64,000 nt of DNA. It comes from Candidatus Xenobia bacterium (lineage in GTDB: Bacteria > Vulcanimicrobiota > Xenobia > Xenobiales > QWHO01). Position numbers and translations under genes: made by a program. Location of the stretch: assembly GCA_045863235.1 (NCBI GenBank), contig BTUM01000026.1, forward strand, positions 1 to 64,000, written 5' to 3'. The stretch's first letter is position 1. The number at the start of each line of letters is the position of its first letter. Of the stretch, positions 1 through 64,000 are shown in pieces. Under the pieces are notes generated by a model. It had not been told where the DNA came from. It saw only the letters and a list, made by a program, of their open reading frames with translations, and did no database searches.

Positions 1-265
1 ACGACCTCATCGCCGCCGACGAGGCCAGCAAAGCGGCTGGTCCGCCCGCGGAGCCCGCGGCCCTGCCCGACTGGGAGCTGGCCGCTCACGACCTCATCGC
101 CGCCGACGAGGCCAGCAAAGCGGCTGGTCCGCCCGCGGAGCCTTTCACCCTGCCCGACTGGGAGCTGGCCGCTCACGATGCCATCGCGGCCGCTGAAGCC
201 GCCAAGAGCGATGGGATCGTCGACCTGCCTGCCGGGATGGAGGCCTGGGAGCTCGAGGCCCACGA
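1..265 (+). repeat. 87-bp (29-codon) coding tandem repeat
   Basis: acgacctcatcgccgccgacgaggccagcaaagcggctggtccgcccgcggagcc starts at 1 and again at 88; a degenerate third unit follows (WELAAHD, WELAAHD, WELEAHD). Confidence 0.9.
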
Positions 266-1022
266 CCGGATCGCCGAAGAGACCAGCCAGGGAGGTGCCT
301 TCGTGGAGGCCTACGCGCGCAGCGTGGGCTTCGGATCCTCGGGAGGAAGCTCCTCGAACTGGGGCCAGGCGGTGGCTGCGGCCGATGTGGGGAAGCAGGG
401 CGCAAACGCCTCTCTGGCCGCCTTCGACTTCTCCAAGTCGACCAGCAATGCGCCTCGCGTGGCGATGGGATCGGCCGGGGGTTGGGGGGCCTTGAGCTAC
501 CTGGCCGGCCAGGATCTGGCCAGCCCCTCCGACCCGGGCGAAGCCGGCGTGGCCACCCTGGAAGCGATTTCGGCGGCGGGAGACGCTCAGGACCTGGCCC
601 GAGCTCTGCGACCGGGACTCTCCGAGGTTCCTCAGCTGGCAAAGGCCAGCGGGGTGGCCAGCGGAGGGCTGGCCCTGCTCGAAGGTGCCAACCAGTTGCG
701 GCTGGCTGACGGCGACCGCGAGCAACAGGCTCTGGGCGGCCTGAAAATGGCTTCAGGCGTGTTGATGATGATGGCCCCCATCCCCGTGATCGGCCAGGGG
801 GCTTTCATCGCCGGCTCGGGTCTCTACACCGGGGTGATGCTCTACGAAAATCGAGAGACCATCCAGGCGGCGGCCAATGGTGTGCCCGACTGGGCCTACG
901 CTGTCGGCATGTCGATGCCGGGCCTGAATGTCGTGGCCATGGCCGGTCTGGGCATCAAGCACGCCGACGACCTGGGCGGAGCCGTCAAGAGCGGCGCCGG
1001 CAAGCTCAACCCGTTCGACTGA
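3..1022 (+). CDS. 5'-truncated hypothetical protein with 29-aa repeats and a Gly/Ala-rich hydrophobic C-terminal region
   Basis: The frame of ORF 237..1022 is open back to the window edge (DLIAADEASKAAGPPAEPAALPDWELAAH...); C-terminal hydrophobic stretches such as GVLMMMAPIPVIGQGAFIAGSGLYTGVML. Confidence 0.75.
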   Translation, partial: DLIAADEASKAAGPPAEPAALPDWELAAHDLIAADEASKAAGPPAEPFTLPDWELAAHDAIAAAEAAKSDGIVDLPAGMEAWELEAHDRIAEETSQGGAFVEAYARSVGFGSSGGSSSNWGQAVAAADVGKQGANASLAAFDFSKSTSNAPRVAMGSAGGWGALSYLAGQDLASPSDPGEAGVATLEAISAAGDAQDLARALRPGLSEVPQLAKASGVASGGLALLEGANQLRLADGDREQQALGGLKMASGVLMMMAPIPVIGQGAFIAGSGLYTGVMLYENRETIQAAANGVPDWAYAVGMSMPGLNVVAMAGLGIKHADDLGGAVKSGAGKLNPFD

Positions 1023-1392
1023 GCACCACTTTCAGCGCTTTGAGCTCGCGCTCACGCACGTTGACGGCCTGCTCGAACTCGCGCTCCTCCAATCCCTCGG
1101 GCTGAAAGAACGTAGCCACCACCTCGCTGCCGTCGCCGCTGGGCAGCACCCGCATGGCCACGCTCCAGCCCCCCAGCTCATAATCGAACAGCCCCACTTC
1201 GGGCCGGGAAACTACGGCCAGCAGGAGTTCCCCCTCGACTCCCTCCACCACCCAGCCTTCGCCCTGGCGGCGCACCCGGCGGACGGTCAGCACCGCCCAG
1301 CGCGGCCAGCTCTCCACCTCGGCCAGGAAGGACAGGACCTCCTCCGGTGAGCGCTGGATGCTGACCGAGGAGGTGCGCGAGCGGCGGAGCAT
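1006..1392 (-). CDS. SRPBCC/polyketide cyclase-like protein
   Basis: SVSIQRSPEEVLSFLAEVESWPRWA N-terminus and C-terminal helix ELKALKVVL are typical of SRPBCC proteins. Confidence 0.75.
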   Translation of the reverse strand: MLRRSRTSSVSIQRSPEEVLSFLAEVESWPRWAVLTVRRVRRQGEGWVVEGVEGELLLAVVSRPEVGLFDYELGGWSVAMRVLPSGDGSEVVATFFQPEGLEEREFEQAVNVRERELKALKVVLSRTG

Positions 1393-1430
1393 GCCCAGAG
1401 CTTCCTCTGAGAACTCCGCCCCCCTTCAAC

Positions 1431-1670
1431 CTATGCAGGGTCCTCGAGCGGCTCGAGCTGGTGAGGCTTTGAAAGCTCCGGATCGCCCCGCCTCGAGCCT
1501 GACATTCGCTGATTCAGGCACTCCACGAATGCAAGGGTCAGCATCTCCCAACTCGCATGCTCGAGCCAGGAGAGAGTCGCGATGAAGTTCGATGGGGTCA
1601 GCCCGAGGTCGGTGCAGAGCCTCAGCAGACAGGCGGCTGGGGGAGACCTGGCTTCGGGACGATGCGGCAC
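1431..1670 (-). CDS. small hypothetical protein, possibly an XRE-HTH C-terminal fragment
   Basis: AGGAGG 7 nt before the GTG; RSPPAACLLRLCTDLGLTPSNF resembles the last helices of XRE domains. Confidence 0.3.
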   Translation of the reverse strand: MPHRPEARSPPAACLLRLCTDLGLTPSNFIATLSWLEHASWEMLTLAFVECLNQRMSGSRRGDPELSKPHQLEPLEDPA

Positions 1671-1827
1671 TGGTCTCCCTCCTGAGGAGCCGGACCAGGT
1701 CGAGTTCCTGCAGGGTACTCTTAAGGATCTCGATCTGGGTACCCAGAGTTACCTGGATCACATCTCTCCGGTTTCCAGGCTGGTATTGTAGAGGCGAGCG
1801 GGTATTCGTAGAAGGGAGGATGCGCCT

Positions 1828-2253
1828 TTGCGACATCCGCTGCAGCATCGCGGCTACTCGATCATCGAGACCCTTACCGCGGTTGTCATTCTCACCATCG
1901 GGCTGCTCGGCGTACTGGGCGCTCTCACATTCGCACTGCGGGCCACGGCTTGTTCGGGCACCACGACCGACGCCGTCAACCGGGGCCGGGAGATCTTCGA
2001 ACAGGTCCGGCAACAGAACCTGGCCGACCCGTCCCTGGCCGGAATGAACGACGGCGCTTCGGTCCGACGACCCATCAACGACGCCCCGTTCAACACGCTG
2101 TCGGACAATCCGAGCCTGCGTCGCAACATCACCACCACCAACGTGCTGGTGGACAACACCCTGAAGGCGCGTATGGTTCGCGTGCGGGTCTTCTTCTTTG
2201 ATCGCGGGGCGGAAAAGAACGTAGAAATCTGCGGGACGGTGAGACTGCCATGA
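1828..2253 (+). CDS. type IV minor pilin-like protein (PilV-type)
   Basis: Class III signal HRG|YSIIETLTAVVILTIGLLGVLG with Glu at +5. Confidence 0.85.
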   Translation: MRHPLQHRGYSIIETLTAVVILTIGLLGVLGALTFALRATACSGTTTDAVNRGREIFEQVRQQNLADPSLAGMNDGASVRRPINDAPFNTLSDNPSLRRNITTTNVLVDNTLKARMVRVRVFFFDRGAEKNVEICGTVRLP

Positions 2254-2915
2254 AACACCGCGCCTTTACCCTCATCGAGTTGCTCGTGACCATGGGTTTG
2301 ATGATCGTCATCATGACGAGTCTGGCGGGGATGTATAACTCGGCTCGAAGCTCGCTCCAGTACGGCGCCAATCGCCTGGACATCCAGGGCGCGAGCCGGG
2401 AGACGATCGCCCGTATCGCCCTCCTGGCGGTGACCGCCGGGCCCAGCAGCGGGAAGATTCAGACCACTCCCCTCACCCAGGGCGCGCTGGTGTCTCCCGT
2501 GGCCGCCGGCACACCTCAAAGCTTCCTGACCTTCTACACTCCGGACGACTTCCTGGCCCCGGAGCTGAGTGTCCCTCCCAACACCAACCGCGCCAAATAC
2601 TGGGATCCCACGCAGACGTCCCGACTGCCTGTGTTTCTCTACCGGATCCGCCACGACGCGCCCACCCGCCTGCTGCTACTCGAGAAGCTCGACCCCGCCA
2701 GTGGTTCGGTCCTCGCCTCTCGCGTTCTGGCGGGCAAGTCCGGCTCGGGGTCCAACGCGCCCCGCCTGACGAACGTAACTTTCACGCGCCTCGAGAATGC
2801 TTCCGTGCGGGTCCAGATCCGCATGCAAGCCACCGTCCGCGGAGATGACGGCCGGCCCCGCGACGTGAACCACACTCTCGAGTCGGCGCTTCTCTTCCCT
2901 GCCCTGAAATACTAG
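2250..2915 (+). CDS. type IV minor pilin-like protein (PilW/GspJ-type)
   Basis: KHRA|FTLIELLVTMGLMIVIM; ATGA overlap with the previous gene. Confidence 0.85.
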   Translation: MKHRAFTLIELLVTMGLMIVIMTSLAGMYNSARSSLQYGANRLDIQGASRETIARIALLAVTAGPSSGKIQTTPLTQGALVSPVAAGTPQSFLTFYTPDDFLAPELSVPPNTNRAKYWDPTQTSRLPVFLYRIRHDAPTRLLLLEKLDPASGSVLASRVLAGKSGSGSNAPRLTNVTFTRLENASVRVQIRMQATVRGDDGRPRDVNHTLESALLFPALKY

Positions 2916-2928
2916 ACCGGAGGCTTCC

Positions 2929-4848
2929 ATGCGCTCAAACCGCCGACGCGGCTCCATCCTGATGCTCTCGATCTTCTTTCTGATGGTTCTCTTTCTAATG
3001 TCCCTGGCGTTCTTCAAGCTCCTGCCGGCCGAATACCAGTCGGCCCGCCGGATGAGCTACGAGCTCAACGGCTACTATGCAGCCAGCGCCGGACTGGACT
3101 GGACGCTGGCATACGTGGAGAACCGGCTGGCCAGAGCCACCTTGCAGCCCACACTGCCCACGAGCACGGGCCAGTCCTTCAACATCCCCCTCACCAGCTT
3201 GCCTACGGGGTGGAGCTACCGCGGCACGGCCACGCTGATCGATCCCAATCTCAACCGCTACCGGGTGGTGTGCGACGGGCTCGACAGCCGGGGCCGACCC
3301 CTCCGCCGAATCAACGCCGTCATTCAGCAGAGCAGCGAGTTTGCGCTCTTTACTCCCGACACACTGGTGGCCAACCTGGACAACGTGGTCATCGGGCCCG
3401 CCTATGGCCGGGAAGTCAGCCTCTGGGCCGTGGACGACCGCTGGAGCGAGGACTTCATCACCTTCCGTGACGGGCTGATGATCGGCAACCAGAAGGACCG
3501 GGTGGGAGCAAACTCCACCACCGGCGCCAATATCGACTGGAAAGGCAACGCCGGGGCGGCCGACAACACCGACAAGTGGAACAAGGTGGCGCAGGGAGGT
3601 CAGGGCGGTGTCCAATACGGCTACGGCGTGGGCACCTACTCGGTGCCGGTGGCCACGGCCGACCCCAACCGCAAGAGCAATGGCAACACTCCCCTCAACC
3701 TGTGGGACCCGACCGGGGGCCAGGCTACCGGCACACGCCAGATCGCGGCAGAGAAGGCTTGGGGTGGAGCGGTCAACGTGCCCAAGGCCAACGGCAAGCC
3801 CATTGCGGGCATCTATATCCCCAATACCGGCGGGACCGCGCCGGAGGCAACGGCCGGGATTTACATCCAGTCCTCCACCGGCAAGCCGCGCAAGAACCCG
3901 GACGGGACCACGGTGGTGGACGCGGAAGGCAATCCCATCTTCGTAGCCGTCAGCCAGATTTTGCTGGACGGCCAGGTAGATACCGACCCCGCCAGTCCGA
4001 CTTACATGGACCCCATCAGGTCCAGCATGGACATCACCCTGCCGGACGTCACCGGCAGCGACACCTACTACAAGATCGTGGTGGACTACACAGCCAACGG
4101 CGGCCAGGGCTCCACCGTGATGTACCAGAACAAGATCTCCGGCACCAAGATCGACCTCAACAACGCCGCGACCTACACCATCGCCAAGGACCCCAAGACC
4201 AACACCCTTTACAGCTTCAAGGGGAAGGTGAACGACCTGGTTTTCGTGGCCGACGGCGAGGTAGGCGAGACCTCCGGCTCCACCGTGGTCACGCGGGGCG
4301 TGTCGGGGATGAACGTGGGCCACCGGACCATCGCGGCCGACAGGCGCATCCTGGTGGGCACGGCCGACGAAACCACCGTGGGCCACGGCTCGCTGACCCG
4401 GCCGGATGTCCAGGCGGCAACCCGACCCGACCCGGCCGAGCGAGACAACCCCGACTACCTGGCCTACCTTCAGAGCCTCACGCCGTTCACCAACAAGCAC
4501 GGACTGATCCTGGCCACGCCCGAGGAGATCGCTGTGCGTGCCAATTACCCCAGCTACAATGTGCTCAACTTCTATGGAGCCTTCGTGAGCGGCGACAAGC
4601 TCCGCATCTCTCGCGAGCAGGGCGTGACCGGTGAAGTGGAGCTGAATTTCATCGGGATGCTGGCTCAGAACGAGCCCATCGACAAGGACCAGTTCGTGAA
4701 CGCAAACTCGGGCGGCGGCAACGACGACCTGGGCAATTTCGTGACCGACCCCAGCCTGAACCAGCACCCCTCCAAGTTCCTCAAGACTCTGGGCCCCCCC
4801 AAGATGAGCATCCTCACCTTCTCCGAGGAGGTCACCTCGCAGTATTAG
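2929..4848 (+). CDS. PilX/GspK-like large minor pilin with extended beta-rich C-terminal domain
   Basis: RRRG|SILMLSIFFLMVLFLMSLAFF (no Glu5) followed by YYAASAGLDW, the PilX N-terminal pattern; GGAGG RBS. Confidence 0.8.
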   Translation: MRSNRRRGSILMLSIFFLMVLFLMSLAFFKLLPAEYQSARRMSYELNGYYAASAGLDWTLAYVENRLARATLQPTLPTSTGQSFNIPLTSLPTGWSYRGTATLIDPNLNRYRVVCDGLDSRGRPLRRINAVIQQSSEFALFTPDTLVANLDNVVIGPAYGREVSLWAVDDRWSEDFITFRDGLMIGNQKDRVGANSTTGANIDWKGNAGAADNTDKWNKVAQGGQGGVQYGYGVGTYSVPVATADPNRKSNGNTPLNLWDPTGGQATGTRQIAAEKAWGGAVNVPKANGKPIAGIYIPNTGGTAPEATAGIYIQSSTGKPRKNPDGTTVVDAEGNPIFVAVSQILLDGQVDTDPASPTYMDPIRSSMDITLPDVTGSDTYYKIVVDYTANGGQGSTVMYQNKISGTKIDLNNAATYTIAKDPKTNTLYSFKGKVNDLVFVADGEVGETSGSTVVTRGVSGMNVGHRTIAADRRILVGTADETTVGHGSLTRPDVQAATRPDPAERDNPDYLAYLQSLTPFTNKHGLILATPEEIAVRANYPSYNVLNFYGAFVSGDKLRISREQGVTGEVELNFIGMLAQNEPIDKDQFVNANSGGGNDDLGNFVTDPSLNQHPSKFLKTLGPPKMSILTFSEEVTSQY

Positions 4849-5042
4849 AACCGGGTCTCGATCTGGCCGAGAGGATAGCGTTGTCGGGCCTGGCCCAGAT
4901 CAAGCCCTCAACCTCGCGGCTCTCGAGCACGCCCTACCTGGCCGAGTCTCCGGCCGGCATGGCGCTGTCGCGGCCGCACAGCGCAAGGAGACCGGTCGTA
5001 CAGCACCCTCTGCAGGCTACGGCCCCGGAGGGCTGCTGTCAA

Positions 5043-6050
5043 CTAAGGAGAACCAGCCTGACCCTGCGGAAGAATGCGGCCGTCCACCCAGGTGACGCCC
5101 GACATGTCTGCCTGGCCGAAGTTGTTGCCGGACAGCGTCGCGCCGAGGAACGTCGAGACCGCGAACGTGCTGGCGGTCATGTCGTTGTTGGTGAGGGTGG
5201 AGCGGCTGAAATTGGCTCCGACCGCCATGGCTCCCGCAAAGCTCGACCCGATGATCTGAGCGCCCTGGAAATTGCATCCGCCCAGGGACGCACCGTTGAA
5301 CCCGACGTTGTTGAAAGTGCTCGAGGAGAGGTCCGCTCCGGTTAGATCGGAGGCGAAGGTCGTGCCCTGGCCCGCGGCCTGCTGCATGGTCGAGTTTTGC
5401 AGCGCGCACTCAAAGAACAAAACGCCGTCCAGCGTGGTAGAGCTCATATTGGCGCCCGCAAAGATGCATTGCGTAAACTGCGAGCCGGTCAGGTTGGCGC
5501 CGGTCAGGTTGGCGCCGCTGAAGTTGGTCCGGAAGAGCTCCTGACCGGTGAGATTGACGCCCGCGAGGTTGGCCCCGACGGGGTTGTAGGACCCCTGCAG
5601 GGTGGCGCTGCCCCGACCTTGCGCTTCGAAGCCAAAGTGCAGAAAGTGGAACTGTCCGGTGCCGGGAAGCTCCAGGGTGTATTCGCCGGCGGGAAGCTCG
5701 CGAGATCCGTCCACGACCTGGCCGGCGGAGTCCAGAATGACGGCTCCGTCAGTGCCTTCGCCGCTGACGGTGAGGACGGCGTCCCCCGGGAGATGCAGCG
5801 GAACGTGGTCGAATCCGTGGCCTCCCAGATCGTTCTGGTGGGGATCCTCGTCCGGAGTCTCGAGGTAGAGAACCGCCGTCTCTCCCGGTCCCAGGCGTTT
5901 CGAGCCCAACTCGTGCTCCGCAAATCCAAGCTGCTGGGGCTGCTCCTCCACGGTAGGTACAACAGGGAGGCTGGCGGTCGTGCTTCCGTCGCTTCCGGAG
6001 CAACCGCTAAGAACCAGGACTGCGGCCATCAGAAGCTTCAGAGTCCTCAT
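5043..6050 (-). CDS. pentapeptide-repeat lipoprotein
   Basis: Lipobox LVLSGC after MRTLKLLMAAV; many A(N/D)L/FxG pentapeptides in the C-terminal half. Confidence 0.85.
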   Translation of the reverse strand: MRTLKLLMAAVLVLSGCSGSDGSTTASLPVVPTVEEQPQQLGFAEHELGSKRLGPGETAVLYLETPDEDPHQNDLGGHGFDHVPLHLPGDAVLTVSGEGTDGAVILDSAGQVVDGSRELPAGEYTLELPGTGQFHFLHFGFEAQGRGSATLQGSYNPVGANLAGVNLTGQELFRTNFSGANLTGANLTGSQFTQCIFAGANMSSTTLDGVLFFECALQNSTMQQAAGQGTTFASDLTGADLSSSTFNNVGFNGASLGGCNFQGAQIIGSSFAGAMAVGANFSRSTLTNNDMTASTFAVSTFLGATLSGNNFGQADMSGVTWVDGRILPQGQAGSP

Positions 6051-6386
6051 GCGCGGAAGACTGCCCCAGTTCGCCAATCGGTTCCTGGTCCCTGTGTCAA
6101 CAGGGTCTCTTCGGGGAGACAGGTGAGCGATTCTCTGAAGGGGACGTCCAGTTGGGGAGGGCCCGTCTCGACAACGACATGGAAACGCTGGGCGCGGTCA
6201 CTACCGCCCTCAAGCGCGGCACTCTGTGCTATCCGGTGGAGGGACACCCTGATGGTCAACCCGGGCAGACGGTAGCAGGCTCTTCAAGGCAGGCGCTCTT
6301 GGGCCGCAGAAATCTAAGGTCCTCGACGACGCTGGCCTCCACTTGCTGAAGCGGGAGATGATGCGCTGAGCGAGAAGACCCCGTAG

Positions 6387-6962
6387 ATGCTTGAGTTGAT
6401 CCCAGAGCAGCGTATCCTGCTACCGACTTGCAGTTGGGAAACTTATGACCGCCTTCTGTCCGATCACCGTGATCAAAGCGGGCCCCGTTTTACCTACGAC
6501 CGAGGAAGACTGGAGATCATGAGTCCGTCACCCGCCCATGAGCGCGCCAGCGAGTTCGTGCGCTTGCTGATCTTTACCGCTGCCGAAGAGCTCGGGCTGG
6601 AGGCATTCGGTTTGGGATCTTCCACCCAACGGAGCGCCGATTTAGAGCGCGGTGTAGAGCCAGACTCGAGCTTCTCCTTCAGCGGCTCAGAGCACCCGGA
6701 CCTGGTGGTCGAAATCGAGGTCAGCCGCTCCAGCCTGGACAAGCTCCCGATCTTTGCGGCACTGGGGATCGCAGAAGTTTGGCGTTATGATCTCGACCGG
6801 TTGACTATTTACCGGCTCGAAGGCTCGGAGTATCGGACGGTCGAGCGGAGCTCCTATCTGCCCCTGACCGCCAGCGAGATCACCGAGCAGCTCTCGAAGA
6901 CAGGCGACCGCTCCCACGTTGCGTGGCTACGGGAGTTGCGCTCCTGGTTGAAGTCCCGCTGA
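6387..6962 (+). CDS. Uma2/DUF820 family endonuclease-like protein
   Basis: SWETY, YDRGRLEIMSPSPAHE, EPDSSF, PDLVVEIEVS, LGIAEVWRYD motifs. Confidence 0.9.
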   Translation: MLELIPEQRILLPTCSWETYDRLLSDHRDQSGPRFTYDRGRLEIMSPSPAHERASEFVRLLIFTAAEELGLEAFGLGSSTQRSADLERGVEPDSSFSFSGSEHPDLVVEIEVSRSSLDKLPIFAALGIAEVWRYDLDRLTIYRLEGSEYRTVERSSYLPLTASEITEQLSKTGDRSHVAWLRELRSWLKSR

Positions 6963-7032
6963 AGCCGCCTTCACAACACTTCTCCGTTCTGGCAGCAGGC
7001 ACCGACCCGTCGAGCGGCAAAGCACCCCTGGC

Positions 7033-7416
7033 ATGAGACCCCTGCTGTTTCTGCTCGCTTTCCTCACTCTTGCGGCCGCGGACCCCGCGGTGGCCCTGAT
7101 TCAGAAGTATGGTTGGTCGGTCGAGGGCCAGCCCACCGTGACCGTGATGGACGTGCCCGAATCGCTGACCGGCCTTCCCTTCAACCACTATCAGTCCGCC
7201 AGCGAGAGCATCGGACTCGACCTGACCCCCGCTCAGGGCATGAGGCTCTCGCTCCAGCGCTATACGCTGACGAAACGCACCAAATCTGGGGCTCACCTCT
7301 TCGCGCACGTGGCTCTGCTGGAGGGACGCATTGTCGGTGCCTGGCTGTCGACGAACGCGCCCGTCGCGCCGGGCATCTCCCCCCTGAGCGATCGGAAGAT
7401 GGGGTCCAACTGGTAG
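7033..7416 (+). CDS. exported hypothetical protein (DUF4830-like)
   Basis: Signal peptide; IQKYGW...YQSASESIGLDLTPAQG...RYTL...GRIVGAWL pattern. Confidence 0.55.
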   Translation: MRPLLFLLAFLTLAAADPAVALIQKYGWSVEGQPTVTVMDVPESLTGLPFNHYQSASESIGLDLTPAQGMRLSLQRYTLTKRTKSGAHLFAHVALLEGRIVGAWLSTNAPVAPGISPLSDRKMGSNW

Positions 7417-7418
7417 CC

Positions 7419-8147
7419 ATGGGCGGACTCTTCAAGAAGAAGGACCCGCCGCCGGATGACGAGGATCCGGTCTGGAGAGCTACCTACGACGCCCGGGAGA
7501 AGCTGTACGAGCGCCACTTCGGCCCCTTCCCGCAGGACGTTCAGAAACTGCGCAACCTGATGGACGTCTGGCCGGGCGGGTGTTTGATCCAGTTCCCCGC
7601 GACCAAGCTGGGCTCCCTGTGGGTGCACTCGTCTTTCGGGCTGAGCAACTCGGACATGCCCAACAGCGTGACTCTCGAGAGCTATAAGAAGGACGAAGCC
7701 AGAGGCACCTCTGAGGCCACCCTGGTGGCGCGCACGCCGCGTCCGGTGCCGGCGGGCCTGGCCGGCTTTGGCTATGAAATCCTCGTTGTGACCGAGGGGC
7801 CGGGCCAGTGGCCGCTCAGGTTCCTGAACTGGGTGGTCCAGCGCGAGATTCTGAAGGACCTGGATGTCCTCGGGTGCGTCAACAAGAACGAAGGGTTGCT
7901 GATCGAGGATATCGCCCTGGGGGACGGCCAGTCGTCCCACTTCTTCGTGAGCCGGGCCCGGGAGCCGCTTCCCGCCATTTTGCAGCTCCCGGCTGGCAAT
8001 TGTCACCTGCTCGTGGCCTCGGCGGTGACCCGGGAGGAAGTGGACTTCACGCTCCTCGAGGGAAGCGGCGCCCCGTTGCTGGAAAAGCTGATGGCCTCGG
8101 AAATCGGCCAGAAGAGTCGGCTGAATCGCCCCTCCATCCCGCTCTAA
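7419..8147 (+). CDS. Suppressor-of-fused (SUFU) domain protein
   Basis: YERHFG, WVHSSFGLSN, GFGYEILV, WPLRFLNWV, VTREEVDF motifs; ATG 2 nt after the previous stop. Confidence 0.75.
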   Translation: MGGLFKKKDPPPDDEDPVWRATYDAREKLYERHFGPFPQDVQKLRNLMDVWPGGCLIQFPATKLGSLWVHSSFGLSNSDMPNSVTLESYKKDEARGTSEATLVARTPRPVPAGLAGFGYEILVVTEGPGQWPLRFLNWVVQREILKDLDVLGCVNKNEGLLIEDIALGDGQSSHFFVSRAREPLPAILQLPAGNCHLLVASAVTREEVDFTLLEGSGAPLLEKLMASEIGQKSRLNRPSIPL

Positions 8148-8333
8148 GAGTCGTTGCTCTCCGCACGGGCGAGGGAACGCTGTCCCCGCTAGACTGGGAC
8201 AACACTGACCGAGAGCGGCCTCGAGTGGGAGAGTGGCTGAAGCAGCATCTGACAGGCCTGGTCGAGCATCGCGCCTCACTGTCAGCGCCGTTCAGCTTCA
8301 TTCCTCAACTCCGGCGGACGATTTCCTACTGCC

Positions 8334-11485
<3,152 letters not shown>

Positions 11486-11491
11486 AGCCAG

Positions 11492-14377
11492 GTGGCTTCC
11501 GGGCGCAGTCAGTCGTGGAGCCTTCGGTTCCACGACCTCATGCCCCACCAGATCCACTACGTGCTGCTCGTTTCCTCCGACTATGACGCCTTCGTCATCG
11601 AGGAGGACGGGCGGCTCACCGAGCGGCTCTTTGCCGACGCCAGCGAGCTGGACATGCCGGCCATCCCCCGCATCGTGCACGTGGCCACGGCCACCGAGGC
11701 TCTGCAGCAGCTCGAGCGGCGCCGCTTCGACCTGGTGCTCACCACCATGCGCTTGGAAGATCCGGGCATGCTGCGCTTCTCGGTGCGGGTCAAGTCGCGT
11801 TTTCCCAACCTGCCGGTGGTGCTGCTGGTGCTCGACGAGTTCGAGCTGCGCCGGCTCTACACCGCCCCTCTCCCCACGGTGGACTTCGTCTTTTTGTGGA
11901 CCGGCGACTCGCGCATCCTGCTGGCCATCGTCAAGCTGATCGAGGACCAGCTCAACGTCGAGGCCGACACCCGGGTGGGAGTGCAGGTGATCATCGTGGT
12001 GGAGGACTCGGTGCGCCGCTACTCCACCTTCCTGGCCCTGCTCTACAACGAGCTGATCACCCAGTCGCAGACCCTGGCGGCCGAAGGGGTGAACTCCCTG
12101 CACAAGATGCTGCGCGTGCGCTGTCGTCCCAAGATCTTGCTGGCCACCAACTACGAGGAGGCCTGGCAGCACTACCAGGAGCACCAGCAGCACACCCTGG
12201 CCCTGATCGCCGATCTGCAGTTCCCCCGCGAGGGCAAGATGGACGACGAGGCGGGCTTTCACCTGGCCCGGGCCATCCAGGCCAACCAGCCCAGCATGCC
12301 CATCTTCTTGCAGTCGGCCAATCCCGACGTGCAGGCCCGGGCCTGGGAGCTGGGGGCCCACTATGCCGACAAGAACTCCCCCACCCTGCTCAAGGAGATC
12401 CGCTCCTTCGTCAAGGAGACGCTGGGCTTCGGCGAGTTCGTCTTCCGCCTGCCCGACCGCACCGAGCTGGCCCGGGCCAAGGACATGTACGAGCTGGAGC
12501 GGGTTCTGCGCACCGTGGACGGTCGCTCGCTCTACTACCACGCCTCCAACAACCACTTCAACGTCTGGCTCAGAGCCCGCAGCATGTTCGACCTGGCCGA
12601 CTACGTGCAGACCATCAAAGCCTCCGACTTCCCGGAGGTGGAGGACCTGCGCAACCTGCTCGTGGAGCTGATCCGCCTGGCCGGCCAGGAAGAGCAGAAG
12701 GGCGTGGTGGCCGACTTCATCTCGCAGGAAGACGGCTATTCGCGCCCCTTCGTCAAGCTGGGACAGGGCTCGCTGGGCGGCAAGGGCCGGGGCCTGGCTT
12801 ACCTCAACTCGCTGCTCGTGCGCGAGAGCCTGGCCGAGGAGCTCGACGAGTTGCTCATCCAGATCCCCCGCACCATCGTGCTGGCCACCGGCGAATTCGA
12901 TCGCTATCTGGAAAGCTGCGGCCTGGATCCCATCCGCACGTCGCCCGAAGAGATGCGCAAGGAGCTGCTGTGCCGCGAGCTGCCGGAAGAGCTGCTGGGC
13001 CAGCTGCGGGTGGCCCTGCGCAACTTCACCGCCCCCCTGGCGGTGCGCTCCTCCAGCCTGCTCGAGGATAGCCAGCACCAGAGCTGCGCCGGCATCTACG
13101 AGACGGTCTTGCTGCCCAACACCCATCCCGACCCCGAGCAGCGCCTGGCTGCGCTCAGCCGGGGCATCCGGCGGGTCTACGCCTCCATGTTCAGCGACCG
13201 GGCCAAGAGCTACCTCGAGGGCACTCCGTTCTCGCTCGAGCAAGAGAAGATGGCCATCGTGCTGCAAGAGCTGGTGGGCGACCGCCACGGACAGCTGTTC
13301 TATCCCCATTTCTCCGGGGTGGCGTTGTCTTACAACTACTACCCGATCGGCCCTCAGGAGCCCGAGGACGGGGTGGCCCTGCTGGCCCTGGGCCTGGGCC
13401 ACACGGTGGCCGAAGGAGGCCGCTCGGTGCGCTTTTGCCCGCGCTACCCCCAGATTCTGCCCCACCTGTCCTCGCCCAGAGAGTTCTTGCAGTATGCCCA
13501 GTCCGAGTTCTATGCCCTGAGCCTGAGCCAGGCCGAGGAGGCCCTCACTCTGGTTCCCCTCGACCAGGCCGAGGCCGACGGAACCCTGCAGCAGGTGGGC
13601 AGCGTCTACTCGCCAGACGACGATCAGCTGCGCGAGAACTTCCGACTGCCCGGAGCCCGGGTGGTCACCTTCAACAACATCCTCAAGTGGAAATCCCTGC
13701 CTCTGGCCCCCGCCCTGGAGCGGCTGCTGGAGGTGCTGCGCCGGGGCATCGGCTCGCCGGTCGAGATCGAGTTCGCCGTGAGCCTGTCGCGCCCGGCCAC
13801 GCTCTACCTCTTGCAGGTGCGACCCCTGAGCGAGTTTCAGTTGGATACCACCGTCGACCTGGAGAGCATTCAGCCTCAGGACGTGGTGGCCCGCAGCCCG
13901 CGCTCGATGGGCCACGGCAGCATCGAGGTCAACCACGTGCTCTACGTCAAGAGCCAGACCCCCACCGACCTCAAGGCCATCGCCCGCGAGATCGGAGCCT
14001 TCAACCGCGAGCTCGCCCGCGAGGGCTACCTCTTGATCGGACCGGGCCGCTGGGGCTCGTCTGACCCCTCGCTGGGCATCCCCGTGGAGACCGGGCAGAT
14101 CACCGGAGCCCGGGTCATCGTGGAGCTGCCCTTCCTGGACCGTGCCGTGGAGCCCTCGGTGGGCTCGCACTTCTTCCACGAGCTGACCTCGCTTCGCATC
14201 GGCTACCTCTACATCCCCGCCGAGGGCTTCCTGGACTGGAGCTGGCTGGAAAGCCAGCCAGCCAGAGCTGAGACGGAGTCGGTGCGCCACCTGGCCCTGG
14301 CTTCTCCCCTGCAGGTTTTGCTGGACGGGCGCAAGCGGCAGGGCGTGGCGGTCCGCACGGCAAAGAGCCGCGAGTGA
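11492..14377 (+). CDS. receiver-like domains fused to a PEP synthase/PPDK N-terminal (ATP-grasp) domain
   Basis: Two REC-like segments, then GSLGGKGRGLA, LAVRSSSLLED, EKMAIVLQE, PVEIEFA, YLLQVRP; no PEP-binding TIM barrel follows. Confidence 0.85.
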   Translation: MASGRSQSWSLRFHDLMPHQIHYVLLVSSDYDAFVIEEDGRLTERLFADASELDMPAIPRIVHVATATEALQQLERRRFDLVLTTMRLEDPGMLRFSVRVKSRFPNLPVVLLVLDEFELRRLYTAPLPTVDFVFLWTGDSRILLAIVKLIEDQLNVEADTRVGVQVIIVVEDSVRRYSTFLALLYNELITQSQTLAAEGVNSLHKMLRVRCRPKILLATNYEEAWQHYQEHQQHTLALIADLQFPREGKMDDEAGFHLARAIQANQPSMPIFLQSANPDVQARAWELGAHYADKNSPTLLKEIRSFVKETLGFGEFVFRLPDRTELARAKDMYELERVLRTVDGRSLYYHASNNHFNVWLRARSMFDLADYVQTIKASDFPEVEDLRNLLVELIRLAGQEEQKGVVADFISQEDGYSRPFVKLGQGSLGGKGRGLAYLNSLLVRESLAEELDELLIQIPRTIVLATGEFDRYLESCGLDPIRTSPEEMRKELLCRELPEELLGQLRVALRNFTAPLAVRSSSLLEDSQHQSCAGIYETVLLPNTHPDPEQRLAALSRGIRRVYASMFSDRAKSYLEGTPFSLEQEKMAIVLQELVGDRHGQLFYPHFSGVALSYNYYPIGPQEPEDGVALLALGLGHTVAEGGRSVRFCPRYPQILPHLSSPREFLQYAQSEFYALSLSQAEEALTLVPLDQAEADGTLQQVGSVYSPDDDQLRENFRLPGARVVTFNNILKWKSLPLAPALERLLEVLRRGIGSPVEIEFAVSLSRPATLYLLQVRPLSEFQLDTTVDLESIQPQDVVARSPRSMGHGSIEVNHVLYVKSQTPTDLKAIAREIGAFNRELAREGYLLIGPGRWGSSDPSLGIPVETGQITGARVIVELPFLDRAVEPSVGSHFFHELTSLRIGYLYIPAEGFLDWSWLESQPARAETESVRHLALASPLQVLLDGRKRQGVAVRTAKSRE

Positions 14378-16695
14378 GCCAGACCTCAGCCCGCATTCTC
14401 GTCCTGGAAGACGACCCTGACATGCGCGATCTGCTGCGTGAGGTGTTGACCAGCCACGGCTATGAGGTGGTGTCCGTGGCCCGGGGCGAGGAGGCCGTGC
14501 AGCAGGCCGCCAGCGCCCACTTCGACCTGATCGTGGCCGACATTCGCATGGAAGGAATGGACGGCCTGGAGGCCCTGGAGCGCACCAAGAAGCAGCAGCC
14601 CGACATCGGCAGCCTGGTGGTCTCGGGCTACGCCAGCGACGAAGAGGTGGCCCGAGCCCAGAGCCTGCAGGTGGGGGGATACCTGCGCAAGCCCTTCCGC
14701 ATGAACGAGTTCCTCAACCTGGTGGGCGAGCAGCTCCGCGGCCGCTACAAGGGTGAGGAGCGCAGGGCCCAGGGCTCGGTGGCCCGCGACGGCCTGCTGT
14801 GGGCCCTGGAGTCGCTGGCCCGGGTGGCGGACGCGGCCGGCCTGGCCGGGCCTCCGCGGGCCGAACGGGTGGGCACGCTGGCCGAGAACCTGGCCCTGGA
14901 GCTGGGCATGGCCACCGAGGTGGCGCGCCAGTTGCGGGTGGCCGCCATGCTCGCGGCCGTGGACGCCCCCGAAACCAGGCCTCCAGCCTGGCTGATCGCT
15001 TCCGACCTGCTCTCGGTCATGGGCCAGGCGCTCAAGCAGGGCAACCCGGCCCCGGTCGAGAGCCGGGTGGTGTCTCTGGCCCTGGAAGCCGGCACCCCCG
15101 AGGAGTCGCCCGAGCCCGACGAGCTGGCCCGGCGCGCTGCCGGGCGCTTCGATCCCGAGTTGCTCGAATTCTACGCCCGGGCCCGGTTGCGTCCGGCCGC
15201 GGGGGCTCCGACACCTGCTCCAGCGCGTCCAACCGGCCTTTTAGCCCTGGCCCGCACGCTGGAGCGGGCGGGCGACCTGGCCAGCGCCACCCAGGCCTAC
15301 CAGGCAGCCGCCCGCAACGGGGGACGCGAGGGGGTTCAGGCCCTGCTGGGCCTGGCCCGCCTCGAGCCGGCCCAGGCCCCCCAGCGCGCCGCCGAGGCCT
15401 GTCGCGAAGCGGCCGCGCTCGGTCCGGTGGCCCGGGCTCAGGCCGCTCTCGAGGGAGGGGTCGTACTGTATGAGCTGCGCCACGGTGGAGCCCCCGAGCT
15501 CTTGGAGGAGGCACGCGAGAGCTGTTCGCGTCTGGGATTGACCTTCGAAGAGGCGCAGGCCCGCTTGCTGCTGGCCCGCACCGGCCGCACCGAGCCCCGC
15601 CTGGGGGAGGTTCTGAGCTATCTGCTCAATCCTCGCCAGGCGGGCGAGCTGCCCCCCTGGCTGGGGGTGGAGATGCTGGAGCTGAACCCTCCCGTCGAAC
15701 TGGTGCGCCGACTGTTGAACGCCTTTCCCGGGGCCCTGGCCCGGGCCGTGAGCCGCCAGCAGCTTACCGCCGAGGCCCGCAAGAGCCTGCTCGGAGCCCT
15801 GGAACCGGGCCTGAGCGTAGCGCCCGAGCTGCTGCAGGCCCTGACCCAGGATCCCCAGCTGCGCGACCGCGTGCTGAACCTGCAGCATGCCGCCTCGCCG
15901 GAGGCGCTGCTGCGGGTGACCGCCCTGGGCCCCTTCGAGGTGGTGCGGGGCGACCGGGTGCTCGACGAGCGCGAGTGGAAGACCCAGAAGACCCGCTACC
16001 TGTTTGCCTTCCTGGCCTGCCGGTGGGGGACGTTCTTCTCCGAGGATCAGGTGCTCGACGAGTTCTGGCCCGATGACATGGAGAAGGGCAAGAAAAACCT
16101 GTACTGGTCCACCTCGGTGGCCCGTCGGGCCCTGCGCGGCAGCGACGAGAACGCCGGCCCCGAGATCTTGCTGCGCGACCGGCGCGGGCTGGCCCTCAAC
16201 CCGGAGGTGCCCCACTGGCACGACGTGCTGGAGCTGAACAAAGCCTACGAGGAGGCCACCCGCCTGGAGACCGCCTCGCGCCCGGCCGAGGCCGTGGCCG
16301 CCTACCGCCGCCTGGCTCAGCTCTACCAGGGAAGCTACCTGGAGGGGTGCTACATGAACTGGGCCGTCGAGGAGCGCTCGCAGCTCGAGCGCAAGACCAC
16401 CGAAGCTCTGGTGCGCCTGGCCCGCCTGTTGGCCAGCTCGCAGCGCTATCAGGAGGCCCTGGAGGCGGCCCGCCAGGCCCTCTCGCTGGGCAGCCACCGG
16501 CAGGATGCGCACCTCCTGGTCATGCGGGCTCACCTGGGCCTGGGTCAGCCCGAGCTGGCTGTCAAGCAATTCCAGCGCTGCGAGGAGATCTTGCGGCGCG
16601 AGTACGACCTCGAGCCCACCACCGAGTTGCTGGAGTACTTCCACCGGGCCCGGCTGGGGATGGGGGATGCCGAGCCGCGGGCTCGGATGCCCTGA
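14374..16695 (+). CDS. response regulator with helical/TPR-like middle region and SARP-type HTH-BTAD C-terminus
   Basis: ILVLEDD, IVADIRMEGMDG, YLRKPF; later LRVTALGPFEV, FWPD, LYQGSYLEG, YDLEPTTE. Confidence 0.85.
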   Translation: MSQTSARILVLEDDPDMRDLLREVLTSHGYEVVSVARGEEAVQQAASAHFDLIVADIRMEGMDGLEALERTKKQQPDIGSLVVSGYASDEEVARAQSLQVGGYLRKPFRMNEFLNLVGEQLRGRYKGEERRAQGSVARDGLLWALESLARVADAAGLAGPPRAERVGTLAENLALELGMATEVARQLRVAAMLAAVDAPETRPPAWLIASDLLSVMGQALKQGNPAPVESRVVSLALEAGTPEESPEPDELARRAAGRFDPELLEFYARARLRPAAGAPTPAPARPTGLLALARTLERAGDLASATQAYQAAARNGGREGVQALLGLARLEPAQAPQRAAEACREAAALGPVARAQAALEGGVVLYELRHGGAPELLEEARESCSRLGLTFEEAQARLLLARTGRTEPRLGEVLSYLLNPRQAGELPPWLGVEMLELNPPVELVRRLLNAFPGALARAVSRQQLTAEARKSLLGALEPGLSVAPELLQALTQDPQLRDRVLNLQHAASPEALLRVTALGPFEVVRGDRVLDEREWKTQKTRYLFAFLACRWGTFFSEDQVLDEFWPDDMEKGKKNLYWSTSVARRALRGSDENAGPEILLRDRRGLALNPEVPHWHDVLELNKAYEEATRLETASRPAEAVAAYRRLAQLYQGSYLEGCYMNWAVEERSQLERKTTEALVRLARLLASSQRYQEALEAARQALSLGSHRQDAHLLVMRAHLGLGQPELAVKQFQRCEEILRREYDLEPTTELLEYFHRARLGMGDAEPRARMP

Positions 16696-16699
16696 GCGA

Positions 16700-17188
16700 T
16701 CAGCGGGCGAAAGGCGCTCCTTCAAGCCGATCAAGCTTCCAGCCCGACTCCTCTTTGACCAGCACCCAGGTCCAGGTCTTGGAGCGACGGCCGGGGGGAG
16801 GGAGCAGAACCTCGGCCGTCAGCTCGCGGGTGACTCCGGCCCGAGGCTCGCGATAGCGCAGCTCCCAGCGCACGGACTCACTGGCCAGCCAGGCCTTCAG
16901 GTGTCGCTCGTAGATCTCCTTGCTCAACCGGCCGCGCAGCCGTTCGGAAAGAAGACCGTAACTGGCTCCGCTTTCTCCCAGGCGCAGCTCGGTGAGAAAG
17001 GCCCGCGCCACGCCCAGAGGGTTGGCCGTCTGCTCGGTCACCGGTGGGGGAAGAGAGGGCTCCTTCTTGGGCCGGGTTGGCTCGGGGAGAAACGTCACCA
17101 ACAGGAGAATGAGCGCCAACACCAGGACGACGCCTGCGGCACCAGCCGCATACATCCACGGCTCGGGCTGTTTCCTGGCGCTCATCAT
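16700..17188 (-). CDS. membrane-anchored hypothetical protein (NTF2-like soluble domain)
   Basis: Single TM helix; ARAFLTEL...SYGLLSERLR...LVKEESGWKLD. Confidence 0.65.
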   Translation of the reverse strand: MMSARKQPEPWMYAAGAAGVVLVLALILLLVTFLPEPTRPKKEPSLPPPVTEQTANPLGVARAFLTELRLGESGASYGLLSERLRGRLSKEIYERHLKAWLASESVRWELRYREPRAGVTRELTAEVLLPPPGRRSKTWTWVLVKEESGWKLDRLEGAPFAR

Positions 17189-17252
17189 CCCACGGGATGA
17201 TTTCCGGTCCCACCGGAAGGCACCTGCCACTTGCTGTGCTAAAATGGATTGC

Positions 17253-17672
17253 GTGAGACGAAAGTCCCAATTAGGCGTCAGCATGCTTTTGGAGACCATC
17301 TTCGGGATCGGTCTGTTCTCGGTCTCCATTTTGCTCCTCTTCAGCATCTTTCCCACCGCGCATCGCTCGGCCACCCAGGCCAAGAACATGAGCATCGCCT
17401 CCAACCTCTGCCGGGAGATCCTCGAGGAGCAGGTGCGGGCCCGACCCTTTGCCACCATCGTCTCCATCACCCCGGAGGTGCCCGTGCCGCTGGGCACGGT
17501 GGGGGCCCGGGTGCAGGGGGTGGATACGGTTCAGGATTTTCGCTACGAGGTGCTGGTCGACTCCGAGCCGACCCCCAGCCCCAATCTCAAGCACGTGCTG
17601 GCGATCGTCCGCTGGGATGAAGGTGTCATCCGGCGCCAGGTGCGCATGGAGACCTATGTGGCCGATTACTGA
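17253..17672 (+). CDS. type IV minor pilin-like protein (PilV-type)
   Basis: RRKSQLG|VSMLLETIFGIGLFSVSILL; C-terminal LKHVLAIVRW; extended -10 7 nt before the GTG. Confidence 0.75.
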   Translation: MRRKSQLGVSMLLETIFGIGLFSVSILLLFSIFPTAHRSATQAKNMSIASNLCREILEEQVRARPFATIVSITPEVPVPLGTVGARVQGVDTVQDFRYEVLVDSEPTPSPNLKHVLAIVRWDEGVIRRQVRMETYVADY

Positions 17673-18261
17673 ATCCCGGCGCCGGGGCTTTTCGATGATC
17701 GAGCTCATGGTAGCCTCGGCCATCCTGATGTTCTTGCTGGCCGGCCTGTATCTCTTGCTGACAGGGGGGATGCGCTACTACCAGCAGGCTCGCGCCTACC
17801 GGACCTCGCAACACGAGGCTCTGGTGGGGATTCGAGCAGTGCTGGAGGAGCTGGGAGACTCTCGAGCCAGCTCGGTTTCCATCGACTCGACACTGCCCCA
17901 GGCCCACCGCATCATCTTCCCCTCGGGACAGTCCTACCCCGGCGACGGAGGACCGATCCAGTTCCTGGGCGGAGACATCCAGTGGCAGAAATGGGTCTGC
18001 ATCTACCTCGACACCGCCGATAACGAGCTGCACCGGGCCGAGCTGGCCATGGCGCCCACCACCGCGCCCTCGGCCGCCCCCGGCTTCGCCGCCTTTCCCA
18101 TGGCGGGCAACGACAATCGGATTCTGGCCCGCGGCATCATCGAGCTGGGGTGCACCCGGACGAGCCAGGTGCTGCAGATCGTGATCAAGTCGCGCGAGAG
18201 CGTGGGCAGCAACAAGCACACCGAGGTGACCTTGCGCAGCAAGGTCTTCTTGCAGAACTGA
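17656..18261 (+). CDS. type IV minor pilin-like protein (PilW/GspJ-type)
   Basis: RRRG|FSMIELMVASAILMFLLAGLY. Confidence 0.85.
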   Translation: MWPITESRRRGFSMIELMVASAILMFLLAGLYLLLTGGMRYYQQARAYRTSQHEALVGIRAVLEELGDSRASSVSIDSTLPQAHRIIFPSGQSYPGDGGPIQFLGGDIQWQKWVCIYLDTADNELHRAELAMAPTTAPSAAPGFAAFPMAGNDNRILARGIIELGCTRTSQVLQIVIKSRESVGSNKHTEVTLRSKVFLQN

Positions 18262-18272
18262 GAGGACGAGCG

Positions 18273-19556
18273 ATGAAGCGAAGACAGGGCATCGCGATCG
18301 TGGTGGTGCTGCTGGTCATGGCCATCATGGCCGTGGTGGCCGTGGGCATCACCACCATGGGTCTGGGCAACCTGACCCTCACCGGCTCGACCGTCAACAG
18401 CGAGCGGGCCATCTACGCCGCCGAGGCTGGCGTCAACCACGCCCTGGTGGAGCTGAAGGCCAATCCCACCACCTTCGCCGCTCTTCCGGGCACGTTCAAC
18501 GTGGGCTCGGGCACCGACCTGAAATACACCGTGCGGGTCTTTCGCGGGCCCCTCTCGCCTCCCGCCTCCCCGGTCGAGGTGCCCGGGGGTCACATCTACC
18601 TGCAGGGCACGGGGATCCTCCCTTCCGGGGTGTCCAGGCGGGTAGGAGTCATGGTCCGCTTTGGCTCCAGCCCCTGGATCTATGCAGGCTTTGCGGCCAA
18701 CAAAATCTCTGTCAAGCAGAGTTCCTTCGTGCAGTCCTATGACTCGACCCTGGGCCTTGTCTCGCGAGGCACCATTCCCAACATGGCCCACCTGGGCAGC
18801 AACCTCGTGGACGTGGATGCCATCGTGGTGGATAACTCCAGCGTGGACGGCACCGGCTACTCGGCCCCGGCGGCCCCCCCCGGCGCCATCAGCCTGATCA
18901 ACGGAGGAACCATCGCCGGCACGACCAGCATGGCCTCTCCCATCACCCTGCCTCTGGTGGGCCTGCCCACTGACCCGGACCCGACCAAGCTGAAAATGCC
19001 GGTCGACCCCACCGGAGGAGGCTTCCCCGTGGTGGTGGTAGACGACCTCGGCGACCTGGCCTTGCCCCCCTTCAACGCCGCTCTTCCAGGGGTACTGCCC
19101 CAGGGCACCTACGAGAAACTGGAGATCATCGGGGACTTCGACGTCGTGCTGGAGGACGGCGGGGTCTACACTTTCGGCGACATCGTCATCAACGGCAACA
19201 ATGCCAGCGTTGGAGCCCCCCCGGCGGCAACCACGGGGGTGGAGGTGTGGGTGGAGAACAAGCTGGAGATCGCTGACGGCAGTCTCGTCAACCCCACCAG
19301 CCAGCCCTCCAAGATGGCCATCAAGGTGATGAACGGGCCGGTCACCATCAAGGACAAGCGCTCTTCGGCCTTTTACACCGTGTATGCTCCCTCGGCTGAT
19401 GTGTCCATCGTCGGCCGTTCCGCCCTTTTTGGAGGTGCCGTGGCCAACAACCTGACCGTGGACGACCGCTCGGGGCTGATCTACGACGTGCAGCTGCAGG
19501 GAATCAGCACCCCTGGCGTCAACGTGCTGGTGGTCACCGGGCGCGACCGGATGTAG
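18273..19556 (+). CDS. PilX-like minor pilin with C-terminal beta-helical/adhesin-like domain
   Basis: KRRQG|IAIVVVLLVMAIMAVV...AIYAAEAGVNHA; C-terminal VYAPSADVSI..LFGGAVANNL. Confidence 0.85.
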   Translation: MKRRQGIAIVVVLLVMAIMAVVAVGITTMGLGNLTLTGSTVNSERAIYAAEAGVNHALVELKANPTTFAALPGTFNVGSGTDLKYTVRVFRGPLSPPASPVEVPGGHIYLQGTGILPSGVSRRVGVMVRFGSSPWIYAGFAANKISVKQSSFVQSYDSTLGLVSRGTIPNMAHLGSNLVDVDAIVVDNSSVDGTGYSAPAAPPGAISLINGGTIAGTTSMASPITLPLVGLPTDPDPTKLKMPVDPTGGGFPVVVVDDLGDLALPPFNAALPGVLPQGTYEKLEIIGDFDVVLEDGGVYTFGDIVINGNNASVGAPPAATTGVEVWVENKLEIADGSLVNPTSQPSKMAIKVMNGPVTIKDKRSSAFYTVYAPSADVSIVGRSALFGGAVANNLTVDDRSGLIYDVQLQGISTPGVNVLVVTGRDRM

Positions 19557-19559
19557 CTT

Positions 19560-20774
19560 TCAGCGGTCGCCGTGCTGCGTCAGCTGGCCGGCCGGGGTCT
19601 TGCGACTGTCCCAGCCTGAGTCATCCACCGTCTCGACGGCCCGGATATATTTCTGGAAGTCGCTCAGGGACATCTTTTTCTGCTCGCCCCAGGTGTTGAG
19701 GATGACCTGCGGGTCAGCCCCGCTCTTGTCCAGCCCCACCACCAGAATCTTGTGGCCGGGCACGCTCGCGGTGACCGTGCGCCCGCGAGCCAGGTCGTCC
19801 TCCATGTACTGGATCAGGGTGCTGCGATTGCTGCCCACGGTCGTGTCGTTGGTGTAGCCCTGGTTGGGGAAGACCCGGTTGAGGGCCTGCAGCACTTCCC
19901 CTGAGGTGCGCCCGTCAGCATCCTTGTCGGTGGAGTCGTAGCCACCCCAGTGCCCGCTCAGAAGCGAGGTGCACGAGCCCATCAGCGAGTCGGAGAGGTA
20001 CTTGACCGTGAGGCTGCGCTGGTCGTCGGTGCCCTTCTTGTGGGAGTCGTTGCGCTCCAGAGTGCTTCCGTCCGGCATCCTGGTCGACCCCTTCGTGTGC
20101 AGCTCGGTGAGGCAGCGCACGTAGGAGTCGGGATCTTCGATGGCCCACTTCATCTGCACCGAGGTCATGGTGCAGGTTCCCTTGTCCTTCTGGTTGATGT
20201 CGGAGGGGATGGCCAGATCGTGCAGGATGTCCTTCATCAACTGCTGGTTGGGCTCGGCGTTGCCCTGCTTTTGATAAAAGTCGCGCAGCCGGCCCAGGGC
20301 CTGCTCGGCCTTCTCGGGGCCGAGCCTGGAGCGGATCTTGTCGATGTAGCTCAGGTGGCGCGGGTCAGAGAGCTGATCGCGCTCGAGCAGATCGAGCAAC
20401 CCCTTTGTGTGCTCGCTCTTGCCGGTGAGCCGACCCTCGAGCTCGGCCCGGTTCTTGACGGTGGCGGGATCGTTGAAGGGCTCTCGGTGGCTCTTCCAGA
20501 CCTCGTCGTAGGGAGGCTTCTTCTTGGAAGCGTCCGTGAGCCCGCCGGTCAGGGCCGACAGCCAGGGCAGCTCGTCGCCCTCCTCGGACAGACTGGGCGA
20601 CTCAAAGCCGTCCCGCGCGATGCTCGGCTCGGAACTCGCACGGCTCTGAGTGCTCCCTCCGGTGGCCCGGGCCGAGGCCGCCGACGGGGCCGTCGAAGGA
20701 GCGGGAGCGGTGGATTCGGTGCGCTTGCTGGAAACGGACTCGACCGAGCGGGTGGGTTCGGGAGGTGCAGCCAT
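19560..20774 (-). CDS. papain-like (C39/C1-related) cysteine protease domain protein with disordered N-terminus
   Basis: INQKDKGTC (Gln...Cys), GHKILVVG (His), ILNTWG (Asn) in papain-fold order. Confidence 0.65.
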   Translation of the reverse strand: MAAPPEPTRSVESVSSKRTESTAPAPSTAPSAASARATGGSTQSRASSEPSIARDGFESPSLSEEGDELPWLSALTGGLTDASKKKPPYDEVWKSHREPFNDPATVKNRAELEGRLTGKSEHTKGLLDLLERDQLSDPRHLSYIDKIRSRLGPEKAEQALGRLRDFYQKQGNAEPNQQLMKDILHDLAIPSDINQKDKGTCTMTSVQMKWAIEDPDSYVRCLTELHTKGSTRMPDGSTLERNDSHKKGTDDQRSLTVKYLSDSLMGSCTSLLSGHWGGYDSTDKDADGRTSGEVLQALNRVFPNQGYTNDTTVGSNRSTLIQYMEDDLARGRTVTASVPGHKILVVGLDKSGADPQVILNTWGEQKKMSLSDFQKYIRAVETVDDSGWDSRKTPAGQLTQHGDR

Positions 20775-20905
20775 ACCCCTAACCTACCCGACCCGGGCTC
20801 GTCCGGACCTCGAAAGTCGTTACAAAAATGTTGCTCAGATGAGCAAAGTGTGTACATTTTGATCGGCAGGGAGCCAGACGGACCTCTGCGAATTCGCCTG
20901 GTGCA

Positions 20906-21577
20906 ATGCTGGCGGGGGGGACGTTTCGCAGCCTTGGATGGTCGGGCGACCAGTGCCCGATCTGCAAATCCGTCCAGCCCTTCCACTTTCTGGGCGAGCC
21001 GCGTAAGAAAGAGGTCTGGCGCCAGTGCGGCACCTGCGGGGTGCCCATCCAGGTCACCGAGGAGTTACGCGGCAAGCTCTACAACAACCGCCGCGACGCC
21101 GAGCGCAGCGTGCAGACGCTGGCATCCATGGACAACCAGGTGCGCCTGCGCCCACCCGAGGAGAATCGTCTGGGCGCCATTCGCGACGCCTTCCAGCTGC
21201 TGGCCCCCCTGATGCGCATGCGACGACGGCCCCGATGGGACGAGCGCACCCGCCGCAGCGCCTGGATCACCCTGGTGGGCAGCGCGCTGGTGCTGCTGCT
21301 GGCCTCGCAGCTGGCCGCCACCACGGCCAGCAACCTGGTGGTGGCCCTGGTGATCCTCCTGCCCCTGGCGGGAGTCATCGTCACGGTCTACTTCTTTCTC
21401 AATGCCCCTCGCCGCTTTGCCAGCACTCACATCGCGGGGTGGCTGGGCCGGGCCCTGCGCTCCCTCAAGCCGACCTCCCCCGAGATCGACCAGGTGCTGC
21501 AAGAAGGCAAAGCGAGCGGAGAGCCGATCTACCGGCTGGTCACCGTCAAGATGCTGGCCCGCAAGCTCAAAAGGTAA
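20906..21577 (+). CDS. zinc-ribbon membrane protein
   Basis: CPIC...CGTC plus two TM helices. Confidence 0.7.
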   Translation: MLAGGTFRSLGWSGDQCPICKSVQPFHFLGEPRKKEVWRQCGTCGVPIQVTEELRGKLYNNRRDAERSVQTLASMDNQVRLRPPEENRLGAIRDAFQLLAPLMRMRRRPRWDERTRRSAWITLVGSALVLLLASQLAATTASNLVVALVILLPLAGVIVTVYFFLNAPRRFASTHIAGWLGRALRSLKPTSPEIDQVLQEGKASGEPIYRLVTVKMLARKLKR

Positions 21578-21597
21578 GGCCTCGACCTGTTGCCAAA

Positions 21598-21783
21598 TTG
21601 CACTCCTTCGGCGCGGAGCCCCATCTCTGTCCGGGCTCCATCCTGGCCCGTCAAGAGGCGATGCTGGCCCTGAAAGCCCTGCTCGAGCGCTTTCCAAGCC
21701 TGCGGCTCGACCCCGAAGGCCCTTCCTGCTTCATCCATCAAGCCGGAATGCTCGACCCCGGCTCTTTGCCGATTTGTTTCTGA
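21598..21783 (+). pseudogene. cytochrome P450 C-terminal remnant
   Basis: HSFGAEPHLCPGSILARQEAMLALKALLERFPSLRL matches the heme-ligand FGxGxHxCxG-L-helix segment; no upstream P450 body. Confidence 0.75.
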
Positions 21784-21874
21784 GAACTTTCAGGGTGGCT
21801 TGGTAGCCTGGGCTTGACTCGGAAAATGCATGCCATGCGCCGAGGGCGCTGGCAGAAGAGGGAGACCCAACAGC

Positions 21875-24169
21875 ATGAAGGTGCAGCAGTTCCAGATCGG
21901 CGATCTCGCCCTTGATCCCAAGCGCGTCAACGCCCAGACCATCGAGACGCTGGGCAAGCGGGCCAAGGAGCTCTCTGACGTGGAGGGCTCGGGAGATACG
22001 GTCAAGCTGCTGAGGAAATGGTACAAGGAAGGCGAGATCAGCGAAGACGAGTACGCCGCCATCAAGAAGTTCGGCACCGCCGCCAACAAGGTCAAAGGCG
22101 AGCTGAACGACCAGTGGTGGGACGCCAAGAAGGGCTCGGGCGGCGAGGAGAAGATGGCCGAGCTCGACGCCAAGATGCTGCCCTTCCGGGTCTTCCTGCA
22201 TACCCAGTACAGCGTAAGCGACGCCCTGCGCGAGGCCCAGGGGAGAGCCCTGGTGGCCAGCATCGCGGGCGCCTCCTTCGGCCCCATCGGCACGGTGGCC
22301 GCCTATGCCGCCTGGAACGACCTCAAGGGCGATGCCGCCAAGGCGGTCATCGACACCATGAAGGGTCTCGAGTCGGGCGACAGCCCCATGATCGTGCCGG
22401 GCAACAAAGTGCAGCAGGTCCACCAGGAGAAGCTCTGGCCGGCGGTCATGAGCCTGCTCGAAGAGGGCCTGGAAGCGGCCAAGAAGGGCAAGCCGGTGGA
22501 GGTGGACGCTCAGTACTACGAGCTGACCTCGGCCGACGTGCTGGGCAAGATGCGCGAGATCGCCGAGGCCGGCGGCCCCCTGCGCGTCAACCTCGACCCC
22601 GCCTTGCGGCTCACCTACCCCGACGACAAGGGCCAGTTCGACGTGGACGACGTGCCCCACAAGTTCCGCTCCATCCTGCAGCTGACTCAGCTGTGCCAGC
22701 AAGAGCACCTGAACGTGGGTGTGTCCATGTTCCCCGCCTCCAAGCTGCTGGAGGATTCGGGCAACCTGATGCACCGCAAGATCCTGCGGGTGGGCGACAA
22801 GGTGCTCTTCTCAGGCATGAACGCCAACCTGGGCTCGGGCGAGAACGTGGATGCCGGCTACATCGTGGAGGGTCCGGCCGCCCGCCGGTTGACCGAGAAC
22901 CTCAAGCGCGACTGCGAGAACTCGCTGGGCGTGAGCAGCCAGGAGATCTTCGGCGAGAACCACTACAAAGAGTGGGCCGAGGCCCCCATGGTCATGGGCA
23001 CCCGCGGCCTGACAGCCATCCTCGACTGCTTGCAAGGGGTAGAGCCGGCCGGCAAGGAGATGGCCCCCGTCAAGAGCTGGCCCGAGCTCAACGAGCGCTG
23101 CGACAAAGCTGGCGTCGACCTGACCAAGTTCTTCGACATCCCCGAGGAAGAGTTCCTGACCCGCATGCAGGGCCTGCTCGAAGGCGAGAAGCTGCCCCTC
23201 TCGGCCCACGGCAAGGAGATGTGCGGCAAGCTCTTCGAGATGACCATGGATGCCATCAACAACGCCGGCAACCAGAAGCGCGCCGCCGACATCAAGCCAC
23301 CCAAGGGCGACCCGAAGGGCGACACGGTGGTAGCCATCGCCGACCTGCCCGCCGAGCGCGAGGCGATGATGCTGCACGCCATCAGCCAGGCAGAGAAGTT
23401 TGTCTATCTGCCGGGCTTCGTGGTGACGCGCGGCGTGGCCGCCGCCATCGCCGCCCGCGCAGAAGAGCTGAAGGCCCAGGGCAAGACCCTGGACGTCAAG
23501 GTCATCGCCGATCCGGGCGTCTATCCCCGCGGCGACACCCCCAACTCGTGGGGCGTCAAGTTCCTCGAGGACAAGGGCATCGTGCCGCGCTGGGCTCTGC
23601 TCCAGCGCAGTGGCTGGCACGACCGCAAGATCCACGCCAAGCAGCTCATCACCGACAAGCACGAGATGTTCGGCAGCACTAACTTCTCCAAAAAGGGCAT
23701 GCAAGACAACTGGGAGACCTCGGGCCTGGTCACCTTCGACGAGAAGGACCCCGACTCGATCCGCAACCGCGAGGAGTCGGTGCGCGGCTTCCTGCACCTT
23801 TGGGAGAACGAGACCTTCGAGCTCAACTCGATCGACCTGGCCAGCGCCTGGAAGAATCGGGTCAAGACCGAAGACAAGCCGGCCCAGGTCGAGGAAGCGC
23901 GCAACGGCGCCATCAAGAAGATCATCCAGCAGATCGAGCTGGTGGAGGAAGAGAGTGCCCGCTGGATGGAGCGCCAGGCGGCCGACCCCAAAATCGCGAG
24001 CCGCATCGAGGAGCTGAAGGCCGAAGGCTACGCCGAGGGCTACGCCATCTGCGACGGCGTGCGCGACGTGCTGGGCGACGAGAAGTACTATGGAGAGCTG
24101 GCCAAGCTGCCCGAGCGCCAGAAGCTCGAGCAGATGAGGCCCCGCATCCGACCCTCGGCGGAGGAATGA
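21875..24169 (+). CDS. phospholipase D superfamily protein (two HKD-type motifs)
   Basis: HRKILRVGD...GMN and HAKQLITD...GSTNF...N; no signal peptide. Confidence 0.85.
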   Translation: MKVQQFQIGDLALDPKRVNAQTIETLGKRAKELSDVEGSGDTVKLLRKWYKEGEISEDEYAAIKKFGTAANKVKGELNDQWWDAKKGSGGEEKMAELDAKMLPFRVFLHTQYSVSDALREAQGRALVASIAGASFGPIGTVAAYAAWNDLKGDAAKAVIDTMKGLESGDSPMIVPGNKVQQVHQEKLWPAVMSLLEEGLEAAKKGKPVEVDAQYYELTSADVLGKMREIAEAGGPLRVNLDPALRLTYPDDKGQFDVDDVPHKFRSILQLTQLCQQEHLNVGVSMFPASKLLEDSGNLMHRKILRVGDKVLFSGMNANLGSGENVDAGYIVEGPAARRLTENLKRDCENSLGVSSQEIFGENHYKEWAEAPMVMGTRGLTAILDCLQGVEPAGKEMAPVKSWPELNERCDKAGVDLTKFFDIPEEEFLTRMQGLLEGEKLPLSAHGKEMCGKLFEMTMDAINNAGNQKRAADIKPPKGDPKGDTVVAIADLPAEREAMMLHAISQAEKFVYLPGFVVTRGVAAAIAARAEELKAQGKTLDVKVIADPGVYPRGDTPNSWGVKFLEDKGIVPRWALLQRSGWHDRKIHAKQLITDKHEMFGSTNFSKKGMQDNWETSGLVTFDEKDPDSIRNREESVRGFLHLWENETFELNSIDLASAWKNRVKTEDKPAQVEEARNGAIKKIIQQIELVEEESARWMERQAADPKIASRIEELKAEGYAEGYAICDGVRDVLGDEKYYGELAKLPERQKLEQMRPRIRPSAEE

Positions 24170-25314
24170 AACGCCTGCTCATTGCCCTGGCGCTGTTGGT
24201 GGGCGCGGGCTGCTCGGACCTGGCTGTTCAGCCGGGCGCGGTGCAGGCCGCGCCCCCTTCGGTTGTCCAGTTGGGCGCACTCATCAATCAGGACCCGCTG
24301 GGCGACCCGGATACCCAGGTCGCCATCCAACTGGCTCTGGAAGACGTCAACCTCTGGTCGGACACCGACTTCTCGCTGCAGGTGGTGGGCACCGGCTCGG
24401 ACCCCGCGCGGGCCGTGGCCGGACTGGAAGTGCTGCGCCAGGCGGGCGTTCGCCTGGTGGTGGGCCCGGAAACCTCCGACGAGCTTGCCTCCCTGATCGA
24501 GCCAGCCCGGGCGGCCGGCATCACGCTCATCAGTCACTGCTCCACAGCCGGGTCGCTGGCCGTGGCCGGCGACGACGTCTTCCGGCTCGTGCCCACCGAC
24601 GCCAGCCAGATGCGGGTGGTGGCCGAGCGGATGCAAGCGGCGGGGATCACCTCAGTGGCCCTCATGCTCCGTGACGACATCTTTGGCCAGGACCTCTCGG
24701 CCAGCCTCAAGCGCGAGCTGGCGGCCCGGGGCATCACCCTGGCCGGCGAGGTGAGCTATCCGCCCGAAGCGACCGACCTGTCTGCCCAACTGACCGCGCT
24801 CGAGGCCGCCGCAGGCCAGGCGGTGGAGCTGATCGCCTTCGGCACCGATGGAGCCCGGGTGCTCGAGCAGGCGTCCGCCAGACCCGCGCTGCGAGCGGTG
24901 CGCTGGTTCGGCTCGGACGGCACGGCCATCAGCCGCGAGATCGCCACCAACCCGGTGGCGGCCCAGATGGCGGTCGATACGGGCTTTGAGAACCCGGTCT
25001 TCGCCGCCCCTCAGAACAACAAGACCGAGCGGATCACCGCCCGCATCCGGGCCCGCTCGGGGGTGGAGACCCCCCACGTCTGCTCTCTGACGAGCTATGA
25101 CGGGGTGTGGTTGGCGGCCCTGACGGCCCTGGCCCGGCCGGCCGGCCCGAGCGGCCCCGCCCTGATGATCACGGCCGACAACTTCTTCGGCGCCTCCGGC
25201 TGGACCGAGCTCGATGCCAACGGGGACCGCCTCTCCGGCGAGTACCAGATCTTCATGCTGGAGAATACGGGGTCCGGCTTTGAATGGGTCGGCCCGGTGA
25301 GAGTGACGATTTGA
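24166..25314 (+). CDS. ABC-type (LivJ-like, periplasmic binding fold I) substrate-binding lipoprotein
   Basis: Lipobox VGAGC; VVGPETS, FRLVPTD, DDIFGQDL, YDGVWLAA, FFGASGWTELDANGDR. Confidence 0.85.
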   Translation: MKRLLIALALLVGAGCSDLAVQPGAVQAAPPSVVQLGALINQDPLGDPDTQVAIQLALEDVNLWSDTDFSLQVVGTGSDPARAVAGLEVLRQAGVRLVVGPETSDELASLIEPARAAGITLISHCSTAGSLAVAGDDVFRLVPTDASQMRVVAERMQAAGITSVALMLRDDIFGQDLSASLKRELAARGITLAGEVSYPPEATDLSAQLTALEAAAGQAVELIAFGTDGARVLEQASARPALRAVRWFGSDGTAISREIATNPVAAQMAVDTGFENPVFAAPQNNKTERITARIRARSGVETPHVCSLTSYDGVWLAALTALARPAGPSGPALMITADNFFGASGWTELDANGDRLSGEYQIFMLENTGSGFEWVGPVRVTI

Positions 25315-25327
25315 ACGGGAGCAAGTG

Positions 25328-25423
25328 ATGGAAGCGAACTATTTGATCAAGCAGGTGCTGGGCTCGACCGTGGTGATCGGCCTGTTTTTCCTGGTGCTGT
25401 GGTATTTCCGGAAGGCACGATGA
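25328..25423 (+). CDS. 31-aa single-TM small protein (not in the ORF track)
   Basis: MEANYLIKQVLGSTVVIGLFFLVLWYFRKAR; GGGAG upstream; stop overlaps the next start (ATGA). Confidence 0.65.
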   Translation: MEANYLIKQVLGSTVVIGLFFLVLWYFRKAR

Positions 25424-27009
25424 TCTCCGCCGTCCAGCGGCCCTTCTCTGCCCCTGTTGCCAGCGTGGGCGACTTCTATGAGCGCTCCCTGCATCAGCTG
25501 AAGTCCGCTCCCTACGGCGACCAGAGGGACGCGGTGGGAGAGAAGGTCTTGCAGGAGCTGGCCCGGCAGCCTGGTCTGGCCGAGGTGGCCCGCGCCGGCC
25601 AGCGCTGGGGCCTGGCCCAGGACGACTATGCCCTCAAGCAGCTGCTGGAGATGGTCCGCCAGGGCGAGCGCGACCTGCGCAAACTGGCCAGCTCCTGCAC
25701 ACCGTTGATGGCGCCCTTCTCGGTGAAACGACAGCAGCTGGAGGAGTTCGCCTCAGACTCTGAGGTGGGCTGGCTGGGGCGACTGGGCGGCCAGTTGTGC
25801 GATGCCACCAGGAGCGAGAACCTGAAGGAAACGATCTGGAGGGATGCGCTCTGGCAGCCGGCCGATTCCAGCCCGCTCCAATTCGTGTGGCTGCTGAACA
25901 CACATATGAAGTACACCAGCCTGGCCGAGAAGAACGCCATGGCCGAGCCGATCTTCGAAGCCATGCGCGAGCATCCGACGGACCGCTGGGTGGTGGAGGC
26001 ATTGGAAGAGTGGGAGCTGACCCTGGACTGGCCCACTCTCGAAAAGGGGCTCGACTGCTGGAGCAAGGGTCCCGACGACCTGGCCCGCAAGGTGACTCCC
26101 GAGGTGGCCTTTGCGGTGCAACAAAAGCAGCTGGCCCGCCTGCCGGTCGCGCAGGCGGTGCACGCCGCCGTGACGACGCCCGAGAAGAAGAAGGTTGCCT
26201 GGTCGATGGCCCTGAGCGCTACCGAGGAACAATTCGTGAAGCGCTACGTGGGATATCACTACTCCACCAGCCAGGCGGAGGACCAGGCCGTCTTCGAGGC
26301 CGTCCGACCCGTCCTGCAGAACACGATGTCGGGCCAGCTGCTGGAGCGTTGGGGTCTCACCAGCTTGCAGGCCCTGAAACTGGCCGTGAGTCAGCCGCAG
26401 CCTGCGGATACCTGGCAGTTCGCGCTGGGAGCCACCTCGGCCGCCGACAACGTGGCTCAGGAGCGCCAGCTGGCGGAGCTGGACGCCCCTACCGGCAGAC
26501 TGGCCAGCCAGCTCTTTCCCGCCCTGAACTCCGACCAGCGCCATAAAGTCTGGCAACAGGCCGTTCGAGGCCGCGATTCGGACGAGGACCAGGCGCGCAC
26601 CGTGCTGCTGGGCGCCCTGAGCGCGGCCGGGGTGAACGAAGGGCAATCGTTGCCCCTGGTAAGCGCATTCTGGCAAGATTTCGAGTCCACCAGCGAACAG
26701 GTCGCACACGTGCAGAGGCTGCACCGCATTGCGCGGGGGGAAGGGCTTCAGTTTGTTCTGGAGCAGCTGCTCGCTCGCCCCATCATGAGCGACCGGCTGC
26801 GAGAGGACCTGACGGCCCTGCGCGGGCAGGCGGTCGGCTGGGACCAGCTCAAGCCTCTGCTCGAGCGCATGAAGCAGGAAGCCAAAGAAGAGGACTTGAT
26901 TCGCCATATGGCTCGCGAGCGCGATCCAGGCGCGGGAATCAAGGAAGAGCCCGACGCGGTGCGGGTGGGAGGAATTCGTTTGCCCAAGCGAGGGACCGGC
27001 GCGGTCTGA
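25420..27009 (+). CDS. hypothetical helical-repeat protein
   Basis: 530-codon ORF; recurring RWGL/EWEL and QL..L...W..A(L/V) units; C-terminus VRVGGIRLPKR. Confidence 0.75.
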   Translation: MISAVQRPFSAPVASVGDFYERSLHQLKSAPYGDQRDAVGEKVLQELARQPGLAEVARAGQRWGLAQDDYALKQLLEMVRQGERDLRKLASSCTPLMAPFSVKRQQLEEFASDSEVGWLGRLGGQLCDATRSENLKETIWRDALWQPADSSPLQFVWLLNTHMKYTSLAEKNAMAEPIFEAMREHPTDRWVVEALEEWELTLDWPTLEKGLDCWSKGPDDLARKVTPEVAFAVQQKQLARLPVAQAVHAAVTTPEKKKVAWSMALSATEEQFVKRYVGYHYSTSQAEDQAVFEAVRPVLQNTMSGQLLERWGLTSLQALKLAVSQPQPADTWQFALGATSAADNVAQERQLAELDAPTGRLASQLFPALNSDQRHKVWQQAVRGRDSDEDQARTVLLGALSAAGVNEGQSLPLVSAFWQDFESTSEQVAHVQRLHRIARGEGLQFVLEQLLARPIMSDRLREDLTALRGQAVGWDQLKPLLERMKQEAKEEDLIRHMARERDPGAGIKEEPDAVRVGGIRLPKRGTGAV

Positions 27010-27028
27010 AGCGAACCAAGGCCGGACT

Positions 27029-27847
27029 ATGCCCTGGGTTGTTTGCGTTCTGGAAGATGATGCCGACATGCGTGAGGTTCTCGCTGACGTACTCGAGCAA
27101 GACGACCTCTACTCGGTGCATGCCGCCCCCTCGCCCGGACGGGCCCTGCAGTTGGCCGAGAAGCTACAGTTCGACCTGGTGGTGGCCGACGTGCGCATGG
27201 CTGAGATGGATGGCATCGAGTGCCTGGCCGAGCTGCGCAAGAACCAGCCTCACCTGCGCAGCATCGTGATGACCGGCTACGCGTCCGAGGATGCCCCGGG
27301 CCGGGCCATTCAGGTGGAGGCGGAAGACTATCTCTACAAGCCGTTTCGGCTGAACGAGTTCCTCACCACCGTGCGCCAGGTGCTGGAAACCAAGAAGCAG
27401 CAAGCCATGTACGCCGGCCTGCTGTCAGCCTACCACCGCTCCCGCAAGCGGCCCACCCAGGCCGACTCGCCTGAGGCCTGGCGCGACCGTGTCTTCCGTG
27501 CCTTTTACGTGGGAGTGCGCTCGGGCTGGCTGGAACTGCCGGCGGCCCTGGAGGCTTGGGATCGGCTCGAGCGCCTTGAGTCTTCCGGCGATGACTTCAC
27601 CGGGGCCAGCTCGGCCGGCTATCAGAAGCTGCTCGACCTGGTGCTTCAACCCGAGAAGCTGCTGGCCAGCCCCTTCCGGCCCGATCGCGCAACCGCTAAA
27701 GAGTTCGAGACATTCTTCAGGCGGGTCAAGCAGGGCCAGATTCCCCCCGAGCTGATCAAGCTAGGGCCGCTGCTGCGCAAGCTCGACAGCGTTTCCTTGC
27801 GCGAGTTCCCGGATTTGAAGGGCCTCTACGACCAGACCTGGGGCTAA
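27029..27847 (+). CDS. response regulator (REC plus unknown output domain)
   Basis: VLEDD, VVADVRMAEMDG, MTGY, YLYKPF. Confidence 0.9.
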   Translation: MPWVVCVLEDDADMREVLADVLEQDDLYSVHAAPSPGRALQLAEKLQFDLVVADVRMAEMDGIECLAELRKNQPHLRSIVMTGYASEDAPGRAIQVEAEDYLYKPFRLNEFLTTVRQVLETKKQQAMYAGLLSAYHRSRKRPTQADSPEAWRDRVFRAFYVGVRSGWLELPAALEAWDRLERLESSGDDFTGASSAGYQKLLDLVLQPEKLLASPFRPDRATAKEFETFFRRVKQGQIPPELIKLGPLLRKLDSVSLREFPDLKGLYDQTWG

Positions 27848-27891
27848 CCGGGGAGTGGACCTTCCGGCCGCGCGACCCCCACAACCTTGTG

Positions 27892-28266
27892 CTACACTTG
27901 CACCACGAGCTCGGGTTTGCCCATTGCCCGCGCCACCGCGTTGAAGACTGCCGCGTCGTCGTGGAAGCCGCCCGGAGTGAAGTCGGGCTCCTCATCGTCC
28001 ATGTTGACGTAGTAGGACACCGCCGCCAGCACCCAGCTGCGCTGGGGCTCTTCCTTGAGGGGGAGCTCCAGCAGGCTCAGCAAGCCCTGGCCGATGCCCA
28101 CGGCCACGTCCTCGTCGAACTCGGTGGTGCGGGCCGTCTTGGCGATGCGCGAAAGGTGCACCTTGACACCCAGCCGCAGCTCCTCCGGAGTGCGGGTCAT
28201 GCCCAGATTCAAAATTTCGACGAACGGGGCTTTGTAGGCCTCGGGAAAATCGGCGGGAAGCTGCAT
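27892..28266 (-). CDS. YkvA/DUF1232-like protein
   Basis: AAVSYYVNMDDEEPDFTPGGFHDDAAV resembles the Y...P.D..PD...G..DD motif. Confidence 0.6.
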   Translation of the reverse strand: MQLPADFPEAYKAPFVEILNLGMTRTPEELRLGVKVHLSRIAKTARTTEFDEDVAVGIGQGLLSLLELPLKEEPQRSWVLAAVSYYVNMDDEEPDFTPGGFHDDAAVFNAVARAMGKPELVVQV

Positions 28267-28288
28267 GTCAGGCTGTTTGCTTTGCACC

Positions 28289-29014
28289 TCAACTTTCCCT
28301 GTCGGGTAGTTTCCAGCTTTCCCGATAGCGCTCATACTCGCTCTGAGGCAGCTGGATCAGCACCGGCTGGGCATCTTTGCGCAGCCACTCGGCCAGGGAC
28401 CGCATGTAAGTGGGCGTGGTGGCGGTGCAGCCGGCAGTGCCCGTGTTGGGGCCCATCCAGATGTGCATGAAGATGCACGAGCCGGCTCCCTTCACGGGGG
28501 GCGAGGTGTTGTGCTCGACCACGATGCCGATCTTGTAGTCGGGGATGAGCATGCGCTCGGCGCTCTTCCAGTCTTTCACGATGCCCGGCCCGGGTTGGAC
28601 GATCTGGTTGTAGTAGCGCGACTCCGGGTCATCCACCCCGGCCGTGTCCGAGCGCATCTCCTGGTAGGGCAGGGTGCCCGGCCCGAACTGCTGGCGCGAG
28701 CCAAACATGCGCCTGAGGGCGAAGATGCCGGCGGGAGCGCAGCCGTCCCCCTCGCGCTTGATGCGAGCACGGTTGGCTTCGACAGGGTGCAGTCCCCGTC
28801 CCCAGGCCATGCCTTTGTCGCCGACCACCACGGGCATGGGTGAGCCCACCTGACGCCACGCGCCCGATTCGGTGCGCTCCCAGCGGGTGAGAGTGGCCTG
28901 CACCGAATCCCAGGCAGGGCTGACCACCAGCAGGGCCTGCCTGGCTTTCTCCAGGTCGGGAAGCTGCGCCAGCCCGGGCAGGGCCAGGCAGAGCAGGAGC
29001 AACAGATTGCGCAT
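28289..29014 (-). CDS. L,D-transpeptidase (YkuD-like) family exported protein
   Basis: Signal peptide; KREGDGCAPAG, SRYYN, GSCIFMHIW...TAGC. Confidence 0.85.
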   Translation of the reverse strand: MRNLLLLLCLALPGLAQLPDLEKARQALLVVSPAWDSVQATLTRWERTESGAWRQVGSPMPVVVGDKGMAWGRGLHPVEANRARIKREGDGCAPAGIFALRRMFGSRQQFGPGTLPYQEMRSDTAGVDDPESRYYNQIVQPGPGIVKDWKSAERMLIPDYKIGIVVEHNTSPPVKGAGSCIFMHIWMGPNTGTAGCTATTPTYMRSLAEWLRKDAQPVLIQLPQSEYERYRESWKLPDRES

Positions 29015-29031
29015 GGCTGCCTGGTTCGAGG

Positions 29032-31353
29032 CTAGCGGACTCCCGCCCCTTCCGTCTGGATCCGCAGCAGTCGCTGGTAAGCCGGGCTCGACTCGCGCAG
29101 CTCGGCCATGCGCTCCTCGCCCAGCGCTTCCATGGTGGCGTAGCCACGGGGGAACCCATTGCGGACTTGCTCTTCGATCCGGTAGCGCAGCTGCGGGTTC
29201 TGCTTCACCTCATCCTGCACCCGCGCTCCCACATCCTCCTCGTAGGCCTGGATGCCGCGCAGGAAGCTGCGGGTGACCCGGTTGCGATAGCTGTCGCGCA
29301 GCAATTCGCCCTCGGCCCCCTGGCGGTCGCCGTACTTCTGCTCAGCCAGGGCGCGCGTGTCCAGGGCCAGCGACTCGCGATTCCAGAGCCGATCGAAGTC
29401 GCCGTTCACCTCCTCGAGCTTGGCTGCCGAATCGGGGCCGTCGTCAAAGAAGGTCAGGTCGGACATCTCCCAGTTGTCGCGCAAGCCCTTGTGCGAGAAG
29501 TTGGTGCTGCCGGTGAGCATCATCTTGTCGGTCAGGATCATCTTGGCGTGCACCTTGCGGTCGTGGTCGCCGTCGGTGCGGTCGAGCACCGCCCAGCGCA
29601 CCGGCACGCCTCGATCCTCCAGCATTTTGAAGGATTTCTCGTTGGGCGTGCCGCCGTACTGGTACATCCCCGGATCGAGCACCACCTGCACCTCGAACGG
29701 TTTGCCCTCGGCCTGCATCCGATCGCGCTTGTCCGCGAGCAAGCGCGCCATGTCGGCGTTGAGCACGAAGGCCGACACCTTGACGAACTTGTCGGCCGAG
29801 TCGATGGAGTGCAGGATCAGCGCCTGGCGCTCGGCCGAGGTATCGCCCACGGCCACGGTATCCGCCCCCGTGGCGGCCTCCGAGGGCGGACGCGAGGTCT
29901 GCAGCTTCTGCAGATTGGCCGGAGCGTTCATGCGACCCACCGCTTGCTCGAGCCCGTCGGCGAGCAGGGTGCGACCTTTCTGGGTGAGGGTGACCCCGCC
30001 TCGGCCCTCGAGCAGGAAGGCCCGCTCGTCGGCCGGGCTGACCTTGCCATCCCCATCGGCATCGGGGATCTCAGCCAGCTGGCCGATGGTGACGCCCTGA
30101 TAGCCGGCCGACTCGATGGCCCGGTCGACCCGCTCGGCCTGAGTCATGCCGCCCCGCGGCGGCACCCCCGTCTGGGACTCGAGCAGGTCGAGCAGGCCGC
30201 GCCGCTGCACCTTGACGGGCAGCTCGGAGGTGCGCAGTTCGTCGAGCTGGGTGCCGTAAATTTCCTCCACGCCCCGGCCGGCCGAGAGCTCCACATCGCG
30301 CTGGAATCCCTGGCTCAGTTTGGTGGCGGCCGGCCCTCGAATGGTGGTGGCGAAGTCCACGTTCTCGCTGGAGCTGGCGTTGGAGTTCATGCCCCCGAAG
30401 ACGGTGTCGTCTCCCACCCGCAGCAACTTGCGGTGCATGATCTCGGCCCGGGCCCCCAGAACTTCTTTGTTGGCGAAGAGTTGAACCGCCGCCTGGCCCT
30501 GCGAGCCCACTTCCAGCCGACGGGTCGCGTTCAAGCGCGCCGTCAGGCTGGTGGCGTCGAGCTCCTCGCCCTGCTTGGAGAGCGTGCCGGCGTCGAGCAG
30601 CACGCGAACGTTGGCGCCACCACGAGAGGCGCGCGAGAGCTTCTCGAGCATCTCGGGGCTGGCCATCTCGTAGTACTGGGCCTCCACCTCGACCGGCTGG
30701 CCGTCGCGCACCGGGTTCTTCACCGCCCCGTCGAGCAGCTCCATCTTCTTGTGCCAGATCTCCTGGCGGGTCAGGGCCTCGACCTGATTGCCCTTCAGCT
30801 TGTAGGGTGAATCGGGCTGCTCCAGGCTGCGGGTGATACGGGCCACCTCCTGCATCTCGCCCACCGGCACGTCGCTGTGCTGAAAGTAGGTCTGCTCGAT
30901 GGGGGTCAAATCGCCCCCGCCCGCCTTCTCCCAGCGCATCTGGCGGGTCATCGCCTGCAGGTGCTCGCGCGCGTCCTGGGTCTGGACGAGCTGCTGGTGG
31001 ACCTCGGCGGCCTCGGCCAGGGGGCCGTTCTTGAGCTCCTTGCGGCGAGCCTTCAGATCGCGCAGGGTAAGGCCGTATTCCTTGTCGCGCCTGCGGGCCT
31101 CGGCCAGACTGGGCAGGGCCTCTTCCGGGTCGGGCAGCTGCAGGGCCAGCTCAGGGCTGGGGGTCGGGGCGGCCGGCTGCTCGTTCTCCCAAGGATACTG
31201 GGCGGCAGCGGTGGTGGCCGTCGGGCCCGCTCCCGCCGTAAAAGTATCCCGGGGCCCCTGAGCTTCCGTGGTGATGGGTGCGGTACGCACCGGAGCCGAC
31301 GACTTCAGGGTCGGCAGGAGCGGAGCCAAGCGGGTATCGCCGAGAACGTCCAC
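29032..31353 (-). CDS. phospholipase D superfamily protein, paralog of 21875..24169
   Basis: HRKLLRVGD...GMN and HAKMILTD...GSTNF; EF-hand-like DADGDGKVSPADE insert. Confidence 0.85.
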   Translation of the reverse strand: MDVLGDTRLAPLLPTLKSSAPVRTAPITTEAQGPRDTFTAGAGPTATTAAAQYPWENEQPAAPTPSPELALQLPDPEEALPSLAEARRRDKEYGLTLRDLKARRKELKNGPLAEAAEVHQQLVQTQDAREHLQAMTRQMRWEKAGGGDLTPIEQTYFQHSDVPVGEMQEVARITRSLEQPDSPYKLKGNQVEALTRQEIWHKKMELLDGAVKNPVRDGQPVEVEAQYYEMASPEMLEKLSRASRGGANVRVLLDAGTLSKQGEELDATSLTARLNATRRLEVGSQGQAAVQLFANKEVLGARAEIMHRKLLRVGDDTVFGGMNSNASSSENVDFATTIRGPAATKLSQGFQRDVELSAGRGVEEIYGTQLDELRTSELPVKVQRRGLLDLLESQTGVPPRGGMTQAERVDRAIESAGYQGVTIGQLAEIPDADGDGKVSPADERAFLLEGRGGVTLTQKGRTLLADGLEQAVGRMNAPANLQKLQTSRPPSEAATGADTVAVGDTSAERQALILHSIDSADKFVKVSAFVLNADMARLLADKRDRMQAEGKPFEVQVVLDPGMYQYGGTPNEKSFKMLEDRGVPVRWAVLDRTDGDHDRKVHAKMILTDKMMLTGSTNFSHKGLRDNWEMSDLTFFDDGPDSAAKLEEVNGDFDRLWNRESLALDTRALAEQKYGDRQGAEGELLRDSYRNRVTRSFLRGIQAYEEDVGARVQDEVKQNPQLRYRIEEQVRNGFPRGYATMEALGEERMAELRESSPAYQRLLRIQTEGAGVR

Positions 31354-31387
31354 TGTCCTTGCTTATCACGCAGCAAGGCCGGGGCGT

Positions 31388-32314
31388 CTACCCTGGCCTG
31401 AGTGAGCGAGCGACAGGCTCGAACACGTGCTCGGCCAGCACGATGATCAGAGCGCCCAGCAACAGCCCGAATGCACCCGAGATGCTTGCGCCGGTCAACC
31501 AGCCCAGCAGACCATGGGCGTGCGTGAAATGCGCCAGCCCGGTCAGGCCGAATTCCCCGAGCCCGTGAATCACGATACCCCCGCCCACCCAGAGCATCGC
31601 CGCCGTGCCCACCAACCCGAGCAGCGCCAGGAAACGCGGAATGACCGCGACGATCAGCCGACCGAGCGAGCCCACCGGCCCGGAGTGGGCTCGCGCCATG
31701 GCCGCGCCGGCGTCATCGGCCTTCACGATGATGGCCACCGCGCCATACACCAGGGCGGTAATGCCGATCGCCACCGCCGCCAGCACCACAGCCTGCATGA
31801 CGATGGAAGAACTCGATACGGTGGCCAGCGAGATGGCCATGATCTCGGCCGACAGGATGAAGTCGGTCCGAATCGCGCCCGCGACCCGGGCATCCTCCAG
31901 TGCCTGCGGCTCGGTGGGCGCGGCGCCAAACTTCTCCTCGTGGTGGTGGGCGGCGTGAGGGCTGACCATCTCCCAGGCCTTCTCGGCGCCTTCGTAGCAA
32001 AGAAAAGCGCCACCGAGCACCAGGAGCGGAGTGATGAGGCCGGGCGCGAAGGCGCTGAGCGCGAGCGCGGCCGGGAGCAGAATGAGCAGCTTGTTGCGCA
32101 GTGAGCCAACGGCGATGCGCTTGATGATTGGAATCTCGCGCGCGGCCGCGAAACCGACCACGTAGCGCGGCGTGACGGCGGCATCGTCGATCACCACGCC
32201 AGCTGCCTTAGCGCTGGCCTTGGCAGCCTGGGCGGCGACATCGTCGAGCGAAGCCGCCGCGATCTTGGCGATGGCCGCGATGTCGTCGAGCAGAGCCAGA
32301 AGACCGGTCGCCAA
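31388..32314 (-). CDS. DUF808 (YedI-like) inner membrane protein
   Basis: LLALLDDIA, KAAGVVIDD, GAIRTDFILSAEI, GTAAMLWVGGGI. Confidence 0.9.
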   Translation of the reverse strand: MATGLLALLDDIAAIAKIAAASLDDVAAQAAKASAKAAGVVIDDAAVTPRYVVGFAAAREIPIIKRIAVGSLRNKLLILLPAALALSAFAPGLITPLLVLGGAFLCYEGAEKAWEMVSPHAAHHHEEKFGAAPTEPQALEDARVAGAIRTDFILSAEIMAISLATVSSSSIVMQAVVLAAVAIGITALVYGAVAIIVKADDAGAAMARAHSGPVGSLGRLIVAVIPRFLALLGLVGTAAMLWVGGGIVIHGLGEFGLTGLAHFTHAHGLLGWLTGASISGAFGLLLGALIIVLAEHVFEPVARSLRPG

Positions 32315-32552
32315 GGCTCAGCGCGCTCTCCCCAGCGTCAGGAGGACCTGGGGGACTGCAGAAACTGCGCTCAACGCGTCTTTCGGGGGATCATCCACCA
32401 GCACTTCATATGACGCTCGGGGTCGGGAACCTCTACCTGGAGCCGATCAAAAACTGTTTACATGCCGGCAACCCGACTGTTACAAAGCTCCCCTTAACCT
32501 CCCCCGATTCTCCGTGAAAACACGATCAAAGCCCTCAGGGAAGGACCATGCC

Positions 32553-34010
32553 ATGACCAACGCAGTGGGAGCGCCTCAGGCCCAGAACTTCGTCGCCATC
32601 AACCCCGAGCAGCAGCTCAGGGTGCAGCAGGCCACCGTGCAGGCCAACGGACCCACCCAGGGCGACCCCTGGTCGGGAGTGCAGGCCCGCCGTGCCGCCG
32701 ACGAGCGCCATGACGCCTACCGTGGCATCGTAGGCAACCAGGCCAACGGCCAGACCGCACCCACCAACGCTCCGGCCAGCAAGGGCGCGCTGATGGACAA
32801 GCCCATCGGCCAGATGACCGACGAGGAGCTCAAGCAGGTCTTCGGCAGTGACGCCGACCGCATGAAGGCGCTGGGTGCCAAGCAACCGAACCTGACGGCC
32901 GGCATGCTCCAGCCGCTGCGTAAGGATCCGCAGGGCCTGGACAGCGTGGTGACGATGCTCACCGAGCGCCCCGACCTCAAGTTCGAGGACCTGGTCACCA
33001 AGGACCAGAAGGGCAACATGAACATCAACGGCACCATCCGCGACGAGCGCTCGCGCGAGCTGATGCTGCAGCGCACCGACATCAAGCCGGCCGCCCTCTC
33101 GAGCATGGCCGGCAGCTTCGCCCAGACCCTCAAGCAGCCGGCCCTGGTCAAGGAGGCCTACAATACCTCCCTCGAGCTCTTGAAGACCCGCACCGACGTG
33201 TCCCCGCAGGACCTGGGAGCCTTGATGGGCCGAATGTCCAAGGGCGTCAACCAGAACTCGGCTGGCGGCGGTCAGGAGGGCGGTGGGATGAACGCCGCTG
33301 CCACGCTGGACATGTTCAAGACGGGTGCCCGGCTGATGACCACCCGCCACGACATCGGCGTACAGGACGTGGGCCGGATGTCAGACGCCGTCGCCCAGCT
33401 CGGCGGCAAGAAAGATGACCAGTCGGGCATGAAGATCGCCAACGCCTTCTCACAGGGCGCTGACTTCTTGATCAGCCGCCCCGGCTCGAGCGTCAACGAC
33501 GTGGTCAACCTGGCCGGCACCATCAAGCAGCGCGTTCCCGGCCAGGAGGGAGCTGACGCCGACAACCGGTTCGCCCTGTTCGGCCAGAGCATGCAGCTGA
33601 TGAAGGACATGCCCCAGATGAACGCCGATGGAGTGGCTGCCCTGATCGAGAAGTCGAGCGAGGGCCCGCCGCCGCGCCAGGGCCAGGATCTGGTCAACGC
33701 CTTCAACACCCAGTCCACCAACCTGCTCAACGGGCGGGCCAACGTGGGGCTGGCCACCGACCGCCTGCACCGGCCCGACGCCCAGGGCCAGCGCCGTCAG
33801 GACGGCGAGATCTTGATGGACAAGAATGGACGCGAGAAGGGGGCCACCGGCCCCGCGCTGACGGCCCAGCAGGCTGGCACCGTCAACCAGCCGGTGGCCA
33901 ACGTGCCCGGGCGCAACGGCAATCAGTGGGCCGACAACGGCGTGGTCGACCGGCGTTTTGCGGCGGTGCAGCAGCCGCCCGCTCAGACCTCGTTCAACGC
34001 CCTGGCTTAG
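32553..34010 (+). CDS. hypothetical helical-repeat protein with disordered termini
   Basis: Strong GC3 codon bias; GGAAGGA upstream; recurring L..R.D(I/V)...D(L/V) units. Confidence 0.8.
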   Translation: MTNAVGAPQAQNFVAINPEQQLRVQQATVQANGPTQGDPWSGVQARRAADERHDAYRGIVGNQANGQTAPTNAPASKGALMDKPIGQMTDEELKQVFGSDADRMKALGAKQPNLTAGMLQPLRKDPQGLDSVVTMLTERPDLKFEDLVTKDQKGNMNINGTIRDERSRELMLQRTDIKPAALSSMAGSFAQTLKQPALVKEAYNTSLELLKTRTDVSPQDLGALMGRMSKGVNQNSAGGGQEGGGMNAAATLDMFKTGARLMTTRHDIGVQDVGRMSDAVAQLGGKKDDQSGMKIANAFSQGADFLISRPGSSVNDVVNLAGTIKQRVPGQEGADADNRFALFGQSMQLMKDMPQMNADGVAALIEKSSEGPPPRQGQDLVNAFNTQSTNLLNGRANVGLATDRLHRPDAQGQRRQDGEILMDKNGREKGATGPALTAQQAGTVNQPVANVPGRNGNQWADNGVVDRRFAAVQQPPAQTSFNALA

Positions 34011-34456
34011 GCCGCCGCGCTCTCCAGCTCAGAAGTGCACTGAGGGCAACGCGTGGCCTTCTTGGAAACGTTCGAAATGCAGAAGGGGCATTCGCGCGTG
34101 TCGGGAGGGGGCGGCTCGACCGGCTTTTGACGGCGCATCCGCTCGATCGACTTGACCATGAAGAACACGGCCAGGGCCACGATCAAAAACTGGATCAGCG
34201 CATTGATGAAGACCCCGTAGTTGATGGTGGCGGCGCCCGCCTTCTGGGCCTCGGCCAGGGTTGGATAGGTGGTATCTCCCAGCGTGATGAAGAGGTTGGT
34301 GAAGTCCACCCCGCCCAGCGCTTTGCCGATGGGGGGCATGAGGATGTCCTTGACCAGCGAGTCGACGATCTTGCCGAAGGCGCCGCCGATCATCACGCCC
34401 ACCGCCATGTCCACCACGTTGCCGCGGTTGAGAAAATCACGAAATTCTTTCCACAT
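34007..34456 (-). CDS. mscL: large-conductance mechanosensitive channel with C-terminal zinc ribbon
   Basis: EFRDFLNRGNVVDMAVGVMIGGAFGKIVDSLVKDILMP; INYGVFINALIQF; CPFC...CPQC. Confidence 0.95.
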   Translation of the reverse strand: MWKEFRDFLNRGNVVDMAVGVMIGGAFGKIVDSLVKDILMPPIGKALGGVDFTNLFITLGDTTYPTLAEAQKAGAATINYGVFINALIQFLIVALAVFFMVKSIERMRRQKPVEPPPPDTRECPFCISNVSKKATRCPQCTSELESAAA

Positions 34457-34482
34457 GAGGCGGCCGGTTCGTCCGTGCGGCG

Positions 34483-35292
34483 TCAGTGCCCTCCGAGCAG
34501 GGCCAGAACGATCTCGAGCGCGATCAAAGCGATGATGGTGAGCTCGAGCACCGCCGAGCGGCGGGTGTTGGCCAGGTCGACCAGAACCTCGGCCGACTCG
34601 TGGATCAGCCTCAGCTTGTACTCCAGCGTGCGAAAGCGCGACTGCAGCTCGAAGTTGGCGCGCAGCTCGTTGAACAGGAGATCCAGGCCCGGATCCTCCC
34701 AGACGATGTCGGGCGAGTCGAGAATGGAGAGGCGGCTCACGATGTCTCGCCGGGTCGAAAGGCCCACCCCGATGTAGCGCAACATCTCGCCGCTCTTGAG
34801 ACGCCGCCAGCTCCCGCTGGCCATGGAGTCGGCCACCACCGAGGCCTGGTCGAGCAGCTTCTCGACCGACTTCTCGAAGTGCTCCAGCGTGGTGGACTGG
34901 GCCAGCACCAGGGCCGCCAGCTTCAGCTTGGCGGGGGTGATCTGCTGCAAGACCATGCGGTCGAAAGCGACCCGCTCCTTGCCGTCCGGCTGCAGCTCCA
35001 CCAGGAAGTCGTCGGTTGCCTGATCGCAGGGCCCTTCGGCCAGGGGCAAGAGCTCCTTCACAAAGATCGGGATCTGGGCCGCATCCACGTCCACGAACAC
35101 GGCTGAGCCGAAGCTGAACAGGTAGACCCGCCCCTGGCCCAGGCTCAGGCACAGGTCCGACTTGCCCGCCTCCAGCACGCGATCGACGAAGGCTCGCGAG
35201 CACTTCTCGATGGGCAGGGTACGCGCGAGGTGCACCGACTCCATGCGCAGCTGGCGGCCCGAAGCGGCGGGGTGACTCGACAGGACATCCAT
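34483..35292 (-). CDS. RMD1/DUF155 (YagE-like) protein
   Basis: FSFGSAVF, LAQSTTLEHFE, ILDSPDIVWE, FELQSRF..LEYKL, LELTIIALIALEI. Confidence 0.9.
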   Translation of the reverse strand: MDVLSSHPAASGRQLRMESVHLARTLPIEKCSRAFVDRVLEAGKSDLCLSLGQGRVYLFSFGSAVFVDVDAAQIPIFVKELLPLAEGPCDQATDDFLVELQPDGKERVAFDRMVLQQITPAKLKLAALVLAQSTTLEHFEKSVEKLLDQASVVADSMASGSWRRLKSGEMLRYIGVGLSTRRDIVSRLSILDSPDIVWEDPGLDLLFNELRANFELQSRFRTLEYKLRLIHESAEVLVDLANTRRSAVLELTIIALIALEIVLALLGGH

Positions 35293-35462
35293 GCCCCCAT
35301 GGTAGCCTGTCGCAGGCCAATCGCGCAAGCGATGACGAACCTCAGCGAGCAATTCGGGCGGCCGGGGCCCTGGTCTTCAGACTGCACCGTGTTGGCCGGA
35401 TTCCCGACAGCTGATCTCGATCATCGTCCTCCCAGACCTCGTGGGGCTAGACTGATGGCAAG

Positions 35463-36491
35463 ATGAAGCTCACCGTTTCCGGGGGCAACGACATCAGCGA
35501 AGGGGCCGTATTGATGGCCCTGCTGGGCTGGATCTTCCTGGGGGGCACGCTGTTCGTCGGGTCCGCCCTGACGGTCTTCTATCCGCTGTTCGAGGGATGG
35601 GGCGTGCTGGTGGCAGTACTGCTGGTGGCCGTCCTGGGCGGCGCGCTGCAAAGCCGAATGAGCTCGGTGGGCCTCGAGGTCCAGGGGCGCACCCTGCGGC
35701 GGCGGGCCGGCCTGACGGGCGAGAATACCCTGCAGATCAGTGCGGACGATCAGGTGGAGATCACCTCCTCCCAGCGGGAGTACCGAGACGCCCGGGGGAA
35801 CCGCCACACGGTCGAGGTGTGGGCGGTGGGTCTTCAGGGCAGCGAGCTGTTCGTGAAGCAAGACGCCTACTTCGAAGCGCGCACGGTGGCCGAGAAGCTG
35901 GCCCGGAGCCTGCGCATCCCCCTGACCGACCGCACCGGGGACCAGCAGGGAACCCTGCCTCCCGAGGACCTGGATCTTCCCCTGCCCGACCGGCTGGCCC
36001 GCTATCCCGAGTTGCGCCTCCCCCACGTCGACCTTCCCTGCGATGTGTCCATGGAAGAAGCTCCCGACGGGAGCTTCCACTGGAGGCCCCCACTGACTCT
36101 GGCCCTGGGAGCCGCGGTGTTGGCCTGCGCCATCCTGTGGCTCTTGGGAACGGGACTGGACTGGCCTTCTCTTCCTATGACCGGCATCTCGGTCGCCCTG
36201 TTGATCCTGGCCCCCAGCGTCCGGTTCAGCCTGAAGGCAGAGCCCCAGCGGGTGGTCTATCGCACCCATGTGCTGGGCCTGCCCTTGTTGCGAGAGGGCC
36301 TGGCCCGGACCGAGCTGGAGGAGCTCCGGCTGCGCCCCCGTCGATCCCTGTGGGGTGGATCCGAGCTGCTCTTGATTTCGGACCGTCACGTCATCGCGCT
36401 CAGAACCTGGTCCGGCGCCAGCGAGGAAGGTGCCCTGGGCTGGCTGGGCTTCCAGCTCCAGGAGAGGCTCCTCAAAGGTTCGACAGGCTAG
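35463..36491 (+). CDS. membrane protein with two 2TM + PH-like modules
   Basis: Two pairs of TM helices, each followed by a beta-rich soluble segment. Confidence 0.65.
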   Translation: MKLTVSGGNDISEGAVLMALLGWIFLGGTLFVGSALTVFYPLFEGWGVLVAVLLVAVLGGALQSRMSSVGLEVQGRTLRRRAGLTGENTLQISADDQVEITSSQREYRDARGNRHTVEVWAVGLQGSELFVKQDAYFEARTVAEKLARSLRIPLTDRTGDQQGTLPPEDLDLPLPDRLARYPELRLPHVDLPCDVSMEEAPDGSFHWRPPLTLALGAAVLACAILWLLGTGLDWPSLPMTGISVALLILAPSVRFSLKAEPQRVVYRTHVLGLPLLREGLARTELEELRLRPRRSLWGGSELLLISDRHVIALRTWSGASEEGALGWLGFQLQERLLKGSTG

Positions 36492-36735
36492 TGTAGGCCG
36501 AATCGCCTGGACACGGAGCGGCAGCGCCGAGTGCGCAGGAGGGTGGAGCCTTCGCGCTGTGCGCATGCGCACCCAGTCAGCGACACACGGGAACGTGTGC
36601 TCGATCCGGGGATTGCGCCCCCAGCAGTCAGGTTGGCTTACGGCTCCACCAGACCGACCGCCCTCGACTCGTTCCACCCGGCGATGACCTCCCAACAGGG
36701 GTCTCGGCGCCCGAACGTAGAAGGCACCTGACCTT

Positions 36736-37534
<799 letters not shown>

Positions 37535-37542
<8 letters not shown>

Positions 37543-38554
37543 GCTGGCCCGGCGCACGCTGGAGCTGGTCTCGATTCCCAGCGTGACCCGCGAGGAAGGC
37601 GAACTGTGCCGCTACGTCCAGGAGTGGGCGGGAGTGGAGCCGGTGTGGCGCTGCAACTTGATCCTGCAGAGCGAGTCGCGCGGCCGTCCTCGGGTGGGGC
37701 TGTTCGGCCATCTGGACACGGTGCTACCCTCCTCCGACCAGCCCCTCGGTATCATCGAAGGACAGGTCTACGGCTGCGGCGCCAGCGACATGAAGGCCGG
37801 GCTGGCTTTCATGATGGCGGCCTGGGAGCGGCGCGAAGAATGGTCTTGCGACCTGGTGGCGGTGTTCTATGACCGCGAGGAGGGTCCGAGCGAGGAGAAC
37901 GGGCTGGAGTTCATCCTAGACCGCGTGCCCCCACTCGACCTGGCGGTGGTGCTCGAGCCCACCGCCAACCAGGTGCAGAAGGGATGCGTGGGATCGCTGC
38001 ACGCCCGGGTCAGCGTGGCCGGAAAGCGAGCCCACTCGGCCCGCCCCTGGCAGGGCGAGAACGCGCTGTACAAGGCCCTGCCCTTGCTGGAGAAGCTGCG
38101 CTCGGTAGGGGTGCGCGAGGTGGAGGTGGGGGGGCTGATCTTCCGCGAGGTGGTCACGCCCACCACTGCCGCCACCGTCAACTCACGCAACGTGGTGCCT
38201 GACCATTTCGAGCTGAACGTGAACTATCGCTTCGCACCCGGAAAGTCCCCCGTTCAGGCCGAGGAAGAGTTGCGCTCGCTGGTGGGCGATCTGGGCCGGG
38301 TGGAAGTGTTGGACGTCGCTCCCTCGGGCCGGGTGGCCTCCCACCCGCTCCTGGAGAGCTGGATCGCCGCCTTCGGCCTGAAGGTCGAGCCCAAACAGGC
38401 CTGGACCGACGTGGCCCGACTCAGCGAGCGGGGCATCCCGGCCGTCAACTTCGGGCCCGGCGACCCGGCCCAGGCTCACCAGGCCCGCGAGCACGTGAGC
38501 GTAGCCGCGCTGGAGCAGGGGTGGCCGTTGTTGGAAAGGCTGCTGCGGTCATGA
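37535..38554 (+). CDS. dapE: succinyl-diaminopimelate desuccinylase (M20)
   Basis: GHLDTV, GCGASDMKAG, FYDREE, AHSARPW, AWTDVA, NFGPG..AH; follows dapD. Confidence 0.92.
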
Positions 38555-39669
38555 ACCCGCGCCTGACCACCCTCGAGCCCTCCCTGATCCGTGAGCTGAA
38601 CGCGCGCAAGCGTCCGGGCGATCTCGACCTGGGGCTGGGCGAGCCGGTGCTCCCCCCCGACCAGCGCGCCCTGGACGCGGGCCTGCGCTGGCTGGCCGAG
38701 AACGGATGCCGTTACTCCCCCAACCTGGGCTTCCCCGAGGTCCGCGCCGCCGTGGGAGCTTACCTGGGGCGCCCGGCTGAGGAGATCTGCCTGACCAACG
38801 GCTCGCAGCAGGCTCTGCACCTTGCCATGGTGACCGCCCTCGACCCGGAGCGAGACGAGGTGCTGGTGATCGAGCCGGGCTACCCGGCCTACGCCAAGAT
38901 CGCCCAGATGCTCGGTCTTGCGGTGCGCACGGTGGGGCTCGATCCCGAGCGGCACTTCGCCCCTGAGGCAGCTCGCGTGCTGAATGCGCTGCGCCCCGAG
39001 ACGCGGCTGGTGGTGCTGGCCAGCCCCAACAATCCCACCGCCCGCATCTGGCCCGCCAACGAGCTCCAGGAACTGTGCGCCGGGCTGGGTGAGCGGTGGC
39101 TGGTGTTCGACGAGGTTTACCGTGAGCTTTACTACACCCCCGAGCCCCCGCCCCGTCCGAGCCACCAGCGCGCGCTGCTGGTGGGCGGTCTGTCCAAGTG
39201 CGCCTCGCTGACGGGGCTGCGGATGGGCTGGCTGGGCGCTCCGACCGAGCTGATGCCCCTGGTGCTGCGGGCCCACCAGCTCATCACCACGGCCGCCAGC
39301 ACCTTCGCCCAGCAGGTGGCCCTGGAGCTTCTGACCCACCGACGCCTGGGCGATCAGCGTCCGCTCTACCGCGAGCGGCTGGACACGCTGCTGGAGGCTC
39401 TGCGGGCCACCGGGCTGGAGTTCGTGGAGCCGGAGGGGGCTTTCTACTGCCTGGTGCGGGTGGGCCGCCCGTCGCTTGCGGCCGCCCTGGAGTTGCTGGA
39501 GCAAGAGCGCGTGGTCACCGTTCCGGGCGTTGCCTTCGGGGCCGAGGGCTGGCTGCGGCTCTCCTGGGCCGGCCCCGCCGAGGATGTGCGCGAGGGGGTG
39601 GCGCGGCTGGCGCGATGGACTACCGGAGCTCGACCCGCAGACGGCCCGGGGCCCTCAGGGGATCTTTAG
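38551..39669 (+). CDS. class I/II PLP aminotransferase (probable DapC-like)
   Basis: LGLGEP, SPNNPTA, DEVY, LSKCASLTGLRMGW, PEGAFY; operon context. Confidence 0.85.
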   Translation: MNPRLTTLEPSLIRELNARKRPGDLDLGLGEPVLPPDQRALDAGLRWLAENGCRYSPNLGFPEVRAAVGAYLGRPAEEICLTNGSQQALHLAMVTALDPERDEVLVIEPGYPAYAKIAQMLGLAVRTVGLDPERHFAPEAARVLNALRPETRLVVLASPNNPTARIWPANELQELCAGLGERWLVFDEVYRELYYTPEPPPRPSHQRALLVGGLSKCASLTGLRMGWLGAPTELMPLVLRAHQLITTAASTFAQQVALELLTHRRLGDQRPLYRERLDTLLEALRATGLEFVEPEGAFYCLVRVGRPSLAAALELLEQERVVTVPGVAFGAEGWLRLSWAGPAEDVREGVARLARWTTGARPADGPGPSGDL

Positions 39670-40230
39670 CTCCATCCGGTCGAGATCGGCGGGGCCCAGG
39701 ATCGGGCTGTAGAACAGGCTGGTCGGGTCTTTGCTGCGTTGCCTCCCGAGCAGCAGCTCGGCGGCGTAGCGGGCCAACATCTTGTCCCGGCGCGAGTCGG
39801 TATCAAGTCGCGCCAGCGAGAGCACCGCACCCTTCTTGCCTCGAACTCCGTAACAATAGCGCCAGTCAGGCTGGCTCGGGGTGTAGCAGTCCTGGCCGAC
39901 CACCAGCAGAGTGGCCTCGCTGGCCTGCTTGTCCACAAAGGCCAGAATCTGGTCAGCGTCGAGCTGGCCTCGCTCGGCGTTGAGCCAGGAAGGCTGGAAA
40001 CTGGCGCTGTACATCGAGCGCACTTCGACTCCGGTGTTTTGTCGCAGGCTCTCGGCGCAATCCAGGAGTGGGCGGTCCTCCTCGCGCACCACCAGCAACA
40101 CCAGAGACTTGCCTTCCAGGCCGAGCTTTCCCGGTTTCTCAGGCGGGGCTGTGACCGGCTTGAGCCACCACGCACCCAGGGCAACCACGACAATGACCAG
40201 GAAAAGCTCACCCAGACGCTTGAGGTGCAT
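39655..40230 (-). CDS. membrane-anchored archaemetzincin-like protein lacking HExxH
   Basis: QDCY...YCYG...AVLSLARL...RRDKMLARY...SKDPTSLFYSPILGPADLDRM follows the archaemetzincin layout without the Zn ligands. Confidence 0.55.
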   Translation of the reverse strand: MHLKRLGELFLVIVVVALGAWWLKPVTAPPEKPGKLGLEGKSLVLLVVREEDRPLLDCAESLRQNTGVEVRSMYSASFQPSWLNAERGQLDADQILAFVDKQASEATLLVVGQDCYTPSQPDWRYCYGVRGKKGAVLSLARLDTDSRRDKMLARYAAELLLGRQRSKDPTSLFYSPILGPADLDRMELKIP

Positions 40231-40276
40231 TGAGCCTATGATAGGAGAATCCAGACCTCCTGTCACGACCTGAGGG

Positions 40277-41659
40277 TCAGTTGCTGTAGAGGTCCTCGAG
40301 ATCGTGGACCCGAACACCTGCCGGAAGTCGCCCAGGCTCCTTCCGGCCAACGAACAGCCTCCTGCCGATGGTGGCGTTGCGAGCATTGGGGTAAGCGTTC
40401 ACCTTCCGCTCCAGCTCCGTTGCTGCCGCAACCAGGCCGGGGCTTCGACCCCACCTGCACTCTCCCAGGTCGGTCCAGTTGTCCTCACGCAGCCCAACGA
40501 CGTCGATCTGGGTCGTCTTATCCCAGTATTCCCCAATCTCCCAGGCAGCGGTGATTCCCTCGCGAGCATACAACCCCGCCAGCGCCTCCCGGCACAGTCC
40601 CTCGAAGCAGCGACCGAAATAGGCTGGCAAATGGGGCTTGACGAGCTGATGAAAGGCTCGATCCGGCCCCAGAGCGGCGATCTGGCTTCGATTCGGAAAT
40701 ACGAATCGAAACCAGAACCGCAGCAACGGGTCGTCCAGGGCAAAGCGGACTTTCCGAGGCGCCCTGGGACCAGCCACAAGGGGCGAGAGACGTCGCAGAT
40801 ATCCCAACTCGACCAGCTGCTGGAGATAGTAGGGAACCGACCTCTCCGGCAAAGTGGTCACCCGCGCCAGCTCCGGGATTCTGGCCGAGGCGGTGGCCAG
40901 TGCAGATAAGAGCGCATAGTAGTTGTGAACGTCCCGCAACTCCTCGCGCAACAGGAAATCCGGCTCGTTGTGGAGAGGGGAGAACTCCTCGAGCACCTGC
41001 CGGCTCAGGTTGCTGTCAATCGAGGCTGCCGGATCAAAGCACTTGAGATACTGAGGCACCCCACCGCAAACGAAATAGACCCTGGCTGAATCGACGAGGG
41101 AATAGTCTGGGTGAAAGAGACGCGCCTCCGAGTATCCAAAGGGCTTCAGATGCAACTGGGCAGTGCGACGGCCAAAGAGCGGACTCTTGCGCCCAAGCAC
41201 CTCACGTTCCATGAAGCCGACGTAGGAGCCTGAAACAATCAGCATGATTCGGCCCGTTCGCGACCAGTCACGGTCCCAGAGCTCCTGCAGAATGGAGGGC
41301 AACTCGGGACTTTCCTGCACGATCCACTGAAACTCGTCCAGGGCCAGCACCAGTTTCTCAGGGCGGCTCCAACTTCCGACAGCCACTTGCAGTGCTTCCC
41401 GCCAGCCGGGAAGCTCGGCGTGCTCGAGGAGCGGCTGGCCGACCACCCCGGCGGCGACCTGCAAGAACTCCCGGAGCTGCAGTCGAGCTGGGGCCTGCTT
41501 GCCCACGAAGTAAAGGCCTGGTCGCGACTGCAGGAAACGGAGAATGAGGGCACTCTTGCCGATCCGTCGACGACCGTAAACGGGCACAAGGGAACTCTCC
41601 AGGCCCTCGTAAGAAGTTCGCAGGAGCTTGAGCTCCCGGACGCGCCCAATAAAACTCAA
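40277..41659 (-). CDS. archaeal-type AAA ATPase (ATPase_2) with wHTH and DUF234/PD-(D/E)xK-like C-terminus
   Basis: FIGRVREL, Walker A YGRRRIGKS, Walker B LALDEFQ, SPLFGRRT, GGVPQYL, DPLLRFWFRFV, YWD..QIDVV..GECRW. Confidence 0.9.
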   Translation of the reverse strand: MSFIGRVRELKLLRTSYEGLESSLVPVYGRRRIGKSALILRFLQSRPGLYFVGKQAPARLQLREFLQVAAGVVGQPLLEHAELPGWREALQVAVGSWSRPEKLVLALDEFQWIVQESPELPSILQELWDRDWSRTGRIMLIVSGSYVGFMEREVLGRKSPLFGRRTAQLHLKPFGYSEARLFHPDYSLVDSARVYFVCGGVPQYLKCFDPAASIDSNLSRQVLEEFSPLHNEPDFLLREELRDVHNYYALLSALATASARIPELARVTTLPERSVPYYLQQLVELGYLRRLSPLVAGPRAPRKVRFALDDPLLRFWFRFVFPNRSQIAALGPDRAFHQLVKPHLPAYFGRCFEGLCREALAGLYAREGITAAWEIGEYWDKTTQIDVVGLREDNWTDLGECRWGRSPGLVAAATELERKVNAYPNARNATIGRRLFVGRKEPGRLPAGVRVHDLEDLYSN

Positions 41660-41668
41660 CGTAACGCA

Positions 41669-41715
41669 ATCCTATAAAACAAGTTTTAACTTGTCAAGTT
41701 TAAACTTGACAAGTT
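41669..41715 (-). promoter_or_regulatory. sigma70 promoter of the ATPase gene overlapped by a perfect 28-bp palindrome
   Basis: Minus-strand TTGACA (41697-41692), 17 nt, TAGGAT (41674-41669); palindrome AACTTGTCAAGTTTAAACTTGACAAGTT at 41688-41715. Confidence 0.8.
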
Positions 41716-41793
41716 GCGAGTTGCGTCGTACCCTCACCAGGAGTTCAGCCCCACTCGAGGAAGAATTTCTCGACCTCAAGCGACCGGGTACCC

Positions 41794-42195
41794 ATGCGCA
41801 TTCTCTGCTTGCTGCTCCTCCTGGCCACCCTTTCCGCAGCTCAGCCTGGCGGCTACAGCCTGGACGGACTGCACCCGGGCATGGAGGCCAGCCAGGTGCC
41901 CTGGCTCGAGCCCTCGGCAAAGGACGGACAACACTCCCACCAGGGCACCACGGTGGAGCTTCTCGCCGGGCGAGTGGTGGGGGTCTGGGGCCGGAGCCTC
42001 CAGAGCCAGCAGAAGAACGTGGTCAAGCTCGGCGATCCCGACCCTCAATCGGTCCTTGGCAAGCCTGATCGGACCCTCTACGGGTGCGGCCCCGACGGGG
42101 GCCAGCAAGTGCTCTTTTACGACCGGCACGGCCTGCTGGTGACCGTTGAGAACGGGAAGAATGTGGTCGGTCTCTGCCTGCAGAGCTCGCGTTGA
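41794..42195 (+). CDS. exported hypothetical protein
   Basis: Signal peptide MRILCLLLLLATLSA; LGD...VLGKPD motif like SmpA/BamE-type small domains. Confidence 0.65.
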   Translation: MRILCLLLLLATLSAAQPGGYSLDGLHPGMEASQVPWLEPSAKDGQHSHQGTTVELLAGRVVGVWGRSLQSQQKNVVKLGDPDPQSVLGKPDRTLYGCGPDGGQQVLFYDRHGLLVTVENGKNVVGLCLQSSR

Positions 42196-42214
42196 GCATG
42201 CTACAATAGCCAGC

Positions 42215-43552
42215 ATGGAGATCACCGGCACCGCTCAGAGCTACCATATCTACCATCCCCGCTCGGCCGCCCAGTCCGGCGCTACGCCCCTGACCCCGGG
42301 CCTCTGGCAGACCCAGTTGCAGAAGCTCGTCGGCATCTTGCAGGGCGGTCCAGAGCCCAGCCCTACCCCGCCTGTGGCCAAAGTGGAAGGGCGCGACGGC
42401 AGAGTGCTGGGCGAGAAGAATTTTCTCAAAGCCGACCAGTATCCCGGCCTGCACAGCAAGAGGCTGCAAGACAAGCGCACCAGCAATCCTCAACCGCTCA
42501 TCGAGGGGGCGCCCAACTATCGCGAGTTGGGCGAGGGCATCCACGGCACCGCCCAGCCCACCGTGGACGGGATGCGGCGCGTGCTCGAGCAGGCCGGAGC
42601 CGGACCCGACGGCGAGAAGAAGGCGGTCTGGACCAACATGCGCGAGGAGCCGGTGGTCTACATCAACGGCCAGCCCTTCAACCTGCGCCACGTCAAAGCG
42701 CCCTTCTACAACCAGGCCTCGCCGGGCCGCTCGGCCGGCGAGGTGGAGAAGATGGAGCGCGACCTCAAGCAGGACGTGCTCAACGAGGCGCGCCGAAACG
42801 GCGGCATGATCACCCTGCACGACGAGGAGGCCGGGCCTCCGCCCAGAGTGGTCGAGAAGCAGGTCAAAATCGAGAGTGTGCAGACCGTCTCGGAGGTCTA
42901 CGACCAGCTCAAGGCCGAGGGCTACAAGGTGGACTACCAGCGCATCCCGGTCACCGACATGAAAAAGCCCGAGGACCAGGACATCGACGAGCTGGTGGGG
43001 GCGCTCAAGAAGGCCGATCCAGAGGCGGCGCTGATCTTCAACTGCCACGCCGGACAGGGACGCACCACCACGGCCATGGTGCTGGCCAGCCTGATGAAGC
43101 GGGCCTCCGCGGGCGAAGAGGGGGATCTGCTCAAGGACCCCGCCGTGCGGGCCGACATCAAGGAGCAGGGTAAGCACACCCCCAGCAACTACCGCGAGAT
43201 CCTGCGCAGCTTCAAGGACGCCCGCAAGCTGGTGCAGGATCAGGACAGCGTGGACAAGGTGGTGGAGAAGTACGGCGACGTGCACGACCTCAAGAAGGCG
43301 GTGGGCAAGGCCCGCCAGGAGGCGCATGCGGCTGACACGCCCGAGGAGAAACAGGCAGCGCGCGAGCGCGTCTCGGACTACCTCGAGCGCTACCACACCC
43401 TGGTCTCGTTCGAGGCCTACGCGCGCGAGCAGGGGCCCGACTTCAAGCTCCCCTACTCGGAGTGGAAGAGCCGCAACCCGGAGCTGGAAGAGGGCCTCAA
43501 GCGCGTCCAGTTGGCCCTGGCGGGGCGCGGTCAAGAGTCTCAGGTCGCTTGA
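42215..43552 (+). CDS. PTP-like (paladin/PTP-phytase family) phosphatase
   Basis: GAPNYR, GTAQPT, WTNMREEPVVYING, YQRIPVTD, FNCHAGQGRTTT (CX5R), YLERY. Confidence 0.9.
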   Translation: MEITGTAQSYHIYHPRSAAQSGATPLTPGLWQTQLQKLVGILQGGPEPSPTPPVAKVEGRDGRVLGEKNFLKADQYPGLHSKRLQDKRTSNPQPLIEGAPNYRELGEGIHGTAQPTVDGMRRVLEQAGAGPDGEKKAVWTNMREEPVVYINGQPFNLRHVKAPFYNQASPGRSAGEVEKMERDLKQDVLNEARRNGGMITLHDEEAGPPPRVVEKQVKIESVQTVSEVYDQLKAEGYKVDYQRIPVTDMKKPEDQDIDELVGALKKADPEAALIFNCHAGQGRTTTAMVLASLMKRASAGEEGDLLKDPAVRADIKEQGKHTPSNYREILRSFKDARKLVQDQDSVDKVVEKYGDVHDLKKAVGKARQEAHAADTPEEKQAARERVSDYLERYHTLVSFEAYAREQGPDFKLPYSEWKSRNPELEEGLKRVQLALAGRGQESQVA

Positions 43553-44148
43553 GCGAGAGCGAGCTCGACCTGCGCCTGGAGTGGCGCGAGGAAGAGGAGG
43601 CCCTGGCCGAGCGCCAGGACCGCTTTCAGGGCGACCTCGCGGAAGACGAGAGCGCGGTCACTGTGCTCAACCCCACGGTGGAGGGCCCCGAGCCTCCTCG
43701 GCCCGAGGAGTTCGAGTATTCCGAGCACCGCGCCCGCGCCCTGGAACGAGCGCTGGGACGGCTGCAGGGCATCACTCGCCCGCCCTTCGTGGCGTACCTG
43801 GTCCAGCTGAAGGAGGAGCTCCCCCGGCTCGCTCCGGCCGAGCGCCAGGCCCGCCTCGACGGCGCCGAGGCCTGGCTCTCGAGCCAGCTGGCGTTCTGGC
43901 AGGTGGGGCCGGTGGAGCACGAATCGCCCGAGCAGGTGGAAGCCTTCAACGAGGGGCTGTCGGCCGGTGGCGACGCGCTGGGGCTGGGCCTGGAGGTGGT
44001 GGAGCTCTTCAGAGCCGGGGACCTCACCCTGGTGGACGTGTTGCTCGAGCAGATCGAAAGCCTGCTGACCCGGGCCCGCGAAACGCTGGAGGCAGGCGCA
44101 TTGACCGACGCCGAAACGGTGCCTGCAGCGCAGGAAACGACGTCTTGA
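43549..44148 (+). CDS. hypothetical acidic helical protein
   Basis: TTG start overlapping the previous stop; host-like codon bias. Confidence 0.65.
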   Translation: MSESELDLRLEWREEEEALAERQDRFQGDLAEDESAVTVLNPTVEGPEPPRPEEFEYSEHRARALERALGRLQGITRPPFVAYLVQLKEELPRLAPAERQARLDGAEAWLSSQLAFWQVGPVEHESPEQVEAFNEGLSAGGDALGLGLEVVELFRAGDLTLVDVLLEQIESLLTRARETLEAGALTDAETVPAAQETTS

Positions 44149-44444
44149 GAGGCCCGAGCGGGACGAAGCACCGAGGCCGAAGCTCGAGCAATCTTCACCG
44201 AGTTATGCCGCGCTGCCCCCACGAGCTCCAGGAGTTGGTGGACCAGATGTCTCCCGAAGGCAAGCTGCTTCTCGCTCAGAGGCGTTCTCAAGCGGTGGCC
44301 GCTCTGCTCCTTCGGGAGGACACGAGCAGGTGCTTCCTTACCTGGCGCCTGCCTGGCCAGACGGCGACGGCTCCCCGCGCTGACTGCCGAGCCTGGGCGG
44401 GACTGACCCTGGACATCCCGATCAGGTTGATCCGCTGACCCGGC

Positions 44445-46148
44445 TCAGCTCGGGTTGGGCACCTCTTCCGGCTTCTCGTCGGGCTTCTGCTCGGGCTTCT
44501 GCTCGGGGGCAGGGGTCTCTTCAGGCTTTTTTTCTTCCTTTGCAGGCGCCTCGGCGGCCTGCCGCATGGCCTCCTGCAGAGCTTTGAGAACGTCCTGGTT
44601 GGCCGCCACCGGCTTGCCGCGGTCGAGAGCCATCAAGATGGCTTCGTGCGGGTCCACCATCCCGGCGCCCTGATGGTTCTTGGGCACCCGGCCCGGCAGC
44701 GGGTCGGCGGAGCTCTTGAGGATCTCTTTCACCTCGTCGGGGGTCAGGTCGGGGTTGGCTTCCAGCATCTCAGCCACCACGCCGGCCACGATGGGCGTGG
44801 CCATCGAGGTGCCCGGCATTCCCACGTAAGCCTTGTCGGGCGAGAGCGGCATGCGGGATGTGACCCGCAGCAGCCGGTTGAACTCGTTCTTGGCGGTCTC
44901 GCCGCCTTCGCGAATCTTGCCCATGGTCTCGGGGCCGATGCCCATCAGGGCAAACTGCGAGTCGGGCACTCGGGCCAGCTCTTCGGCCGGGAGGCTCGAG
45001 AGCCACTTCACCGTGCCGTGCACCACCTGGAAGCGAGCCGCCTGGGCCTCCGAGCTGGTACCCGGGGAGAGTGGGGCCATGATGGCCTCGCCGGGCGCGA
45101 CCAGGTCGGGCTTGCTGGCCCCGTACTTGGTGGGACCGCGGCTGGAGAACTCGGTGATCGAGTCATCGCCCGGGTCGGGGGTATTCTGATCGTCCACCGC
45201 TCCCACCGTGATGGCGTGAGGACTGTCTCCCGGGGCTTTGACGGTCTTGCGATCGGGGCCGTCGTTGCCGGCCGCGGCCACCACCACCAGGCCCGCCTCG
45301 TAGGCCTTCTGCACCGCCTGGTCGACCGGATCGTCCTGATATTTCTTGCGGGCCGTGTGGCCGAGCGACAGGTTGATCACCCGGATGCCCAGGCGGTCCT
45401 TGTTCTCGATGCAGAACTGGATGCCCTTGATGATGTCGGAGGTCTTGCCCGAGCCGTCCTCGCCGAGCACCTTGACGCCCACCAGGTGGGCCTTGGGGGC
45501 CGGTCCGCGGTAGATGCCGCCGCTCAAGAGGCCGCTGCCGGCGGCGTCGCCGGCCACGTGGGTGCCGTGCCCGTGGTCGTCATAGGGAGTGGAGCGCCCG
45601 TTCACCATGTCGGCGAAGGCCACCAGGCGGTTGTAGGGGGTGTTGAAGTCGGGGTGAGGATAGATGCCCGTATCCAGGATGGCGATGCCCACGCCCTCCC
45701 CCTGGAACTTGCGGGTGAGCGGCGTGTCGAAGCGAGGAGCGAGCTGGGGCAGGCGCGACTTGAACTCGGGCTCCTTCTTGGTCTCGGCCTCCTTCTTCTC
45801 GGCCGCTTCCTCTTCTTCGTCCTTGGGCGAGGGGTCCCACGGCATCGGAGGCAGGTAGCGGTCCTGCTGGTCGAGATGGACGCGGTAGCCCTGCTTCTCG
45901 AGATCTTTGACCTGCTTGTCGGTCAGGTCGGCCAGCACGCCGCCGATGAGGCCGAGCTCTTCCTTGACCTTGATGCCCAGGTCGACGAGCTGGATCTTGG
46001 AGGTGGTCTTGAAGATGCCCTCTTCGGGCGCAACCAGGATGTAGGACTTGGTCGGGGTGGAAGGGGCGGACAGGTCCATCCGATCCAGCCCGATGGTCGA
46101 CCTCTGCGCGGGGGTTCGGGTAGAGGTCGAGAGCCTGGCTGCGTCCAT
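44445..46148 (-). CDS. S8 subtilisin-like serine protease (AprX-like)
   Basis: IAILDTG, HGHGTHVAG, AAGNDG, FSSRGP, GTSMATP; AAGGAG RBS; no signal peptide. Confidence 0.93.
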   Translation of the reverse strand: MDAARLSTSTRTPAQRSTIGLDRMDLSAPSTPTKSYILVAPEEGIFKTTSKIQLVDLGIKVKEELGLIGGVLADLTDKQVKDLEKQGYRVHLDQQDRYLPPMPWDPSPKDEEEEAAEKKEAETKKEPEFKSRLPQLAPRFDTPLTRKFQGEGVGIAILDTGIYPHPDFNTPYNRLVAFADMVNGRSTPYDDHGHGTHVAGDAAGSGLLSGGIYRGPAPKAHLVGVKVLGEDGSGKTSDIIKGIQFCIENKDRLGIRVINLSLGHTARKKYQDDPVDQAVQKAYEAGLVVVAAAGNDGPDRKTVKAPGDSPHAITVGAVDDQNTPDPGDDSITEFSSRGPTKYGASKPDLVAPGEAIMAPLSPGTSSEAQAARFQVVHGTVKWLSSLPAEELARVPDSQFALMGIGPETMGKIREGGETAKNEFNRLLRVTSRMPLSPDKAYVGMPGTSMATPIVAGVVAEMLEANPDLTPDEVKEILKSSADPLPGRVPKNHQGAGMVDPHEAILMALDRGKPVAANQDVLKALQEAMRQAAEAPAKEEKKPEETPAPEQKPEQKPDEKPEEVPNPS

Positions 46149-46392
46149 CGGGTCGGGTCTCCTTCGGTGGTGAAGTCCGGGAGCGGCTCTGCAACCGCGT
46201 TCCCAGCCCCCTCGGCCCACAGGATACGAAAAAAGACCCGACCGGAGGGTTACCCGGATGTTACTTCTGCGTTGCAGCCGGGTTCACAGTCCGGAAACGT
46301 ACGTTCCCTTTCGGTTACCTCCGCCCGAGCTCGGAGCCGCCCGTGACTCTCGAGGCGAGACTCCTCAGCGCTCCGAACGCTTATCGGGCACG

Positions 46393-47313
46393 CTATCTCA
46401 GGCGCTGGAGACCGTTGATCAACTCGATCAGCTTCTGCACTTCCGAGCCCAGGAACTCACCGTCGGTTTGGACGCGGCTCTTGATCTCGGTCAGGGTGGC
46501 CTGGTACACGACCGCCTGCAAGCCGGGCTCGGAAAGCTCCTTACCGGTGTCCAGGGCGGTGCGGGTCAGGTCGGTCAGGGTGTCGAGATAGGCGCGCACG
46601 GCTTCGCGCGGCAACCCGGAGGCGTTCTCATCCACTCTTGATGGGAGAGTCAGCACTTGCTCCAGGGCCGCCTTGTAGCCCTCGGCCTTGACCTGGTCGA
46701 AGATTCCCGCCGGACCCAGGGGCGTGGCCTCGATCGCGTCGCCCACCTTCAGGGCGCTGCGGGCCACCTCTTGATGGCGACGGGCGGCACCGGGCAGATT
46801 CTCGCCCTCGGCGATCTGCTCCAGGGCCGACTCCATGGCCTGGTTCATGCGGGCCGGATCGCCCCCCAGCTTGTACTCCGCCAGCCCCTTCTGGGCCCAC
46901 TCGGCGATGCTGGGAACGTCCGAGGCGGCCAGCCGGGTCAGCACCTGCTGGTAGTAACCCGAAGAGAGCATCTGGCGCGCTTCGGTCTGCTTGCCGTCCT
47001 TGACCAGCTGGCTGACGCGCGAAGCGAGCGAGGTCACATTGGTGCTCTCGCCCGGGGGCGGAGGCGGCGGGTCGGTGGGACCCCCGCAGCCGGAGAGCAC
47101 CCCGCCCAGCACCAGCGCCAGTCCCACCCCGCCGGCCAGGCGCAGGCCCAGGGAGCGAGCCGGCTCGGCCTGACCCTCGGCCTTGCGGGGCAGCGGCACC
47201 GGAGGTGCCGGGCCCAGCTCGACCTGATCGGGAGCGACTTCGCCGTGAAAGGGAGCCTGGAGGCTGGCGCCGGTAGGCCGTTGAGGAAGATACGAGCCGG
47301 GGGAGATGATCAT
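46393..47313 (-). CDS. hypothetical protein with internal signal-peptide/lipobox-like segment
   Basis: About 50-aa Pro-rich leader, then RSLGLRLAGGVGLALVLGGVLSGC, then a helical domain. Confidence 0.7.
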   Translation of the reverse strand: MIISPGSYLPQRPTGASLQAPFHGEVAPDQVELGPAPPVPLPRKAEGQAEPARSLGLRLAGGVGLALVLGGVLSGCGGPTDPPPPPPGESTNVTSLASRVSQLVKDGKQTEARQMLSSGYYQQVLTRLAASDVPSIAEWAQKGLAEYKLGGDPARMNQAMESALEQIAEGENLPGAARRHQEVARSALKVGDAIEATPLGPAGIFDQVKAEGYKAALEQVLTLPSRVDENASGLPREAVRAYLDTLTDLTRTALDTGKELSEPGLQAVVYQATLTEIKSRVQTDGEFLGSEVQKLIELINGLQRLR

Positions 47314-47501
47314 AGCCCTCTGATCCTGGCTCAAGTGCCTGAAAGGAAGCTGAATTGTCGCCCCTCCTGACGTCGCAAACTTCGTCGCCCTGACCGTGCC
47401 ACGAAACCTGCAACCGCTTCCCAGGCAGGGCGGTGCGGGTTGCAACGCGTTCGCAACTGACAGGGCCCAGACTCCAACCACTTGATGTGGGAGGTTCGTA
47501 T

Positions 47502-47939
47502 ATGACGACCAAGATGATGAGACTGGGCGACATCGCTCAGCAGCGTGAGACGGTGACCATCGAGCGCAGTGCCAGCGTCGCCCAGGCCGCCGAGAAGATG
47601 GCCCGGGCCAACAAAGGAGCCGTGCTGGTGGAATCAAGCGGCAGGCTGCAGGGCATCTTCACCGAGCGCGACCTGCTCGTGCGCGTGGTGGCCCGCGGGC
47701 TCGACCCCAAGACCACGGCCGTGGAATCGGTCATGACCAGCAAACTGGTGGTCGGCAATGCCGACGACCCCTACCAGTGGGGCCTGGACCGGATGTTGCA
47801 GGCCCGCTGCCGCCACCTGCCCCTGGTGCAGGGCGACCGCGTGGTAGGAATGGTTTCTCGCCGTGACCTGATGAGCGCCGAGATCCAGGAGCTGACCGCC
47901 GAGCTCGAGCGCATCGATCCTTCGTCGCTGTTCATGTAG
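47502..47939 (+). CDS. CBS-domain pair protein
   Basis: GIFTERDLL, VMTS, RHLPLV..VVGMVSRRDL; GGAGG RBS. Confidence 0.92.
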   Translation: MTTKMMRLGDIAQQRETVTIERSASVAQAAEKMARANKGAVLVESSGRLQGIFTERDLLVRVVARGLDPKTTAVESVMTSKLVVGNADDPYQWGLDRMLQARCRHLPLVQGDRVVGMVSRRDLMSAEIQELTAELERIDPSSLFM

Positions 47940-48006
47940 CACATTTGCAACAGCGACCCCCTAGTCTCCGAACCAGAGCAACCGAACTTGAAAGGAATGA
48001 CGATAA

Positions 48007-48276
48007 ATGACTAACGTGACCAAAGAGATGAAGAGCTTCCAGGACGCCATCAACGAGTCCACCAAGCAGGCCATCGCCAGCGCGATGTGGGTGCAGGATC
48101 AGACCGACGCCCAGATCCGCAGCTACCTTGACGTGCGCAAGTCCTACCGCGACGAGGCCACCAAAGTGGCCAGGGGGATGACCGAGCAGTTCTTCGCCAA
48201 CCAGGAAGCTTTCCAGAAGCTCGTCCAGAGCTCGATCAGCCTGAGCATCGCCTCGATGCGCTGGCCCATCGGCTAG
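48007..48276 (+). CDS. small amphipathic helical protein (phasin-like)
   Basis: AAGGA RBS; all-helical Q/A/E-rich 89 aa. Confidence 0.5.
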   Translation: MTNVTKEMKSFQDAINESTKQAIASAMWVQDQTDAQIRSYLDVRKSYRDEATKVARGMTEQFFANQEAFQKLVQSSISLSIASMRWPIG

Positions 48277-48410
48277 AAATCCCTCCGCACCCCTCTGTGG
48301 GTGGCGGCCGGGCTTCTAGCACAATAAATATGCTGGGCGTCGCACAGCCGGAAAACCGGGTTTCCGGCTCGCGCTCCTGGCGCTTCGGACTTCGGCGCCC
48401 TCAGCGCTCC

Positions 48411-48440
48411 AAGGGCCGGCCTTCGGGCCGGCCCTTCTTT
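48411..48440 (+). terminator. probable intrinsic terminator
   Basis: AAGGGCCGGCC-TTCG-GGCCGGCCCTT 11-bp stem with C(UUCG)G loop followed by CTTT, between convergent genes. Confidence 0.7.
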
Positions 48441-48529
48441 GCCAGGGGAAGCCAAGTCGCTCGAGCTTACTATCTTTACAGCTGGCCCGTCTGCTCTCTC
48501 CGGCCCGCGCGTGTCCTGAAGAGGGCGCC

Positions 48530-50263
48530 TTAAGGCGAGGGCGCTCCGGGAGTGGCAGCGGGCGGCTCGTCGTGTTGGGTGGTGTAGCGACCGGCCTGGT
48601 AACCGGCCACCAGCACCAGCAACAGGAGAATCAGCAGCAAGAGCGTGCGCCGCAGTGGCCTGGGAGCCTCGTCCTCGTCCGGCTCGGGCGCCGACTGAGC
48701 CGGCGCCCGAAACGAAGCCGGCGGGCGCGGCCCTTTCGACGGTTGCTGCTTCCCGGACGACGGCTTCTCGGAGCCCGCAGGCCGGGGTTTCTCGGGGCCC
48801 GAGACAGCAGGCTGTGGCCCCGACGACGGTTTCTCGGGGCCCGAGGCCGCAGGCTGTGGCCCCGACGACCGGGGTTTCTCGGGTCCCGAGACCGCAGGTC
48901 GCTCCGACGACGAGGGAGTCGGCCGTTTCTCCGACTCAGGCGCCTGAGCCGGCTTCTCCGGCCGAACCGGAGGTGGACTCTCCTCGTCCTCGGTGTTGGG
49001 CAGAGGCACGCCACCCAGCACCTCCTCATCCGGTCCCGCGGGAGCGGCCGCCGCAGGCGTCTGCTTCAGAGCGATAGGCACGGGGATCTCGTCTGAGCTC
49101 GAGACGGGCATGGCCGGCACGGGACGTGAGCGGGGGAAGGAGGCGCCCGAAAGCCGGGGTGGCACCACCTGGTGGCGCACTCCCTCGCTACGCTTGGGAA
49201 AGACAGGAGGCCGAGGACGGGGAACCCAGCGGGGGGGACCCTCGGCCGGGGACCGCCCCTCGGCCGGCGGCGAAGGAGTAAACGGCCGAACCGGCGCCAC
49301 CGGCATGGGCGCAGCCGGAGCCAGCGGGGGCAACCCCCCCCAGGGAACCGGCTCGGCCGGCTCGGACTCCGGCACCGGCTCGCTGGCGACCGTCGTTACG
49401 GGGACCGGCTCGACCAGCTCGACCACGGACAGGGCCGTCGGAAGGAAGGTTCCCTTGCGCTCCAGCCAGGACTGCAGGGCCTCGCCCATTTCGCGAGCGC
49501 TCTGAAAGCGCTTTTCGGGCAGAAAGGCGCAGGCCCGGTCGACCAGCGAGGCCAGCTCCTCCTCGGCCTCGGGATAAAGGTCGTGCAAGGGCGGAATTCC
49601 CAGCGGGACGGGCGGCTCGCCCGAAAGCAGCTGACTCAGGGTAGCGCCCAGCGAATAAAGGTCTGAGCGAGCGTCGGCCCGGCCCTGGGTCAACTCCAGG
49701 GGAGAGTAGCCCCCGGCGGCCTGAGCTGTCATGGGGGGGCGGGGACCGGGCCGGGCCAGCCCGTAGCCCACCAGCCGCACCGAGCCGGTGCTCGCATCGC
49801 GGATCAGGTTGGCCGGCTTGATGTCCCCGTGCAGGATCGGAGGCTCGAGCCCGTGCATCTCGTCGAGCACCTCGAGCACGTCCAGGATCTGGTAGATCAG
49901 CTCCTCGGCCGGCATGGGCTGCCCGCTGGCAGCCACACACTCGGCCAGCTCCTGCTCCAGCGTCACGCCCTCCACGAAGTCGGTCACGATATAGGCGAGC
50001 CCGTTGAGGTAGTGAAAGTCGCGCAGGCGAGCCAGGCTGGGATGCTGCACTCGGGTCAGGAGCTTCTTCTCCTCCTCGAACCAGGCCAGAATCTCCATGA
50101 GCTCGCTGGAGGGAAGCTCGGGCACGGAGCATTCGCGCAAAACGCACTGCGACCCGCCCAGCCGACAGTCCTCGGCCAGGTAGGTCGAACCGCTCTTTCT
50201 CGAGTGCAGGGGTCGGAGGATTCGATAACGGTCCCCCACCACCACCCCTGGCTGCAGTGCCAC
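48530..50263 (-). CDS. Ser/Thr kinase-like protein (probable pseudokinase) with Pro-rich linker and C-terminal TM
   Basis: DRYRIL, HPSL, HGDIKPANL, SDLYSLGATL, PEKRFQSA; Gly loop, VAIK Lys and DFG Asp are substituted. Confidence 0.85.
   Translation of the reverse strand: MALQPGVVVGDRYRILRPLHSRKSGSTYLAEDCRLGGSQCVLRECSVPELPSSELMEILAWFEEEKKLLTRVQHPSLARLRDFHYLNGLAYIVTDFVEGVTLEQELAECVAASGQPMPAEELIYQILDVLEVLDEMHGLEPPILHGDIKPANLIRDASTGSVRLVGYGLARPGPRPPMTAQAAGGYSPLELTQGRADARSDLYSLGATLSQLLSGEPPVPLGIPPLHDLYPEAEEELASLVDRACAFLPEKRFQSAREMGEALQSWLERKGTFLPTALSVVELVEPVPVTTVASEPVPESEPAEPVPWGGLPPLAPAAPMPVAPVRPFTPSPPAEGRSPAEGPPRWVPRPRPPVFPKRSEGVRHQVVPPRLSGASFPRSRPVPAMPVSSSDEIPVPIALKQTPAAAAPAGPDEEVLGGVPLPNTEDEESPPPVRPEKPAQAPESEKRPTPSSSERPAVSGPEKPRSSGPQPAASGPEKPSSGPQPAVSGPEKPRPAGSEKPSSGKQQPSKGPRPPASFRAPAQSAPEPDEDEAPRPLRRTLLLLILLLLVLVAGYQAGRYTTQHDEPPAATPGAPSP
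48760..48915 (-). repeat. about 42-45-bp coding tandem repeats (SGPEKP-SSGPQPA)
   Basis: tttctcgg(g/g)gcccgag...gcaggctgtggccccgacgac units recur about three times. Confidence 0.75.
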
Positions 50264-50301
50264 AGCTCTCGTGTTCTGCGCCTGCGGGAGGAGGCCCTCC
50301 G

Positions 50302-50685
50302 TTACCAGATGCCGAGGTAGGCTTTGGCTTCCTCGCTGGCGTGCACGCTCGGGTCCCAGCGGGGCTTCCAGACCAGCTTGACGTCGCATTCCTGAACGCC
50401 GGTCAAGCGCTTGACCGTCATCCAGACGGCGCTGGTGATCTCAGGGCCCATCGGGCAGCCCGGACTGGTGAGCGTCATGTTGACGTCGACCGTCTTGTCG
50501 CTCTTGGGCAGAATCTGGTAGATCAGGCCAAGGTCGACGATGTTGATCCCGATCTCGGGGTCGATCACCTCCTTGAGGGCCTCCCGGATCTCGGCCGCGG
50601 GGGGCAATCCCTCCACGGTCGGCCCGTCGTCCAGCGGAACCACCGTCGTCGAGGTGGTGGTCGTCTCGGTCTCCTGCTCACTCAT
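50302..50685 (-). CDS. sufT: DUF59 Fe-S assembly factor
   Basis: VIDPEIGINIVDLGLIY, MTLTSPGCP, VWKPRW. Confidence 0.9.
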   Translation of the reverse strand: MSEQETETTTTSTTVVPLDDGPTVEGLPPAAEIREALKEVIDPEIGINIVDLGLIYQILPKSDKTVDVNMTLTSPGCPMGPEITSAVWMTVKRLTGVQECDVKLVWKPRWDPSVHASEEAKAYLGIW

Positions 50686-51113
50686 CGCGCTTCCTCCAGA
50701 GCCCCCAGCATGGTATTCCAGGCCAGTAAGGCACACTTGACGCGCACCGGGTACTGGCGCACGCCATCCAAGGCTTCCAACTCGCCCAGCTGCTCGGGGC
50801 AAGGGTCGGTATCGTTGCGGTTCAGCATCCGCTTCTTGAAGGTGTCGGCCAGCTCGCGCACCTCGGCCAGGGTCTTGCCCTCGATGAGCGAGGTGAGCAT
50901 GGAGGCCGAGGCCAGGCTGATGGAGCAACCCACCCCCTCGAAGGCGGCCTTGACCACCCGATCGTCCTGGACGTCAAGCTCCACCGTCACAGCGTCTCCA
51001 CAGGTCGGGTTGACCCCCTCCTGGCGAAAGGTGGGGGTCTCGAGCTTGCCCTTGCAGCGGGGATGGGCGTAGTGCTCGAGGATGATCTCACGATACAGGT
51101 CGTCTGAGATCAA
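50682..51113 (-). CDS. sufU: SUF system NifU-family sulfur-transfer/scaffold protein
   Basis: LYREIILEHY, NPTCGD, GCSISLASAS, PVRVKCALLAW. Confidence 0.95.
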   Translation of the reverse strand: MISDDLYREIILEHYAHPRCKGKLETPTFRQEGVNPTCGDAVTVELDVQDDRVVKAAFEGVGCSISLASASMLTSLIEGKTLAEVRELADTFKKRMLNRNDTDPCPEQLGELEALDGVRQYPVRVKCALLAWNTMLGALEEAR

Positions 51114-52336
51114 AAGAGCACCCCCTTGAACACCTGAGAAGCCTTCTCCAGCGCCACGGCCAGCCGGTCAATGTCAGAGCGGGTATTGTAGAGCGAGAGG
51201 CTGGCCCGGGCGGTGCCGCTCATGCCGATGCGGCGCATCAGAGGTTGGCAGCAGTGGTGACCGGCCCGAATGCAGATGTTCTCGCGGTCGAGCAAGGTGG
51301 CCAGGTCGTGGGGGTGAATGCCCCGATAGGCAAAACTCATGGCTCCACTGTGCTGCTCCAGGGGGGGGGCAAGCAGCTCGAAGCCTTCCAGGGCGCCCAG
51401 GCGCTCGCGGGCGTAGGTTAGCAGGTCGAGCTCGTGCGCCCGCACGTTGGCCATGCCGACTTCGAGCAGGTACTCGGCCGCCGCCCCCATGCCCAGCACG
51501 CCCGCGATATTCGGGGTCCCAGCCTCGAACTTGAAGGGAAGGTCGTTGAAGGTGCAGCGCTCGCGCCACACCTCGCGGATCATGTCGCCCCCGAAACGGA
51601 AGGGCGGCATGGCTTCGAGCAGCTCGCGCCGGCTCCACAGCATGCCGGTGCCAGTGGGACCCAGCATCTTGTGGCCCGAGAAGGCCATGAAGTCACAGCC
51701 CAGCTCCTCCACTGCGCAGGGCAAATGGGGCACGCCCTGGGCCGCATCCAACAGCACGGTGGCGCCGGCCGCCCGGGCCCGACGACAGATTTCCTGCACC
51801 GGGCTGATGCTGCCGAACACGTTGGAGACCCAGGTGAAGGCCACCAGGCGCGCTCCCTCCAGCAACTCGTCCAGGTTGTCCAGCTCCAGGGTGCCATCCG
51901 GTCGGGGCTCGATCCAGCGCAACTGGGCCTGCTGGCGGGCGGCCAGGTTCTGCCAGGGCACCAGGTTCGAGTGGTGCTCGAGGCCTGTCAGCACGATGGG
52001 ATCGCCAGGCAGAATGTTCTGCTCGCCCCAGGTATAGGCCACCAGGTTGATGGCGTCAGTGGTGCCCGAGGTCCAGATGCAGCAATCGGGGTCGCTGGCG
52101 CCGATCAAGCGGGCCACCGAGTGGCGGGCCAGCTCGTAGCGTCGGGTGGCCTCCTCGGACATGCGGTACAAGCCGCGATGGATGTTGGCGCAGCACTCCT
52201 CGTAATAGGAGCGCTCGGCTTCCAACACCGAGCGTGGCTTGAGCGAGGTGGCGGCGCTGTCAAGATAGACCAGCTCGGGCTGGTTTCCCAACAGCGGGAA
52301 GTCGGACCGCCGGGACAGCTCCACCTTGACGCTCAC
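51110..52336 (-). CDS. sufS: cysteine desulfurase
   Basis: YLDSAATS, EHHSNLVPW, FSGHKMLGPTG, FEAGTP, RAGHHC. Confidence 0.96.
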   Translation of the reverse strand: MSVKVELSRRSDFPLLGNQPELVYLDSAATSLKPRSVLEAERSYYEECCANIHRGLYRMSEEATRRYELARHSVARLIGASDPDCCIWTSGTTDAINLVAYTWGEQNILPGDPIVLTGLEHHSNLVPWQNLAARQQAQLRWIEPRPDGTLELDNLDELLEGARLVAFTWVSNVFGSISPVQEICRRARAAGATVLLDAAQGVPHLPCAVEELGCDFMAFSGHKMLGPTGTGMLWSRRELLEAMPPFRFGGDMIREVWRERCTFNDLPFKFEAGTPNIAGVLGMGAAAEYLLEVGMANVRAHELDLLTYARERLGALEGFELLAPPLEQHSGAMSFAYRGIHPHDLATLLDRENICIRAGHHCCQPLMRRIGMSGTARASLSLYNTRSDIDRLAVALEKASQVFKGVLF

Positions 52337-52337
52337 G

Positions 52338-52643
52338 TCAATCGACCTCCACCTTGAGCTGCCCCTGGACCTCCTCCACCGGATAGGTGGAGATGCTCAC
52401 CACGGCCGGCATGCAGAGCGGCTTGCCGGTGCGCACGTCAAAGCGCGCGCCGTGGCGGGGGCACTCGATCTCGCATCCCTCCAGGCTCCCCCCCGAGAGG
52501 GGTCCGTCGTCGTGCGAGCAGCGATTCTCCACCGCGTAGTAGCGGCCTTCCACCCGGCAGATGACCACCTGCTCGTAGGGAGTGTCCACCACCCTCAGCT
52601 GCCCATCCTGAAGATCGGCCGCGCCGGCCGGATAGCTGGCCAT
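52338..52643 (-). CDS. Rieske-type ferredoxin
   Basis: CSH...CPRHGARFD. Confidence 0.93.
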   Translation of the reverse strand: MASYPAGAADLQDGQLRVVDTPYEQVVICRVEGRYYAVENRCSHDDGPLSGGSLEGCEIECPRHGARFDVRTGKPLCMPAVVSISTYPVEEVQGQLKVEVD

Positions 52644-53812
52644 CAGCCCAGTGCCTGCGCCAGCACCTTCTCCATCTGCTCATTGAGCCAGCCCACCAGC
52701 TCCTCGTGCTCGAGCCGGCCATAGACTTCCTGGTAGAAGCCGGTGACCAGCAGGTGCTCGGCCTGCGTCTTGGTGAGTCCACGCGAGCGCAGGTAGAATT
52801 GCTGGTTAGGATCATAGGTGGCGAAGGTGGCGCCGTGGGTGCAGCGCACGTCGTTGGCGCTGATCTCGAGCTTGGGCATCGCGTCGGCGCGGGCCTTGTC
52901 GGAGAGCAGCAGGTTGCGGTTGCGCTGGTAAGCGTCGGTCTTCTGGGCCCCGTGAGCCACGGCGATGTTGCCCGCAAAGACCGAGCGAGCCCGACCGGTG
53001 AGGGCGACATGGAACAGCACGTCCGAGGTGGTGTGGGCCACGTTGTGATAGTGCAACGCGTCCGTGTCCAGGTGCTGGCGGCCCTGACCGAAGATCAGGC
53101 CCAGCATCTCGGACTTGCAGCCCTCGCCGTCCAGGTCGCCTTCCATGAAGTTCTTGCCCATCTGGCCACCCACGCCGACGAACAGGACCCGCAGGTGGGA
53201 GTCCTTGTCCAGGCGAGCGCGCAGGATGGGCAGGTAGCGTGTGTTGGCGCCCCAGTTATGGTACACCACGTAGTCCAGCCTGGCCCCCGCCTCCAGGAAG
53301 AGCTCGGTGACCGGGATGACCAGCGTGTCTTGATCCGAGGAGGTATAGCTCTCCACCACGATGCCCCGAGAGAAGCGACCGGCCCGGATCAGGCTGCGCG
53401 GAAAGGCCGCCCCGCCCCTGGGAACCTGATGCTCGAAGTGGAGCGGGCTCTGCAGCACTTGCTCTTTGCCCAGTTGCACGAAGGCTCCGTTGGACCAGAA
53501 GGCCTCGTTGAGCTTGGTGAAGACGTTGCGAGGAGCCAGCTGGCCCAGCTCGGCCTGCACCGGAGCGCTCCTCAAATCTCCGTGCAGCACGCCTTCGGGC
53601 AAGGCCGCGGTGCCCAGCAAGCTGGAGCTGGTGATCACCTCCGACCAGGACAACTGGCCGGGATGGAACTTCTCGGGGGGGGTGCGCCGCCAGGCCTCAT
53701 CCTTCGAGCTGGGGAAGGGCAGCTCGAGGGCTTCCTGGTAGGCTTTCTTGCGCTCGGGAGAGGCGTCCTCACCCGGCTTGAGCGCGATGGATTCAAGAAC
53801 TGCGGTAGCCAT
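52643..53812 (-). CDS. sufD: Fe-S assembly protein SufD
   Basis: EAWRRT, AQKTDAYQRNRNLLLS, PKLEISANDVRCTHGAT, FYLRSRG. Confidence 0.95.
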   Translation of the reverse strand: MATAVLESIALKPGEDASPERKKAYQEALELPFPSSKDEAWRRTPPEKFHPGQLSWSEVITSSSLLGTAALPEGVLHGDLRSAPVQAELGQLAPRNVFTKLNEAFWSNGAFVQLGKEQVLQSPLHFEHQVPRGGAAFPRSLIRAGRFSRGIVVESYTSSDQDTLVIPVTELFLEAGARLDYVVYHNWGANTRYLPILRARLDKDSHLRVLFVGVGGQMGKNFMEGDLDGEGCKSEMLGLIFGQGRQHLDTDALHYHNVAHTTSDVLFHVALTGRARSVFAGNIAVAHGAQKTDAYQRNRNLLLSDKARADAMPKLEISANDVRCTHGATFATYDPNQQFYLRSRGLTKTQAEHLLVTGFYQEVYGRLEHEELVGWLNEQMEKVLAQALG

Positions 53813-55221
53813 CAGCCGATCGAGCCCTCCATTTCCAACTGGATCAGCCGGTTGAGCTCGACCGCGTATTCCAGAGGCAGCTCCTTGATGAACGGCTCGA
53901 AAAACCCGTTCACGATCATGGCGATGGCGTCGTTCTCGGACAGGCCGCGGCTCATCAGGTAGAAGAGTTGCTCGTCGCCCACCTTGCTGACCGTCGCCTC
54001 GTGGCCGATCTGCACGTCTTTGTTGTCGATCTCCATGTAGGGATAGGTGTCCGAGCGCGACTCCTCATCGAGCAAGAGCGCGTCGCAGCGCACGTTGCAC
54101 TTGATGTCGTGGGCGCCGGGGTAGACCTTGACCAGCCCGCGGTAGGAAGTGCGCCCCCCGTCCTTGGAGATGGATTTGCTGAGCACGGTGGAGGCCGTGT
54201 TGGGAGCCACGTGCACCATCTTGGCGCCGGCGTCCTGATGCTGGCCTTTGCCGGCGTAGGCGATGGACAGCACCTCTCCGCGCGCCCCCTCCTCCATCAG
54301 GTAGACGGCCGGGTACTTCATGGTCAGCTTGGACCCGAGGTTGCCGTCCACCCACTCGACGGTTGCGTTCTTGAAGGCCTGGGCCCGCTTGGTGACCAGG
54401 TTGTAGACATTGTTGGACCAGTTTTGAATGGTCGTGTAGCGGATGGTGGAGCCTTCCATGGCGATCAGCTCGACCACCGCCGAGTGCAGCGAGTCGGTCG
54501 AGTAGATCGGGGCCGTGCACCCTTCGATGTAGTGCACGTAGGAGCCCGGCTCGGTGATGATCAGAGTGCGCTCGAACTGGCCCATGTTCTGGGCGTTGAT
54601 GCGGAAATAAGCCTGCAGCGGGATCTCCACCCGGACGCCTTTGGGCACCAGGATGAAGGAGCCGCCGCTCCACACGGCCGTGTTGAGGGCAGAAAACTTG
54701 TTGTCCTCGGTAGGGATGACGGTGCCGAAGTACTTCCTGACGATGTCGGGATACTCGCGCAGGGCCGAGTCCATGTCCAGGAAGATGACGCCCTCTTTCT
54801 CGAGGTCCTCGCGGATCGAGTGATAGACGACCTCGGACTCGTACTGGGCGCTCACTCCGGCCAGGAACTTGCGCTCGGCCTCGGGGATGCCCAGCTTGTC
54901 GAAGGTATTCTTGATGTACTCGGGGACGTCGTCCCAGTTCTTCTCGCTCTTCTCGGAGGGGCGCACGTAGTAGTGGATGTTCTCGAAGTCGATCTCCTTG
55001 AGCTCTCCGCCCCATTCGGGCAGGGGCTTGGAGTGGAACACCTCCAGGGCGTGCAGGCGGATGTCCAGCATCCACTGGGGCTCTCCCTTCATGCGAGACA
55101 TCTCTAAGACCAGCTCGCGGGTGAGGCCCTTGCCTGACTTGAAGACGTAATCCTCAGCGTCGTGGAAACCGTACTTGTATTCGTTGCCAATCTCCTGGAG
55201 GGTGGCGGCGTCGGAACTCAT
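53812..55221 (-). CDS. sufB: Fe-S assembly protein SufB
   Basis: [48 protein letters not shown]. Confidence 0.98.
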
Positions 55222-55233
55222 AGCTTCTCCTCC

Positions 55234-56004
55234 TTATGCGCCGGCCGGCACGGCGTGGGCTTGCAGCAGCTCGTCATAGCCGCGCTCCTCCAGCGTCAGA
55301 GCCAGCTCGGGACCACCACTCTGGACCAGCTTGCCGTTGACCAGGACGTGCACGAAGTGCGGCTTGATGTGGTTGAGCAGCCGCTGGTAGTGGGTGATCA
55401 CCAGCACGCCCATCTCCGGGTTGATCAACTGGTTGACCCCGTCGGCCACGATGCGAAGAGCGTCGATGTCGAGCCCGGAGTCGGTCTCGTCGAGCAGGGA
55501 CAGCTTGGGGTTGAGCAGCGCCATCTGCAAGATCTCACAGCGCTTTTTCTCGCCCCCCGAGAAGCCCTCGTTGACGTAACGCTTGGCGAAGTCCTGATTG
55601 ATGCCCAGCTCCTTCATGCGGCTCAGCAGCTCCTTGCGGAACTCGAGCGGCTTGACGTTCTCGGCCCCCCGGATGGCCTTCAAGGAGGCCTGCAGGAAGT
55701 TGGCCAGAGTCACACCGGGAATCGAGGTGGGGTATTGGAAGGCCAGGAAGATGCCCAGCTTGGCCCGCTCGTCGGCCTCGAGCTCGCCGAGCTCCTCTCC
55801 TTCAAACAAGATGCGACCCTTCGTCACCTCGTAGTTGGGGTGGCCCATGATGGTGTTGGACAGGGTGGACTTGCCCGATCCATTGGGGCCCATCAGGGCG
55901 TGAATCTCGCCTTTCCTCACGGTCAGGTTGACTCCGCGAAGAATCTCCTTCCCCTCCACTTCCACATGCAGATCTTCAATCTGCAGCAACGGCGCGTCGG
56001 CCAT
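55234..56004 (-). CDS. sufC: Fe-S assembly ATPase SufC
   Basis: [49 protein letters not shown]. Confidence 0.98.
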
Positions 56005-56007
56005 AGG

Positions 56008-56451
56008 TCACCTCTCCAGTCGAATGCTGACCAGTACTGGATGCGACCCCGCCAGGTCTTCCAGCGTGGTGCCATCGAGCACGGTCAGCAGAGTATTCTC
56101 AAGTTGATGGCAGAGCCTCCGGCTAAGGCACTGCGAGGCGGTGCGGCAGTCGCTCGAGCGATGCTCGGGCTGGCTGCAGAGCACCGGCTCGAGCTCGCCC
56201 TCGACCGCGCGCACGATGTCTCCCACCGTGATGCGGGCCGGTGGCTGCGCCAACCGATAGCCTCCCTTGGGACCCCGATTGGCCTCGACTAACCCCTTGC
56301 GCCGCAGCCGGTTCAGGATCTGCTCGAGGTAGCGGCGGGGGATGGCATTCTCTTCAGCCAGGACGGCCACGGTTTGAGCCGGCTGATCGAAGCGATGAGC
56401 CAGGGCGATGGCCGCCCTGAGCCCGTAGCTGCTTCTGGTCGACAGCTTCAT
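56008..56451 (-). CDS. Rrf2-family (IscR-like) regulator
   Basis: MKLSTRSSYGLRA, YLEQIL, RGPKGGYRLA, three Cys (C...C...C). Confidence 0.93.
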   Translation of the reverse strand: MKLSTRSSYGLRAAIALAHRFDQPAQTVAVLAEENAIPRRYLEQILNRLRRKGLVEANRGPKGGYRLAQPPARITVGDIVRAVEGELEPVLCSQPEHRSSDCRTASQCLSRRLCHQLENTLLTVLDGTTLEDLAGSHPVLVSIRLER

Positions 56452-56490
56452 CAAAGCCGTGGGTTCCCTCCACTTCTCAAGCTTGAGGGC

Positions 56491-56543
56491 ATTCTACGTA
56501 ATCTTGACCTCAACTGTCAATATTGACTGCAGCGGTCAAGATT
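56491..56543 (-). promoter_or_regulatory. suf operon promoter with two tandem TTGAC-N7-GTCAA operators
   Basis: Sites at 56504-56520 and 56523-56539; minus-strand TTGACA (56520-56515), 18 nt, TAGAAT (56496-56491). Confidence 0.8.
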
Positions 56544-56636
56544 CCTTTCTCCAGGGGACCTGGGGAGTCTAATCGATCGAAGCAGAACTGGCAAGGAGCG
56601 AGGTGGAGAAGCGCAAGCCTGACCCGGCCGAAGGAG

Positions 56637-58784
56637 TCAGCCCTTTCGGGCCGGTCCGACCGGGGGGCGGGCGCTGGCCACCTGATAGGCAACAAGCTTC
56701 TGCTCGTTGGCGCGGGCGGCCAGATCGCGGGCCACGGGATGGCTGACCTGGTGCCCGATGGCGCGGAAGGTGTCGCTGCAGACCAGAATCTCGAAGTTGT
56801 CGGTCTGGCCGATCAACCGCTGGACCAGAGAGACGGGCCGACCCACCACTGTGTATTCGAGCCGATCACGCGGGCCGAGCATGCCCTCGAGGGCCTCCCC
56901 GGAGGCGATGGCCATGCCCACGCCCAGCTCGGCGGAGGGGTCATCTTTGGCCAGCTTGGCGAACTCGTTCAAGCAATCGTTGGCGCAGGCCAGAGCCTGC
57001 GCCGGGTCGCAGGGGCTGTCTAATCCGAAGACGGCCAGCATGCGCTCGCCCATCACCTTGCTGAGGATTCCCTTGTGCTCGACGATGGCGGTGGCCATCG
57101 CCTCGAAGAAGCGGTTGGCCAGGGCGGCTGTCTCATCCGGCTCGTGAGAGGAGCCGTACTGACTGAGGTTGCGCAGCTCCACCATGAGCACCGACAAGAA
57201 CACCCGACCGGCGTTGCGCCGTTTGACGGGGGCCGAGCCTCCCCCGGCTCCGTGCAGCGCTTTGGCCCACTCGGAGCGGTCCACCCGGGCCAGCATGTCC
57301 AGGGCACGTTTCTCCAGGTCGGGCAGGCGCAGCTGGCGCCCAATCTGGATCGCCTCTTTGAACCGATTCACGGCCGAGTTCCGATTGCCGGCGTCCTCAA
57401 AGGCCTGGGCCAGCTCCATGGTGCACCAGACCGTGTAGAAGCCGGGCTCCTGCCCCAGCATGACCAGCGACTTCTCCAGTTGACGGCGGGCCGCGTCGGC
57501 CTGGCCTTCGTGCCGCAACACCACGCCCTCGAACATCTCGGCCAGCCCGATCTCGAAGGGCCGACCCAGCCGCTGGGCCGTTTCCTTGAGCTGCTCAAGA
57601 CACGAGCGAGACTGGGTGGTCTTGCCCTGCTCGATGAAGCACTGCACCTGCTGCAGCAGGGTCTGGCACAGGCCCACCTTGTCGTTGGCGTTGTGGAAGA
57701 GTTGCCCGGCGTCTTCCAGGCAGGCTTCCGAGCGCATGTAATTGCCCAGCAGGCGCTGGATGCGGCCCACATGCATGAGGCCGTAGGCGCGGCCGCGGGG
57801 GTCCTGGTTGTTGGTGGCCAGTTGCAGGCCCTGCTCGAAGAACTCGGCGGCTTTCTCATACTGTCCTTCGGCCAGCAAGATCTCGCCGATGCGGGCGCAG
57901 ACCTCGCTCTCCTCGCGGCCGAAACTGCCGGTGCCGCATTGCACTTTGGCTTCCTCGTAGTAGAGCAGCGCCTGGCGATAGTCGGTCAACCGATAGTGAA
58001 CCTGGCCGAGCAGCAGACCGGTGCTCAGGATGCCGTGGGGAGCCCCGCACTGCTGGTAGATCTCGAGCGCCTGACGCAGCTCCTGGGTCGACTCCTGGAG
58101 CTGCTTCTTGTGCATGTGCAGCTCACCCCGGCCCCGGTAGCAGCGCGCCTCGGCCAGCTTGAAGCCGATGTGCTTGCAGACCGTCTCGGCATTGGCGTAA
58201 GCTTTCAGGGCCTCTTCCCCCTTGCCCTCGCGGAAGAAGGCCATTCCCTGGCTGTTGTATAGCTCTGCCGTGATCACCAGGTCTTCGGTCTGGGCCGGCC
58301 CGGCTCGCAGGGCTTCAAACGACTTCAGATAAAGGTCGTGGGCTACCTTGATCTGGCCCATGAGGCAGAGAAAGTCGCCTCGCAGCAGCAGTCGGACCGC
58401 TTCCAGGCGGTGCACCAGACGCTGGTCGGGCAGATTGAGCTTGGGAATGCGGTCGAGCATGTTGGGGCCGCCCCGAAGGTCGCGCAGCTCGGCCTGCATG
58501 CGAACCTCCATGAAGCTGGCCACATGCTCGAGGTCGGGGAACCGTCCCCGGAAACGGGCTCGCAGATGCCCGAGCGTGTGGCTGGCGCCCTTCATGTTGT
58601 AGAGCTGCACCCGGCAAGCGGCCAGCCAGATCAGGGCCAGAGCCACGTCGCGATCACTCCCGCCCGGTTGGCCGACTCTCTTCTCGAACCAGCGCTGGGC
58701 GGTCTCAAGCGAACGCTTCTCCGGATCTTCTTGATCCAGCACATGTCCCATCAGAGCCAATATGGGTCGCTCGAGATCTGGCAT
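56637..58784 (-). CDS. TPR protein with C-terminal class III nucleotide cyclase-like domain (degenerate)
   Basis: Multiple TPRs; C-terminal VLMVELRNLS, KVMGERMLAVFG, GMAIASGE, EYTVVGRPVSLVQRL; AAGGAGG RBS. Confidence 0.85.
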   Translation of the reverse strand: MPDLERPILALMGHVLDQEDPEKRSLETAQRWFEKRVGQPGGSDRDVALALIWLAACRVQLYNMKGASHTLGHLRARFRGRFPDLEHVASFMEVRMQAELRDLRGGPNMLDRIPKLNLPDQRLVHRLEAVRLLLRGDFLCLMGQIKVAHDLYLKSFEALRAGPAQTEDLVITAELYNSQGMAFFREGKGEEALKAYANAETVCKHIGFKLAEARCYRGRGELHMHKKQLQESTQELRQALEIYQQCGAPHGILSTGLLLGQVHYRLTDYRQALLYYEEAKVQCGTGSFGREESEVCARIGEILLAEGQYEKAAEFFEQGLQLATNNQDPRGRAYGLMHVGRIQRLLGNYMRSEACLEDAGQLFHNANDKVGLCQTLLQQVQCFIEQGKTTQSRSCLEQLKETAQRLGRPFEIGLAEMFEGVVLRHEGQADAARRQLEKSLVMLGQEPGFYTVWCTMELAQAFEDAGNRNSAVNRFKEAIQIGRQLRLPDLEKRALDMLARVDRSEWAKALHGAGGGSAPVKRRNAGRVFLSVLMVELRNLSQYGSSHEPDETAALANRFFEAMATAIVEHKGILSKVMGERMLAVFGLDSPCDPAQALACANDCLNEFAKLAKDDPSAELGVGMAIASGEALEGMLGPRDRLEYTVVGRPVSLVQRLIGQTDNFEILVCSDTFRAIGHQVSHPVARDLAARANEQKLVAYQVASARPPVGPARKG

Positions 58785-58951
58785 ACCTCCTTAGAATTTT
58801 GGCTACCTGGCTCGCCTTCCTGCGTTCTCGTGTTAAAGATTTCGAAACACTTTCGAAACAGGCTCGCAACCAGCTGCTCATCTCCCGTTCACACCGCAGG
58901 CGTAGGCTGGAATTGGGTCCGGACCCGCACTATTCCAAAGGAGTCAATTCC

Positions 58952-59239
58952 ATGCAAGAAACCATCGACGTCCCCATCTGTGTGTCCCGGGTCGTTCCCT
59001 TCGAGCCGCTGGAAGGGAGCAAGGCCCTGGCGGCCGTGCTGTTGACCGTCGGGCCGTTGTCGGTCTGGTGCCGGATCTTTGTGGACCCCAAAGGCCAACC
59101 TTTCCTGTCGATGCCCTCGCGCAAGGGGAAGGAGGACCGCTACTACCAGGCGGCCTACTTCTCCGACCGTCGCTTCCATGAGCAGGCCGAGCGCCTGGCT
59201 GTCGAGGCCTACCGCAAGAGCGACATCTCCAACAACTGA
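58952..59239 (+). CDS. SpoVG-like nucleic-acid-binding protein
   Basis: KALAAVLL...RIFVDPKGQPFLSMPSRK..DRYY...AVEAY matches the SpoVG FvaMPSRk pattern; AAGGAG RBS. Confidence 0.75.
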   Translation: MQETIDVPICVSRVVPFEPLEGSKALAAVLLTVGPLSVWCRIFVDPKGQPFLSMPSRKGKEDRYYQAAYFSDRRFHEQAERLAVEAYRKSDISNN

Positions 59240-59324
59240 TGGGTTGAGCGTTCCGTGCTGAAGGTTTTGCCTCTCCTTCGGCAACGACAAACCCGCAGCA
59301 CTTCACGATATCCATTAGTCAGGT

Positions 59325-59356
59325 AGGGCGCGCCCCCTGCGGGGCGCGCCCTTTCC
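59325..59356 (+). terminator. probable intrinsic terminator
   Basis: AGGGCGCGCCCC-CTGC-GGGGCGCGCCCT 12-bp stem followed by a short T run. Confidence 0.65.
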
Positions 59357-59393
59357 AGGTTCTTTCAGCCTCGGGTGCGAATCTTAGCCGACA

Positions 59394-60833
59394 GTGAACA
59401 TCCCTCATCGCACTCCCCCCACCCGAGTCCACCTGGTCACCTGGATGGACGCCACCGAGGCCGTCATCGAGCCGATGGCGGTGGATAGCCTCAACAGCAT
59501 CGAAGACGCCCGGGCCATCGCGGGCAACCAGTTCACCGGGGAGATGATGCTCGAGCGCAAGGTCATGCCGTTCGGTCGAAAGATGGCCACGGGGGTGGTC
59601 AAACTGGGAGCGCTGGTGGCAGCCGGAGCGAGCGTGGCTCTGGGCGCGGGCCTGGCCATAAGCGGGAGTCCGCTGCTGGGGCTGGGACTGGCCGCCGCCG
59701 GAGCGGGCGTGATCCACAAATTTGGCACCTCCCTCTTCCTGCGGGGCGCCGGGCACGTCTACTCGGCAATGCTGGGCAGAAAGATGGCCGAGCCCGCCTG
59801 GAGCGGCGTGCGCACCTACGAGGTGACGGCCAACACCTCCAAGGCGCTCGACTCCAGACTGGTGTCCGAGAAACCTCTCGAGACCAGGCGCGACCTGCCT
59901 TCCATCAGCGACTTTCTGGCCAACGGAATGAAAAAGTATCCCAAGGAAGACATCACGGTCGTGCACATGATGGGTCACGGGCTGGGCTATCGCCAGACGG
60001 CCGGATTGCCTTACCAGGAGTATCGGACGGTGGTGGACGAGACGGTGCAGAAAGCCGGCCGTCCCATCGACGTGCTGTTGCTCGAGTCGTGCCTGGAAGG
60101 CAACCTCGAAGCCGTGGCCGGCATCGGGGACAGGGCACGCTTCGTGCTGGTCAGCCAGGAAACCATCAATGCCGGGGCCGTGGGGGAGCTGCTCTTGAGC
60201 ACGACCGCTCGCACTACCGGCACGACCTTCACGCCCGAGAAGTGGGGCAAGACCATGGTGGAGTCAGCCCGGGTCATGGGCGGATCCTCCCAGCCCGAGA
60301 CGCTGGCCCTGGTGGATACCCGGAAACTGCCCGCGGTCACGCAAGCCCTGGACGAGCTGGGGGCTCTGCTGCAGGCCGAGGTCGGCTCCAACGCCGAGGC
60401 CCTGACCGCGGCCGTGAAGGCCACCCAGCTCTATCCCAAGGATTGGCCCCACCGCTCCACCGGCGAGAAACTGGGGATGGGCGACCTGGGCCACTTCTGT
60501 CGCAATCTGCAGCGGGTCTACATGGGGAAGTCGATCACCCGGAAAAGCGGCCTGGGGCCCTTCAAGTCACAAACCGACGTCTCGTTTCCACAGGCCGCCG
60601 CCTCGCCGCGCGCGGCCGCCATCCTGGAGGCGGCCGTGAAAGTGCGCGAGCTGGTGGACGAAGCGGTCGTCGCGCGCCACACCGTGCAGCGCTATGACGA
60701 GGCCTGCGGCCTCTCGGTGCAGCTCCCCACCAGCTCGCTGGCGCGCCTCGACAAGAAGTTCATGCCTTTTGCCGACAGCGCGGCGCCGCCAAACTGGCAG
60801 GGTTTCGTGCGTACCATGAGCGCCCGGGTTTGA
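59394..60833 (+). CDS. clostripain-like (C11) cysteine peptidase
   Basis: FLANGMKKYP...HMMGHGLG (His-Gly), IDVLLLESCL (Cys), VSQET, TLALVD, GLSVQLP; internal hydrophobic hairpin. Confidence 0.75.
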   Translation: MNIPHRTPPTRVHLVTWMDATEAVIEPMAVDSLNSIEDARAIAGNQFTGEMMLERKVMPFGRKMATGVVKLGALVAAGASVALGAGLAISGSPLLGLGLAAAGAGVIHKFGTSLFLRGAGHVYSAMLGRKMAEPAWSGVRTYEVTANTSKALDSRLVSEKPLETRRDLPSISDFLANGMKKYPKEDITVVHMMGHGLGYRQTAGLPYQEYRTVVDETVQKAGRPIDVLLLESCLEGNLEAVAGIGDRARFVLVSQETINAGAVGELLLSTTARTTGTTFTPEKWGKTMVESARVMGGSSQPETLALVDTRKLPAVTQALDELGALLQAEVGSNAEALTAAVKATQLYPKDWPHRSTGEKLGMGDLGHFCRNLQRVYMGKSITRKSGLGPFKSQTDVSFPQAAASPRAAAILEAAVKVRELVDEAVVARHTVQRYDEACGLSVQLPTSSLARLDKKFMPFADSAAPPNWQGFVRTMSARV

Positions 60834-60956
60834 AGGCCGGGGAAACGACCACCAGGTCGATGTCGCTGTCGATCCAGTGGTCTCCCCGGGCGCGCGAGCC
60901 GAAGACGGCCAGGCACTCCACCGGCAGTCTCGGCTGCAGGGCCTGAAGATAGCGGG

Positions 60957-62141
60957 TTACATCACCCGGCTGGCCAGGTCGGCCAGGGGCATGAGCACCG
61001 ACAGCACCAGCCCGCCCACCAGCAGGCCCATCACCAGGATCAGGCCCGGCTCGAGGTAGCGCACCATCAGAGCCCGGCGCCGCTCCAACTCGCGATCATA
61101 GAAGCTGGCGGCCGACTTGAGCATGGGCTCGAGCTCGCCCGAGCGAACGCCGGTCTTGAGGAATTGCTGCAAGAGCGGGGGCACCAGGTAGCTTCGCGAG
61201 ATCGCGTCGGCGATGCTCTCGCCTCGCTCGACGGCCGTCTCGGCGTGGCGCAGCTCGAGGTCCATGGCCAGGTTGCCCACCACCTCGCGGCTCATGGACA
61301 GGGCTCGCAGGAGGGGCACTCCCGCCCCGTGCAGCATGCCCAGCGTGCGGGCCCAGCGAGACATCAGCCCGCAGCGCTCCAGCGGACCCAGCAGGGGCAA
61401 GCGCAAGCGCAGGTGGTCCAGGGTCACCGGGGGTGTGAGCCGTCGCACCAGGTAGACCAGCAAGCCCACCCCGACCACCACCAGGGGTCCGTAGGTGCGC
61501 AGGATGCCCCCCACGGCCACCACCAGCCGGGTGATCGGGGGCAAGGGCGCTTCGATTGCGCCGTACATCTCGTTGAGCACCGGCGTCAAAAAGGCCAGCA
61601 GCCCGAAGAAGAGCAAACTGGAGAGCACCACCAGCATGATCGGGTAGGTGAGGGCGCTCGCCAGGGCTCGCTGGTGCTCGAGATCGCGGGCCAGGAACTC
61701 GGCGTAACGCTCGAGGATCTCGGCCGGCTTGCCCGCTTCCTCGCCGGCCTGCACCATGCGCACCAGCATGGGCGGAAAGATGCCCTCTTCCGCCATCGAG
61801 CCGGCCAGCGTCTCGCCCTCGCGCAGGCGCACCCGCACGCGAGCGAAGGCGCGCCCGAGCTTGACGCTCTCGGCGTTGTGGGAAAGCGAGTCCAGGGCCT
61901 CGTCCATGGGGATGCTCGAGCGCAGCAGGGCAGCCAGTTGCAGAATGCCGTAGGCCAGGGCGTCATCGGCTTTGGCCCCGGTGGAACGAGCCCGGGCAGC
62001 GCCCACGTCTTCCTGCACCTGGGTGGGGAACAGCCCGCGTCCGCGCAGCTTCTCGTAGGCTCCTGCCCGCGAGCCGGCGTCCACCAGGCCGCGCAGGGCG
62101 CGACCGGCCGGGTCGGTGGCCTGGTAATGGTAGAGCGGCAT
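60957..62141 (-). CDS. gspF: type II secretion/type IV pilus platform protein (GspF/PilC)
   Basis: YHYQATD..G, LAALLRS, GEEAG, ALTYP, AGVPLLRAL, GELEPML, LEPGLI. Confidence 0.9.
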   Translation of the reverse strand: MPLYHYQATDPAGRALRGLVDAGSRAGAYEKLRGRGLFPTQVQEDVGAARARSTGAKADDALAYGILQLAALLRSSIPMDEALDSLSHNAESVKLGRAFARVRVRLREGETLAGSMAEEGIFPPMLVRMVQAGEEAGKPAEILERYAEFLARDLEHQRALASALTYPIMLVVLSSLLFFGLLAFLTPVLNEMYGAIEAPLPPITRLVVAVGGILRTYGPLVVVGVGLLVYLVRRLTPPVTLDHLRLRLPLLGPLERCGLMSRWARTLGMLHGAGVPLLRALSMSREVVGNLAMDLELRHAETAVERGESIADAISRSYLVPPLLQQFLKTGVRSGELEPMLKSAASFYDRELERRRALMVRYLEPGLILVMGLLVGGLVLSVLMPLADLASRVM

Positions 62142-62146
62142 CCTCG

Positions 62147-63598
62147 CTACATCCGCGAGACGCGCAGAGCTTCCTCGCTCGAGGTCAGCCCACGCGAGAC
62201 CTTGATCCCGGCATCCTCCACCAGCGAGCGCATGCCGCGCTCCTGGGCGGCCCGACGCAGCGCCCGGGCATCTTCCGAGCGAGCGATGCGGCTGGCCAGG
62301 TCGGAGTCGACCACCATCAGCTCGAAGACGCCCATGCGGCCCTTGTAGCCGGTATTGAGACAGGCGGCGCAGCCTCCGGGGCGGTGAAACTGAGGATTCT
62401 CGGGCATGCTGGCGAAGCCCAGCTGGCGCAGCTCGGTGGCCTCCGGCTTGTAGGGCTTCTTGCAGTGCGGACAGAGGCGCCGCACCAGGCGCTGGGCCAT
62501 CACCCCTAGAAGCGAGCTGGACAAAAGATAAGGCGGAACGCCCAGGTCGAGCAGTCGCGAAGCGGCCGTGGGGGCGTCGTTGGTGTGCAGGGTGGACAGC
62601 ACCATGTGGCCGGTGAGCGCGGCGTGGATGGCGATCTCAGCCGTCTCGGGGTCGCGAATCTCGCCCACCATCAGGATGTCGGGGTCTTGCCGCAGCACCG
62701 AGCGCAGGCCGGCCGCGAAGGTCACCCCGATCTTCTCGTTGACCTGGATCTGGCCCACGCCGGCCACCTGGTACTCGACCGGGTCCTCGATGGTGATGAT
62801 GTTGCAGTGGGGCGAGCGCAGCGTCTGCAGGAACGCGTAGAGGGTGGTGGTCTTGCCCGAGCCGGTGGGTCCGGTCACCAGCACCAGGCCGTAGGGGTGG
62901 CTCAGAATGTCGCTGATGACCTTCTGCTCGGTGGGCGTGAAGCCGAGCTGATCCATCGAGAAGAGCCGGATGTCTTTCTCCAGCAGTCGCAGCACCACCC
63001 GCTCGCCGTGCAGGGTGGGCACGCACGACACGCGCACGTCGATGTGCCGCTCGCCCGAGTGCACGTGCAGACGACCGTCCTGGGGCCGCCGGGTCTCGGC
63101 CAGGTCGAGCCGGGCCATCACCTTGAGCCGGGCCGCCATCTGGGCGTGGCGTGAGCGGGGCACGCGGTGGATCTCGTGCAGCACGCCGTCCACGCGCATG
63201 CGCACCAGCGACTCCTCCTCGTAAGGCTCGACGTGAATATCGGAGGCGCCGTTTTGCATGGCCTCCAGGAAGATGGCGTTGATCAGTCGCACCACCGGGG
63301 CGCCGGCGGCTTCGGTGAGGAGGTCTTGCGAGGTGGGCACCTCGATGTTGGGCGTACCGTCCTCGCCGCCGGAGCGAGAGCGGGTATCCTCGACGAGCAT
63401 CCGGCGCAGGCCGTCCTCGATCTCGTCCAGGCTCATCACCACGGCCCGCACGTCCTTGCGCAGGGCCAGCCGGATGTCCTCGAGCAGATCACGGGGCGTG
63501 CCCTGGTGGATGCCGACAGTGACCCGATCGAGCGCGTCCTCGATGGGAAGGATGCGGTGGCGCTGCCAGAAGTCGAGCGGAATCTCGCTCTTGATCAA
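62147..63598 (-). CDS. gspE: type II secretion/type IV pilus assembly ATPase (GspE/PilB)
   Basis: ASDIHVEP, RPQDGR, VTGPTGSGKTTTLY, TIEDPVEY, LRQDPDILMVGEIRD, TGHMVLSTLHTND, CPHC/CAAC. Confidence 0.95.
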   Translation of the reverse strand: MIKSEIPLDFWQRHRILPIEDALDRVTVGIHQGTPRDLLEDIRLALRKDVRAVVMSLDEIEDGLRRMLVEDTRSRSGGEDGTPNIEVPTSQDLLTEAAGAPVVRLINAIFLEAMQNGASDIHVEPYEEESLVRMRVDGVLHEIHRVPRSRHAQMAARLKVMARLDLAETRRPQDGRLHVHSGERHIDVRVSCVPTLHGERVVLRLLEKDIRLFSMDQLGFTPTEQKVISDILSHPYGLVLVTGPTGSGKTTTLYAFLQTLRSPHCNIITIEDPVEYQVAGVGQIQVNEKIGVTFAAGLRSVLRQDPDILMVGEIRDPETAEIAIHAALTGHMVLSTLHTNDAPTAASRLLDLGVPPYLLSSSLLGVMAQRLVRRLCPHCKKPYKPEATELRQLGFASMPENPQFHRPGGCAACLNTGYKGRMGVFELMVVDSDLASRIARSEDARALRRAAQERGMRSLVEDAGIKVSRGLTSSEEALRVSRM

Positions 63599-64000
63599 GG
63601 CGCCTTTTGCTCCAGCCGAAGCTGGCGCGGAACCGGCAGGCGCGCCACCAGCTCATCGCCCACGTAGGCGCGCACGTCGAACTCGTAGACCCCGGCTTTC
63701 TCGGGGAAGCGCACGGCCGGCAGGGAAATGTCCGCCTCCTGGCCCGAGGGCAGCTCGAGCTTTTGCTCTTCCAGGCGCACCTGGCGCCCGTCGGGGGTGA
63801 TCAGGTAGCCCACCAGGGTGACGGTGGTATCCGCGCCGCGCGAGTTCAGCACCGAGACCACCGGCAGGCCCACGCCCCCGAGCTGCAGGGGCGAGTCGAA
63901 GCGGAAGTCGCCCAGCGAGATCCCCGTTCCCCGGCTGGCGCCGGGCTGGGTCTCCGGGGTCACATAGGGGTCATAGGGGTCGGGCTTGATGGTCGGCTGG
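63595..64000 (-). CDS. 5'-truncated protein ending in an Ig-like domain, translationally coupled to gspE
   Basis: Frame stays open to the window edge (QPTIKPDPYDPYVTPETQ...); beta-sandwich-like C-terminus; stop overlaps the gspE start. Confidence 0.6.
   Translation of the reverse strand, partial: QPTIKPDPYDPYVTPETQPGASRGTGISLGDFRFDSPLQLGGVGLPVVSVLNSRGADTTVTLVGYLITPDGRQVRLEEQKLELPSGQEADISLPAVRFPEKAGVYEFDVRAYVGDELVARLPVPRQLRLEQKAP

Follow-up and report, generated by a model that had tools for sequence, protein, structure and literature searches.

The window analysed here is a 64,000-nucleotide stretch of a contig from a Candidatus Xenobia bacterium (phylum Eremiobacterota/Vulcanimicrobiota). 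Between positions 19560 and 60833, a first-pass annotation had singled out nine open reading frames, mostly hydrolases without signal peptides, as candidate effectors of an export pathway. All nine are present with the starts that it gave. They are listed below with the associated features; PLD1 and PLD2 denote the two phospholipase D-family proteins.

19560..20774, minus strand: cysteine-protease-like orphan and candidate cargo, 404 aa, with a leader more polar than those of the other eight
20598..20618, minus strand: F-type leader motif of this papain-like protein, aa 53-59
21777..21809, plus strand: promoter box of PLD1 (direct repeat and -10), score 25.5, 65 nt upstream of the start
21875..24169, plus strand: PLD1 (PF13091), 764 aa; a member through its promoter box
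25420..27009, plus strand: hypothetical protein, 529 aa; ordinary leader, C-terminal tail motif
26953..26991, plus strand: tail motif V-x-V-GG-I-x-L-x-K-R of this protein, aa 512-524, overlooked in the first-pass annotation
29032..31353, minus strand: PLD2 (PF13091), 773 aa; polar leader
31237..31254, minus strand: F-type leader motif of PLD2, aa 34-39; PSSM score 7.9 (P=0.017 relative to shuffled versions of this leader)
32553..34010, plus strand: hypothetical protein, 485 aa; Q/A/N-rich leader, three paralogues; weakest member
42215..43552, plus strand: PTP-like phytase (PF14566), CX5R at aa 277-283; polar leader
44445..46148, minus strand: subtilase (PF00082), 567 aa; source labels point to an AprX-like enzyme; the leader motif is kept across the family
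46068..46091, minus strand: leader motif of the subtilase, aa 20-27; V-type and F-type interchange here among homologues
46393..47313, minus strand: hypothetical protein, 306 aa; motif-bearing leader, then a hydrophobic segment
47212..47235, minus strand: V-type leader motif of this protein, aa 27-34; PSSM score 14.0, reached by 0/300 of its own shuffles
47323..47355, minus strand: promoter box of the same gene, score 28.2; the -10 ends 9 nt upstream of the start codon
59352..59384, plus strand: promoter box of the clostripain gene, score 24.2, 9 nt upstream of the start
59394..60833, plus strand: clostripain-family protease (PF03415), 479 aa; short motif-less leader, a member through its promoter box
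60957..64000, minus strand: T2SS cluster (gspF, gspE, end of gspD); a rival exporter outside the proposed route

With regard to the activities, the family matches bear out the annotation for both PLDs, the phosphatase, the subtilase and the clostripain, and the phosphatase also gives a sub-cutoff match to the XopH model. The papain-like identity of the 404-aa protein is plausible rather than proven, as no sequence match was obtained in Pfam, NCBIfam or PDB. Its Gln195, Cys201, His341 and Trp362 are invariant in 5/5 aligned homologues, and the likeness of its Atlas model to C1/C10/C39 peptidases reaches a TM-score of only 0.40-0.46.

A hydropathy scan supports the annotated lack of an N-terminal hydrophobic signal in 9/9 proteins, but the 47313 protein has a hydrophobic segment at aa 59-76 (47086-47139) ending in a lipobox-like LSGC, and the clostripain contains a TM-like segment. 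For the subtilase, the missing signal is weak evidence of an unusual route, since its homologues carry the source label AprX in 4/120 rows and AprX is cytoplasmic. Among these homologues, 22/120 exhibit the leader motif (1.5 expected) and 0/120 a signal-like N-terminus. The clostripain has 10 signal-less paralogues, of which three bear a strong motif. The low-complexity leaders that had been described are only partly borne out: by composition and hydropathy, the papain-like protein, PLD2, the 32553 protein, the phytase, the subtilase and the 47313 protein (6/9) exhibit polar leaders without a cleavable signal, their S/T/P/A/Q content reaching at least the 92nd percentile among signal-less proteins, whereas those of the 25420 protein, the clostripain (69th percentile) and PLD1 (31st) are ordinary.

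The four leader motifs quoted previously hold up, at aa 53, 34, 20 and 27 of the papain-like protein, PLD2, the subtilase and the 47313 protein, respectively. In the papain-like leader, D-x-F is kept in 3/5 homologues and the Asp in 5/5. The proposed definition, D-x-hydrophobic, is however too loose: it occurs in 3127/6254 N-termini and is thus uninformative. When the motif is relaxed to a 5-residue form, a post hoc choice, 4/9 window proteins contain it (P=0.013). PLD1 lacks a low-complexity leader and its motif-like match at aa 41 is doubtful. Two of the nine have a polar leader alone: the 32553 protein, in which motif, tail and box were searched for and not found, and the phytase, in which neither motif nor box was found.

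Genome-wide, the motif can be written P-x-D-x-[VF]-x-[LP]-[SG] at residues 20-40. With a PSSM trained on the same genome and gene starts from our own caller, 170/6254 proteins reach a score of 10, compared with 24 in shuffles and 17/4877 in protein bodies; shuffles that keep local composition fail to reproduce it. In orthologues the Asp motif is kept while the remaining leader diverges. When genes were sampled from five relatives that possess the complete export cluster described below, 17/1161 had the motif (4.0 expected), compared with 1/561 from three f14/f18 genomes without the 81-aa gene described below (2.0 expected). The signal is weak in G056 (2/314 against 1.2) and in G002 and G007 (one each). 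The Asp motif is enriched in N-termini far above chance, although not in the wording first given to it.

Two further tags accompany the leader. A C-terminal tail, V-x-[IV]-GG-V-x-V-x-R, is present in 105/6254 proteins against one in the control, and co-occurs with the N-terminal motif (odds ratio 8.8, P=3e-11). A promoter box, TTTCAG-N5-TTTCAG-N10-TAnnnT, lies upstream of 305 genes; in a held-out test it was recovered in 43/97 and 38/97 tagged genes against 166/3624 and 164/3624 others. The spacer is 10 in 56/59 sites, the regex permitting 9-13. In families f1 and f3, 17/17 genomes contain 17-112 sites each, and the reversed control gives 0-1. Leader motif, tail and box overlap strongly with one another, the tail being the tag most tied to the box (43/70), and signal peptides are almost excluded: a signal-like N-terminus is found in 12/305 box genes against 791/3558 others, so that 293/305 are not signal-like by composition and hydropathy. 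TM-like segments occur in 80/305 box genes, and transporter-like genes are also found behind the box. From the position of its box, the 47313 mRNA is predicted to be leaderless or near-leaderless. No Pfam family was found in 24/39 sampled candidate cargo proteins. The nine window proteins represent a small part of a class that is real and extends over the whole genome; we found no earlier paper on these tags or their regulon in the literature.

As the annotation had noted, the window contains no T3SS machinery. A search of the genome for a Sec-independent exporter revealed a flagellar-type type III apparatus, in the order flgBC-fliEFGHIJ-SLT-fliK-flgE-like-fliMNOPQR-flhBA, with one full FlhA and one FliP. 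None of the three outcomes named beforehand as speaking against the export proposal (an unremarkable motif frequency, true starts downstream of the leaders, no exporter) was observed. The shared core homologues SctJNQRSTUV are all present and score as flagellar equivalogs; FlhA scores 809 with TIGR01398, above the cutoff, and 609 with hrcV, below it. FliE, FlgB and FlgC all exceed their NCBIfam cutoffs, and the export gate, MS/C ring and rod (FliEFGMN, FlgBCFG) are present, together with five FlhA-C-only paralogues and a FliA-like sigma factor adjoining flgF-flgG-flgJ. In this draft genome (97.6% complete), flagellin gave 0 matches while positive controls matched, and E. coli queries for FlgA/D/H/I/K/L/M, FliC/D/S/T/L and MotA/B found no match. 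The only hook candidate is a 271-aa FlgE/F/G-like gene, with no full hook, and the sole MotA/ExbB-family gene sits in tonB-exbD-exbB. No L/P ring or secretin is found in the cluster, the three secretin matches of the genome all lying outside it (T2SS, T4P and one weak orphan), which speaks against the export proposal as regards passage across the outer membrane. For chaperones, LcrH/SycD gave nothing above cutoff in the genome; class I models gave no match, their control likewise matching nowhere.

Across the phylum, FliP is found in 234/251 genomes and flagellin above cutoff in 92. FliP is kept in 142/159 flagellin-negative genomes and at least two FliP matches occur in 86/92 flagellin-positive ones, which argues that the apparatus is not a product of decay; as the genomes are kin, such co-occurrences are not independent. 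The FlhA of the system forms one phylum-wide clade (100/99), apart from motility FlhA and from SctV, the latter represented by only two rows in the tree. The apparatus is accompanied by a multi-copy, HrpA-like helical protein of 81 aa, found in 43/251 genomes; among the matches listed, at least 32 of these 43 have a copy no more than about 12 kb away from fliP. Its nearest named Atlas clusters are HrpA pilin (0.91/0.90) and HrpE-like (0.88), with the family on 23-24% of members; its model is a single long helix, unlike the SctF hairpin, and Pfam, NCBIfam and PDB gave no match. The domain also occurs in three loci without export genes, titled Acidobacteriota, Blastocatellia and Desulfitobacterium. 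Longer, tip-like paralogues carry the leader motif with a score of at least 8 in 9/21 cases (0.3 expected).

Based on these observations, we consider it probable that several hundred signal-less tagged proteins serve as cargo for a type III machine that has neither motor nor flagellin and that appears to have arisen in this phylum from duplicate flagellar genes, and we infer that they are secreted. The exporter would then be a repurposed flagellar export gate, not the separate undescribed pathway first imagined. An OmpR/PhoB-type activator would bind the direct repeat and switch on about 300 mostly leaderless mRNAs and one 81-aa copy, the one whose gene has a box (score 20.4). Export could be signalled by the unfolded polar N-terminus, with the Asp motif forming a short beta-strand that docks either on a chaperone or on the cytoplasmic domains of FlhA/FlhB in the export gate; the tail may provide a second docking site or an oligomer strand. 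FliI/FliH/FliJ would deliver the proteins to FliPQR, from which they would travel along the FlgB/C/F/G rod to a conduit formed by the 81-aa helix and capped by the tip-like paralogues. The phospholipases, proteases, phosphatases and many orphans would have their targets in an adjacent cell, more probably bacterial or otherwise microbial than in the medium. More tentatively, a duplicate flagellum of the Eremiobacterota/Vulcanimicrobiota may have become a contact-dependent injector independently of the injectisome, with rod and C-ring retained, a newly evolved HrpA-like conduit, 300-450 Xenobia effectors addressed by leader and tail, one master activator and microbial prey.

That the tagged proteins instead stay inside the cell appears unlikely. 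The box would then define a developmental or attack-phase regulon, the leader would be a degron, a chaperone site or an assembly tag, and the machine would secrete its own parts only. Such a role would suit the leader-bearing enzymes of cytoplasmic type (glutamate dehydrogenase, adenosine deaminase, glycosyltransferases), the AprX labels of the subtilase homologues and the absence of an above-threshold box from the export-gate operon (and from 6/7 scored full-length 81-aa/tip genes). However, the tip-like proteins of the machine bear the same motif in at least four families, the signal-less tagged proteins include a patatin, a subtilase carrying both a fervidolysin prodomain and a MAM domain, and a protein that contains two peptidoglycan-binding domains, and a signal-like N-terminus is missing from 28/29 subtilase and 11/11 clostripain matches of the genome.

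Export by another machine (T2SS/T4P or an unrecognised one) through the tail or leader, the flagellar-type cluster building only an adhesive pilus, is quite unlikely, although the genome has T2SS and T4P secretins, the most box-linked tag is C-terminal, which is atypical for type III export, and a lipobox-like segment follows some leaders, as in the 47313 protein. The tagged proteins lack the Sec/Tat signals that the T2SS requires first, and proteins of the cluster itself bear the N-terminal motif as well. Moreover, T6SS/eCIS sheath and VirB10 are absent from the genome, with the controls for each matched; the tail presumably resembles encapsulin cargo peptides, but the family-1 shell (PF04454) has 0 matches in the genome, its controls matching in three. 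It is improbable that the cluster encodes an organelle for motility or sensing, whose filament and stator went unrecognised or whose genes were lost in assembly, and that the leaders reflect a compositional habit of the lineage. The flagellar rather than injectisome scores, the retained FliG, FliM, FliN and rod genes, the neighbouring FliA-like sigma and the incompleteness of the draft would all accord with such an organelle. Against this, flagellin is missing in 17/17 f2 and 5/5 f13 genomes while FliP is kept in 16 and 5, relatives possess a separate, complete flagellum alongside (G050, G014 and G107 with a mot/flgD/flgE cluster), mot, fliC, flgD and flgK are found in 0/79 loci around the 81-aa gene, and composition-preserving shuffles fail to yield the motif.

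The proposed motor-less exporter can be compared with known systems. With the Hrp and other non-flagellar T3SSs (PMC3459982, PMC6140923), it shares a type III core without flagellin or stator, a small helical multi-copy subunit that is putatively HrpA-like, polar N-termini of the predicted cargo, PLD/PTP/cysteine-protease activities and one shared promoter box. Unlike an injectisome, it keeps FliE, FlgB, FlgC, FlgF/G, FliG, FliM and FliO in a cluster without secretin, its FlhA groups with flagellar FlhA, and its predicted cargo numbers in the hundreds, with recognisable leader and C-terminal motifs. The T3SS of Myxococcales, in the part of PMC3459982 that covers it, is likewise secretin-less and from a predator-like lineage, but belongs to the NF-T3SS clade and lacks the FlgBC and FliEG retained here. 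In the Buchnera basal body, according to the cited portions of PMC8109811, export apparatus and rod are kept, fliC and motAB are lost, and a secretion role has been proposed. Buchnera, which is a reduced endosymbiont, however retains flgD, flgE, flgK and flgH and has no known substrates in that account (PMC8109811). The cluster here is a phylum-wide paralogue, able to occur beside a complete flagellum in genomes of 6-9 Mb, with a new candidate for the filament and many predicted cargo proteins. It is not a sole, degenerating flagellar set, and flgD, flgK and flgH gave no match in the present genome. The box resembles the pho box of PhoB, in which a pair of direct repeats with an 11-bp period stops 10 bp short of a downstream TAN3T -10 element (PMC1906773). 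The repeat sequence differs, there are about 300 targets, and pstS and phoU have no match in the genome; a sub-threshold box (12.3) lies upstream of one of the 13 PhoB-domain matches.

Motility flagella can also secrete proteins that are not flagellar, such as the Campylobacter Cia and Fed proteins, and FlgM contains a D-x-V-x-L-S stretch. Yersinia YplA is a further example, by a reference title in PMC8109811. There too a flagellar gate exports enzymes, phospholipases among them, as is predicted here, but with a working motor and few extra substrates instead of a dedicated motor-less copy.

Type III signals are usually too variable to read. The leader motif, tail and box would provide three independent handles for listing cargo, which would make the question of recognition at a type III gate directly testable. 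If our interpretation is correct, this would be a second natural experiment in the transition from flagellum to secretion system, independent of the first and caught phylum-wide with rod and switch parts still kept. It would also offer a pool of several hundred candidate effectors, mostly orphans, and would account mechanistically for the predatory lifestyle that has been suggested for relatives (PMC9259500). 'Flagellar genes' in such genomes should not be taken as motility.

The analysis was carried out on the draft genome of Candidatus Xenobia bacterium (G000; 8.36 Mb, 65.8% GC, 97.6% complete), in which 7210 genes were called with a custom codon model and the 6254 of at least 100 aa were analysed; the window is positions 1-64000 of its contig C26. 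A conserved gene of the genome has homologues named as Ca. Eremiobacterota, Vulcanimicrobiota, Ca. Xenobium and Ca. Bruticola, in keeping with a place in Xenobia, and a search for 16S primer sites gave no match. The first-pass annotation had read nine window proteins as signal-less products, mostly hydrolases, with shared N-terminal leaders, and as cargo of an undescribed export route. All nine ORFs and the four motifs quoted from them are found at the positions given, and none of the nine carries an N-terminal hydrophobic signal, as judged by the hydropathy scan used here for signal peptides. Pfam supports the activities proposed for PLD1 (21875), PLD2 (31353), the PTP-like phytase (42215), the subtilase (46148) and the clostripain (59394), but the papain-like protein (20774) has no family match. 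The Gln/Cys/His/Trp set of the latter is invariant in all five aligned sequences, and the nearest neighbours of its Atlas model are orphan clusters of Myxococcota and Melainabacteria (TM 0.62-0.77), followed by papain-type folds (TM 0.40-0.46). The low-complexity leaders hold for six of the nine, whose S/T/P/A/Q content reaches the 92nd percentile or higher; in PLD1, 25420 and the clostripain it is unremarkable. The D-x-hydrophobic pattern proposed as an export motif is present in 3127 of the 6254 N-termini and is uninformative in that form. Genome-wide, 29 subtilase and 11 clostripain matches were obtained, nearly all without a signal peptide. Other features of the window are as follows.

1828-4848 and 17283-19556: two minor pilin/PilX-like gene clusters with type IV prepilin-type N-termini
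14374-16695: SARP/BTAD-like regulator, with 20 paralogues genome-wide
50302-56454: Suf Fe-S cluster operon with an Rrf2-type regulator

With regard to the leaders, a more specific, Asp-centred motif is real. An unbiased scan for gapped words at residues 6-70 placed D.V.LS (49 against about 11) and P.D.F.P (18 against about 2) among the top-ranked words, alongside P-loops and lipoboxes. Motif EM run without constraints converged on poly-proline; in its place a PSSM anchored on Asp/Glu (P-x-D-[RQST]-[VF]-[EQVT]-[LP]-[SG]) was used, with shuffles keeping local composition as the control. This PSSM matched 170 proteins, versus 24 in the shuffles, with a peak at residues 20-40; in protein bodies, a further control, 17 of 4877 matched at score 10. 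Within the window, 47313 scores 14.0 and PLD2 7.9, and the motifs of the subtilase and the papain-like protein score low. Among 120 subtilase homologues, none of which has a signal-like N-terminus, 22 score at least 8 (1.5 expected), the motif standing directly ahead of the folded domain in both V- and F-type versions. D-x-F is retained in three of five papain-like homologues. Between orthologues from the same genus (median identity 70%), the leader diverges and the motif, as judged by eye, is retained in several pairs.

Two further features were absent from the first-pass annotation. The tail, V-x-[IV]-GG-V-x-[VL]-x-[RK], forms the C-terminal end of 105 proteins, including 25420, versus one in mid-protein controls, and occurs together with the leader motif in 19 proteins (odds ratio 8.8, P=3e-11). 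In the DNA upstream of tagged genes, TTTCAG is enriched and resolves to a promoter box, TTTCAG-N5-TTTCAG-N10-TAnnnT, most commonly 6-9 nt ahead of the start codon. A box score of at least 14 is reached at 305 genes; 12 of these 305 have signal-like N-termini, versus 791 among the 3558 remaining genes that follow an intergenic gap, and 80 contain TM-like segments. When the matrix was trained on half of the tagged genes, the other half gave 43/97 and 38/97, versus 166 and 164 of 3624. The box is present at PLD1, 47313 and the clostripain. With one mismatch allowed, the pattern occurs 104 times in G000, 17-112 times in each of the remaining 16 f1 and f3 genomes, 19-21 times in f4 and 0-6 times in the 17 f2 genomes, which are smaller; the reversed pattern occurs 0-1 times per genome.

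A sigma-28 promoter had been the first guess for the shared upstream element, but the enriched element turned out to be the TTTCAG repeat. The box presumably resembles the HilA box, a likeness for which no paper was found in our literature search. In geometry it equals the pho box of E. coli described in PMC1906773. A Pho regulon was rejected: the pstA/B/C matches in G000 are other ABC transporters and lack the box, and E. coli queries found no homologue of pstS or phoU in the whole genome. Two genes are candidates for control of the regulon: C6:55737, an OmpR-family regulator whose box is sub-threshold (score 12.3), and C100:26128, which is ECF-sigma-like and has a strong box (score 21).

The candidate machine is a flagellar-type type III export cluster on contig C27, with further genes on C74, arranged in the following order.

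C27, export cluster: flgB, flgC, fliE, fliF, fliG, fliH, fliI, fliJ, a lytic transglycosylase gene, fliK, a short flgE-like gene, fliM, fliN, fliN, fliO, fliP, fliQ, fliQ, fliR, flhB, flhA
C27, downstream: a conserved gene for a 104-aa helical protein, the 81-aa gene in three identical copies, and a 473-aa paralogue that has a long leader
C74: flgF, flgG, flgJ and a fliA-like gene

The export genes score over flagellar cutoffs and under injectisome cutoffs. The system is not a motility flagellum: flagellin, FlgD/K/L, FliD/S, FlgH/I and MotA/B were not found in the 97.6% complete draft. The 81-aa protein is predicted to be a single helix; it has no match in the PDB and its model none in Foldseek, and its nearest named Atlas clusters, HrpA pilin and HrpE-like, are leads only. 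The 104-aa product, encoded between flhA and the 81-aa genes, gave a generic helical bundle in a fold search (best Z 7.4, rmsd 3.7, 71 aligned). Several other observations concern these genes. The ends of C74 (3-302) and C13 (3-563) overlap inside a single fliA-like sigma factor gene, and the two contigs are probably adjacent. The FlhA cytoplasmic domain alone occurs in five proteins off the cluster (C80:28012, C3:26973, C1:377631, C106:14866, C107:13658), and the genome has another FliF-like gene (C9:5642) and an FlhB-C-like gene that stands alone (C74:2384). Within the cluster, flhA is followed by genes for a methionine synthase-like protein and an aminotransferase (C27:57483-60701), and in family f14 a MetF-like gene lies between fliP and fliQ (L016, L018, L030).

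Of 251 phylum genomes, 234 have FliP, 92 have a flagellin match over cutoff and 43 have the 81-aa family; these tallies include four genomes flagged as unpublished (G201, G236, G234, G221), on which no other claim rests. The C27 gene order recurs in G050, G046, G002, G032, G025, G007 and G014, and a separate motor-bearing cluster is present in G050, G014 and G107. Family f14 has a reduced version in which the 81-aa gene is not adjacent. In a tree of 19 FlhA sequences, those of the system form a single clade (100/99) that is separate both from the motility FlhA of the phylum and from two SctV; within the tree, the branch of the f14 rows is long. Supplementary data of PMC9259500 place a full flagellum of Ca. 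Eudoremicrobium on one scaffold and a second flgB, flgC, fliI and flgG on others; we infer that this second set is the same system. All five f13 genomes (G009, G015, G020, G025, G029) have two FliP matches and no flagellin, possibly marking a third type III-like set. The 81-aa domain also occurs without export genes at L220, L226 and L230, in records whose titles name Acidobacteriota, Blastocatellia and Desulfitobacterium, and recurs as the C-terminal domain of many unrelated-looking proteins. For ten distant relatives of the 81-aa protein, looking up their clusters yielded no taxonomic assignment. In genus g5, which is HMM-negative, G046 carries an 81-aa ORF that has diverged, together with a pair of tip-like genes whose leader motif occupies the same position (L021:2483-4332); HMM absence therefore understates the range of the family.

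The tags are linked to this machine by the tip-like proteins, longer paralogues of the 81-aa protein encoded in the cluster: among 21, of which two have incorrect or truncated starts and two are encoded elsewhere, the leader motif scores at least 8 in nine (0.3 expected). A box stands at one 81-aa gene. In 120-400 kb samples of relatives, processed with one gene caller throughout, the motif was found in 5/283 genes of G050, 8/266 of G032 (outside the class of G000), 2/314 of G056, 1/142 of G002 and 1/156 of G007. Pooled, this gives 17/1161 versus 4.0 expected; the signal is weak in three of the five, the genomes are kin and thus not independent, and some matches are not leaders. Three f14/f18 genomes gave 0/300, 0/162 and 1/99 (2.0 expected together). 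As for other destinations, T6SS/eCIS, T4SS and encapsulin targeting were rejected, since searches with positive controls detected neither a T6SS sheath nor VirB10 nor a family-1 encapsulin. A type II system does start at the window end.

60957-64000, minus strand, continuing to position 70782 of C26: complete-looking T2SS cluster with gspF, E and D plus genes for pseudopilins and assembly

Taken together, box, leader motif and tail mark 451 genes in G000. Of 47 flagged genes from relatives, 39, belonging to three relatives, were scanned with Pfam, leaving out two from f14 and six that were duplicates or likely false matches; 24 of the 39 have no family. The others include subtilase, M48 peptidase, patatin, PLD and a peptidoglycan-binding protein, and also cytoplasmic-type enzymes (glutamate dehydrogenase, adenosine deaminase, glycosyltransferases). 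Near-identical RNA-library contigs of run X1 span the subtilase, 47313 and clostripain genes, and RNA-library contigs from four studies span flhA, flhB and the genes for the 81-aa and tip-like proteins; such coverage says nothing on transcription, start sites or level and was therefore kept out of support.

Searches of the open-access literature turned up no account of the system, of its tags or of its regulon. Judged by the criteria in PMC3459982, it is not an Hrp-type injectisome, as FliE, FlgB and FlgC are retained and its cluster has no secretin, although it would work like one. Loss of fliC and motAB is common to this system and that described for Buchnera in PMC8109811, but here a phylum-wide paralogue has a large predicted cargo set. 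Building on the tags, box and machine observed, we consider the following course of activation, docking, export and target-cell action moderately probable. An OmpR/PhoB-type activator would switch on the cargo set. The polar N-terminus would serve as a type III signal, which PMC6140923 describes as the first 10-25 residues, polar and variable, and the Asp motif may act as a docking strand. Cargo would then pass through the gate and rod into a conduit of 81-aa subunits. Predation has been proposed in PMC9259500, where the T3SS row reads 'no decision'; in the mechanism proposed here, the exported cargo would act on a neighbouring cell.
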